This document shows positions 1-64,000 of a stretch of 64,000 nt of DNA, one piece after another. This DNA is from an uncultured Actinomycetes bacterium (lineage in GTDB: Bacteria; Actinomycetota; Actinomycetes; Streptosporangiales; Streptosporangiaceae). Position 1 is the stretch's first letter, and the number at the start of each line of letters is the position of its first letter. Where the stretch lies: positions 32,169-96,168 of the forward strand of contig CAVSZI010000013.1 in assembly GCA_963732345.1 (NCBI GenBank), given 5' to 3'. The notes beneath the pieces are model-generated. The model worked only from the letters and a program-made list of their open reading frames with translations. It was not told the origin of the DNA and ran no database searches. The position numbers and the translations under genes were made by a program.

Positions 1-8994: not shown

Positions 8995-9600
8995 ATGCAG
9001 GACCCTGCCGATACCCAGCCCGGCCCGGACACCGACGTCGATCTCAGCGCGCAGGCCGCCAGCCGGTTCCTGGCCGCGGCCGGCCTGGTGGTGGATTCGG
9101 CCAGCGGAACCCGCGTGGCCGGGCACATCGACCTCGGGCCGGATCACCACACCCCGTGGGGCGTGGTGCACGGCGGTGTCTACACCACCGCCGCCGAATC
9201 CGCCGCCAGCCTCGGCGCCAGCCTGGCGGTGCGGGACCGCGGGCAGTTCGCGGTCGGTGTGCACAATGCGACCGATTTCCTGCGCCCGGCCACCTCGGGC
9301 CGCGCCGAGGTTATCGCCGAGCCCCTCCAGCAGGGCCGCGTCCAGCAACTATGGCTTGTCACCATCACCGGCGAGCGCGGCAGGGCGCTCGCGCGCGGCC
9401 AGCTCAGGCTGCAGAACGTCCCGCTCCCCCGGCACCGGCACCGGCACCGGCACCGGCACAAACTGACGAGCGGCCAGCACACCCGGCTCCGCCGCGGTCT
9501 CAGTTCGGGCGGCCGGCTCCGGAACTCATCGAACACCGCCGACTCCGAGACCCACCAGCGCCTGAGCAAAGCGGCGCAGCGACTCATCCTTCTCTCCTGA
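8995..9600 (+). CDS. PaaI-family (hotdog fold) thioesterase
   Basis: HTPWGVVHGGVYTTAAESAAS...GRVQQLWLVTI fits the hotdog PaaI/4HBT pattern. The 3' tail (PRHRHRHRHRH...) is produced by a CGGCAC microsatellite and may not be native. Confidence 0.7.
   Translation: MQDPADTQPGPDTDVDLSAQAASRFLAAAGLVVDSASGTRVAGHIDLGPDHHTPWGVVHGGVYTTAAESAASLGASLAVRDRGQFAVGVHNATDFLRPATSGRAEVIAEPLQQGRVQQLWLVTITGERGRALARGQLRLQNVPLPRHRHRHRHRHKLTSGQHTRLRRGLSSGGRLRNSSNTADSETHQRLSKAAQRLILLS
9430..9459. repeat. (CGGCAC)5 hexanucleotide microsatellite
   Basis: cggcac x5 read directly. In frame it encodes RHRHRHRHRH at the 3' end of the thioesterase ORF. Confidence 0.9.
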
Positions 9601-9766
9601 ACCCGCGAGCACAATGACGACTAGCGTGGGGGCGTGGTGTCACCCATTTCATCCAATATTTACCTGCATCGGCTGGACACCTCACACGGGCTTGATCTGG
9701 TGAATAAAACGGGTACGTCACCAATGAGGAACGTGCGGATGCCAGAGCATCAAGGATGGTGCGCCA

Positions 9767-11239
9767 GTGAGCGAGTCGTCGTACCGTGTCCCGTCCGCCG
9801 CCCGCCAGCGCCTCAACGGGATCTCCGAGATCCGCGGATTCTTCCGCGAGAACACCACACCCGTTTACTTCTTCGGGGCGACCGCTTTCAACCTGCTCGG
9901 GATCGACCGCTGGGTCCGCAACTTCAGCTACATCGCCTACTTCGACTCTTGGGACGGCGGACACCCGCGGGTGTTTAGCCCGAAGCACAAGCCGTACGTG
10001 AAATTCGGGAGCAGCGAGGAGATCAACAACTACCTGCTCCGCGATCCGGAGGTGCAGGCCTTCATCGCCTCCCGCGGCGGCCGTCCGAAGGTGGCGATGG
10101 TCTTCTTCAACGAGGAGACGGAGGGGATCTGCGCAGAGCTGGGGTACGAAATGATCCTCCCGTCCGACGAGCTGCGCCGGCGCCTGGACTCCAAGATCGT
10201 GACAACGGTTCTCGGCAACGAGGCCGGCGTCCCGAGCGTGCCGAATGTGCTCGTGGAGGTCGACTCGTGGGGCACGCTGGTCCGCGTCGCCGTCGATGCG
10301 GGACTGGGCACCGACCTCGTCGTGCAGACCCCGTACGGCGACTCGGGGAAGACCACCTTCTTCATCGCCTCGGAGTCAGACTGGGCCTCCCACGCCGGTG
10401 CTGTCGCAGGCCAGCGGGCGAAGGTGATGAAGCGGATCAGCAACAAGGCCGTCGCGGTGGAGGCCGTGCTGACCCGGCACGGGACGGTCGTCGGGCCGTT
10501 CATGACCGACCTCACCGGCTACCCCGAGCTCACCCCGTACAAGGGCGGGTGGTGCGGCAATGACCTGTTCCCGGAGGCACTGTCGGATGAGCACCGCGCC
10601 AGGGCGACCGAACTCGTCCGGCGGCTCGGTGACCGGCTCGGGCAGGAGGGCTACAAGGGCTTCTTCGAGGTCGACGTCCTCGTCGACCTCGAAGCCGGCG
10701 AGGTCTACCTCGGTGAGCTGAACCCCCGCATTTCCGGCGTGTCGTCGATGACCAACGTCACGGCGGGCGCGTACGCCGACATCCCGCTCTTCCTGTTCCA
10801 CCTGCTCGAGTACATGGACGTCGACTACATCATCGACGTCGGGGAGATCAACCAGCGGTGGCACGACCTGGCAGCGGGTGACGTCTGGGCACAACTGGTC
10901 ATGAAGGAGCCGGGCGAGAGCGTCGAGCGGATCCGCGCCGCCCCGCGCACCGGGACCTACCAGCTCAGCAAGGACGGGGAGCTGACCTTTCTCCGGCCGT
11001 CGCACGACTGGCACCCGCTGACCAGCGAGGACGAGTGCTTCTTCCTGCGCGTGTACGGCCCGGGCGACTACCGCTTCAAAGGCGCCGACCTCGGCATCCT
11101 CGTCACCAAAGGCCGCATGCAGACCGCCGCGGGCCTGACCGACCAGTGCCGGCGTTACATCGACGGCATCCGTTCCTGGTACGTCACCGAGCCGATCGAG
11201 CAGCCTCCGGCCATTATGCCCATCGGGTACCTGAAGTGA
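9767..11239 (+). CDS. ATP-grasp domain protein (carboxylate-amine ligase-like)
   Basis: GTG start, 490 aa. KIVTTVLGNEAGVPSVP...VVQTPYGDSGKTTFFI...GFFEVDVLVD...YLGELNPRISG is an ATP-grasp fold signature. Confidence 0.8.
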   Translation: MSESSYRVPSAARQRLNGISEIRGFFRENTTPVYFFGATAFNLLGIDRWVRNFSYIAYFDSWDGGHPRVFSPKHKPYVKFGSSEEINNYLLRDPEVQAFIASRGGRPKVAMVFFNEETEGICAELGYEMILPSDELRRRLDSKIVTTVLGNEAGVPSVPNVLVEVDSWGTLVRVAVDAGLGTDLVVQTPYGDSGKTTFFIASESDWASHAGAVAGQRAKVMKRISNKAVAVEAVLTRHGTVVGPFMTDLTGYPELTPYKGGWCGNDLFPEALSDEHRARATELVRRLGDRLGQEGYKGFFEVDVLVDLEAGEVYLGELNPRISGVSSMTNVTAGAYADIPLFLFHLLEYMDVDYIIDVGEINQRWHDLAAGDVWAQLVMKEPGESVERIRAAPRTGTYQLSKDGELTFLRPSHDWHPLTSEDECFFLRVYGPGDYRFKGADLGILVTKGRMQTAAGLTDQCRRYIDGIRSWYVTEPIEQPPAIMPIGYLK

Positions 11240-11360
11240 GCGCACGACATCCAGGGCCGGTGGCCTCAGCCGGACAACGCCGTCGCGGCCCCGACCGGGC
11301 CTAGCCACCGATCCTGAGGAGGGCAGCGCCATCACCGCCAACGCGCCGACGGACACGGAT

Positions 11361-12689
11361 GTGGTGACCCTGAAGCGGTCGCTCGGCCTGCGGTCCGTCG
11401 TCCTGTTCGGTCTCGCGTACCTGGCCCCGATGATCGTGCTCGGTACCTTCGGGGTGCTCGCCCTGAAGACCCACGGCACGGTGCCGACCGGGTATCTGCT
11501 CGCCCTTGTCGCCCTGCTCTTCACGGCTATGAGCTACGGCAAGATGTCGGCCAGGTTCCCGGTCGCCGGCTCGGCCTACACCTACACCAGACGGGCGATC
11601 GACTCCCGGGCCGGCTTCCTCGTCGGCTGGGCTGTCCTGCTCGACTACTTTTTCCTGCCCATGGTCATCTGGCTCATCGGGGCCGCCTTCCTGTCGGCCA
11701 AGTTCCCCGGAGTTCCAAACTGGATCTGGATCGTGGGCTTCATCATCATCTCCACGATCCTCAACGTCATCGGCATCAAGGCGGCGGCCAACGCGACCCT
11801 GCTCCTCATGATCTTCCAGATCCTCGTGCTGGCCTTTTTCGTGGCGCTGTCTCTGCGCCACGTGGTCCACACGGGCGGTGCCGGAGCGCTCGTCAGCAGC
11901 ACGCCCTTCCTCAATCCGCGAACGACCATCTCGGCGGTGTCGGCCGGCGCCGCCCTGGCCGCCTATTCGTTCTTAGGTTTCGACGCGATCACCACGCTGA
12001 CCGAGGAGACCATTGAGCCGAAAACAACGATCCCGCGGGCCATCATGCTGGTCCTGCTGATCGGTGGCGGCATCTTCCTCGTCGTCACCTACTCGACCCA
12101 GCTCGTGCGTCCGGGCGGGCCGTCCGCCGACGCGAATTCAGCTGCCTTCACGATCGCCAAGACCATCGGCGGGGACCTGTTCTCGTCCCTGTTCCTCGCC
12201 GGCCTCGTCGTCACCCAGTTTGCCTCCGGCCTGGCCGCCCAAACCAGCGTGGCGCGCCTGCTTTACGCCATGGGCCGCGACTCCGTCTTCCCCAAGCGGA
12301 TCTTCGGCTACCTCCACCCCAGGTTCCATACGCCGGCGATCAACGTGCTGCTGGCCGGGGTGGTCGGGCTCATCGCCCTCAAGCTGAGCGTGGCCACCTC
12401 GACCTCCTTCATCAACTTCGGCGCCTTCACCGCGTTCACGTGCGTGAATCTCTGCGTGATCGCCATGTTCATCCGCCAGCAGCGCGAGCACGGCCCATCG
12501 CAGCGGGTCGTGCCCCATGTCGTCTTCCCGGCGATCGGCGCCGTAGTCGACGTTTACCTTCTCCTGCACCTCGACGGCAAGGCCAAGCTGCTCGGGGTCA
12601 CGTGGCTCACCTGCGGCGCGCTCTACCTGACCTACCTGACCCGAGGGTTCCGGCGCCCGCCACCAGAAATCGAGAACGTCGAGGACTGA
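11361..12689 (+). CDS. APC-family amino acid/polyamine permease
   Basis: 442 aa with a multi-TM hydrophobic profile. LKRSLGLRSVVLFGLAYLAPM...FTAMSYGKMSARFPVAGSAYTY is a typical APC permease N-terminus (PuuP-like). Confidence 0.85.
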   Translation: MVTLKRSLGLRSVVLFGLAYLAPMIVLGTFGVLALKTHGTVPTGYLLALVALLFTAMSYGKMSARFPVAGSAYTYTRRAIDSRAGFLVGWAVLLDYFFLPMVIWLIGAAFLSAKFPGVPNWIWIVGFIIISTILNVIGIKAAANATLLLMIFQILVLAFFVALSLRHVVHTGGAGALVSSTPFLNPRTTISAVSAGAALAAYSFLGFDAITTLTEETIEPKTTIPRAIMLVLLIGGGIFLVVTYSTQLVRPGGPSADANSAAFTIAKTIGGDLFSSLFLAGLVVTQFASGLAAQTSVARLLYAMGRDSVFPKRIFGYLHPRFHTPAINVLLAGVVGLIALKLSVATSTSFINFGAFTAFTCVNLCVIAMFIRQQREHGPSQRVVPHVVFPAIGAVVDVYLLLHLDGKAKLLGVTWLTCGALYLTYLTRGFRRPPPEIENVED

Positions 12690-12826
12690 CCCGACCAGGA
12701 CGCCTACCTGCCCAACCGCGTTCAAAGCGTTGCGGCTCCTGGCTACGTGCTACCCCTCGAAGGAGCCCGCCCTGGTGAAGCGATCGGACCCCTGGTCGAG
12801 GCCTTCATGCTCGTGCAGCCGACCGC

Positions 12827-14029
12827 TCATTGGCCACCAGCGCCAGCGCGGCGCTCGGTCACGGTGGGACGATCCGCGCCGAGGTGCAGCTGGATGCTGC
12901 CGGTGTTTGGCCGGTGCAGCGAATGCTGCCATGTGCGCTGCGGCCAGTGGTAGCGCACTATGCCGTCGGCCGGACGGTACTCGGCGGTGTACAACGTCCC
13001 GAACCCGCGGTCCCAGTGGGTCGCGTAGAGGGGATCCCGCAGGCAGGCCGCGACGACGTCGGCCACGTCGGCGGAGTTGGCGAGCAGCGCTTCGAGCTGT
13101 TGCTCCCGTTCTACGCTGCGGACAGCCGCGACGTAGGGCGCCCACTCCACCTTGCCCTGGTGGTTTGTGGTCACGGCCCGGTCAGTCACCCGTGCCGGGC
13201 GGTCCGGAGCGACATAGACGGTGGCGAACCGGCCGGCCCGGTCCAGCGCGGTGATGTTGTATGACATGTGCACGGGAATCCGGCTGAGCACCTGGACGGC
13301 CTCGTCAACCGTCTGGCATACCTCGAGTACGTAGCGCACGACGATGGGGATACCGAACCCCTCGCCGACTTCACGCCGGCCGCCGAAGGTCAGCGAGACA
13401 GCCAGCCCCGCATCGTTGACGCCGTCGAGCAGCCCCCAGAGGCAGTCGGCCATGCCAAGCACGCGGCGTCCGGTGTAGGCCGTCCGGGACACGACACCGT
13501 CGAACAGCCGGTGGTCCCAGTCGTAGTTGCGCACCAGGGCCGGGCCGCCCCCGAGCACCACGGCCTGCGAGCACCCGGTCAGAAAGGGCGGGGGATTCCA
13601 CAACGACAACGCTGGCCCGGCGTCGGGGTCTCCCGGAAGCATCCCGGCAAGCTGCTCCCAGGTTTCGACGAGCTCGGGCATGTGCTCCTCGAGCCGCGCC
13701 CTCGCCTCGGCCGTGGTGGGGCGGGCACGGACTCCCCCTTGTGACCACCACCGGTGGAAGGCCGGCCAGATCCCGGCGAGCTGCTCCCGCATGCGGGGGC
13801 CGGGGAAGTCCTCCTGATAGGAAGACAGTGTCAGCGCGGTAGACCCGGCGGTCGGCGTTTCCCACGGCACCTCGCCGGGCCCAGCGGCGGCCCAGTCAGT
13901 CGCGGCGAGTCGGCGTAGCCAGGAGCGCCAGTCCGACCAGTCGACCCCTTCTGTCCATCGCTCCCAGCCCCGCCAGTCAGAAGGGGCGGGGCGACGCGCC
14001 TCGTTGTCTGCGGAACTGCCTTCTGCCAT
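12827..14029 (-). CDS. C45-family Ntn-hydrolase (acyl-CoA:6-APA acyltransferase-like)
   Basis: PFLTGCSQAVVLGGGPALVRNYDW carries the G|C self-processing/nucleophile site, followed by the R.yDW motif typical of C45 and linear-amide Ntn hydrolases. Start placed at ATG 14029, about 11 nt after GAGAGGGG (alt ATG 14038). Confidence 0.7.
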   Translation of the reverse strand: MAEGSSADNEARRPAPSDWRGWERWTEGVDWSDWRSWLRRLAATDWAAAGPGEVPWETPTAGSTALTLSSYQEDFPGPRMREQLAGIWPAFHRWWSQGGVRARPTTAEARARLEEHMPELVETWEQLAGMLPGDPDAGPALSLWNPPPFLTGCSQAVVLGGGPALVRNYDWDHRLFDGVVSRTAYTGRRVLGMADCLWGLLDGVNDAGLAVSLTFGGRREVGEGFGIPIVVRYVLEVCQTVDEAVQVLSRIPVHMSYNITALDRAGRFATVYVAPDRPARVTDRAVTTNHQGKVEWAPYVAAVRSVEREQQLEALLANSADVADVVAACLRDPLYATHWDRGFGTLYTAEYRPADGIVRYHWPQRTWQHSLHRPNTGSIQLHLGADRPTVTERRAGAGGQ

Positions 14030-14599
14030 GATGCGCATAACCCCTCTCAGCCAACCGGAGTCTGCCAGTACCCGCGGACGCCCGCGTCATGCGCGGTTCT
14101 GACATCCTGGTTAGTGAAACCAGGAGCCGCGCGATCCATGACCCCGAGTCCGAGACGCGGGACCGGCCGTCACATTCGCGCTGATGGCCCCCGGCGCGCG
14201 ACGCTGGAGCTAGGCCGCGAATGGTCTCGTTCAGCTCGGGCAAAATCCGCCCGGCAGGTCGCGGAAAGTAACGCCCGCCGGTGCGACACGCTGACCTTGC
14301 TCACCGCACAGCCGGTCACCCCGCCGGCGAATCCCCGGGCGAACCCGTCACGTGTCGGCGAATACCCGCTGTATGAGGATTTCGTGCGGCTCGGAACCGA
14401 GTTCGGATGCCACTCCAATGGGAGTTAGGTCGTACCCGCAAACGCACTCACGAGCATCGGCCGATCCTATGACGTTAGTCACAACGCCATCCGGAAAGCG
14501 GTCATAGGTCTTTCATGGGCGCACGTACCACCTGGTCAACAACCTGTCCTTGCCTCCGGTAATTGTCCGCCTACTGTGGAAGCGAGGGGGACGTTGACA

Positions 14600-14791
14600 A
14601 TGAGCCAAAACGGCAACGACAGCAGAAACACCGAACTGGCGCGCCTCAGGCACACATGGGGTACCCGGTATGAAATCGGCGAGGTGATGGGCATTTGGAG
14701 AGCGCAATGCCTCACGGACGCTTCCAAGATCCTCACCGCAGCCAGCCCAATGGAGTTGCGGGAAATGCTGCTCCGCGACTTCTCCCAGTAG
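14600..14791 (+). CDS. small hypothetical protein (63 aa)
   Basis: ATG preceded by gagggggacg. MSQNGNDSRNTELARLRHTWGTRYEIGEVMGIWRAQCLTDASKILTAASPMELREMLLRDFSQ. The gene ends 2 nt before the next ATG. Confidence 0.45.
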   Translation: MSQNGNDSRNTELARLRHTWGTRYEIGEVMGIWRAQCLTDASKILTAASPMELREMLLRDFSQ

Positions 14792-14793
14792 CC

Positions 14794-14985
14794 ATGGGCG
14801 CGCACATCGACCTGCAGGACCAGGTGCCCAGGAAACTTGCCTACCTGCGCGAGCATCCCGACACGGACATCATCGCGCCATGCCGCCATGAGCCGATGTG
14901 GGAGGCGACACTAGACCACGGGAACGTGGTTATCCAGGCCCTCCAGTTGAGCCTGCTGCTCGACCAGCTGGAAAAGCTCGGCTAG
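14794..14985 (+). CDS. small hypothetical protein (63 aa)
   Basis: Internal ATG of ORF 14695..14985, tightly following 14600..14791. MGAHIDLQDQVPRKLAYLREHPDTDIIAPCRHEPMWEATLDHGNVVIQALQLSLLLDQLEKLG. Confidence 0.45.
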   Translation: MGAHIDLQDQVPRKLAYLREHPDTDIIAPCRHEPMWEATLDHGNVVIQALQLSLLLDQLEKLG

Positions 14986-15152
14986 CTACCGAGATGGATC
15001 GGTCTGCCAGCGGCAGCGGCGGGCCCTCGCCACCTCGTCGGGGACTTCGAGCGTTCGGCGGGATTTCTGGATCTTGGTGTTGCCGCCGGCGCGATGGCGA
15101 ACCGCTGCGGTGGCGGTGCCTTTAAAGTACGGGCGCGCCGGGCAAACGGGCG

Positions 15153-15486
15153 GTGTGGCGGTTTCTGGTCGGATCCCCGCTGCGGGCGCGGGATGTTTCC
15201 AGGGAGCAGATCACCCGGGGTGAGGGGCTGTCGGCGCTGTCGCTGGATGCGCTGACATCGGTCGCCTACGGGCCGGAAGCGATCATCGTTGTGCTCGCCT
15301 ACCGGCAAACTGGACGCCGAGTGGGCCCGCTGGAACCCGGGGGTACCCCTGCGGGTACTGGACACCCAATATGCCTCGATCGCTGGCCCCGTCGTCGCGT
15401 TCATCGACGAGCTCCGCCAGCACCACGACGAGCAGATCCTTATCGGCTACCTCCGCCCGCGCCGGGGCCCAGCGCCCGGATGCTGA
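15153..15486 (+). pseudogene. APC-superfamily transporter gene remnant (N- and C-terminal ends only)
   Basis: LVGSPLRARDVSREQITRGEGLSALSLDALTSVAYGPEAIIVVLA is the conserved N-terminus of an actinobacterial APC/K+-transporter-like permease. About 50 codons later the reading switches frame to ...PLRVLDTQYASIAGPVVAFIDELRQHHDEQILIGYL, which resembles the cytoplasmic C-terminus of the same family. The whole membrane domain is missing. Confidence 0.5.
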
Positions 15487-16020
15487 TCAGGATCAGCATC
15501 GTGGCCAGAGGCAGCTGCCCAAGGCGCTAAGCAGAGTCCAGCGCGGCAGCGGGACTACCCGCCGTGCTGCCACTGGCGCTACAGCAGGCCATAGCCCACT
15601 TCTGCGGAAGGTGGCTTAATCGATCTACCGGGAAATCCGGCCGGCCCGGCTAATATCCCGGCCATTACTTATCTTCTTTTCCCTGGTGGACGGGCAGCCG
15701 GGTCTGCAAGATTTACTATCCGGCTCAGCGGTATATTTTCCGGCCCGCAATTTCGATCATAGCAGGCCCGGTAAATTCTGCCACCCGGGCTATGGCCCCG
15801 GCAGAATCTTTAGCCCGGCATCCTTAATGCATTACTTTCAATTCAAAGAATACATTGCTAGCCTGGAAATTGCGGATGCCGGCTCAGGGCAGGCGCCGGA
15901 TGTGGCGGCGCTGGCGGCCCGGTTGACCGGGTGCCGCGGAGGCCAGCCGCTGGCTGCCCCGCCAAGGAAGATCCCGATGAGGTACGCGTCAAACTCTGCG
16001 GGCTCGCATGACTGCGGAGG

Positions 16021-17214
16021 ATGATGGGGATGCCCTGCACACTGTACGTGGCCTGGGATGAACGGCTGGCTGCCTATGATTTCGGCCCTGGCCATCCGAT
16101 GGCGCCGGTCCGGGTCGACCTGACGATCGAACTGGCCCGCACGTTCGGCCTGTTCGCTGAGGCGGGGGTGTCCGTCGAGCGCGCGCCGCCCGCCACTGAC
16201 GTGCAGCTGGAGCTGGTGCACATCGAAAGCTACATCGCGGCGGTGCGGCTGGCCGGCCGCCCGGACACGGCCTCTTCGATTCCGGGTTTCGGCCTCGGTA
16301 CCGGGGATGATCCGGTCTTTCCCGGTATGCACGACGCGTCGGCGCTGGTGGCGGGCGCGACCCTGGCGGCAGCCCGCGCGGTCTGGACCGGCGCGGCACA
16401 GCACGGCGCTAGCATCGCTGGTGGCCTGCACCACGCGATGCGAGCCAGCGCCAGCGGCTTCTGCGTATATAACGACCCGGCGATCGCGATCGCCTGGCTG
16501 CTGGGGGCGGGTGCGGAACGGGTCGCCTACGTCGACATCGACGTGCACCACGGTGACGGGGTGCAGGCGGCGTTTTATGACGACCCGCGGGTGCTGACGA
16601 TCAGCCTGCACGAGCATCCGGCGACGCTGTGGCCCGGCACCGGGCTGCCGGGCGAGACGGGCGGGCTGGGGGCAACGGGATCGGCGGTCAACGTGGCGCT
16701 GCCGGCCGGGACCACGGACGCCGGGTGGCTGCGTGCCTTCCATGCCGTTGTGCCGCCGCTGCTGCGGGCGTTCCGGCCGCAGATCCTGGTCAGCCAGCAC
16801 GGCTGTGATACGCACCGGCTCGACCCACTGGCCGACCTGCAGTTGTCTATCGATGCGCAGCGCGCCGCGGGCGCCGCGATCCACTCCCTGGCCCACGAGG
16901 TCGCGGACGGCCGCTGGCTTCTTACCGGAGGAGGCGGCTACGAAGTGCTCCAGGTCGTGCCCATAACCTGGACACATCTGCTCGCCGAAGCCGCCGGCTA
17001 TCCGATCGACCCCCAGGCGCGCACCCCGGACGCCTGGCGGAAGTACGCATCCCGCCGCACCGGCCGCCGGGCACCCGAACTGATGACTGACGGCGCCGAG
17101 GCACAGTACATCCGCTTCGAGTCCGGATACGACCCCTCAGACCGCATCGACCAGGCCATCATGGCCACCCGCACCGCCGTCTTCCCCGAGCACGGGCTGC
17201 TGCTGCTGCCCTGA
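16021..17214 (+). CDS. acuC: AcuC-type histone-deacetylase-family amidohydrolase (copy 1)
   Basis: VAWDERLAAYDFGPGHPMAPVRVDLT...HHAMRASASGFCVYNDPAIAIAWLL...VAYVDIDVHHGDGVQAAFYDDPRVLTISLHE gives the classic HDAC/AcuC catalytic motifs. The likely true start is ATG 16030, about 9 nt after GGAGG. Confidence 0.85.
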   Translation: MMGMPCTLYVAWDERLAAYDFGPGHPMAPVRVDLTIELARTFGLFAEAGVSVERAPPATDVQLELVHIESYIAAVRLAGRPDTASSIPGFGLGTGDDPVFPGMHDASALVAGATLAAARAVWTGAAQHGASIAGGLHHAMRASASGFCVYNDPAIAIAWLLGAGAERVAYVDIDVHHGDGVQAAFYDDPRVLTISLHEHPATLWPGTGLPGETGGLGATGSAVNVALPAGTTDAGWLRAFHAVVPPLLRAFRPQILVSQHGCDTHRLDPLADLQLSIDAQRAAGAAIHSLAHEVADGRWLLTGGGGYEVLQVVPITWTHLLAEAAGYPIDPQARTPDAWRKYASRRTGRRAPELMTDGAEAQYIRFESGYDPSDRIDQAIMATRTAVFPEHGLLLLP

Positions 17215-17552
17215 CCACCCCGGTGGCACGGCCAGATCTGGCCGAATCGAGACCAATGGCCTCAGCGATGTACAAGCCTTCGAGCGTGACGTACCCGGCC
17301 GTGGCAATGAGTAAGAGAAGACGAGAGGGTCCTGGGATCTTGGTGTGGCGGTCAGCCAGGCATGAGGGCAAACCAGGCGCGACCGTAGGTCCGTCTCTTG
17401 GCCGCCGCCCCGGCCGGAACGCGGAAGCGCCCCCGGGGCCTGATTCCCCGGGGGCGCCGATCCGGTCGCTTGCCGATCGTCCGGCCCGTTCAGTCCTTAT
17501 CTTCCGCCCAGTTGATCGCGGCCCGCGTACTCGTCATCGTCCAGGCCGCCGC

Positions 17553-18749
17553 TCACGCCGGCTCGCCGGTGCGCTGATTGTCAGCCCATTCCCGGTACCG
17601 GCGCCGGGCGCCGGCCTGGTCCGCGCCGATCGCCGCGGCGATCTGGTCCCATGTCGCCCCGGCCGTGAGGGCGCCGTGCAGGTAGGCGGTGTCCCGGTAG
17701 TAGGCCGGGTTCGCCGCCCAGCTGTGATCGCACTCGGCGAGCATTTCGCCGAGCTTCAGCATCTCCAGGTAGTCCGCCGCGGTGATCAGCGGCTGGCCGC
17801 CCGGCAGGAACGGCCGGCCCAGTGCGTCCAGGTGCCGCAGGAACAACTGGCCGAACCGTAGCCGCTGCTCCGACAGGTCGTCCGGGCTGGCTGTCTGGTC
17901 CTCGTGGCCCATCATGACGTCCCCGCCCGCCCGGTGGGCCAGATCCCAGAACTCGCTCCCCAGGAAGCCGGTGATCAGGGGCGTGAGCAGGCTCGGTTGG
18001 GTCACCAGCTCGACGTGGCCGCCGTGGTAGACGTGCAGGGTCGCGTGCGGGATGCCCGCGGCCAGGATGCGGCCGTTGGCCACCGGGATGATCGGGTCGT
18101 CGTCGCCGGTCAGCACCAGGGTGCGCTGGCGGATGAGCGGCAGCAGCGGCAGCGTGGTGAACCCCAGCGCGGCGGTGTTCTGGTACAGGTAACCCATGCT
18201 GAGCGGGCTGATCCGCGCCTTGCGCAGGGCGCGCATCAGCGACTCCGGGTCGGTTTTCGCGCTTCCTCCCCACAGGTCGCCATAGCGGCGCAGGACGAGG
18301 TTCTTCACCAGCGGCAGCGGGTTGGGCGGCACCATCGTCTGCGGCCCGGGTGCGGTCGCCACCAGGACCAGCCGCCGGCACAGGCGCGGGTTGAGCAGCG
18401 CGAACTGCTGAGCCAGCCCGCCTCCCCAGGAGATCCCCAGCACGTCGACCTGCTGGTGGCCGAGATTATGCAGCATGTCGCGCAGCAGCAGGGCCAGGGT
18501 GGTGAAACGGTACGGCAGATTGGGCAGCTGGGAGCCGCCGACGCCGGGGGCATCGAAGCGGATCACCTCGATGGCCGGGTCGAGTGCATCCACGAACGGC
18601 CGCAGGGCCTCCAGCCGCATGCCGATGCCGTTGCACAGCAGCAGCGGAGGCCCCGTCCCGGTGCCCGGCCGGATCGCGACCCGCAGCGGCGTCCCGCCCA
18701 CCTGCATGATCTCTTCGCGCACATAGTCATCCCTGACAGGCATGTCCAT
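17553..18749 (-). CDS. PhaZ-like alpha/beta hydrolase (PHA depolymerase family) with C-terminal extension
   Basis: PLLLCNGIGMRLEALRPFVDALDPAIEVIRFDAPGVGGSQLPNLPYRF...VDVLGISWGGGLAQQFAL closely follows the Pseudomonas-type intracellular PHA depolymerase pattern, including the GxSxG box (GISWG). About 120 extra C-terminal residues end in ATWDQIAAAIGADQAGARRRYREWA. Confidence 0.7.
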   Translation of the reverse strand: MDMPVRDDYVREEIMQVGGTPLRVAIRPGTGTGPPLLLCNGIGMRLEALRPFVDALDPAIEVIRFDAPGVGGSQLPNLPYRFTTLALLLRDMLHNLGHQQVDVLGISWGGGLAQQFALLNPRLCRRLVLVATAPGPQTMVPPNPLPLVKNLVLRRYGDLWGGSAKTDPESLMRALRKARISPLSMGYLYQNTAALGFTTLPLLPLIRQRTLVLTGDDDPIIPVANGRILAAGIPHATLHVYHGGHVELVTQPSLLTPLITGFLGSEFWDLAHRAGGDVMMGHEDQTASPDDLSEQRLRFGQLFLRHLDALGRPFLPGGQPLITAADYLEMLKLGEMLAECDHSWAANPAYYRDTAYLHGALTAGATWDQIAAAIGADQAGARRRYREWADNQRTGEPA

Positions 18750-19030
18750 TCCTCCTCGGACACGTCGTGGCTACCGGCGTTTGTGACGGCAGTCACACGG
18801 TTACCGGGATCGTAACCGTGCTCGGGATAGTACGCAATAGGCGAAGTCCACTTAGCGCGACTGGCAGCAGCCCCCGCCTCGCTACTGCAGGCGAGGGCTT
18901 CCCACTATCGCCGCCAGCCAGCAGCGGGCCCGTGGGCCGCACGTTGCCCCTCAGCTGAGCACGCAGCCCCGGTTGCCCCCGAGGGCACCGCCGGCCGGGC
19001 ACGGGCACGGGCGCGCGGATGGCTTGAGTG

Positions 19031-20170
19031 TCAGTTTCGCGATAGCAGGTCGCGGGCGATCAGGGTGGCGGCAGCGGGTGATCCCTTGACGAAACCGAAG
19101 AACGGCCCGAAGTCCTGTGTCGCTGAGAAACCGGTGATGTACAGGCCGGGCAGGCTGGTCTGAAAAGCGTCGTCCAGCACGGGGAAGCCATGGGCCACTT
19201 TGACTTTCCCGAGCACGCCCGCGAGGTAGGGAACCTTGGTGAGGTCGGCCCGGTAACCGGTAGCGAAGACGACGCGGTCGACGGTCAGCCGGGTTGCGTT
19301 GGACAACTGTACCCGCAGCTCACCATGGCTGGCCGGGGTGGCCTGGGCGACTTCGGTTCCGGGCCATCGGGTGATCTCCTCACAGTCCAGCCGGGGGGTT
19401 AGCCAGTGTTCCAGCGTTAGCCTGCCGACTTCCCAAAAACGCCTAGTGATCGCTTCTTGTTCGCTTTGGGGAAGGTTGCGCCAATACCCGCGCGTCCGGA
19501 GCGTCTGCTCGACGTGGGGGTCGACGAATTTCCAGCTCACCCGCTCGAAACGCGGGATGCCGTGGCGGTGGACGATGTCGATGCGCGCGGCGCCGTGCTC
19601 CCGGATCAGCGCGGCCCACTCGTATGCGCTTTGCCTGCCGCCGATGATCAGGACGCGTGCTCCGGCCAGGTCGTCAAAGCGCACCAGATCGCAGGTGTGA
19701 GCGGCCAGTCCTGGCGGCAGCGAGGACACCCAGCCGGGCACGTTGGTGTAGTGGCGGATCCCGGGCGCGGCCACCACCGCGTCCGCGCCGATGCGCTCGC
19801 CGCTTTCAAGCGTTACCTCGAACCGGCCATGTGCCTTGGCCACGGTGCCGGCGAGCTCTTCGCGGACCTCGATTTTCTTCGCCCGCTGGAACCAGTCGGC
19901 GTAGTCCAGGAAGACGCGGACCGGAAGGGGATCGGCCTCACCGGGCTGAATCCCCCGCTCCTCCAGGAACGCTGCCAGCGTGTGAACCGCGGCGCCATCG
20001 AGGTGCCAGTCCGGGCCCGACCGCAAGAACATTCCCGCGGGCATGTTCTGCCGCCAAAAACCCATCGGCCGGCCCAGCACGACAGTATCGATACCGTTCT
20101 GTTGTGCCAGCGCCGCGGCCGACAGCGCGTATGGCCCCGCGCCGATGACGAGCAGTTGCGTCTGCTCCAT
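19031..20170 (-). CDS. FAD/NAD(P)-binding flavin monooxygenase-like oxidoreductase
   Basis: N-terminal LLVIGAGPYALSAAA (FAD GxGxxG/A) and a second dinucleotide site VLIIGGRQSAYEWA, with C-terminal ATGY. Confidence 0.75.
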   Translation of the reverse strand: MEQTQLLVIGAGPYALSAAALAQQNGIDTVVLGRPMGFWRQNMPAGMFLRSGPDWHLDGAAVHTLAAFLEERGIQPGEADPLPVRVFLDYADWFQRAKKIEVREELAGTVAKAHGRFEVTLESGERIGADAVVAAPGIRHYTNVPGWVSSLPPGLAAHTCDLVRFDDLAGARVLIIGGRQSAYEWAALIREHGAARIDIVHRHGIPRFERVSWKFVDPHVEQTLRTRGYWRNLPQSEQEAITRRFWEVGRLTLEHWLTPRLDCEEITRWPGTEVAQATPASHGELRVQLSNATRLTVDRVVFATGYRADLTKVPYLAGVLGKVKVAHGFPVLDDAFQTSLPGLYITGFSATQDFGPFFGFVKGSPAAATLIARDLLSRN

Positions 20171-20850
20171 CAGCTAACCCGCGTCATCCCGGCCGCCCCC
20201 GGTCCCCCATGCAGGCACCCTACACTGGGCTTCCCGGAGAGAACACCCATGATGCTCACTCATGGTTCAGCGGTTGATCTGCCGCCAGCCGCCCGCGTCG
20301 GTGGCAAGTTTGGTGGCGCACCACACGCCGGTGCGGGCGCCGGTCCGAAGTGGATCAGTGGCTTCACTGGCCCGATTACTGAAACTCAGCAGAGATTGCC
20401 GTACGCGCTGGAGCCGGACCGCGCGCAGCATTTCTTTCTGGTCGGGCCGGACCGAGCCCCTCTTGGAACTGCCGCAGGTCAGCAGGCAGTCCGCAGCGAG
20501 CTGGTGGCATAGCGCAGCCCCGGCCGGGGTTCCCTCGACCAGCTGGCGCTCTTCTGAAGACCGGTTTCCCAATACGCCGTCATAGGCTTCCAGGTGATGA
20601 CGCACCAGCGTGCCGTCGACGATGGTGACCCACCACCCGCCTCACTGATCAGTCTGAAGAACGCGCGCGGCTTGTCCCACGCCAGGCCACGTTCAGCCGC
20701 CAGTTCAGCAGGTTCCTGGCGGCCTCGGCAAGCTGGCCGAACGGTCCGGCGTGGGTGACCACCGGGTACTGGCCAGCAGGCAGCACACCTGCCAGGGTCA
20801 CCGGGGCTGCCGCCCCGCGCCGCGCCGGTGGGACAGAGAGGATGTGGCAG

Positions 20851-22066
20851 ATGACCGGCGCCTTGCATGTGGCCTGGGACGAGCGGCTGACCGACTATCA
20901 CTTCGGGCCAGGCCATCCGCTAGCACCGGTGCGGCTGGAGCTGACGATGCGGCTCGCGCACGAGTTCGGGCTGTGGGACCAGCCCGGTGTGACCGTGGCC
21001 GCCCCGGCCCTGGCCACCGACGCAGACCTTGAGCTTGTGCATGAGGCCCGGTATATCGCGGCGGTGCGGACGGTGAGCCGCTGGGCCGAGGACTTTGGTG
21101 CCCGCGGCCTGGAGGCGACCCAGTTCCGCTACGCGCGGACGTTCGGGCTGGCCACCGGGGACAATCCGGTGTTCCCCGGCATGCATGAGGCGTCGGCGGT
21201 GGTGGCCGGGGCGACCCTGGCCGCGGCCCGCGCGGTCTGGTCGGGCGCGGCCGGGCACGGGGCCAGCATCGCGGGCGGGATGCATCACGCCATGGCCCAT
21301 CACGCCAGCGGGTTCGGCGTCTACAACGACCCGGCGATCGCGATCGCCTGGCTGCTGGGACAAGGCGCCGAGCGGGTGGCCTACGTGGACATCGACGCGC
21401 ACCACGGCGACGGGGTGCAGGCCGCGTTCTACGCCGACCCGCGGGTGCTGACGATCAGCCTGCACGAGCACCCGGCGGCCATGTTCCCGTTCACCGGCCT
21501 GCCCGCCGAGACCGGCGGGCCCGGCGCGCAGGGCTCAGCGGTCAATGTCGCGCTGCCCGCCGGGACCGGCGACGCCGGCTGGCTGCGCGCCTTCCACGCG
21601 ATCGTCCCGCCGCTGCTGCGGCAGTTCCGGCCCCAGGTGCTGGTCAGCCAGCACGGGGCCGACACGCACCGGCTCGACCCGCTGGCCAACCTGGAGCTCA
21701 GCATCGACGGGCAGCGCGCCGCCCATGCCGCGATCCACGCCCTCGCCCACGACCTGGCCGGCGGACGCTGGCTGCTCACCGGCGGCGGCGGCTATGACCT
21801 GGTCCACGTCGTACCGCGGACCTGGACGCATCTGCTCGCCGAGGCCGCCGGCCAGCCCATCGGCCCGGCAACGCAGCACCCCCGCCCCGTGGCAGCAGTA
21901 CGTCGCCCAGCGAACCGGCCTGACCGCACCCGGGCACATGACAGACGGGGAACCTGCGGAGTTCGAGCCGTTCGACTCCGGCCACGACCCAGGCCGGCCG
22001 ATCGACCAGGCGATCATCGCCACCCGCAACGCAATCTTCCCCCTGCACGGGCTGACGCCGATGTGA
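20851..22066 (+). pseudogene. acuC: AcuC-type deacetylase (copy 2), single frameshift near 3' end
   Basis: Paralog of 16021..17214 with the same motifs (HHAMAHHASGFGVYNDPAIAIAWLL, DIDAHHGDGVQAAFYADPRVLTISLHE). At the C5 run 21879-21883 the reading must shift by one base. This joins ...GPATQHP to APWQQYVAQRTGLTAPGHMTDGEP...AIFPLHGLTPM, which aligns with the C-terminus of copy 1. Start ATG 20851 lies about 9 nt after GAGAGG. Confidence 0.7.
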
Positions 22067-22321
22067 CCAGGCGGCCGGTCACGCTAGATGCGATTCTTGA
22101 GGAGCGATACCGACATCGAGCCGCGCACGCCGACATTGCGCAGGTATTCCAGGTGATAGGCCGACAAAGTGCGCAGCGCCGAACCGGACACGTCCAGCGG
22201 GCGTTGCGTGCCCGGCCGCAGCCGATGCTGAAAGCGAACGCCCCCGGTTACGATAATGCGGTGCCACAAGGACCTCGGCGGTGGGCGATTTCTCGGGCCG
22301 GCCTCGGGTTAGGGAGCGCGC

Positions 22322-23497
22322 GTGGATCAGCTCAGTCTCGGAGTGATATCGCGATCACGGAAGGAGAACGAGCGGCGGCTCCCCATCCATCCGCTGCACG
22401 TCGAGCGGATTGATGCCGACTTGCGGGAGCGTGTTTATCTCGAGCGCGGCTATGGCGAGCGGTTTGGCGTGCCCGATGAGCAGCTGGCATCGCGCGTGGC
22501 CGGGTTTCGCACCCGTGCGGAACTCCTCTCAGAATGCGATGTCATCCTGCTGCCCAAGCCGCAGCCCCAGGACCTCGCGCAGATGCGGGACGGGCAGGTC
22601 CTGTGGGGCTGGCCGCACTGTGTCCAGGACGAGGAGATCACCCAGCTGAGCATCGAGCGGCGGCTCACCCTGATCGCCTTTGAGGCGATGAACTACTGGG
22701 ATGCCGCTGGCTCGTTCGGCTTGCACGTCTTTCACAAGAACAACGAACTGGCCGGTTACTGCTCGGTGCTGCATGCCCTGGAGCTCATCGGGACGACCGG
22801 TGAATATGGCCGCCGGCTCCGGGCGGCCGTCATCAGCTTCGGGGCCACCGGCCGGGGCGCGGTGACGGCCCTCAACGCGCACGGCGTGAACGACGTCGAC
22901 GTTCTGACCCATCGTGACATCAACGCTGTCGCCTCCCCGATCCACTCGGCGCGCATGGTGCACTTCGAGCAGGACACCGGCGACCCCAGCCGCTGCCACG
23001 TGCTGCGCGGCACCGGCCGGATACCGATGGCGGCCTTCCTCGCAGAGCACGACATCGTGGTCAACTGCGTGCTGCAGGACACCGACGCACCGCTGATGTT
23101 CGTTCCCGCCAGCGACCTGGGCTCGTTCGCGCGCGGCAGCCTCATCGTGGACGTGTCCTGCGACGAGGGCATGGGCTTCGGCTGGGCGCGCCCCACAAGC
23201 CTCGCCGAGCCCCTCGTCATGGTCGGCGATAATGTCTGCTACTACGCCGTGGATCACAGCCCGTCGTACCTGTGGAACTCCGCTACCTGGGAGATAAGCG
23301 AAGCCCTGCTTCCGCTCCTGCGCCCGGTGCTCACCGGCCCTCAGGCGTGGGACGCGAACCAGACGATCCGGCGGGCCATCGAAATCCGCGACGGGATCAT
23401 CCGCAATCCGCGCATCCTGTCTTTCCAGCACCGTTCACCGGATTATCCGCACCCACCGCGCCTGCAGAAACGCCAAGCAGGCCACGACTGGCCCTGA
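22322..23497 (+). CDS. alanine-dehydrogenase/PNT-fold enzyme resembling N5-(carboxyethyl)ornithine synthase
   Basis: GTG start. LSLGVISRSRKENERRLPIHPLHVERID...VISFGATGRGAVTAL (NAD site)...IVVNCVLQD. The pattern recalls the CEOS / saccharopine-dehydrogenase-like family. The assignment is from memory of the family N-terminus. Confidence 0.6.
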   Translation: MDQLSLGVISRSRKENERRLPIHPLHVERIDADLRERVYLERGYGERFGVPDEQLASRVAGFRTRAELLSECDVILLPKPQPQDLAQMRDGQVLWGWPHCVQDEEITQLSIERRLTLIAFEAMNYWDAAGSFGLHVFHKNNELAGYCSVLHALELIGTTGEYGRRLRAAVISFGATGRGAVTALNAHGVNDVDVLTHRDINAVASPIHSARMVHFEQDTGDPSRCHVLRGTGRIPMAAFLAEHDIVVNCVLQDTDAPLMFVPASDLGSFARGSLIVDVSCDEGMGFGWARPTSLAEPLVMVGDNVCYYAVDHSPSYLWNSATWEISEALLPLLRPVLTGPQAWDANQTIRRAIEIRDGIIRNPRILSFQHRSPDYPHPPRLQKRQAGHDWP

Positions 23498-23671
23498 CCG
23501 AAATTGCCGGGCGCAAGCCCCGTCGTTCAGGGCGGGGTTGGCCCGGAAGCTGGGCTAACCGGCGTGCGCGGCCTGAGCCGCGCTGGAGGAATCCCCGTCG
23601 TTCACGGCCGGGAGGACGTCAAGGTGTACTCAGCCCGTTTGCGGGAAGCCTCCGGTAGATGGGGGTGTGAG

Positions 23672-24550
23672 ATGGCAGCCAGGCCAGCGTGGATCTCGGG
23701 CTGGACGGCCCAGCACGTGCGGCATGCCGCCGGAGTGCTTAAGCAGGGCGGGAATCCGGCCGCGCGCGTGTATGAGAGCATCGGGCCGGACTTCTTCCTG
23801 GCGGTGGCGCCGGGCTGGCTGAATCTGGGGCTATGGGAGGGGCCGGGCTCGGAGCGTGAGGCCGAACAGGCCTGCCGCCGGCTGGTCGCGACGCTCGCCT
23901 CAGCCCTGCCCACCGGCGGGGTGATCCTGGATGTGGGGAATGGGCTTGGCACCCAGGACCGCCTGATCGCCGAGACGTCCCGGCCGCGCCGGCTGGTGGC
24001 GGTGAACATCACCGAGTGGCAGCTGACGGCGGGCCGGGACCGGCTCAGGGATGCCGCGGCCGCGCCGGTGGCGGGCGACGCCGCCCGGCTGCCCATCGCC
24101 GGCCAGACCGTGGACGGGATCATCAGCGTGGAGGCAGCCTTCCACTTCCGCTCCCGGAAGGCGTTCTTCGCCGAGTGTTACCGGGTGCTGCGGCCCGGCG
24201 GCGTGCTGAGCATCTCCGACATCTCGGCTCAGCGATGGCCGGTCACTCCCGCCGAGCTGCTGGCCGGCCTGACGCAGTTGCGGGTGTTCGGGCTCCGGCG
24301 CACGATGGCCACCACGGCGGCGCAGATCGCCGCGGAGGCGCGCGCGGCGGGCCTGGCCGAGGTGCAGGTCCGGCGATGCGGCGACCGCGTCATCGCCCCC
24401 GCGCTGCGGCTCACGGCAGAGCGGCTCAAGAACACCACAGCCGCACCCGCCGGGCAGGCCGCCGCCGCTCGCCTGCTGTTGTGGCAGGTCAATCTCCTCT
24501 GGCAACGCCAGATCATCGATTATCTGCTGCTCCGCGCGATCCGCCCGTGA
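23672..24550 (+). CDS. class I SAM-dependent methyltransferase
   Basis: Internal ATG of ORF 23504..24550, after gggggtg. Motif I GGVILDVGNGLG, then DGIISVEAAFHF and LRPGGVLSISD. Confidence 0.7.
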   Translation: MAARPAWISGWTAQHVRHAAGVLKQGGNPAARVYESIGPDFFLAVAPGWLNLGLWEGPGSEREAEQACRRLVATLASALPTGGVILDVGNGLGTQDRLIAETSRPRRLVAVNITEWQLTAGRDRLRDAAAAPVAGDAARLPIAGQTVDGIISVEAAFHFRSRKAFFAECYRVLRPGGVLSISDISAQRWPVTPAELLAGLTQLRVFGLRRTMATTAAQIAAEARAAGLAEVQVRRCGDRVIAPALRLTAERLKNTTAAPAGQAAAARLLLWQVNLLWQRQIIDYLLLRAIRP

Positions 24551-24836
24551 CCAGCCCAGCCGCACGCGACCTCACGCACCTCGCCGGCATCCACGCCCTC
24601 TCCTCCTCGCCGAGTGCCGGTCCAAGACCGCGGCCAGGCCGAGCGCTGCGGGCGGGGTGGTCTTGTCGATCGTGGCCGTCCATTTGGCCATCCGCGGTCC
24701 TGCGCCGTCGTGGGGCCGGGAACGGAACTGGCGCACGGCGACCAGGAGTTACCGCGAGGCCTCCCGCGCGCCGGCTTGCGGCTATCACAAAATACGCTGA
24801 CAGAGTACGCTGACCCACAACGATTGGTAGCGCGGG

Positions 24837-24884
24837 TTTGACGGGTAATGCCCTGATGCTGTATTTGACGGGTATTGCCCTGAT
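24837..24884. promoter_or_regulatory. two 21-bp direct repeats upstream of the PP2C phosphatase gene
   Basis: tttgacgggtaatgccctgat (24837-24857) and tttgacgggtattgccctgat (24864-24884), with one mismatch and a 27-bp period, lie 25 bp upstream of ATG 24909. A second pair, tacgctgac, occurs at 24793 and 24806. Confidence 0.45.
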
Positions 24885-24908
24885 ACGACGTGGCCATCGG
24901 GGAGGGGA

Positions 24909-26222
24909 ATGCCCGGGGAGGTGAACAGGACCGATCTGGCTATGCAGGAAGCAGTCAAGACGGCGACCTCCATGGCCGTGGATCCGTTCCCTGCGGACCA
25001 GTTCGGTGAAGGGTGTCCGGCCGCAGCCGATGCCGCTCCCTCCGCCGCCCACCGCGGTTGGCGCGTTAGCGGGCAGCGCCGGCTCCGCGCGTGGTTCAGC
25101 CGTCGGCGTGAGGAAGCCCCCCTAACTCGGCTAGCTCTGCCCGAGGGAGCGGTCATAGAGCCACCGATTGAGCTGCCTGCCGACGATCCGCTGGCCGACT
25201 ACCTGATGCGCGTGGCGCGGGCTGTCGATGTCCGTGAACTCGGCTTCGAGTCGCCAGCGGTGAAGGCGCTCAAGGACGCCGGCGTTGTGCTGGTCGTCCC
25301 GTTGATCTCGGCTGGCACCCCGATCGGGATGCTCAGTTTGGGGCCACGGCGGTCAGAGCGGGACTACTCGACGGATGATCGCCGCTTGCTGAACTCGCTG
25401 GCCAGGTACGCGGCGCCTGCCATCCGCGTCGGCCAGCTGGTTCGCGAACAGCAGGCTGAGGCCCTGCGGCGCGAGCGGGTCGATCAGCAGCTGAAGGTGG
25501 CCCGGATCATTCAGCATCAGTTCCTGCCCACGGAGCAACCGGACCTGCCTGGCTGGCAGGTCACCGCCTTCTACCGGCCGGCTCTGATGGTGGGCGGAGA
25601 CATTTACGATTTCATTCCGCTATCCGGTGGGCGGGTCATGGTGGTGATCGGCGACGTCACTGACAAGGGCGTCCCCGCGGCGCTGGTAATGGCCAGCACG
25701 CATGCACTGCTGCGCGCCGCGGCGCCGCGGCTGGTCAGCCCGGCGGCCGTCCTGGAAAACGTCAACGACCTGCTGTGCCAGGACACTCCGGCGCACATGT
25801 TCGTCACCTGCCTGGCCCTCGTCCTCGACGCCAGCGGCCAGGTCACGTTCGCCAATGCCGGGCACGACGTGCCCTATGTGCGCACCGCCGGCGGCGTGGC
25901 CGAACTGCGCGCCAAAGGCATGCCGCTCGGGCTCATGCCCGGCATGACCTACGAGGAAAAGAGCTTCACCTTCCGGCCCGGCGACTGTGCTCTGCTGCAC
26001 AGCGATGGGCTGTCCGAGGCCCACGCCGCCGATCGTGAGATGTTCGGCTTCGGCCGCGTCGCCGCGCTCGTCGGCCAGGGCGCCTCGGGGCAGGCTCTGA
26101 TCGACCTGTGCCTGGCCGAGCTCGATGCGTTCACCGGCCCCGGTCATGAGCAGGAAGACGACATCACCCTGCTCTCGCTCGAGCGGACCGCTACTGCCGT
26201 GCATTCTGGCGGTGCAGGATGA
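24909..26222 (+). CDS. PP2C/SpoIIE-family serine phosphatase with N-terminal GAF-like region (RsbU-like)
   Basis: RIIQHQFLP...GWQVTAFYRPALMVGGDIYDF...VVIGDVTDKGVPAALVMA...HSDGLSEA...DDITLLSLER gives SpoIIE/PP2C signatures. The true start may be downstream of 24909. Confidence 0.8.
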   Translation: MPGEVNRTDLAMQEAVKTATSMAVDPFPADQFGEGCPAAADAAPSAAHRGWRVSGQRRLRAWFSRRREEAPLTRLALPEGAVIEPPIELPADDPLADYLMRVARAVDVRELGFESPAVKALKDAGVVLVVPLISAGTPIGMLSLGPRRSERDYSTDDRRLLNSLARYAAPAIRVGQLVREQQAEALRRERVDQQLKVARIIQHQFLPTEQPDLPGWQVTAFYRPALMVGGDIYDFIPLSGGRVMVVIGDVTDKGVPAALVMASTHALLRAAAPRLVSPAAVLENVNDLLCQDTPAHMFVTCLALVLDASGQVTFANAGHDVPYVRTAGGVAELRAKGMPLGLMPGMTYEEKSFTFRPGDCALLHSDGLSEAHAADREMFGFGRVAALVGQGASGQALIDLCLAELDAFTGPGHEQEDDITLLSLERTATAVHSGGAG

Positions 26223-26728
26223 ATTCGGCCGCGCATCCCGCGCCGCGGCGGCTGGCCTCATTCGCACTGGCGAGTGTGCCGGGGAATGAACGGATCGCGC
26301 TGGCCCAGGTCGCCGACAGCGTGGCGCCGCTGAACCTGCCGCCCGACCGGCTGAACAGGCTGAAGACCGCGGTCGCCGAGGCGACGCTGAACGCCATCGA
26401 GCATGGCAATGGCGGCCGCCCGGACCTGACCGTCGGCATTGAGGTCTTCCAGTCGGGCGCCGAGGTCGTCGTCACGATCGCCGACCGCGGCGGCCGCGAC
26501 GACGCGGGCTGGTCTGAAGGCCGCGCCGAAGTGCCCGATCTTGCCCGCAAACTCGTGGGCGAGCAGGGCCCGCGAGGCTGGGGGCTGTTCCTCATCCGGC
26601 ACATGGTCGACGCCATGGAAGTAACAACCGAGGGGGCGCACCGTACCGTCCGGCTCACGATCCAAACCGGTTCTCCCGCAAGGCAGGGACCAGTCAGTGA
26701 CGCCCGCGAGACAGGGGCCAGTCCGTGA
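26219..26728 (+). CDS. anti-sigma-factor-type serine kinase (RsbW/SpoIIAB-like HATPase)
   Basis: ATGA overlap with the phosphatase gene. N-box EATLNAIEHGN, then IADRGGRDD and GPRGWGLFLIRHMVD. Confidence 0.7.
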   Translation: MNSAAHPAPRRLASFALASVPGNERIALAQVADSVAPLNLPPDRLNRLKTAVAEATLNAIEHGNGGRPDLTVGIEVFQSGAEVVVTIADRGGRDDAGWSEGRAEVPDLARKLVGEQGPRGWGLFLIRHMVDAMEVTTEGAHRTVRLTIQTGSPARQGPVSDARETGASP

Positions 26729-26736
26729 CGCCCGCG
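26684..26736. repeat. near-perfect 25-bp direct repeat, 28-bp period
   Basis: cagggaccagtcagtgacgcccgcg (26684-26708) and caggggccagtccgtgacgcccgcg (26712-26736), with 2 mismatches. It spans the stop codon (26726-26728) of the RsbW-like gene. Confidence 0.8.
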
Positions 26737-26855
26737 CGCCGGGGGACGCGGCAGCACACTGCCCGCCCATGAACCGGCTGCCTGCGCAGGCGGGCTTTAC
26801 CGCCCAGGCACCCCCATCCCGGGAAAGCTTAAGACACCTCCAGGGGGAGGATCAG

Positions 26856-35261: not shown

Positions 35262-36920
35262 ATGACGGTTACGACGTCGTATCCCGGGGTCTATATTCAG
35301 GAGCTCCCGAGCCTCGTCCATACGATCACGCCCGCGCCGACGTCTATCGCCGTATTCGTCGGCTACACCCACCCATTCCTCACCACGAGCTTCCGGACGA
35401 ACCCCAGTGACCCGACTCCGGCGACCCAGCTGTTCAGCTTCGCCGACTACCAGAGGAATTTCGGCGGCTTCTTCTCCAGCCCGTGGCTGCCGGACTACGT
35501 CGGCCAGGCGGTCTACCAGTTCTTCCTGAACGGGGGGCCGACCTGCTACGTGGTGGGCCTGCCGGCGCAGGACTACCTCACCGGGGGGCAGCCCGTCGAG
35601 GTCGAGGCGGCGAGCGTCAACGTCCCGTTCGGCGCCGACAGCGTCACCTTCACCGCGCGGCAGCTGGTGGGGACTGCGGCGGCGGGCATCCCGATGCAGG
35701 TGACGTTCTCCAATGTGAAGAATTCCGTCGCTGACGCGCCGAGCCCGACTCCGAGCGACCCCGGCGACATGGCCGACATCGTCATCTCCTACGGGACGAC
35801 GGTCGAGACGTACCGCAGGGTCCAGCTCGCGAATCTCGCGCCTACGTCGCCTCCGCAACCGCCCTCGCCGCTCCAGAACTCGAACCTCGTCACCGTTTCG
35901 CTGCCGGGCCCGGCCCCCGTGACATACCCGGCCGCGAGCACGTACACGCTCGCGTACAAGACGCCGCCGGCCGAGGGTTGGACGGTCATCAACCCGGTCC
36001 AATTCGGGCCGGTGTTCGCGGACTACGCCTCGCTCGACAAGGTGCCCATCTTCAACCTGCTGGCGACGCCTGGGGTCACTGACATTAGCGTGACCTCGGA
36101 AGCCGTTGCGTACTGCGAGCGCAAGCGGGCCTTCTACATCATGGACACCCCGTCGCCGTCGTCGCTGACTCCGCCTCTGACGACGCCGCCACAGCCGGAT
36201 CCGACCTGGAACGTCAACAACCTTGTGGGGGACACAGCGATCCTGTCGGAGTTCCCGGTCAGCACCAACGCGGCGCTCTATTACCCGTGGCTCGTAACGG
36301 CCGACCCGGTGACGGGGGCTCCATCCACGGCCCCGCCGAGCGGGTTCGTGGCCGGGATGTACGGCCAGGAGGACAACGCGCGCGGGGTCTGGAAGTCCCC
36401 GGCCGGCATCGAGACGGCCCTCCTCGGCACGACAGGCGTCGATCCGAACGGGGTCATGAACGATCCCCAGCAAGGGGTCCTCAACGAGCACGCCCTCGAC
36501 TGCCTCAGGCAGTTCCCGGGCATCGGCACCGTGATATTCGGCGCGCGGACGACGGCCGGCGCCGACGCCAACACCGCCCAGCAGCAGTGGAAATACGTCG
36601 CGGTGCGGCGGATGGCGCTGTTCATCGAGCAGACCCTCTACGCCAACCTCACCTGGGCCGTTTTCGAGGGGAACGCCACACCGCTGTGGAACGCCCTCAC
36701 CCAGGAGGTCACGGCGTTCATGCTCGGCCTGTTCCGCCAGAACGCCTTTGCCGGGGACACGCCGAGCCAGGCGTTCCTGGTGCAGTGCGACGCGACGACG
36801 ACCACCGCGACGGACGTGGCGAACGGCAGAGTCAACATCCTGGTCGGCTTCGCCCCGCTCGTCCCGGCGGAGTTCGTCATCGTCCAGATCGCGCAGCTCG
36901 CGGGCCAGGCACAGAGCTAG
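35262..36920 (+). CDS. contractile tail sheath protein
   Basis: ATG after AGGAGGGG. N-terminus MTVTTSYPGVYIQELPS and C-terminal LRQFPGIGTVIFGARTT...KYVAVRRMALFIEQ are hallmarks of phage/CIS sheath proteins. Confidence 0.9.
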   Translation: MTVTTSYPGVYIQELPSLVHTITPAPTSIAVFVGYTHPFLTTSFRTNPSDPTPATQLFSFADYQRNFGGFFSSPWLPDYVGQAVYQFFLNGGPTCYVVGLPAQDYLTGGQPVEVEAASVNVPFGADSVTFTARQLVGTAAAGIPMQVTFSNVKNSVADAPSPTPSDPGDMADIVISYGTTVETYRRVQLANLAPTSPPQPPSPLQNSNLVTVSLPGPAPVTYPAASTYTLAYKTPPAEGWTVINPVQFGPVFADYASLDKVPIFNLLATPGVTDISVTSEAVAYCERKRAFYIMDTPSPSSLTPPLTTPPQPDPTWNVNNLVGDTAILSEFPVSTNAALYYPWLVTADPVTGAPSTAPPSGFVAGMYGQEDNARGVWKSPAGIETALLGTTGVDPNGVMNDPQQGVLNEHALDCLRQFPGIGTVIFGARTTAGADANTAQQQWKYVAVRRMALFIEQTLYANLTWAVFEGNATPLWNALTQEVTAFMLGLFRQNAFAGDTPSQAFLVQCDATTTTATDVANGRVNILVGFAPLVPAEFVIVQIAQLAGQAQS

Positions 36921-36929
36921 GGGACCATC

Positions 36930-37439
36930 ATGGGCAAGATCTTCCCTGCCAACCTGAACCGCTACGACCCGTACAAGGCGTACCGGTTCCTCGTCTACTT
37001 CGGCAAGAGCACGACACCCGTCGCCGCGGTGAGCAAGGTCGGAGCGATCAAGCGCTCGTCCGACGTGATCGATTACAGCGAGGGCGGCAACGCCATCATC
37101 CTGAAGGGGCTCGGGCGCACCAAGTACGAGCCGATCACGCTCGAGCGGGGGATCACCCAGGACACGGACTTCGCCACCTGGGCCAACTACGCCCAGGTCC
37201 TCGACCAGGGTGCCCCGAACACGTCGCTCGCGAACCTGCGCCAGGAGGTCAGCATCGTCCTGCTGGACGAGGAGGCCCTGCCGGTGCTGCGGTACCTGGT
37301 CCACCGCGCCTGGGTATCGGAGTTCCAGGCTCTCCCCGATCTCGACGCGGGCGGCAACACCATCGCGATCGAGACCATCAAGATGGAGAACGAGGGCTGG
37401 GAGCGGGATCTCACACTCGCCGAGCCGACGGAGAAGTGA
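36930..37439 (+). CDS. CIS tail tube protein (T4 gp19-like family)
   Basis: YDPYKAYRFLVYFGKSTTPVAAVSKVGAIKRSSDVIDYSEGG...YEPITLERGIT...IAIETIKMENEGWERD fits the conserved phage-tail-region tube family. Confidence 0.85.
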   Translation: MGKIFPANLNRYDPYKAYRFLVYFGKSTTPVAAVSKVGAIKRSSDVIDYSEGGNAIILKGLGRTKYEPITLERGITQDTDFATWANYAQVLDQGAPNTSLANLRQEVSIVLLDEEALPVLRYLVHRAWVSEFQALPDLDAGGNTIAIETIKMENEGWERDLTLAEPTEK

Positions 37440-37442
37440 CCC

Positions 37443-38210
37443 TTGCTGCCCGTCAGTGGCATGGCGCTGGCCGTGCGCGAGCCAACCGGTGAGGACGAGC
37501 TCTTCGTGGTCGAGACCGCGGCGGCACCGCTGCCGGCGGTGCTCGGCCTGGCGCGTCGCGTCGCCAGTACCGCCACAGACGGCCCGCTCGACTGGAGCAG
37601 CCTCCCCGCGGCCGATCTCGACGCCGCCGCACTCGTGATCCGGCAATCCTGGATCGGCGACGCGATCCGCACGGACGCCAGATGCGCCGGGCCGGACTGC
37701 CAGGAACGGATCGACGTGAGCTTCGGCATCGGGGACTACATCTCCCACCATCGGCCGCGACAGCCACGCGGTGTCACCGATGCGCCCGGCGCGGGCTGGT
37801 TCTCACTGGCCGGGGTGGCCGTCCGCTTCCGGATCCCGACCGTCGCCGATCTCCTCGCGGCGGTGTCCGGTGACCGGCCGACGGAGATACTCTCCGGCCG
37901 GTGCGTCGACGCTGCCGAGATATCGTCGGCGCTCGCCCGGCGCCTGGACCGCGCGCTCTCCGCCCTCGCGCCGAGCCTCCACGACCTCCTCGGCGGGAAC
38001 TGTCCCGCCTGCGGGCACGAGGTGACGATGCGTTTCGACCCGCTCGCCTACACGCTCGCCGAGCTGCGCAACGCCTTCTCCGGCATCCACCGGGAGACGC
38101 ACGCGCTCGCCGCCGCCTACGGATGGCCGGAAGAAGTGATCCTCGCGCTCCCCCGGGCACGGCGCCAGCGGTACGCGGCGATGATCGCCGACGAGCGGCC
38201 GGCCGCATGA
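37443..38210 (+). CDS. CIS-associated hypothetical protein with putative zinc ribbon
   Basis: TTG lies 3 nt after the tube stop (alt ATG 37461). Cys pairs CAGPDC and CPACGH. It sits between the tube and tape-measure-position genes. No family name recalled. Confidence 0.5.
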
Positions 38211-39904
38211 GGGCCCGGATCCCGTACCTGGCCCGGCTGGCCCGGCAGGCCGGAGGAACGGCCACGCTGCTGCCGCCTCGCCTGCCCTTCGCCGGCGATA
38301 CCGACACGGCGGTGCTCTCGCCGGGCCGCGACGACTCCCCGCGGCGACGCGCCGGGGGGGCCGACGAAGGACGCCTCCCCCGCGCCCTCCCGCCCTCGGA
38401 TGCGGCTGAAGAGTCGCCGGCGCAGCCGGGGGCCGCCTTCCCGCGCGGCGCCGGCGCACATGGGGCCGGCGCACATGGGGCCGGCGCACATGAGCTCGGC
38501 GCACATGAGCTCGGCGCACATGAGCTCGGCGCACATGAGCTCGGCGCACATGAGCTCGGCGCACATGAGCTCGGCGCACATGAGCTCGGCGCACATGAGC
38601 GCAGCGCACATGGGCCCGATACTCCCGGTGCCCCCGGTGCCCCCGGTACTCCTGGTGCCCCCGGCGGCTCCGCCGCACTGACACCCGGTACAGGCGTCCC
38701 AGCGCTCCCCGTCCCCGCCGCCGCCGCCGGACCGGCACCCCGCCCGGGCGTCCCAGCGCTCCCCGTCCCCGCCGCCGCCGCCGGACCGGCACCCCGCCCG
38801 GGCGTCCCAGCGCTCCCCATCCCCGCCGCCGCCGGACCGGCACCCCGCCCGGGCGTCCCAGCGCTCCCCGTCCCCGCCGCCGCCGCCGGACCGGCACCCC
38901 GCCCGGGCGTCCCTGCGCTCCCCGTCCCCGCCGCCGCCGCCGGACCGGCACCCCGCCCGGGCGTCCCTGCGCTCCCCGTCCCCGCCGCCGCCGCCGGACC
39001 GGCACCCCGCGCAAGCTTTCCGGCGCCGCCCGCCCCCGCCGCCGCGCGGGCCATGACCGCGGGTGTCCCGGCGACGCCCGGTGGCCTGAGCGTGCCCGGA
39101 CCGCCGGATGCCGGGTCCCGCTCGTCGCCCGCCGCCCGCGCCGGGTCCCCCCGGGCCGCGGGTCCTGTCTCAGTGACTCCGGTGCGCGCGGACCCAGCCG
39201 CGCCACCGGTGACGCCGCCCTCCAGCAGCTCGCGACCTGCGGGCGACGCCGCGCGGGCACAGCCGCCGGGATCATGGACAAGCACGTTGCGGGGAACGCC
39301 CGTCGGTCTGCCCCAGGCGACCGAGTTGCTGCCGGTGACCGGCGAGACCGACCGCCGGGCCGGGGCCGCATCACGGCCCGGGGCCGCCGCCCCGGTCCCC
39401 GGCCCAGGACCGGCCGCCACCGCCGGCCCGCCCCATGGCCCGTCCCGGACCGAGACCGGCCTCCCGGCGACACCGCCCCCCGGGCCAGCCGCCACCGCCA
39501 GCTCACATCAGGGCCCGCGCAAGACCGAGGCGGCCATCACGGCGACGCCGGGCGGCCGGAACGCCGCCAATCAGGAGCGCTCCGGCGAGCCGATGGTGGT
39601 CCGCGATCTCCAGCCGCCTCCCGCCCCGGCTCCCCGTCCGATCGCGATGCCCGGCCCAGAGCCGGGCGAGCCGCACCAGAAGCCGCGCGCTTCCGGGCCG
39701 CCCCGCGTATCGATCGGCACGATCGAGGTCACCGTCCTCCCGCCGGCTCCGCCGGTTCCGCCTGCTCCCCCGGCTCCCGGGATCCGGCCTCCGGCGCAGG
39801 CGGCGCGCCGCTGGACGCGCCCTCCGTCCCTGTTCGCCGCGACTGCGGGTGCCGGCCGGCGGCGGGACGGGCTCCGCCGCTGGTACGGGACCGCGCAGGG
39901 CTGA
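38207..39904 (+). CDS. Pro/Ala-rich repeat protein in the tail-length (tape-measure) position
   Basis: ATGA overlap with the upstream gene. 565 aa, dominated by Pro/Ala/Gly. The N-terminus ([14 protein letters not shown]) and C-terminus ([13 protein letters not shown]...[11 protein letters not shown]) are non-repetitive. It occupies the slot between the tube and cap genes where Afp14/Pvc14-type proteins sit. The assignment is positional only. Confidence 0.45.
38453..38617 (+). repeat. 11 x 15-bp in-frame tandem repeat ([10 protein letters not shown] units)
   Basis: ggcgcacatgagctc is repeated head-to-tail (7 identical GAHEL units from 38483, flanked by variant units). Confidence 0.9.
38693..39010 (+). 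repeat. 6 x 54-bp in-frame tandem repeat ([18 protein letters not shown])
   Basis: Units start at 38693, 38747, 38801 (51 bp), 38852, 38906 and 38960, and are nearly identical at nucleotide level. Confidence 0.9.
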
Positions 39905-39916
39905 CGGCGGCACGCG

Positions 39917-41212
39917 ATGACGCTCGACCTGTCGGCAGTGACCGACTCCCTGATCGGGCTGGTGAAGAGCCAGTGGACGACGGCGCCGATCTGGACCGAG
40001 GTCGGCGGGAGCCCGGCGGGCCCCACGTTCACGCCGAATTTCACGGGGCTGGCGCCGGACGCGGTGCGCCAGGAGCCAGGTCCGCAGCTGAGCATGTACC
40101 TCTACCACGTCGAGTCGGACAACGCCCGGGAGGCTCTGTTCTGGCAGCCGCAGATGGCCGGCGCCGCAACGGGCGAGCCGACGCGGTTCCTGCCGCTGGC
40201 GCTCGACCTGTACTACCTCCTGTCCGCGTATTCGGAGACGAGCTACACCGAGGAGCAGGAGGCGATGAGCGTGGCCCTGCGCATCTACCACGCCAGCCCG
40301 ATCGTGCGCAGCGATCCGGGGGCCGCCGCGCCCTGGGAGCTGACCCTCACCGTGGAGCACCGCTCGTACGACGAGCTGAGCCGGCTGTGGCAGGCGACCA
40401 CGACACCGCTGCGGATGTCCCTGGTGTACCGCGCCGCGGTCGTGTTCATCGACCCCGATCCGATGCCAGCGCCCGCGCCGGAGACCACGTCGTTCTCCGT
40501 GGACGCCAACCCCGTCCGGCCGCCAATCCCCGCGCCCGGCATTGGCGATTTTCCCGTCACCTTCGGTACGTTCCGCGAAGGCTCCTACGTGGGACCGACG
40601 GGTCAGGCGGTCCCGTTCGCGCAGTCGCCGGCGACCGTGGCGGCGGGCCAGACCGTCTGGCTCACGGGGTCGGATCTCGGCGCCCACGGCGTCTCGGACA
40701 GCGTGTACCTGCTCTCGCCAGCCGGCGGCGCCGAGGTAGACGTGACGGCGTGGGCGGTCGCCGCCGACTCGAGCGCTGCCAAGTTCGTGCTCCAGCTCCC
40801 GCAGGCCGCCGGAACGGCACCGGCCGGCGCCCCGGGCCCGGGCGTCTACCAGCTCCGCGCCGGAAGCGGCGCGCCGGGCTCGCCCGGCGCCACGCGGACC
40901 GGCTCGGTCCCCGTCAGCGTCGCCGCGTTGGTGGACCCCGCGGGAGGCCCGGTGCTGACTGGATCGGCCCCGTTCACGGTGCACGGAACGGGCTTCGTCC
41001 CGGGTACGACGGAGGTCCTCGTGGGCGCGGTGGCCCTGACCGATACGTCCGCGTCTGCCCCCGCGTCCCCGGGGCCGGGCGAGGTCAGCGTCGACGCGTC
41101 GGGCACGTCCTTCTCGTTCTCGCCGCCCGCCGGGGCCGCCGGTACGGTCGCGCCGGTGCGGGTCCGGGTGAACGGCATCGACTCGGACCCGGCCCTGTGG
41201 GTGACGCTGTGA
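39917..41212 (+). CDS. DUF4255 (Pvc16/Afp16-like) tail terminator/cap protein with C-terminal Ig-like extension
   Basis: MTLDLSAVTDSLIGLVKSQW...PQLSMYLYHVESDNA is the DUF4255 signature. The C-terminal half (VYQLRAG..., FTVHGTGFVPGTTEVLVG, VRVRVNGIDS) looks like IPT/TIG-type beta domains. Confidence 0.8.
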   Translation: MTLDLSAVTDSLIGLVKSQWTTAPIWTEVGGSPAGPTFTPNFTGLAPDAVRQEPGPQLSMYLYHVESDNAREALFWQPQMAGAATGEPTRFLPLALDLYYLLSAYSETSYTEEQEAMSVALRIYHASPIVRSDPGAAAPWELTLTVEHRSYDELSRLWQATTTPLRMSLVYRAAVVFIDPDPMPAPAPETTSFSVDANPVRPPIPAPGIGDFPVTFGTFREGSYVGPTGQAVPFAQSPATVAAGQTVWLTGSDLGAHGVSDSVYLLSPAGGAEVDVTAWAVAADSSAAKFVLQLPQAAGTAPAGAPGPGVYQLRAGSGAPGSPGATRTGSVPVSVAALVDPAGGPVLTGSAPFTVHGTGFVPGTTEVLVGAVALTDTSASAPASPGPGEVSVDASGTSFSFSPPAGAAGTVAPVRVRVNGIDSDPALWVTL

Positions 41213-43416
41213 ACCCGGCTCTGGCGGTGAACTCAGCTGACGCGGTGAACTCGGCTCCGGCTCTGAACTCGGCTCCGGCTACGCCGCGGCTGGCCGGGCT
41301 GGGCGAACCCGGCGAGCGCGGTGCCCCGCCCGGCAGCGCGGCGGAGCCGCGATGGTTCACCGAGGTCCGGCTGCGCGCCACCCGCCGGGTGCTCTGGCTG
41401 CGGCACCTGTGGTCGCAGCGCCCCTACGAGGGCGAGCACCTGCTGGCGATCAGCCACAGCGAGGTCGACCGGGCCCTGTCGGCGCGAGCCGAGGCGTCCG
41501 GGGCGGAGCAGGCCTTCTACCGGTCAGATGAGCGCGCGGCCGCCGTGTCCGCCCAGCTCGCCGCGCTCGCCGAGCGGCCCGGTGATCCCCGTCTGGAGCA
41601 CCTCGCCGGCACGCTCGGCCTCGCACCCGCGGACCGGGCCCTTTTCGTGCTCACGGCCGCGGCGGCCCTCGACCCGGCGATGGCCCGGGTGTTCGGGTTC
41701 CTGCTCGACGCCACCGAGGGCGCCGATCCGACCCCCGCGCTCGCCGCGACCCTGTTCGGGCTGACCGGTGAGCCGCCGCCGGGCCCGGATTCCGCGCTCG
41801 CGCGATGGCTGCTCGCGGAGCCGGTGATGACCGGCGGCGACGCCTTCGCCCGCTCGACCGGCTGGCGGGCCGATGCGGCGTTGCTGCGGGCGCTCGCCGG
41901 GCACGTCACGGCGGGCCGGAACGATGCCACCGGGCGGCGCGCCGTCCTTGCGGCGGCCGACTGGTCAGGCGGCACGATCGGCCGCATCGTCGAGCCGCCG
42001 CCCGGCCCCGTGCTGCATCCGGCGGCCCTTGAGGAGATCGTCGGCTTCGTGCAGGTGCTCGGCCGGGGCGGCGAAGCCGGGCTGCCCATCGAGATCGAGC
42101 TCGCCGGCGCGGCCGGGTCCGGCCGGACGGCCCTTGCCGCGCAGGCTGCGGCCCGGCTCGGATGCCAGCTCGTGGCCGTGGACGCGGCGGCGGTCGCGAG
42201 CCGCGCGGACGGCCTGGCCGCCGCGACCCGGGAGGCCCGCCGCGCGCGTCTGGACGGCTCGGTCCTCGCGTGGGAGCGCGCCGAGGCCCTGCCGGCGGAG
42301 CTGTGGAAAGCCATCCCGGCGGCGCCGCTGACGTTCCTGTCGGTCGAAAGCCCCGCGGCCGGGACGGCCGGCGCCGCCGGCCACCGCTCGATCCGGCGCT
42401 CGATCACCTGCGGGCCGATCCCCCGGCGCGAACGTCTGGCGCTATGGTCGTCGCTCGCCGCCACGCCGGCTCCCACGGCGGTCGCCGAGTGGGCGCTGCG
42501 GCCCGCCGAGATCTGCGTCGCCGCACATGTCGCGCACGCCGGCGACCACGAGGTTGATGAGGTCTGCCGGCGGCTCCTGATGGCGGGCGCCCCGGAGCTG
42601 CTGAGCCCCCTGCCGGTTCCGTTCGGCTGGGATGATCTCGTGCTCTCGCCGGTCACGGCCGCGCACCTGCGCGAGCTTGAGGCACAGGCCGCCGATCGCG
42701 GCCAGGTGCTCGACGACTGGGGTTTCTCCCGGCTCACCCCGCTCGGCCGCGGCACGACCGCGCTGTTCGCGGGCCCGAGCGGCACCGGCAAGACGATGGC
42801 CGCGCAGGTCCTCGCGCGCTCGCTCGGGCTCGCCCTCTACCGCGTCGACCTCGCCGGAGTCATGAGCAAGTACATCGGGGAGACCGAAAAGCATCTGCGC
42901 GAACTGTTCGAGGCGTGCGAGCGGGCACCCGTGCTGCTGCTGTTCGACGAGGCGGACGCCCTGTTCGGCAAGCGGACGCAGGTGAGCGACGCACACGACC
43001 GGTACGCGAACATCGAGATCGACTACGTGCTCCAGCGGATGGAGCAGTTCGACGGCGTCGCCGTCCTCGCGACAAACCGCAAGGGGGACCTCGACACCGC
43101 ATTCGTCCGGCGCCTCCGCTTCATCATCGACTTCGCGCCGCCGAGCGCCAGCGAGCGCGAGCACTTGTGGCGGCTCGCCCTGGAGGGCGCAAGCGACGCA
43201 GCGGGAAGACCGCTCACCGCCGAACTCGACTGGGCCGGCCTCGGACGTGAGCTCGACCTGACGGGCGCGGGCATCAAGTCGGCCGCGGTGGCCGCGGCGT
43301 TCCTCGCGCGCAGCGAGGGCCAGCCGATCGCGGAGCGCCACGTGCTGGCGGCCGCGCGGCGCGAACTGGAGAAGCAGGGCGTCGTCGTCCGGCCCGGCCA
43401 GATGGGGCTGCGGTGA
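41209..43416 (+). CDS. CIS-associated AAA+ ATPase (Afp15/Pvc15-like)
   Basis: GTG 41209 overlaps the TGA of the cap gene (GTGA). Walker A is LFAGPSGTGKTMAA and Walker B is VLLLFDEADALFGKR, followed by ATNRKGDLDTAFVRRL. The 1380-aa track ORF 39274..43416 is this gene plus an out-of-context upstream extension. Confidence 0.9.
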   Translation: MNPALAVNSADAVNSAPALNSAPATPRLAGLGEPGERGAPPGSAAEPRWFTEVRLRATRRVLWLRHLWSQRPYEGEHLLAISHSEVDRALSARAEASGAEQAFYRSDERAAAVSAQLAALAERPGDPRLEHLAGTLGLAPADRALFVLTAAAALDPAMARVFGFLLDATEGADPTPALAATLFGLTGEPPPGPDSALARWLLAEPVMTGGDAFARSTGWRADAALLRALAGHVTAGRNDATGRRAVLAAADWSGGTIGRIVEPPPGPVLHPAALEEIVGFVQVLGRGGEAGLPIEIELAGAAGSGRTALAAQAAARLGCQLVAVDAAAVASRADGLAAATREARRARLDGSVLAWERAEALPAELWKAIPAAPLTFLSVESPAAGTAGAAGHRSIRRSITCGPIPRRERLALWSSLAATPAPTAVAEWALRPAEICVAAHVAHAGDHEVDEVCRRLLMAGAPELLSPLPVPFGWDDLVLSPVTAAHLRELEAQAADRGQVLDDWGFSRLTPLGRGTTALFAGPSGTGKTMAAQVLARSLGLALYRVDLAGVMSKYIGETEKHLRELFEACERAPVLLLFDEADALFGKRTQVSDAHDRYANIEIDYVLQRMEQFDGVAVLATNRKGDLDTAFVRRLRFIIDFAPPSASEREHLWRLALEGASDAAGRPLTAELDWAGLGRELDLTGAGIKSAAVAAAFLARSEGQPIAERHVLAAARRELEKQGVVVRPGQMGLR

Positions 43417-43715
43417 GCCCGGCCGCCGGCGCGCAGGCCGGTGACGTCCACATCGACCGGCTGGCGCTGCGCGTGGCGGGCCTCGACGAGGACGCGGCGC
43501 GCGCGCTCGCCCGCCTCGTCGCCGAGGGCCTCGCGCCCGGCGTACTGCGGCCGGCCGGGCTGGCCGGCCTTGACGGCCTGCAGGTTGAGGTGAAAGCCAG
43601 TGCCGCCGACCAGGGCCGGCTGGACCTGCTGGCGCGGCGCATCGTCGACGAAATCGGCCGGGTGCTGGCGCGCGACCGGGTGTCGGGCGGCCCGGACGGG
43701 GAGGCGGTCCCGTGA
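43413..43715 (+). CDS. small CIS-associated hypothetical protein (100 aa)
   Basis: GTGA overlap with the ATPase gene. VHIDRLALRVAGLDEDAARALARLVAEGL. No family recognised. Confidence 0.5.
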   Translation: MSPAAGAQAGDVHIDRLALRVAGLDEDAARALARLVAEGLAPGVLRPAGLAGLDGLQVEVKASAADQGRLDLLARRIVDEIGRVLARDRVSGGPDGEAVP

Positions 43716-43748
43716 GCGACCCGGACGGGGAGGCGGTCCCGTGAGCGG
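43691..43748. repeat. 29-bp perfect-but-one tandem duplication across a gene junction
   Basis: cccggacggggaggcggtcccgtgagcga / cccggacggggaggcggtcccgtgagcgg. Each copy contains GGGGAGG plus GTGA. Copy 1 supplies the stop of 43413..43715, and copy 2 supplies the GTG of 43741..44463. Confidence 0.9.
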
Positions 43749-44463
43749 CCTGGTCGTGAAGGGCGCGCTCATCGAGTACATGCCGACGAACCTGGCGAAC
43801 CCCGCGCGGAACGCCATCGTCTTCCAGTACAACCCCGAGACGATCACGCACACCTGGACCCAGCCGGAGCCGGCCCCCACCGCCGGGACCGAGCAGAGCA
43901 ATCCGCTCGCCGTGAAGGGCGTGCCCGGCGAGACGTTCTCGTTCACCATCGCGATGGACGCGAACGACGTGATCGCCGACGGCAGCGCGACGACGGCGGC
44001 GGCGCTCGCCGAGCAGAGCGGGATCTACAGCCGGCTCGCTGCGCTGGAAATGCTGCTGTACCCCACCGGCGGGGTCCAGCCCGTGCTGACCGGTGCGGTG
44101 TCGGCGTCCATCTCGTCCGGCCTCACCGGCCAGACGCCCGGCACGACGCGCGCCGTCCCGCAGTCCGTCATGCCGGTCACGATCTTCAGCTGGGGATCCG
44201 GGCGCATCGTACCCGTCCGCGTGACGGGGCTCACGATCACCGAGAAGCTCTACGACGCCGCGCTCAACCCCACTCACGCCGAGGCCCAGCTCTCGCTCCG
44301 GGTGCTCACCCCCGCCGAGCTTATCGCCGCCAGCACGGACAACGACGTGCTCGGCAACCTCGCCTCGGCCGCCTACAACTACACGCTCTCGCGCCGCCAG
44401 GAACTCGCAGGCGCCAACCTCGCGAACGGGGCGGAGTCCAACATCGGGACGATCCCGCAGTGA
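43741..44463 (+). CDS. tube-initiator / baseplate-adaptor-like protein
   Basis: GTG after GGGGAGG. AIVFQYNPETITHTWTQ and SWGSGRIVPVRVTGLTITEKLYD resemble the tube-like domain of CIS tube-initiator proteins, which are usually encoded next to a LysM protein. Confidence 0.6.
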   Translation: MSGLVVKGALIEYMPTNLANPARNAIVFQYNPETITHTWTQPEPAPTAGTEQSNPLAVKGVPGETFSFTIAMDANDVIADGSATTAAALAEQSGIYSRLAALEMLLYPTGGVQPVLTGAVSASISSGLTGQTPGTTRAVPQSVMPVTIFSWGSGRIVPVRVTGLTITEKLYDAALNPTHAEAQLSLRVLTPAELIAASTDNDVLGNLASAAYNYTLSRRQELAGANLANGAESNIGTIPQ

Positions 44464-44479
44464 GAGCCGGAGGAACGTC

Positions 44480-44758
44480 ATGTTCGCAGCCGACAGCCGC
44501 TACCTGAACCAGCCGACCTACATCGTCGCGCTGCCCGACGGTACCCAGGTCACGGCCGTGGTCCCGGCGCCGCCGAATCCGGTGCCGCTGGTGGGCTACT
44601 ACCAGCGTGCCGGTGAGGGACGGCTCGACCTCGTCGCGGCGCAGTACCTCAACACGCCGACCGGATTCTGGCGGCTCTGCGATGCGAACAACTCCATGGT
44701 CGCGGGCGCTCTGGCCGCCCGCGCGCTCATCGGCATCCCGGCTGGGGGCCCAGGGTGA
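44480..44758 (+). CDS. LysM-like / tail protein X-like small protein
   Basis: ATG after GGAGGA. GEGRLDLVAAQYLNTPTGFWRLCDANNSMVAGALAARALIGIP follows the LysM-type pattern (..rLD.iA..y......w.i...N.......l..g..l.IP). Confidence 0.6.
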   Translation: MFAADSRYLNQPTYIVALPDGTQVTAVVPAPPNPVPLVGYYQRAGEGRLDLVAAQYLNTPTGFWRLCDANNSMVAGALAARALIGIPAGGPG

Positions 44759-45918
44759 GCGTGAAGATCCAGCTGAACATCGGCGGGACGCAGGCACCGG
44801 ACGCGTTCTACGACGCGGTCCAGCAGCTGGAGGTCGAGGAAAGCTCGGATCAGCCCGGCGCGCTGCTGCTGCGGCTGCCGGCGAACCGGACCTCCCACGG
44901 GGATCTCCAGTTCGTCGGGGACGGCACCTTCGAGCCGCAGACGAACATCGCGGTCACGGTCACCCCGGGGACGCCCGGCTCCCAGGCCCAGTGCATCTTC
45001 GACGGGTACGTCCTGTCCTGGCGGCTGCACCTGGACCGCGCGTCAACCTCGTCGACCATCGACGTGTGGGGCCAGGACGCATCGTGGCTGATGAACCTCG
45101 ACGACCACGTCCACGAATGGTCCGGCCAGACCGACGGAGAGGTCGCCAACGCGATCTTCGAGACGTACAGTTTCGCGCCCGCAGCCGGGAACACGGCCAA
45201 CGACTCCCCCAGCCACACTCCCGACGGGCACACGCTGTACCAGCGCGCGACGGATCTGCAGTTCCTGCGCGGCCTGGCCCGGCGCGGCGGGAAGCTGTGC
45301 CGGGTCGCCTGCACCGGCACCCCGGGCGCCCGGACCGGGTATTTCGTGACCCCGGCCGTCGACGGCCCGCCGGTGGCCACGATCTCCCTGGTCGATCCCG
45401 ACAGCTGGACGGTCGAGACCCTCGACTTCGACTGGGACGTCATGCGCCCGACCGAAGTGGATGCGAGCCAGGTCGACCTCACCCAGGCCGGCGGCACCGG
45501 CGCCGACGTGACCACCGGCACCAGCGGCCTCAAGCCGCTCGACGATCGCGACTACCCCACCTACCTCGGGCAGTCCTCCACGCTGGTGCTGACCGCACCG
45601 GCCGACGTGCCGGAGCTCAGCCAGCGCACGGCGGCTGTGCTGGCGGAGTCCGGCTTCTTCTCCCGCTGCGCCGGCGAAGCGGACGCGGACCGGATCGGCA
45701 CGATCCTGCGCGTCGGTGACGTCGTCACGATTGCGGGCGCCGGCCGCCTCCAGTCGGGGAACTGGCTGGTCTGGAACGTCCGGCACACGTTCTCGCTCGA
45801 CTCGTGGAAGATGAGCTTCACCCTCGTCCGCAACGCGATAGGCCCGCCGGGCGCTGGTGGCGCGCTCGCCTCCTTCGCCGCCGTGCTGGCGGGGCCCGCC
45901 GGGACGACGTCGCCGTGA
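44755..45918 (+). CDS. baseplate hub protein (phage late control gpD / gp27-like)
   Basis: GTGA overlap. ATDLQFLRGLARRGGKLCRV and C-terminal GNWLVWNVRHTFSLDSWKMSFTLVRN are typical of gpD-family hubs. Confidence 0.75.
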   Translation: MSVKIQLNIGGTQAPDAFYDAVQQLEVEESSDQPGALLLRLPANRTSHGDLQFVGDGTFEPQTNIAVTVTPGTPGSQAQCIFDGYVLSWRLHLDRASTSSTIDVWGQDASWLMNLDDHVHEWSGQTDGEVANAIFETYSFAPAAGNTANDSPSHTPDGHTLYQRATDLQFLRGLARRGGKLCRVACTGTPGARTGYFVTPAVDGPPVATISLVDPDSWTVETLDFDWDVMRPTEVDASQVDLTQAGGTGADVTTGTSGLKPLDDRDYPTYLGQSSTLVLTAPADVPELSQRTAAVLAESGFFSRCAGEADADRIGTILRVGDVVTIAGAGRLQSGNWLVWNVRHTFSLDSWKMSFTLVRNAIGPPGAGGALASFAAVLAGPAGTTSP

Positions 45919-46433
45919 CCACCGCCGACGACCGCGCGCTCGAGGACCTTCTCGAGCGGCTGCGCACCCGCTTCTACGGGAAGTACCGCGGCATCGTGTC
46001 GGCCGTCGACGCGTCCACGATGCGGATCAAGGCAAGGGTGCCATCCGTGCTCGGCGAGAAGGACACCGGCTGGTGCATGCCCTGCGTCCCCTACGCCGGA
46101 CCGGGCGTCGGCTTCGCGTTCCTGCCCGAAACGGGCAGCGGCGTCTGGATCGAATTCGAAGGCGGGGACGTGTCCTTCCCCATCTGGGTCGGCGGCTACT
46201 GGCGCCAGGGCGAGTTCCCGGCGGACGCGGCGGACCACGTGAAGGTGATCGTCACGAAAGCGCCGCACAAGTTCGAGCTGAACGACGACCAGGGCTCGAT
46301 CACGCTCTCGGATCCCAACGGCAACACGGTGACGCTGGACAGCTCGGGCATCACGCTCGCCAACGGCCAGTCGACGGTCGTGGTCAGCAGCTCCAGCGTG
46401 TCGGTGAACGACGGCGCCCTGGAGGTGCAGTGA
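45915..46433 (+). CDS. central spike protein (gp5/gpV OB-fold, VgrG-like)
   Basis: GTGA overlap. FYGKYRGIVSAVDASTMRIKARVPSVLGEKDTGWCMPCVPYAGPGVGFAFLPETGSGVWIEFEGGDVSFPIWVGGYW, then a short beta-helix-like SITLSDPNGNTVTLDSSGITL. Confidence 0.75.
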   Translation: MTTADDRALEDLLERLRTRFYGKYRGIVSAVDASTMRIKARVPSVLGEKDTGWCMPCVPYAGPGVGFAFLPETGSGVWIEFEGGDVSFPIWVGGYWRQGEFPADAADHVKVIVTKAPHKFELNDDQGSITLSDPNGNTVTLDSSGITLANGQSTVVVSSSSVSVNDGALEVQ

Positions 46434-46825
46434 TGACGATCGCCCGGCAGGATTTCGCGTTCCCGTTCCGGATCGACCCGGCGTCGCAGCAGACCGCGCA
46501 GACCGGCTACGCCGCCCACGTCGACCAGATGGTCTACCAGCTGCTGCTCACCAGCCCCGGCGAGCGGGTCAACCTCCCGCAGTTCGGCTGCGGGCTGCGA
46601 TCGCTGGTGTTCGCCCCGAACTCCGACGCCCTGGCGGCGACCGTCCAGCTGCGCGTCATCCAGGGCCTGAACCAGTGGCTGGCCGGCATCGTGAACGTGG
46701 TCAGCGTCGTGGTGGGCGCCGGCCCGGGAGGGGCGGTCCTGGAGCCGGGGACACTCGAGGTCACGGTCACCTATACCCTCGTGGAGACCCAGACGAGCCA
46801 GGCCGTGACAGTGGCGGTCGCATGA
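46433..46825 (+). CDS. baseplate wedge protein (GPW/gp25 family)
   Basis: TGATG junction. FAFPFRIDPASQQTA...LLLTSPGERVNLPQFGCGLRSLVFAPN is the gp25/GPW signature. Confidence 0.85.
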   Translation: MTIARQDFAFPFRIDPASQQTAQTGYAAHVDQMVYQLLLTSPGERVNLPQFGCGLRSLVFAPNSDALAATVQLRVIQGLNQWLAGIVNVVSVVVGAGPGGAVLEPGTLEVTVTYTLVETQTSQAVTVAVA

Positions 46826-49272
46826 GCCCGGCCCGGCCGGCCCGGGACCGGCGCCAGCTGCTGCTCGCGCCGGGTGCGGCCCTCAACGGCATCGACTACA
46901 TCGACGTCGCCAGCCGGGCCCGGCTGTCCGTCCACTTCCTCAACACCGTGACCGTCAAGGGCAGCCTGTCCGGCAGCCGCCCGGTGACGATCACGGGCGG
47001 CGAGGTCATCCCGACCATCGCGGTCAGCCCGATCGACGAGGCCGCCGACTGGAGCGCCGACAGCCAGGGGCGCCCGGTCCTGGCTCTCACGGTGACCGGC
47101 CCCCGGGATTTCTCGGCCTACCGCCTGGCCATCTCCAGCAGCAGGCTCGACCCCTTCTTCGGCCATGCGCCGTTCAGCTTCGCGGCGAACGGCCCCGCCG
47201 CGCTGGACCCTGCGGCGCCCGCGCCGGGCGGCCCGGCGCCGGAGCCGGAGCAGGTGCCGATCGATTACCTCGCGAAGGATTTCGGCAGCTTCCAGCAGGC
47301 GCTGTCGGAGTTCTCCGCCCAGCGCTACCCCGCCTGGGTGGAGCGGTCCGAGGCGGACCTCGGCGTCATGCTGATGGAGGTGCTCGCGGCGATGGCCGAC
47401 GAGCTCAGCTACTACCAGGACCGCGTGCTCGCGGAGTCCGCGATCGAGACCGCGACCCAGCGGCTTTCGGTCGTCCGGCACGCGCGGCTCGTCGACTACG
47501 AGCCCGCCCCGGCGACCGTCGCCACGGCCATTCTCCAGCTCGACGTGGCAGCGCCCCCAGCCAGTTCGCCACCCGCAACGGGCTGGACGATCGATCTGAG
47601 CGAACCGCTGCTTATCCGTACGCTCGGAGCGGACGGATCGGTCGTCGGCTTCGAGATCGAAGACCCGGCGGTGGGCCTCGCCGGTGCCGTCAGCACCGCC
47701 CCGCCCGCCTGGGCGGCCGTCGACACCCGCTGGAACCGGGCCAGCCTCCCGCCCTATTACTGGGACGACAGCCAGCGCTGCCTGCTGGCGGGGTCGGCCG
47801 ATTTCTACGTCATCGGCCATGACATCGGGCTCTATCCCGGCCAGCAGCTGCTACTCGACTCACCCGCGGCGGACAGCGCCGATCCTCCCGTCCGGGAACT
47901 GGTCACGGTCGCGGCGACGGAGGAGACGGCCGACCCGCTGATCGGCTCCCCGCCCCCGATCGCACTCACGCACATTTTCCTCCAGGCGGCCACAGCCAGC
48001 GACCACGACCTGACCCGCACCTCGGTGGCCGGGAACATCGTCCCGGCCGTCCAGGGCGCGCGCCAGAGCGATGCGTTCACGATCCCCGATCCCGCCGCGC
48101 CGCCGCCCGGGCCGGTCGTCGTCCGCCTCGGGGCGAACTGGACGCCGCAGGACCCGCTTCCCGATTACCGTTACTGCCTCGCGTCCGCTCCCCTGGCCTG
48201 GCTCGCCACCACGGACCCGGACGACCCACTGCCCGCGCAGCCCGAGATCGTTCTCAGCCAAGTCCCGGCCGGTGGCACGAGCGGCGCGTCATCATGGGGG
48301 TTCCAGCGCTGGCTGCTCGGTGCCGGGGCGGCCGACCAGATCTTCACGCTGACGCCCGAGCAGTACTCGCCGGTGCTCACGAGCAACGGCACGACCTGGT
48401 ACGACTACGACGGCGACGGCGGCACGACGATCCGCTTCGGCGACGGGAACTTCGGGATGTCGCCCTTGCCGGGCACGGTCTTCAGCGTGCTCTACCGCGT
48501 GGGCGGCGGCTCGGCCGGCAACGTGCCCGCGGGCGCGATCGTCAACGTCACGCCGGGGTCGGCGCAGGGATCGCTCATCAGCGCGTGCACCAACCCCTTC
48601 CCCGCCACGGGCGGCGCGGACGCCGAGACCACCGCGCAGGTACGTGCCCGCGCGCCGCAGAAGTTCAGCGCGGAGCCGCTTCGCGTGGTGCTGGCCAACG
48701 ACTACGTGACGGCTGCGCAGTCGCTGCCGTGGGTACAGCGGGCGGCCACCGCGTTCCGCTGGACGGGAAGCTGGCTGACCGTCCGCACCCACGCCGACCC
48801 CGCCGGGACCGCGGGGCCGACGATCGCCCAGCTCGAGTCGCTCACCGAGTTGCTCGATCAGCAGCGGCTGGCCGGCTACGAGAGCTATGTCCTGCCCCCG
48901 CGCTACGTCTCGATCGATCTCCAGATCACGGTCAGCGCGCAGCCCGCCTACTCCGGGAGCGACGTGCAGGCCGCCGTGCTCGCCCGCCTGCAGCCCGGGC
49001 CCCTCCCCGGCGGCGGGGCCGGGTTCTTCGACCCTTCACTGTGGAGCTTCGGCGAGCCGCTGGAGTCCAGCGCGCTGCTCGCCACCGTCCAGTCGTGCCC
49101 GGGTGTCGGCGGCGTTCGCCGGGTGCGGTACCGCGAGCGCGCCGCCCACCCGGAGTGGGCGCCGCTGCCCGGGACGCTCACGCTGGCCACCGACGAGATC
49201 CTGCGCGTCGACAACGACCCGCGCAGGCCGGAGGCCGGATCGCTGCGGGTGACGGTGGAGGGACCGGCATGA
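46822..49272 (+). CDS. baseplate protein, Baseplate_J/gp6-like (large)
   Basis: ATGA overlap. IDYLAKDFGSFQQALSEFSAQRYPAWVERSEADLGVMLMEVLAAMADELSYYQDRVLAESAIETATQRLSV is the gpJ-type N-terminal signature of putative baseplate assembly proteins. Confidence 0.8.
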   Translation: MSPARPARDRRQLLLAPGAALNGIDYIDVASRARLSVHFLNTVTVKGSLSGSRPVTITGGEVIPTIAVSPIDEAADWSADSQGRPVLALTVTGPRDFSAYRLAISSSRLDPFFGHAPFSFAANGPAALDPAAPAPGGPAPEPEQVPIDYLAKDFGSFQQALSEFSAQRYPAWVERSEADLGVMLMEVLAAMADELSYYQDRVLAESAIETATQRLSVVRHARLVDYEPAPATVATAILQLDVAAPPASSPPATGWTIDLSEPLLIRTLGADGSVVGFEIEDPAVGLAGAVSTAPPAWAAVDTRWNRASLPPYYWDDSQRCLLAGSADFYVIGHDIGLYPGQQLLLDSPAADSADPPVRELVTVAATEETADPLIGSPPPIALTHIFLQAATASDHDLTRTSVAGNIVPAVQGARQSDAFTIPDPAAPPPGPVVVRLGANWTPQDPLPDYRYCLASAPLAWLATTDPDDPLPAQPEIVLSQVPAGGTSGASSWGFQRWLLGAGAADQIFTLTPEQYSPVLTSNGTTWYDYDGDGGTTIRFGDGNFGMSPLPGTVFSVLYRVGGGSAGNVPAGAIVNVTPGSAQGSLISACTNPFPATGGADAETTAQVRARAPQKFSAEPLRVVLANDYVTAAQSLPWVQRAATAFRWTGSWLTVRTHADPAGTAGPTIAQLESLTELLDQQRLAGYESYVLPPRYVSIDLQITVSAQPAYSGSDVQAAVLARLQPGPLPGGGAGFFDPSLWSFGEPLESSALLATVQSCPGVGGVRRVRYRERAAHPEWAPLPGTLTLATDEILRVDNDPRRPEAGSLRVTVEGPA

Positions 49273-51848
49273 GCGACGGGACGAACCCCGCCTGCCCTGG
49301 CACCCCCGGCAGCGCGGCCGAGGATCCGCAGGTCGTCAGCAACCCGCCGGGCCGGCCGGCGATCTCCGACCGGGTGACCGACTTTACCGGCGTCCGCCGG
49401 GCCCTGCTGCGGCCACTGCCCGGCGAGCAGGCCATCGGCACCTGGCAGCCCGCGCCGGGTGACCTGGGCCTGCAGGTCCTGGAATGGTGGGCGTACCTCG
49501 CCGACGTGCTGACCTTCTACAACGAGCGCGTCGCGAACGAGGCCTATGTGCGCACCGCCACGCAGGCCCACAGCGTCACGAACCTGGTGGCGCTGCTCGG
49601 CTACCAGCCGGCGCCGGGGATAGCGGCCACCGGGACCCTCGCCGCCGTGAGCTCGGCGGCGCACCCCGCCGAGCCGCTCGTCCTTCCCGCCGGCATGAGC
49701 CTGTCCAGCACGGCCTCTCCAGGTGTCCCGGCACAGACCTTCGAGGTCGACTCAGAGGCCACCTTCAGCGGGCCGTCGAGCGCGCCGGTCACGCTCAGCC
49801 CGGACACCGCGTTCGGGCACCCCGTCGGAGGCGCGCCGTCCATCCTGTCCGTCCTGCTCGCCGGCCGGGTCAGCGGAGTGAAGGCCGGAGACCAGCTCTT
49901 GCTCGTGGCGAGCACGTTCGCGGGCCAGGACGATAACGACAACTGGTCGCTCGTCACCGTCACGGCCGTCACCCCGGCGACGGACCCGGGGACCGGTGCA
50001 ATCAACACCCAGGTCGCGTTCACGGCCGGCGGGTGGGGACCGACCTCGGCGCCGCCGGACAACCTCTCGGCGCCGCCGGACAACCCCTCGGCGCCGCCGG
50101 ACAACCCCTCGGCGCCCGGGTCCGGACCGTCCGGCGACTCCACTACGTTCCGGCTCATGCGCCCGACCGCCACGGCCGCGCTCTTCAACGCGGCCGCGCT
50201 CTCGAACCCGTCGGACCCCCTGTCGGCCGGGCCTTCCAGCGAGCAGACGGTCACCGTGATCTCCAGTTCCCCCGGCTCAGATGAGCTCACGGTGCATCTA
50301 TCGGCGGCCGTCCGGGGGATCTCACCCGGTGACATGGTCCTATTCGACGGTGGCACCGGAAAACCGTCAGCCCTGGCGATCGTGACCGCGACCCTGGAGA
50401 TGCTCTGGGCGGTCCCCTACCCGGCGTTCCTCAACCAATCTCCCCCCAACCCGCCGGACATCGTCATCCCGCACACGGCCCTCGATCTCGCCCTCGCGAC
50501 CCCGGACTTCTACGTCCTGGAGGACGCGAACGACGCGCACACGCTCGCTTCCATCGCCGTCCGGTACGGCTTCAAGGACGTGGGCACGATCATCGGGGTC
50601 CCGGCACCGAACCTCCCGAGCCTCCCGGCGACCCTCGCCACGACCTATACGCCACCTCCGGGTAACACGGCCGCCTTCCTGCAGGACGCGACCGGCGCGG
50701 GCATCGTCGTCAACGTCAACGCCAGCGACGCCGGACCGGGCTATGTCGGCCTCACCGGGGCGGGCACCCCGCCGTCCGCCATCCCGGCCGCGGCGCCGCT
50801 CGCGGTACCCCTGCAGCTGCTGCTCAACGTCGTATCGGTGTCACGTGGCACGACCGTGACCGGTGAGGTGCTGGGCAGCGGCAACGCGGCGCTCGCCAGC
50901 CAGTCCTTCACCCTCGCGAAGTCCCCGCTCACCTATCTGGCCAGCGGCAACGGCACGGTGAGCACCTTGACGGTCGCCGTCGACCTGATCCCATGGCAAG
51001 AGGTCCCGAGTTTCTACGGGCAGGCCGCCAGCGCCCGGGTCTTCGTCGTGTCGCGGTCACCGGATCAGACCGTCACCACCGTGACCTTCGGGGACGGCGT
51101 CAACGGCGCCCGGCTCGCGTCCGGGACCGGGAACGTCACCGCCACCTACCGCTATGGATCGGGGGCGGCCAGCCCGCCCGCCGGGCGCCTGACAACGATC
51201 AGCCAGCCGCAGCTGAACCTGGCGTCGGTCCAGAACCCGGTGGCCGTCTCCGGCGGCGCCGACCCGCAGGCCCCCCAGGACGTCCAGGCCAACGCCCCGG
51301 CCAGCGCGGCCACCTTCGGCCGGGCGATCTCGGCGACCGACTACGAGCAGGTCGCCTCGCAGGCCCCCGGCGTCAGCCGTGCCGCCGCCTACTGGACCTT
51401 CGACAAGGCCGAGCAGCGCACGCTCGTGACCGTCTACGTGGGCGATGGCCAGGCGGCCGTCGCGGCGGCGCGAGCGGCGCTCGCCGGCGCCGAGGACCCG
51501 AACCGGCCGGTCTCGGTGACCGGCGCGAACGCGATCGACCTCAGCCTGTGGTGCACGCTCGTGCCGGCCGCCGGCCAGCAGGCCGGCCCGGCGATCAGCG
51601 CGGCGGAGGCGGCGATCTCCGACTCGGCGGGCGGGCTGTTCAGCCCCGGCCGCATGGGCATCGGGCAACGGCTCTACCGCAGCGTCATCAGCGCCGCACT
51701 CATGGTCCCGGGCGTCGCCGCCGTCCACGACCTCACGGTCACCTGGGGAGGCCGGGTCCTCGGCGAGGTGTTCGACCCGGGCGAGGCCTCCTACTTCGAC
51801 CTTCCGCCGGGCAACATCCGCATCCAGGGGGTGAACGCGGGTGACTGA
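49269..51848 (+). CDS. second Baseplate_J-like baseplate protein
   Basis: ATGA overlap. GDLGLQVLEWWAYLADVLTFYNERVANEAYVRTATQAHSVTNLVALLGYQPAPG is the same gpJ-type motif. It contains a 3 x 21-bp SAPPDN(L/P) repeat. Confidence 0.75.
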   Translation: MSDGTNPACPGTPGSAAEDPQVVSNPPGRPAISDRVTDFTGVRRALLRPLPGEQAIGTWQPAPGDLGLQVLEWWAYLADVLTFYNERVANEAYVRTATQAHSVTNLVALLGYQPAPGIAATGTLAAVSSAAHPAEPLVLPAGMSLSSTASPGVPAQTFEVDSEATFSGPSSAPVTLSPDTAFGHPVGGAPSILSVLLAGRVSGVKAGDQLLLVASTFAGQDDNDNWSLVTVTAVTPATDPGTGAINTQVAFTAGGWGPTSAPPDNLSAPPDNPSAPPDNPSAPGSGPSGDSTTFRLMRPTATAALFNAAALSNPSDPLSAGPSSEQTVTVISSSPGSDELTVHLSAAVRGISPGDMVLFDGGTGKPSALAIVTATLEMLWAVPYPAFLNQSPPNPPDIVIPHTALDLALATPDFYVLEDANDAHTLASIAVRYGFKDVGTIIGVPAPNLPSLPATLATTYTPPPGNTAAFLQDATGAGIVVNVNASDAGPGYVGLTGAGTPPSAIPAAAPLAVPLQLLLNVVSVSRGTTVTGEVLGSGNAALASQSFTLAKSPLTYLASGNGTVSTLTVAVDLIPWQEVPSFYGQAASARVFVVSRSPDQTVTTVTFGDGVNGARLASGTGNVTATYRYGSGAASPPAGRLTTISQPQLNLASVQNPVAVSGGADPQAPQDVQANAPASAATFGRAISATDYEQVASQAPGVSRAAAYWTFDKAEQRTLVTVYVGDGQAAVAAARAALAGAEDPNRPVSVTGANAIDLSLWCTLVPAAGQQAGPAISAAEAAISDSAGGLFSPGRMGIGQRLYRSVISAALMVPGVAAVHDLTVTWGGRVLGEVFDPGEASYFDLPPGNIRIQGVNAGD
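50046..50117 (+). repeat. 3.4 x 21-bp in-frame tandem repeat (SAPPDNP)
   Basis: tcggcgccgccggacaacc(t/c)c at 50046, 50067 and 50088, plus a partial fourth unit. Confidence 0.9.
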
Positions 51849-54348
51849 GGTCGACGACGGCTACGACGCCTACTACGCGGAGCGGCTCTGGCAACTGCTC
51901 CCGGCGGTCTACCGCACGGCCGACACCGACAGCTTCACCGCCCCCGGGCCGCTGCGGGAACTGCTCAACCGCATCGGCGCGCAGGTGGCCGTCGTCCGGC
52001 GGAGCATCGACCGGCTGTGGGCGGACCAGTCGATCGAAACATGCGACGACTGGGTCATCCCCTACATCGGCGACCTCCTCGGCACCAGCCTGGCCGGCCA
52101 CCTCGGCGCGCGCGCCCACCGCCTCGACGTCGCCAAGACGATCTACTACCGCCGCCGCAAGGGCACCCTCCAGATCCTGGAGGAGCTTGCGCTCGACGTC
52201 ACGGGCTGGACCGCGCACGTCGTCGAGGGCTTCCGGCGCCTCGCCCGCACCCGGCACGGCCTGGACCCGGCCATCGGGCCGGCTACCTTCCCGCAGGCGG
52301 GCGCGGCCGGCGCGGCGCGACTGCTGCAGGTCGAGGGCCTGACCGGCCCGCTGACCGGCGGGCCGGCCGGCGGATTCGCGGACCTGCGATCCGCGCACGG
52401 CGCCGCGCTCGCCAACACTGCCTTCGACGAGAGCTTCCACACCGCCGACGTCCGGGCCGGCCGCGGCGCGGCCGGACACTACCGGATCCCCGAGCTTCTG
52501 GTGTTCCTGTGGCGGCTGACCAGCTTCCCCGTCGTGGCCGGGACGCCCGTCGCGGTCGCCGGGCACGCGGGCCAGTACGTGTTTGACCCGACCGGCCGCC
52601 AGATCCCGCTCTTCCTGCCTCCCGCGCCCGACCTGGGCGATTTCTCCGGGCCCCGCGCCTCGGTCCGCGAGTGGCAGGTTCCCGGCCCGCTGACGAGCTC
52701 GCTGGAGACCGCGCTCACCGACACCGGGACATCCCCGCCGCCGCCCGTCCGGCCGCCTTATCCCGCCTATCCCGACGCCGGCATCCCGGCCCGCTACGGC
52801 CTGGGGGGCGACTGGCAGCTGGCGTCGATCTGGCCCGAGACCGGCCGGTTCGCGGCCGCGCCCGCTTCCCCCGCCGAGCCGCTCACGGTCGACTACCAGT
52901 ACGGGTTCTCGTCCACGATCGGCGCCGGCCCCTACGACCGCGACCTGCTCGGGAACCCCCCGGCGGTGGTCGGCACGGAGACTCCCGTGACCGGCGGAAC
53001 GGGGCTTGATGCAGCGCTCACCGCGGCCGGGACCACCGGAACCGTCACGATCGGTGACTCCCGCACCTACGTGACACTGGCCGACGTCGGCTCGAGCTCA
53101 GAACCGATCGTCTCGCTGCTCGTGCGCGCCGGCCCAAGCATGCGCCCGGTCCTGCGGCCAGTCACCCGAGCGGCGCCGTGGGTCTTCACCGGGGGCGGCG
53201 AGGCACAGCTCGTCCTGGACGGCCTCACCGTCTGCGGATGCGACATCGTGCTGCGCGGCTCATTCGACACGGTGCGCCTGACCGCCTGCACGATCGACCC
53301 CGGCACCGCCGGACCAGGCTCGCCGCCCCTGGCCATCGCGGCCGACGGCGTGCCCCTCGCCCCGGGCCGGATCTTCGTCGAGGCCGATCCGGCCGCCCCG
53401 CCGGGCGAGGGAGGAACAATCCGCCAGCTCCTCATCGACCACTGCATCGCCGGCCCGGTCCGCACTCGCTCCGGCGGGGCGGTCGAGACGCTCACGATCA
53501 CCGACGGCATCGTCCAGGGCCTTCCGCCGACGACCGGCACGGCCGTTACCGCCGGCGACGTCTTCGACCCGCCGCTGCTGGCCACGAGCCTCCTGTCCGC
53601 CGACCCGCTGGCGGCAGCGCTGCTGGCGGCGATGCCGGGAAGGATCGCGCCCGCCCTGCGCGCGTACCGGGCCAGGCCCCTGGCCAGGCAGGAGGACGGC
53701 CTCCCGCGCGGGGTCCTCGCCGGGCTCAGCGCGCTCGTCGACGGGCCGTCGCTGTACGACGCGGCTCTCTTCACCAACGTCCATCTCAGCCCGGGCCTGC
53801 TCGCGCTCACAGCCGAGGCCGGAACGCTCGATCCGGCCCGGCTCGCCACGCTCAACCGCGGCCTGCTCGGCGAATCGTTCCCGGTCGCCCTGGGCGTGGC
53901 CGCCCTGGCGGTAGCGGACGCGACGATCCAGCTCACCCGGGTGACCGTGCTCGGGCGCATCGCCGCGCACCGGCTCGTGGCGAATGACTCGATCCTGGCT
54001 GACTTCGCCGCCATCGACGATGTCCAAGACGGCTCCGTTCGGTTCAGCGCCTACGCCAGCGGCAGCGCCCTCCCCCGGCAGTACCAGTCGGCCTCGATCC
54101 CGGCCGGCGCGCCGATCTTCACGAGCGACTCGTACGGGCAGCCGGGATACGCCCAGCTGCTCGAGACCGCCGACGCTGCCATCTCCGGCGGCGCGACGGG
54201 TGCGTCCATCTCCTCAGGTGCCGGGACAGGCTCGGAGATGGGCGCTTTCTCCGCAGACCTGAACCCCCTCAAGGAGCAGGGCCTGCTCGTCAAGTACGCC
54301 GAGTACATGCCGCTCGGTCTCACGCCCGTGATCATCCATGTCACGTGA
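51841..54348 (+). CDS. phage tail protein (P2 gpI-like baseplate/fibre-attachment domain), large
   Basis: GTG start with an 8-nt overlap. YYAERLWQLLPAVYRTAD...LRELLNRIGAQVAVVRRSIDRLWADQSIETCDDWVIPYIGDLLG matches the conserved N-terminal 'phage tail protein' domain. The remainder is unassigned. Confidence 0.7.
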   Translation: MTEVDDGYDAYYAERLWQLLPAVYRTADTDSFTAPGPLRELLNRIGAQVAVVRRSIDRLWADQSIETCDDWVIPYIGDLLGTSLAGHLGARAHRLDVAKTIYYRRRKGTLQILEELALDVTGWTAHVVEGFRRLARTRHGLDPAIGPATFPQAGAAGAARLLQVEGLTGPLTGGPAGGFADLRSAHGAALANTAFDESFHTADVRAGRGAAGHYRIPELLVFLWRLTSFPVVAGTPVAVAGHAGQYVFDPTGRQIPLFLPPAPDLGDFSGPRASVREWQVPGPLTSSLETALTDTGTSPPPPVRPPYPAYPDAGIPARYGLGGDWQLASIWPETGRFAAAPASPAEPLTVDYQYGFSSTIGAGPYDRDLLGNPPAVVGTETPVTGGTGLDAALTAAGTTGTVTIGDSRTYVTLADVGSSSEPIVSLLVRAGPSMRPVLRPVTRAAPWVFTGGGEAQLVLDGLTVCGCDIVLRGSFDTVRLTACTIDPGTAGPGSPPLAIAADGVPLAPGRIFVEADPAAPPGEGGTIRQLLIDHCIAGPVRTRSGGAVETLTITDGIVQGLPPTTGTAVTAGDVFDPPLLATSLLSADPLAAALLAAMPGRIAPALRAYRARPLARQEDGLPRGVLAGLSALVDGPSLYDAALFTNVHLSPGLLALTAEAGTLDPARLATLNRGLLGESFPVALGVAALAVADATIQLTRVTVLGRIAAHRLVANDSILADFAAIDDVQDGSVRFSAYASGSALPRQYQSASIPAGAPIFTSDSYGQPGYAQLLETADAAISGGATGASISSGAGTGSEMGAFSADLNPLKEQGLLVKYAEYMPLGLTPVIIHVT

Positions 54349-54383
54349 TCATCGCCCCGCCGGGGCGGGAGAGGGAGACGGCC

Positions 54384-56942
54384 ATGGCCGGCGACCGCGC
54401 ACGAGTGAGCTACGACCCGAGCCGCAAGTGGCGAGGGGTCATAGCCCAGCAGGGCCGGGTGACCGTCGAAGCGGACTGGAACGAGGCCGCGACGATCGGC
54501 GAGGAGCGCGACCGGCACGTGACACTCGACGTCGTCGGCCCCGTCGGGACACCCGACGACGGCTACGCCGTCACCGCTGTCCGGGCGACGGGTGAGCATT
54601 CAGCATCGGCGCCGGACCATCTCACGATCGGCAGGGGCACGCTCTACCTCGGTGGTGAGCGGCTCGACCTCGACGAGCAGGTGCATTACAGCGCGCAGCC
54701 CGACTGGCTCGACCACTCGACGGATCCGCTGTGGAAGGCCCCAGGGGCGCAGCACGGGAGGCACGAGCTCGTCTACCTGCTGGCGACCGAGCAGGAAGTG
54801 TCAGCCGTCGAGGACCCGGCGCTCGCCGACGTCGCCCTCGGCGGCCCGGACACCATGCAACGCCGGCGTATCCTCCAGCGTTTCGTGCGCTACCCGAGCG
54901 AATCGGGCCGCTGCGAGGGCTCGCGGAGTGCGCTGGACAGGTCCCTCGCCGACCACGGGCTGCAGCTCGACGCGGCGTCGATGATGGCCGGCTCGACCGC
55001 GAGGCTGAAGGTGTCGTTCCCGGACATTCCGGCCACCCCGAACGCCGGCCAGCCCGTGCCGACCGGCGCCTATCTGGGCGCCGAGAACCAGATGATCCGG
55101 GTCATGGTCACGGGCATCGATCACGCAACGCACGAGCCGACCATCGTCTGGGGATTCGATGACGCCTCCCTCCTCTACCGGGTCCTGACGGCGACGCCGG
55201 ACTCCGGGAGCACCACGCTCACGCTCGCCAGCGCGCCCGTGGACAGCTACCACTACCCGGCGCAGGGCCAGGCGGTGGAGTTGCTGCGCGATGCGGTCAG
55301 GCTCACCAGTACCGACTACATCGCGTCACCGGCCGGCTATGTCTCGACCCTTACCGGCGCCTACGATCCGGCCAGCAGGAACCTCGTGCTCTCCGCCGGC
55401 CCGGGTGAGCCCCCGGGCGGTTACCCGCCCGATTACCTTTCCCCCGAAAGGACCCCGCAGCTCTACCTGCGCGTGTGGCAGGCGACCGCACATGCTCGGC
55501 CGGGCAAACCGGTCCCGCTCGGCGACACCGGCGTCGCCGTCACGCTTACCTCGCACAACCACCGCTTCCACGTCGGCGACTTCTGGCGCTTCGCGCTGCG
55601 GCCGATCCAGCCGGCGATCGTCTATCCGGAACGCTACCTCCGCGCTCCCCAGCCCCCCGACGGCCCACGGACCTGGGCCTGCCCGCTAGCGGCGCTGACC
55701 TGGGAGGAGGAGCGCGCGAAAGTGTCACGCTGCATCCCGCGTTTCTCCGGCCTTACGGAGACCGCCGGACGGGGCGGCTGTTGCACGGTGGACGTCGGGC
55801 CGGAGGATATCGACGACGGAGCCGCCCTGCAAAGCCTCCTGGCCGGCTACGCGCACCAGGGACCCATCACCATCTGCCTGCAGCCGGGTACCTACACGCT
55901 CCGCGCGCCTCTCGTGCTCGGACCGGAACTCGATGGCATCACGCTGCAGGCCTGCCGCGAGGAGGTGGTCCTGCGGGCTCCGGAACAAGCGGGGGATGAG
56001 TTCGTCCTCGGGCTCATCGCCGTCCGGGATGCGACCTCGGTCACGATCCGGGGCGTAGAGCTGGTCCCACCGCAGGTCAGGTTCTCCCCCGCCGAACGCT
56101 CGTTCTCCGGCATGCACCCGCGCAACCACGACCTCCTCAGGGAGTTCTCCCGCGGGCTGCACGTCGCGATCGGCATCTCCGTCCACAACTCCGCTGGCCT
56201 CGCCGTGCAGAACTGCACCTTCAGCCACCCGGATCCGGGCCGCCACCCGGATCCGGGCCGGGCGAACAGCTTCAGCGCCGGGATCTTCGCGACCGGGGTC
56301 ATCGAGGATGTCGATATCACGGGATGCACCTTCCAGCCCGTCAGCCCGCCGGCGGCCGGGCACCGGCACCGGCACCGCCGGCGACGGTCCGCGGACGGGG
56401 ATCGGCCGGTCCCATGGCATGATCTCGCGACGGGCGAACGGGCCGGCTCCGCGCACCAGGTGAGCTTCGGATACCTCCAGGTGCCGGCCTCCGGGCCCGA
56501 CCACCGGGAGATCAGGCCGCACCGGCTCGACGACGCGACGATCGAGCGGTGCCTGTTCCTGGGCATGACGGTCCCGGCGCTGGTCATGGCCCACCTCGGC
56601 ACGTTGCGTGTTAGCCGGAACACGGTCCGCGGCTGCTACGGCGGCTTCTGGTTCGTCTCGCTGGCCGATGCGGAGCTGTCCGTCATGTTCGACCGGATCG
56701 CGGTCGGCGACGCCGACGCGTACCGGGAGCTCTCCGGCAACCGCGGGGGCGCCGCGCTGCTGGACCGGGTCTTCGTGCTCGCGACCGCGATCGGCCAGGT
56801 GCTGCCTGTGGCCCATCCGGCCGGCGGCCGCCTTTCGGCCGGCCGGTTCCGCCGGCCCGACGAGGCACTGCTGGCGCCGCGCCCGCCAGATGTTCAGCGA
56901 CTTCTACACGCAGGCTGCGGAGTCAGCCGAGCAGCCGGATGA
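54384..56942 (+). CDS. DUF6519-like N-terminal domain protein with right-handed beta-helix repeats
   Basis: ATG after GGGAGAGGGAGA (alt GTG 54345, which forms a GTGA overlap). MAGDRARVSYDPSRKWRGVIAQQGRVTVEADWNE matches the DUF6519 N-terminus. Later parallel beta-helix-type repeats appear (SVTIRGVELV, HNSAGLAVQNCTFSH, VDITGCTFQP, LRVSRNTVRGCYGGFWFVS). The 3' end probably continues into 56890..58176 by frameshift. Confidence 0.6.
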   Translation: MAGDRARVSYDPSRKWRGVIAQQGRVTVEADWNEAATIGEERDRHVTLDVVGPVGTPDDGYAVTAVRATGEHSASAPDHLTIGRGTLYLGGERLDLDEQVHYSAQPDWLDHSTDPLWKAPGAQHGRHELVYLLATEQEVSAVEDPALADVALGGPDTMQRRRILQRFVRYPSESGRCEGSRSALDRSLADHGLQLDAASMMAGSTARLKVSFPDIPATPNAGQPVPTGAYLGAENQMIRVMVTGIDHATHEPTIVWGFDDASLLYRVLTATPDSGSTTLTLASAPVDSYHYPAQGQAVELLRDAVRLTSTDYIASPAGYVSTLTGAYDPASRNLVLSAGPGEPPGGYPPDYLSPERTPQLYLRVWQATAHARPGKPVPLGDTGVAVTLTSHNHRFHVGDFWRFALRPIQPAIVYPERYLRAPQPPDGPRTWACPLAALTWEEERAKVSRCIPRFSGLTETAGRGGCCTVDVGPEDIDDGAALQSLLAGYAHQGPITICLQPGTYTLRAPLVLGPELDGITLQACREEVVLRAPEQAGDEFVLGLIAVRDATSVTIRGVELVPPQVRFSPAERSFSGMHPRNHDLLREFSRGLHVAIGISVHNSAGLAVQNCTFSHPDPGRHPDPGRANSFSAGIFATGVIEDVDITGCTFQPVSPPAAGHRHRHRRRRSADGDRPVPWHDLATGERAGSAHQVSFGYLQVPASGPDHREIRPHRLDDATIERCLFLGMTVPALVMAHLGTLRVSRNTVRGCYGGFWFVSLADAELSVMFDRIAVGDADAYRELSGNRGGAALLDRVFVLATAIGQVLPVAHPAGGRLSAGRFRRPDEALLAPRPPDVQRLLHAGCGVSRAAG

Positions 56943-58176
56943 GATCGATGCCCTCTTCAGGAACCGGGACATCGCCGGATGGGAAACGCCCGAGCCGGAG
57001 GAGGACAACGGACCGGGCAGCCCCCGCGAAGGGGACCGAGACCGCGGCAGGCCGCTGTCCCTGCGGCTGGATCTCGGTGACTGCCAGGTCGACGGCATCA
57101 TCGCCGATTCCTATTGCGGCGCCGGTCTGCTGGTCGCCGACTTCACGGCAGGACCAGGGTCGGCCCTCATCCACGACAACCGGATCCGGAGCCGCTTCCC
57201 CGGTGGTGAGACCGTTTTCGTCGGAGGGGTCAGGGAGGCCTGCGTCACGGGAAACGTCGTGGCGAACGAGGTCGACCGCCAGCGGAGGAACTGGGAAAGC
57301 CACAGCATGGGGCTGCGCCCGGCGACCACGCCGCCCGCGGTGGCCATTACCGGCAACGTCTTCATTGGCCCGCCCCGTCTCCCCCGGCGCCACCACCTGC
57401 CGGATGATGCGCACCTCGACAACTGGCGGCTGCTGAACACGGTGATCGATGACGCCGGATGGGCCGAACAGCGGGACCGGCCCGAATCCGGGCCGGCGCA
57501 AGGCGAGTGGGCCGAACCGGAGGAGCGGGCCGAACCGGAGGAGCGGGCCGGACCGGAGGAGCGGGCCGGACCGGAGGAGCGGGCCGGACCGGAAGAGCGG
57601 GCCGGACCGGAAGAGCGGGCCGAACCGGAAGAGCGGGCCGGACCGGAAGAGCGGGCCGAACCGGAAGAGCGGGCCGAACCGGAAGAGCGGGAGGAGCGGG
57701 CCGAATGGGAAGAGCGGCCCGGACCGGAAAAGGGGCCCGGACCGGAAGAGCGGGCCGAACCGGAGGAGGGGCCCGGACCGGAAGAGCGGGCCGGACCGGA
57801 AGAGCGGCCCGGATGGGAGGACGTGGTCCAGACCGGCGTCATCCCATCCGTCCCCGCGCGATCACCGCTCCGGCTCCGGGTCACCCGGGGCGCTGAGGCG
57901 GGGCGGACGTTCGATCTCCATCAGGGTGACCTGACCATAGGGCGCCGGTGGATGTCGAAGATCCGGCTCGAGGACCCCTCGGTCTCCCACCGTCACGCCA
58001 TGCTGCGCGTGCGCGACCAGAGTGTGACGATCGAGGACCTGCACTCCACCAACGGAACCAGGGTCAATGCCATGGACATCCAGCAGGAGACCCCTCTCGC
58101 GCCCGGTGACCAGATCGACGTGGGCGGCGTGCACCTGGTGGTCGAGCGAGCCGAGCCGGCAAGTCCGGGCGAGTGA
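56890..58176 (+). CDS. beta-helix / acidic PEER-repeat / C-terminal FHA-domain protein (probably 3' part of the preceding gene)
   Basis: Frame of ORF 56608..58176; first plausible ATG is 56890, with no SD. Beta-helix repeats continue (ALIHDNRIRS, CVTGNVVANEV, AITGNVFIG), followed by about 17 x (A/P)(E/G)PEER units. The C-terminus is then LRVTRGAEAGRTFDLHQGDLTIGRRWMSKIRLEDPSVSHRHAMLRVRDQSVTIEDLHSTNGTRVN, a canonical FHA domain. Confidence 0.7.
   Translation: MFSDFYTQAAESAEQPDEIDALFRNRDIAGWETPEPEEDNGPGSPREGDRDRGRPLSLRLDLGDCQVDGIIADSYCGAGLLVADFTAGPGSALIHDNRIRSRFPGGETVFVGGVREACVTGNVVANEVDRQRRNWESHSMGLRPATTPPAVAITGNVFIGPPRLPRRHHLPDDAHLDNWRLLNTVIDDAGWAEQRDRPESGPAQGEWAEPEERAEPEERAGPEERAGPEERAGPEERAGPEERAEPEERAGPEERAEPEERAEPEEREERAEWEERPGPEKGPGPEERAEPEEGPGPEERAGPEERPGWEDVVQTGVIPSVPARSPLRLRVTRGAEAGRTFDLHQGDLTIGRRWMSKIRLEDPSVSHRHAMLRVRDQSVTIEDLHSTNGTRVNAMDIQQETPLAPGDQIDVGGVHLVVERAEPASPGE
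57511..57826 (+). repeat. ~17 x 18-bp in-frame tandem repeat (AEPEER/AGPEER)
   Basis: gccgaaccggaggagcgg and close variants are repeated head-to-tail from 57511, with one 9-bp irregularity. Confidence 0.9.
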
Positions 58177-58190
58177 CGACCGGCCCGGGA

Positions 58191-58571
58191 TCACTGATCG
58201 CTCACCGCGATCTGGCCGGCCGAGCTCACCGTTACGGCGCCAGCCCAGGCGCAGGTGCACTGGGACGCGTCGTCGAGGGCGCTGACCTCGCTGATCGTGA
58301 CCCGCGCGGAGCCCGGCGCCCACGGTGATACCAGCACGGGCAGGCACGGCTGAGGGGTGAGGACGCCGTCCGCCGCGGCCGTGGCCGAGGCCACCTGCGG
58401 GTTGGCCAGTGACACACACATACCGAACGGCGGCACGTTCGCCGCCGTGACATCGGTCACGACCCCGACCGGGCTGCCCGCCGAGGTCTGGATGCCAGAT
58501 GCGGCAAAGGTCGCCGGTGTCGTGCCCATGGAGCATTGCAGCGTGGCCCCGGTACAGACCAGCTTCGGCAT
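58191..58571 (-). CDS. DUF4280 (PAAR-like) spike-tip protein
   Basis: Internal ATG 58571 of ORF 58191..58661, preceded by GGGGAGGA. MPKLVCTGATLQCSMGTTPATFAAS...NVPPFGMCVSLANPQVASATAAA...PQPCLPV...W.PGS..V.I...ALDDASQCTCAWAGAVTVSSAGQ is the DUF4280 pattern. Confidence 0.8.
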   Translation of the reverse strand: MPKLVCTGATLQCSMGTTPATFAASGIQTSAGSPVGVVTDVTAANVPPFGMCVSLANPQVASATAAADGVLTPQPCLPVLVSPWAPGSARVTISEVSALDDASQCTCAWAGAVTVSSAGQIAVSDQ

Positions 58572-58575
58572 GGGG

Positions 58576-59382
58576 TCATCCTCCCCGGCTGCCGCGATGG
58601 ACAGCCTCACGGTGGCGGTCACTGCCCAGGCCCCGGGCAGGTTGCCCGTCACACCCCTCAAGCAGCTGTTCCATGGACCGGGACGGCCGGGCCCCGAGCT
58701 CGTTCGCGAGCAGGCGAGCGTAACCCCGGTACTGGCGAAGGGCCTCGGTGGCGTTGCCCTCCCTCAGGTGCACCCGGATTACCTGACGCTGGGCACTCTC
58801 GCGCAGCGGCTCGCAGGCTACGGCGGTCAGGCCAGCTTCAAGTGCGAGCGCGTAACGACCGACGTCGGTCAGACGGTGGCAGATTGCCTCGAGGGCGTGC
58901 AGACGAAGCTGGCGGAAGCGCTCCCGCTCGACGAGCAGCCAGTCCTCGTACCAGTCGGGCAGCAGATCGGCGCCGAGCTGACGCAACTGGACGCCCACGT
59001 CGTCAGTGGCCTGGAGCCCGCCCTCCCGGTCGAGTAGCAATACCGCCCGCGACACGACCTCGTGGAAGTCGACCTGTACGGCCGGATTGAGCCACAGATG
59101 GGTGCTCGATGCCACGATCAGCGGTCGGCCGTGGAGCGACGGTGTGCGCCAGAGGGCGGAGCGCAGGCTGGAGCTGGCTCGCTGCTCAGGAGCGTCGGTC
59201 CACAGCATCCCGCTGGCGTGCGACCGCCGCACCGCCCGATCCTGGAGGGCCACAAAGGCCATTAACCGCTGAGCGCTGAAGGCCACCCGCACCACCGAGT
59301 CCCCACTGCGCAGCTCGAAGCCCCGAATGAGCGAAAGGCGGAGTGGAGGATCTCTCTCTACCGTTTGCGTATAGCTTTCCAT
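58576..59382 (-). CDS. SARP-family transcriptional activator (OmpR-type wHTH + BTAD)
   Basis: LRLSLIRGFELRSGDSVVRVAFSAQRLMAFVALQ...SSLRSALWR (winged helix), then DFHEVVSRA...LLPDWYEDWLLVERERFRQLRLHALEAI...ALEAGLTAVACEPLRESAQRQVIRVHLREGNATEALRQYRGYARLLANELGARPS (BTAD). It has an in-frame TTA (Leu40) at 59263-59265. Its stop lies 4 nt before the DUF4280 start. Confidence 0.8.
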   Translation of the reverse strand: MESYTQTVERDPPLRLSLIRGFELRSGDSVVRVAFSAQRLMAFVALQDRAVRRSHASGMLWTDAPEQRASSSLRSALWRTPSLHGRPLIVASSTHLWLNPAVQVDFHEVVSRAVLLLDREGGLQATDDVGVQLRQLGADLLPDWYEDWLLVERERFRQLRLHALEAICHRLTDVGRYALALEAGLTAVACEPLRESAQRQVIRVHLREGNATEALRQYRGYARLLANELGARPSRSMEQLLEGCDGQPARGLGSDRHREAVHRGSRGG

Positions 59383-59757
59383 GGTCGCCTAACCTACGCT
59401 TGAATTGATAGATTGATGAGCGGTTCATGAGCAGGCCACCATTATCTGCGCAGTACTGGCCTCGCGATATTTGGGCGGCAAATGGAGAGATGTGAATAAT
59501 CCGCGACTGAGCGGATATCCGAGGCTCGGAGGGCAAGTCACGTGGCGGGCCAGGAGCGCATGGCCATGCCGCCATTGAGTCTCCGCCGCGCCGAGCGCTA
59601 TCGCGCAGCCACGCTGCCCGCTCGTCAGGCAGGGGAACACTCCCAGCCCGGACACTTCCGCCGTTTCTGGCCCGCATCTCCGCCTCCTGTGAGCGGAAGG
59701 GTCATATCAGTAAGGGCATCGGCGCAGCTATTACCCGGCTGCGCCCCGGTCGTCAGA

Positions 59758-59785
59758 GCTTCCCTGTTTAAGCTTCCCCGTTAAT
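59758..59785. repeat. 14-bp tandem direct repeat in the A+T-richer region upstream of the SARP gene
   Basis: gcttccctgtttaa / gcttccccgttaat (59758-59771, 59772-59785). Confidence 0.7.
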
Positions 59786-60002
59786 CCCCTTACCGCTAAC
59801 GATGAATGCCCCAGGAATGAATGTCAACCAGTCAAGAGACTGTTCACTTTGACGGGAGTGGTGTATGAGGTGGCTGCTCAGCTTTGCCTGTCTCGGTCTG
59901 GGCGGGGTGTGCCGCCGTAACGTGGCCTGTGCCCAGTACCGGAGGTCAGGTCAGCCTGCGCTGGCCACAGCATGGCCGCCGTCACCCTCGGCTCGTCACG
60001 AT

Positions 60003-61439
60003 TCATAGGCCACGTTCGATGGGCACGACGCCCCGGTGGGCAGCCTCTACAAGAGCCGCATGGTCCGCCTCGGTCTGGTCGGCGTACAGCCGCGCGAATC
60101 GCGCTAGCGCATGGTCGAGACGGTCGGAGGAGCCAGCGTAACCGACGATCATGGATGCGCCGCTGGTACGGGCGTGACCTTTGGCCAGCAGGTGCCCGAT
60201 GATCGCGGCGTAGTCCGCCAGCGCCGCGCCGTCAATGGAGTCCAGGGCAACGGTCCCCTTCATGTTCCTGAACTGGCGCACGTAATACTGGTGTTCGCCG
60301 ACGGTCGTCCAGCCCAGCAGCGGATCGCTCACCGTCTGCAATGCCTGCTGGTACTCGACGACCCGCTGCCCCTGGTGGGCGTGCCAGGCAGAGTCACCGT
60401 GGACGTAGCGGGCCAGGACCGACCGCCGCGCCTGCTTCAACTGCAAGAACACAACGTCGTCAGGGCTGCTGCCCTCGAGCAGCGCTACGTACGCGCGCAG
60501 TCCGACGCTGCCGACGCCCACCACTTTGTGGGCGATATCGATCAGCGTGTAGCCACCCAGAGCCCGTCGCCAGTGCGGCGCAAGGGTGCCCAGATATTCA
60601 TCGAGCCCCCGCGCAACCTGGTCTGCCTCGGCGTAGCTGAGCCGGGTGATCAGCGGGAAGTCTTCAACAATGCGGCGTTTCCCATCCCTTTCACTGGTGA
60701 ACTTAGGGAGCGCCCGGTCGCTGGTTCTCCGGCGCGCGCGCGCTGCGGCCTGTTTGATCTCGGCCCGCAATGACTTGTCCCTCGTGCTCTGGTGCAGGTG
60801 GTCGACGTCGAGGCGCTGGTAGGACCGGGCCAGCAGCGCGGTTGAGGCGAGATCCCCGACCTCCTCGCGGTATCCGGCGACACATCGCAAGACCGCCGAT
60901 TCACACTCCTGCTCGCTTGCGCCGTTCTGGCGGCCGGCGACCCAGATACTCGCGACCAGCCGGCGAAGATCCCATTCCCATCCGCCCGGGTGCGCCTCAT
61001 CAAAGTCGTTCAGGTCAATGACCAGGTCTTGTTCCGGGGAGGCGTAGAAACCGAAGTTGCCCATATGCGCGTCACCGCAAATCACCGGAGTGATACCGGT
61101 GGACGGCGACCGGGCCACATCCTGGGCCATAACGATCGCCGCGCCGCGCATAAATCCATACGGTGAGGCGGCCATTCGGCCTACCCTGACGGGAATCAGC
61201 CAGTCGAGCCTGCCGCGATGCGACTCGGTGATCAGCCGCACCGGGCTGGGCCGGTCGGCCGGTGCGGACCAATCGCCCAGGGAGCTGCGCGGAACCTGCC
61301 GCCGGAGCTCTTTTCCCATCCGGTACCGGTCACGCCGCAAGGTTGATCGCCGTCGTAGTGACGTAAAGGCTTCGCTGTCGGCTGAGGCAAGGACGACGTG
61401 AGCGCGCGCTGGAACGCCTGGGCTGGTGACCTGAACCAT
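60003..61439 (-). CDS. DUF2252 domain protein
   Basis: LIPVRVGRMAASPYGFMRGAAIVMAQDVARSPSTGITPVICGDAHMGNFGFYASPEQDLVIDLNDFDEAHPGGWEWDLRRLVASI is the DUF2252 core. Start placed at ATG 61439 after GGAGAAGAG (the track ORF extends to 61646). Confidence 0.8.
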   Translation of the reverse strand: MVQVTSPGVPARAHVVLASADSEAFTSLRRRSTLRRDRYRMGKELRRQVPRSSLGDWSAPADRPSPVRLITESHRGRLDWLIPVRVGRMAASPYGFMRGAAIVMAQDVARSPSTGITPVICGDAHMGNFGFYASPEQDLVIDLNDFDEAHPGGWEWDLRRLVASIWVAGRQNGASEQECESAVLRCVAGYREEVGDLASTALLARSYQRLDVDHLHQSTRDKSLRAEIKQAAARARRRTSDRALPKFTSERDGKRRIVEDFPLITRLSYAEADQVARGLDEYLGTLAPHWRRALGGYTLIDIAHKVVGVGSVGLRAYVALLEGSSPDDVVFLQLKQARRSVLARYVHGDSAWHAHQGQRVVEYQQALQTVSDPLLGWTTVGEHQYYVRQFRNMKGTVALDSIDGAALADYAAIIGHLLAKGHARTSGASMIVGYAGSSDRLDHALARFARLYADQTEADHAALVEAAHRGVVPIERGL

Positions 61440-61801
61440 TCTCTTCTCCAACCTGGCGCGGGGCCGTGTCCGGATGTCAGCATGCCCTGGCGCTGAGCCG
61501 GCCAAGGCTGTTCCATCATCATCTTCGGTGTCGATCCAGTTCGGCGGCACCGCCATACGCGAAACCCAGATGCTGTCCAAGATCGTTGAAGCGCCTCGGT
61601 AGTCCGTTTCGCTGCCGGAGGTCCCGGGCACGAACCGCTCCGGCACGGCGGACCGCCGCTGCGACGTTCGGGGCTGGCCGGTACGCTGCCGTCAGCGTTC
61701 GCCCCGCTCCGCGCCGGGGTATGTGGGTAAGAGACGGTCAGTCGCGATCCCGGTGCTGGCGGGCGCCGGCCGGTGTATGTCGTTCAGCAGGGAGGCGCCC
61801 G

Positions 61802-64000: not shown

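Follow-up and report, generated by a model that had tools for sequence, protein, structure and literature searches.

From 31.9 to 59.4 kb, the window (the whole 64,000-nucleotide stretch that was analysed) carries an island in the chromosome of an uncultured soil actinomycete, probably related to Streptosporangiaceae, whose genes specify a contractile injection system (CIS) derived from a phage tail. Taken as a whole, the locus is best explained as a lineage II CIS island, of subtype IIa by gene content, whose particle may dock through an FHA domain; the probability of this reading was put at about 0.85. The FHA tip on the tail fibre is the exceptional feature of the locus, and in its other features the system is a rather unremarkable representative of an established CIS class.

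Locus extent and gene content

Block products were searched against Pfam, as proposed with the original prediction, and calls that fell below threshold were followed by orthologue profiles against the PDB. The co-directional plus-strand block at 35262-58176 was recovered, with high third-position GC. Every predicted ATGA or GTGA overlap (38207, 41209, 43413, 44755, 45915, 46822 and 49269) was found, together with the TGATG at 46433 and the 8-nt overlap at 51841. A GTGA overlap at 54345 was additional to that list. The earlier count of 17 genes was wrong because a 1-nt insertion divides what is a single fibre gene into ORF16 and ORF17. The other 15 structural ORFs are intact over ~22 kb, and their coding signal is strong and translational coupling kept. 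The borders had also been drawn too narrowly, since genes of the same island lie on both sides, at 31872-34837 and, on the minus strand, at 58194-59382. Coordinates are listed in Table 1.

Table 1. Genes of the CIS island, in window coordinates, with the evidence for each assignment.
Feature	Position	Strand	Evidence
Multi-domain family-2 glycosyltransferase (GT2)	31872..34223	+	Pfam Glycos_transf_2 8e-38, Glyco_tranf_2_3
Methyltransf_24 SAM-dependent methyltransferase	34220..34837	+	Pfam Methyltransf_24 3.6e-14
Contractile sheath (Cis2/Afp2-like), 552 aa	35262..36920	+	Pfam Phage_sheath_1 and Phage_sheath_1C
Inner tube protein (Cis1/gp19-like), 169 aa	36930..37439	+	Pfam Phage_T4_gp19 6e-32
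Zn-ribbon-like conserved protein, 255 aa	37443..38210	+	Four invariant cysteines
Pro/Ala-rich repeat protein, tape-measure slot, 565 aa	38207..39904	+	Conserved C-terminus, position
Tube/sheath terminator cap (Cis16/Afp16), Ig-like C-terminal extension	39917..41212	+	Pfam Pvc16_N (= DUF4255) 1e-24
AAA+ ATPase (Cis15/Afp15-like), N-terminal winged-helix domain	41209..43416	+	Pfam AAA 4e-28, WHD 1.5e-7
Small conserved protein, 100 aa	43413..43715	+	Conservation
g8, tube-initiator/baseplate hub adaptor (Cis5/Cis7, Afp7-like), 240 aa	43741..44463	+	CIS_tube, PDB profile
Baseplate-associated conserved protein, 92 aa	44480..44758	+	Conservation
g10, gp27/gpD-like hub, N-terminal half of split VgrG (Cis8)	44755..45918	+	Phage_GPD, PDB profile
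gp5-type OB-fold spike, C-terminal half of split VgrG	45915..46433	+	Pfam Phage_base_V 2e-21
gp25-like sheath-initiator wedge protein (Cis9)	46433..46825	+	Pfam GPW_gp25 1e-13
Baseplate_J wedge protein 1 (Cis11a/gp6-like), 816 aa	46822..49272	+	Pfam Baseplate_J 2e-10
Baseplate_J wedge protein 2 (Cis11b), 859 aa	49269..51848	+	Pfam Baseplate_J 1e-5
g15, large baseplate-periphery protein, 835 aa, Cis12/gpI position	51841..54348	+	Conservation, position
Tail fibre (g16): DUF6519/eBAP5 anchor, two beta-helix segments, linker, FHA	54381..58176	+	Pfam, relatives
DUF4280 (PAAR-like) spike-tip protein, convergent with main operon	58194..58571	-	Pfam DUF4280 9e-25
BTAD-domain (SARP/AfsR-like) putative transcriptional activator	58579..59382	-	Pfam BTAD 1e-16

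Sheath, tube and associated proteins

The predicted sheath, tube, DUF4255 protein and AAA+ ATPase were all recognised by Pfam, the two sheath families scoring just over threshold. The sheath gene is preceded by the RBS GAGGAGG. The closest solved sheaths are haloarchaeal Cis2 (9ezm, from Halogeometricum; 2e-50, C-terminal half only) and S. coelicolor Cis2 (8bky; 2e-45, full length), and the top PDB match of the tube protein is the Anabaena tCIS tube (7b5h). The cap protein also weakly matches TIG in Pfam (2e-3). The predicted Zn-ribbon protein retains C81, C86, C187 and C190 in all of 15 orthologues; it weakly matches T4_baseplate in Pfam (4e-4) and has no match in PDB, NCBIfam or PHROGs.

The Pro/Ala-rich protein that had been placed in the tape-measure slot is real and is a candidate internal ruler or lumen protein. 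Its C-terminal ~120-170 aa are conserved across actinobacterial loci, and it has no family match in Pfam, NCBIfam or PHROGs. The protein in this slot is 270-460 aa long in relatives, against 565 aa here, where it has been enlarged by tandem repeats (15-bp x10.7 and 54-bp x6.6). The 100-aa protein, likewise without a family match in those three collections, is conserved across actinobacterial loci and weakly in Microcoleus.

Spike and baseplate

Pfam directly supported the predicted gp5/V spike, gp25 protein and both Baseplate_J proteins. The tube-initiator-like protein (g8) and the gpD hub (g10) fell below threshold (CIS_tube 3.6e-5 and Phage_GPD 6e-6) and were rescued by their orthologue profiles. 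That of g8 matches 9rce_H, the Afp7-like ‘peptidoglycan-binding protein’ of a Salmonella eCIS (4e-4), and that of g10 matches the N-terminal halves of VgrG proteins (9rce_F, 6e-8; AlgoCIS 7aef_q, 3.5e-7). The start of g8 is shifted by a 29-bp tandem duplication at 43687-43747. Baseplate_J protein 1 matches S. coelicolor Cis11 in the PDB (9gtp_1K, 6e-18); protein 2 matches TIGR02243 at 9e-42, which is under the cut-off of that family, and a PHROG baseplate wedge family at 6e-20.

Two labels were not upheld. The 92-aa protein that had been called LysM-like is present in 21 of 21 loci with 20 invariant positions, and has no match in Pfam, NCBIfam, PHROGs or by PDB profile. The ‘gpI-like’ g15 has >3000 homologues and matches none of the Pfam families; the gpI assignment drew a weak TIGR02242 match (E = 0.004) and one homologue with a precomputed Tail_P2_I annotation. 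The AF2 model of g15 (pLDDT 61.7) has a predicted beta-helix core, and its fold matches to beta-helix lyases and tailspikes are weak, none of them significant.

Flanking genes and related loci

The g1-g16 order is syntenic in 21 loci from Actinomycetota, Acidobacteriota and one cyanobacterium. The closest named homologues come from Streptosporangiaceae and Kineosporiaceae MAGs, in support of the predicted high-GC actinomycete system. At the 5' end, the methyltransferase gene is coupled to GT2 by an ATGA overlap. GT2 adjoins the sheath gene in related loci L025 and L026 too, and methyltransferase homologues lie 5' of the sheath gene in both, in L025 as an NPCBM+Methyltransf_24 protein. GT2 and its L026 counterpart share 87-88% DNA identity, as do the CIS genes, against 98% in the adjoining flank; GT2, an accessory gene, and the methyltransferase gene diverge jointly with the CIS island.

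The first reading had overlooked the two minus-strand genes at the 3' end. The DUF4280 protein is 71% identical to its copy in L022, one of eleven loci in which the gene holds the same position. The BTAD gene lies 4 nt upstream of it, and BTAD genes flank this CIS lineage in seven loci (L025 and L027 among them). No convincing transmembrane helix was found in any cluster protein, and the island contains no membrane protein; a multi-pass membrane protein is encoded at 27899-29275, ~2.6 kb outside it. No recognisable cargo or effector was found at the locus. A DUF4157/eCIS_core cargo gene, present in L026 and L027, is missing from the 64-kb window.

The tail fibre and its FHA tip

The predicted DUF6519/beta-helix and FHA domains were both detected (Pfam DUF6519 1e-16, FHA 4e-16; Yop-YscD_cpl also matched, 4e-19), and the FHA domain, instead of being a regulator in its own right, proved to form the end of the fibre. 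ORF16 (54345-56942) and ORF17 (frame 56608-58176) together make up a 1263-aa fibre, which is split by the 1-nt insertion near 56875-56877 (an extra C near 56876). GC3 changes frame near 56780-56880. In relatives the fibre is a single intact ORF of 1100-1300 aa, and the repaired junction aligns exactly with one of these, P0121 (1237 aa, 83% identical). A genuine frameshift would cut off the distal beta-helix and the FHA domain from the anchored part of the fibre. An EPEERA repeat linker joins the beta-helix segments to the C-terminal FHA, and the model of a fibre homologue (P0123) shows a beta-helix followed by a disordered linker, behind which the FHA domain folds at pLDDT >90.

Among the 120 closest protein clusters, 24 have FHA at or near the fibre C-terminus; all 24 keep the GR motif, and most keep SxxH and NG. 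The FHA tip retains most pThr-binding residues and superimposes on M. tuberculosis FhaA (3poa) with a TM score of 0.90 and 38% identity. Its top fold matches are FhaA, GarA, OdhI and EmbR, and its greatest similarity is to FHA proteins that act in the cytoplasm as readers of Ser/Thr-kinase signalling in actinobacteria. Next to the FHA-type loci that were examined, neither a Ser/Thr kinase nor a phosphatase is encoded. In the T6SS, an FHA protein links assembly to Ser/Thr-kinase signalling. An FHA domain in this position suggests an intracellular phosphorylated protein as a possible docking site of the particle.

Proposed mechanism

From the biology of Afp, PVC, AlgoCIS and CIS-Sc, the baseplate would build around the spike, and the initiator would seed polymerisation of the tube, enclosing the Pro/Ala-rich protein. 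The sheath would then polymerise in the extended state until the cap ended its growth. A signal received by the fibre would cause the sheath to contract and push the DUF4280 tip, with spike and tube behind it, across a membrane. The particle would probably be assembled and used inside the producer, where the FHA tip could dock onto a Thr-phosphorylated, probably membrane-associated, protein; the logic would be that of CisA-dependent firing in Streptomyces or of membrane anchoring in the haloarchaeal IIa system.

Alternative explanations

All of the structural proteins are homologous to phage tails and a collection of viral contigs contains one homologous fragment, as would be expected of a prophage tail module or an R-type tailocin. 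That origin is effectively refuted, and the non-prophage, Afp/PVC-type CIS of the original prediction is supported by Pfam and PDB profiles, which together recover the complete set of sheath, tube, baseplate, cap and AAA+ components. The match in the viral collection is only a CIS baseplate fragment. As predicted, Pfam detected no capsid, portal, terminase, lysis or integrase gene in the 64 kb, which extend 35 kb upstream and 6 kb downstream of the block; among ~50 further ORFs the scans turned up nothing but cellular genes (housekeeping or regulatory) and one transposase fragment at a distance. The locus encodes a DUF4255 cap and an AAA+ ATPase of its own, nine of ten products tested had no phage-family match in PHROGs (only g14 matches, to baseplate wedge families), the match to the R-type pyocin sheath is very weak (7e-7), and the same headless gene set is conserved in three phyla.

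It is possible, at well under even odds, that the system is a classical extracellular eCIS of the Afp/PVC kind, with particles released by lysis, fibres that bind other organisms and FHA as a swappable module for a surface epitope. DUF6519/eBAP5 has been described as anchoring the fibres of extracellular CIS, whose C-terminal binding domains vary (PMC12923769), and other sibling fibres have TIG Ig-like domains at the end or lack a tip domain altogether, as is typical where receptor-binding modules are swapped. The PAAR-like tip and split VgrG would suit puncture of a target envelope, and sibling loci carry eCIS_core cargo genes. However, FHA domains read phosphothreonine placed by intracellular kinases, and the nearest relatives of this one, in structure and in sequence, are cytoplasmic actinobacterial proteins; FHA is also not mentioned in the text or supplements of the eCIS receptor-binding-domain catalogue (PMC12923769). 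No holin, endolysin or other release function was found in or adjoining the island, and, of the characterized systems, the two nearest (haloarchaeal IIa and CIS-Sc) both operate from within the producing cell. Inactivation or decay of the locus in this genome is unlikely. It would take the 1-nt insertion in the fibre as real and the LuxR-type regulator and DUF4157 cargo of a sibling as lost: in L026, whose left flank is 98% identical, a LuxR-like gene (348 aa) and an eCIS_core gene (458 aa) occupy the site at which the window has just a 67-aa remnant and a gene for an exported polysaccharide deacetylase. Against this, the remaining structural ORFs are unbroken. Related metagenome assemblies contain many broken genes that resemble assembly indels (in L026 the AAA gene is split and gpD and spike are fused), so the fibre indel may be a sequencing error. 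The island is ~12% divergent from L026 throughout and is an allelic variant, not a decayed copy.

Comparison with known systems

A lineage II CIS with an FHA-tipped fibre, the preferred reading, can be placed among known systems by gene content, which fits eCIS subtype IIa. Each feature by which IIa is recognised (two afp11 copies, split gp27/gp5, afp12/13-like genes and PAAR; Chen et al., 2019, PMC6899500) is found at the locus. Of the predicted affinity to both Afp/PVC-like eCIS and the Streptomyces-type CIS, the first part stood; the second, by gene content, did not, the Streptomyces system being IId.

The sole characterized IIa member is the membrane-anchored CIS of the haloarchaeon Halogeometricum borinquense (9EZM; PMC11566945). 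It has the top-scoring solved sheath, aligned over the C-terminal core, and shares two cis11 genes, Cis12/Cis13-like peripheral baseplate proteins and the lack of an obvious tape measure. Both are non-phage systems, and the haloarchaeal one acts from inside the producer, as the present one probably would. The host is archaeal, and the sheath alignment to the locus leaves out the N-terminal and middle domains. Anchoring there is ascribed to the 6-TM protein Hbor_38620, whereas the present island lacks a membrane protein; the haloarchaeal system has no FHA-tipped fibre, and its toxin-immunity pairs lie in an inter-spacing region for which this locus has no counterpart.

S. coelicolor CIS-Sc (IId; 8BKY, 8BL4, 9GTP; PMC10066040, PMC12237407) shares an actinomycete host, the full-length sheath match (2e-45), the Cis11 match (6e-18), the DUF4255 cap, the AAA+ ATPase and the lack of a lysis cassette. 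In both, a gene 3' of the baseplate genes would link particle to site: CisA there, the fibre here. CIS-Sc has one Cis11 gene and a contiguous VgrG-like Cis8, whereas two Baseplate_J genes and a split spike are found here. It has neither a tail fibre nor a typical tape measure, in contrast to the DUF6519 fibre with FHA and the DUF4280 tip of this locus, which in turn has neither a CisA-like protein (CisA is a bitopic membrane protein) nor TM effectors like the single-TM Sco4256-4258.

With Afp, PVC and AlgoCIS (lineage I and Ib), the locus shares the parts list of Afp1/5, 2-4, 7, 8, 9, 11, 15 and 16 and, presumably, the general contraction mechanism. Their sheaths match at 1e-31 to 1e-39. Gene order differs, with cap and ATPase mid-operon here; the locus has a single sheath gene, a split spike, a duplicated Afp11 and no downstream toxin cassette, and an eBAP5/beta-helix fibre replaces the adenovirus-like one.

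The FHA domains of T6SS Fha/TagH and of mycobacterial FhaA, GarA and EmbR share the canonical fold and most pThr-binding residues with the tip. In those proteins FHA belongs to a separate scaffold or regulator, whereas here it is fused to a structural fibre, and no cognate kinase is encoded near the locus. The fibre itself resembles other eBAP5 fibres (PMC12923769) in its N-terminal DUF6519 anchor, in the beta-helix (pectin-lyase-like) regions that follow and in the location of its gene directly 3' of the baseplate genes; the C-terminal modules of those fibres are lectin, hemagglutinin and other surface-binding folds, where this one carries FHA.

Gene content of the cluster

Genes in the window were called by third-position GC, because its GC content is about 69%. 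Plus-strand coding sequence was unbroken across the CIS block, and every overlap listed in the original prediction was found: ATGA or GTGA at 38207, 41209, 43413, 44755, 45915, 46822 and 49269, TGATG at 46433, and 8 nt at 51841. An additional stop/start overlap, unlisted there, lies at 54345. The plus-strand block is real. Its gene count is 16 (g1-g16) rather than the 17 first given, ORF16 and ORF17 having been counted separately, and at least two minus-strand genes and two upstream accessory genes were added to the cluster.

Pfam searches of the products matched the families expected for sheath, tube, DUF4255, AAA, base_V, gp25, Baseplate_J, DUF6519 and FHA. Pfam scores for g8 (CIS_tube) and g10 (Phage_GPD) were under threshold, and both were retested with profiles from 19-20 orthologues. 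In the solved Salmonella eCIS the g8 profile matched an Afp7-like chain (4e-4); the g10 profile matched two eCIS VgrG proteins in their gp27-like N-terminal halves (6e-8 and 3.5e-7). Ten weakly annotated products were searched against NCBIfam and PHROGs; only g14 (TIGR02243 and a PHROG wedge family), g15 and g10 (VgrG_rel, weak) gave matches. The 255-aa g3 product, described as a Zn-ribbon protein, has four invariant cysteines. The 92-aa g9 product, labelled LysM-like beforehand, had no similarity to anything in Pfam, NCBIfam, PHROGs or the PDB profile search. PDB searches with orthologue profiles of g3, g9 and g15 gave nothing at E <= 1, and the cap (g5) had no match in the PDB.

The 835-aa g15 product, called gpI-like, gave a weak TIGR02242 match (E = 0.004), and one homologue has a precomputed Tail_P2_I match. 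Confidence in its AlphaFold2 model was limited to a central beta-rich region, the conserved N-terminal domain having a pLDDT < 50. Resemblance of the model to beta-helix lyases and tailspikes was weak and non-significant. The gpI-like label is thin, and structurally unconfirmed because no Foldseek match at E <= 1e-3 was obtained.

The tape-measure slot is occupied by g4, whose product is Pro/Ala-rich; the slot holds 270-460 aa in relatives, and g4 is ~200 aa longer than its counterparts there, with repeats of 15 bp (x10.7, GAHEL) and 54 bp (x6.6). A 21-bp repeat (x3.5, SAPPDNP) was found in g14. ARAGORN called a tRNA-Ile(GAT) inside g4, where Rfam had no tRNA at the gathering threshold; the call is probably spurious, arising in repeat DNA of very high GC. 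The Rfam scan of the window returned no RNA family. In relatives g7 and g8 share a GTGA overlap; here they lie 25 nt apart owing to a 29-bp duplication, with both ORFs intact.

Features of the window and of two related loci, with Pfam scores where obtained
Feature	Position	Strand	Assignment or remark
Transglycosylase-like (Rpf-type) domain protein	2178-3110	+	
DDE transposase fragment	5337-5894	+	Sole mobile-element trace, 30 kb away from the CIS
503-aa ORF	9728-11236	+	GC3 0.91 (very strong coding signal); no Pfam family; beside amino-acid permease gene
Gene cluster, function may be small-molecule or polyamine modification	16012-24550		Two histone-deacetylase-family genes, alpha/beta hydrolase, flavin monooxygenase-like, AlaDH/PNT-like dehydrogenase, methyltransferase
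Partner-switching module	24849-27227		GAF-SpoIIE (PP2C) phosphatase, HATPase_c_2 anti-sigma kinase, STAS anti-anti-sigma
Boundary zone	30512-31820		Compared with L026:3573-7094
Methyltransf_24 gene	34220-34837	+	ATGA coupling to multi-domain GT2 glycosyltransferase
CIS block	35262-58176	+	g1-g16
Sheath (g1)		+	Phage_sheath_1 and Phage_sheath_1C
Tube (g2)		+	Phage_T4_gp19, 6e-32; CIS tube matches in PDB
Repeat regions	38452-39045, 50044-50116, 57505-57813		In-frame tandem expansions particular to the window sequence
tRNA-Ile(GAT) call	39331-39401	-	ARAGORN; inside g4
Cap (g5)		+	Pvc16_N (= DUF4255), 1e-24
AAA+ ATPase (g6, Afp15)		+	AAA, 4e-28
Tandem duplication	43687-43747		Perfect, 29 bp, x2.1; spans g7 stop and g8 start (GTGA)
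Spike OB domain (g11)		+	Phage_base_V, 2e-21
gp25 (g12, Afp9)		+	1e-13
Baseplate_J x2 (g13, g14; Afp11)		+	Pfam match
Fibre	54381 (start)	+	DUF6519, 1e-16; FHA, 4e-16; tip equivalent to 57830-58173
DUF4280 (PAAR-like)	58194-58571	-	9e-25
BTAD-domain (SARP/AfsR-like) regulator	58579-59382	-	4 nt upstream of DUF4280 gene, same strand
418-aa Cys-rich protein past DUF4280	L022:13976-15232	-	Long D/R/H dipeptide-repeat tail; no Pfam family
DUF4280 between two eCIS_core proteins	L027:5151-8776		

Tail fibre gene

The coding frame shifts from ORF16 to ORF17 near 56780-56880. In relatives one ORF of 1100-1300 aa covers both the ORF16-like region and the N-terminal portion of ORF17. At the window junction the reading is ...GRFRRPDEALLA in frame 2 and, onward, RARQMFSDFYTQ... 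in frame 0, and a Streptosporangiaceae MAG locus (L004) has an unbroken GRLRIPDAALMARARDTFSGLWAQ. The split is caused by one surplus C in 'ctggcgCcgcgcc' at ~56875-56877. The repaired fibre has 1263 aa, its real start being MAGDRARV, and aligns over its whole length with metagenomic proteins that are intact, among them P0121 (1237 aa; 83% identity, exact match at the junction). On these alignments ORF16 and ORF17 are one gene. A programmed ribosomal frameshift was rejected because in the closest homologues a single ORF spans the junction and encodes the same peptide there. The surplus C would be either an assembly error or a genuine mutation, neither being preferred; many broken genes occur in related long-read assemblies, and the remaining 15 structural ORFs of the window CIS are intact.

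Five N-terminal domains that anchor eCIS tail fibres to the baseplate have been defined; DUF6519 is one of them, eBAP5, and usually precedes beta-helix regions and surface-binding tips (PMC12923769). An AlphaFold2 model was made on an intact homologue, P0123 (76% identical to the window fibre; mean pLDDT 73). In the model the anchor region leads into a confidently predicted beta-helix (~470-760); after a helical segment comes another beta-helix (~875-1000), and then a disordered linker (1010-1046) and a folded C-terminal domain with pLDDT > 90. In the window fibre the linker has ~120 residues, an EPEERA-encoding tandem repeat (18 bp, x17.7) having lengthened it.

Island boundaries and flanking genes

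Both minus-strand genes at the right end, DUF4280 and BTAD, had been overlooked in the original prediction. The DUF4280 gene lies 18 nt past the fibre stop on the opposite strand, and has the same position in related loci (L001, L002, L004, L007, L016, L017, L019, L021, L022, L030 and L031). In relatives the BTAD gene is placed as in the window or immediately upstream of that for the sheath (L025, L027 and L028). Both genes are recurrent with this CIS lineage. The genes beside DUF4280 in L022 and L027 are further candidate cargo.

At the left end the window was compared with a related locus, L026. Identity was 98.3% over 27224-30537 and 87-89% from 31820 on, through the GT2, Methyltransf_24 and CIS genes. 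Because the fall extends through both, the GT2 and methyltransferase pair, on this comparison, diverges together with the CIS. A minus-strand "hypothetical" at 34286-34924 was discarded, the real gene being the plus-strand Methyltransf_24. The boundary zone of L026 contains genes for a LuxR-like protein and for an eCIS_core (DUF4157) protein of 458 aa, and that of the window a 67-aa LuxR-like remnant and a polysaccharide deacetylase with a twin-arginine signal. By its sequence the boundary appears to be a recombination hotspot at which a cargo/regulator module was exchanged. The deacetylase was rejected as cargo because of its twin-arginine export signal, and tblastn found no DUF4157/eCIS_core in the window.

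The partner-switching module was excluded from the island and, as judged by identity, probably lies outside it, because it is located in the 98%-identical flank and not in the ~88% island. After the module come genes for an unknown 275-aa protein and for a multi-pass membrane protein; a STAS gene also occurs near the CIS in L025. In the 1-7 kb region GC3 was lower and coding patchy. Rpf-type proteins are typical of Actinobacteria.

Classification of the system

A prophage tail module or R-type tailocin was considered and rejected: head and packaging genes are not adjacent, and a DUF4255 cap and an AAA+ ATPase are present. The match to an R-type pyocin sheath was only 7e-7. Pfam scans of the ORFs on both sides (1-35 kb and 58-64 kb) gave no match to a capsid, portal, terminase, integrase, holin or endolysin family. 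Metabolic and regulatory genes found there were AMP-ligase, thioesterase, permease, two deacetylase-family genes, methyltransferase, the SpoIIE/anti-sigma-kinase/STAS module, DUF2332, DUF2252, TenA, Usp and YbjQ. Nine of the ten products tested had no match in PHROGs. In a viral contig collection the sheath had no relative, and the single match of g15 was another syntenic CIS baseplate fragment. The same synteny of g1-g16 was seen in 21 loci, their hosts being Actinomycetota, Acidobacteriota and one Microcoleus cyanobacterium. A non-prophage CIS of an actinomycete, as first proposed, is supported by the absence of head, packaging and lysis genes (Pfam, 64 kb) together with the cap and ATPase.

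The eCIS core is complete, with sheath, tube, DUF4255 cap and AAA+ ATPase, and the baseplate has an Afp7-like initiator, Afp8 spike, Afp9 gp25 and Afp11 Baseplate_J. In sequence searches of solved structures the sheath ranked Halogeometricum 9EZM first (2e-50, C-terminal core only) and S. coelicolor CIS-Sc 8BKY second (2e-45, over the full length); sheaths of PVC, Afp, tCIS and AlgoCIS were weaker than both. Published gene-content rules distinguish six eCIS subtypes: a second afp11 copy is confined to IIa and IIc, IIa-c have separate gp27 and gp5 ORFs in place of a single afp8, IIa and IIb carry divergent afp12/13 genes, and IIb alone lacks PAAR (Chen et al. 2019, PMC6899500). The window has two Baseplate_J genes (g13 and g14), a gp27-like g10 with a Phage_base_V g11, g15 and the DUF6519 fibre as afp12/13-like genes, and DUF4280 as PAAR. 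By gene content alone, all four rules would place it in subtype IIa. The haloarchaeal CIS of Halogeometricum (clade IIa; PMC11566945), whose sheath ranked first, also has two cis11 genes.

Assignment to the Streptomyces type (IId), which had been suggested, fails on two IId rules: CIS-Sc and IId have a single afp11/Cis11 and a contiguous VgrG-like Cis8, whereas the window has two genes for Baseplate_J and separate gp27 and gp5. CIS-Sc has no tail fibre and carries a CisA-type bitopic membrane protein after the baseplate genes, where the window has the DUF6519 fibre. No convincing TM helix was found in the cluster proteins. The Tme-type (S. davawensis group) was excluded because the window has no giant DUF4157 tape-measure-like effector. 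In that type such an effector, with TM helices, lies directly upstream of the baseplate genes; the window instead has genes for the AAA+ ATPase and, after it, a 100-aa protein, and its g4 is without a TM helix.

Homologues numbered > 2000-3000 per component, and the superfamily is catalogued and very abundant in soil metagenomes. The plain gene cluster is one more eCIS-type locus and unsurprising. CIS in Gram-positive bacteria are abundant and barely understood. To our knowledge only Streptomyces IId has been studied among them, and how its particles reach the membrane and what makes them fire is still poorly understood; CisA was identified only in 2025. The window locus belongs to a IIa-like lineage distinct from IId, very common in soil metagenomes (thousands of homologues), and we apparently know of no bacterial member that has been characterized.

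FHA tip of the fibre

The P0123 model's C-terminal domain was matched by Foldseek to FHA domains, including FhaA and GarA, with TM 0.86-0.93. Among the fold matches M. tuberculosis FhaA/Rv0020c ranked best, at 38% identity; GarA/OdhI and EmbR came next. FHA was present in 24 of the 120 closest protein clusters and lay <= 8 residues from the C-terminus in 21 of these. The Gly-Arg motif was found in all 24 FHA homologues, and Ser-x-x-His and Asn-Gly in most, with some substitutions; the window, P0121 and P0122 tips have all three. The other clusters terminate in TIG/Ig-like domains, PF20144 or no domain. Model and sequence give the tip the FHA fold and the conserved pThr-binding residues, and binding is predicted. 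FHA domains read kinase-made phosphothreonine in the cytoplasm, and we know of no other job for them. No Ser/Thr kinase or phosphatase was found beside three FHA-type loci.

The FHA-tipped fibre is apparently a recurring, undescribed variant, with a clear, testable mechanistic implication that raises the locus from ordinary to moderately notable. If the FHA is functional, it ties CIS targeting to Ser/Thr-kinase signalling in a concrete way that can be tested, and provides a handle on the docking partner by pull-down or phosphopeptide screening. For engineering, a beta-helix fibre whose C-terminal module is swappable and flexibly tethered is also a natural re-targeting scaffold. The fibre FHA also matches that of EmbR, which we take to be a SARP regulator with BTAD and FHA domains in one protein, and the BTAD regulator adjoins the FHA-fibre gene; this neighbourhood may be coincidence or a hint of shared kinase input.

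Proposed assembly and mode of action

The set of parts and its conservation are shown here. From established CIS structures, the baseplate would comprise g8-g15, including the split spike, with a DUF4280 tip. Its wedge would plausibly be formed by the two Baseplate_J paralogues and g15, by analogy with CIS-Sc, whose wedge is two Cis11 and one Cis12. This baseplate would nucleate the tube (g2) and sheath (g1), the cap (g5) would end particle growth, and the AAA+ ATPase (g6) would aid assembly. The BTAD protein is likely the cluster activator.

Two modes of action were weighed. The particle may assemble intracellularly, its FHA docking to a phosphorylated, probably membrane-associated partner, or it may be released as a classical eCIS. 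Sibling fibres with Ig-like tips suit release, and they speak against FHA docking, as do the frameshifted fibre, the lack of a kinase found nearby and the lack of a recognised cargo gene in the window. Intracellular assembly with FHA docking is nevertheless favoured (roughly 55%), because the island has no lysis gene that could be found, the cluster proteins have no convincing TM helix, the tip is of a class that, in the cytoplasm, reads phosphothreonine made by kinases, and the two closest characterized systems work from inside the producer. Release is the less probable course.

Tentatively, and with doubt, intracellular docking may extend to a phospho-signal-gated class of CIS defined by FHA-tipped eBAP5 fibres. 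Such particles would assemble in the cytoplasm, and their six fibres would dock by flexible linkers on a Thr-phosphorylated, probably membrane-bound protein, docking and firing being licensed by Ser/Thr-kinase stress or developmental signals. Sibling tips (TIG or none) would re-target the same machine. The FHA fibre would then be a covalent fusion of the roles of CisA in Streptomyces and Fha/TagH in the T6SS.
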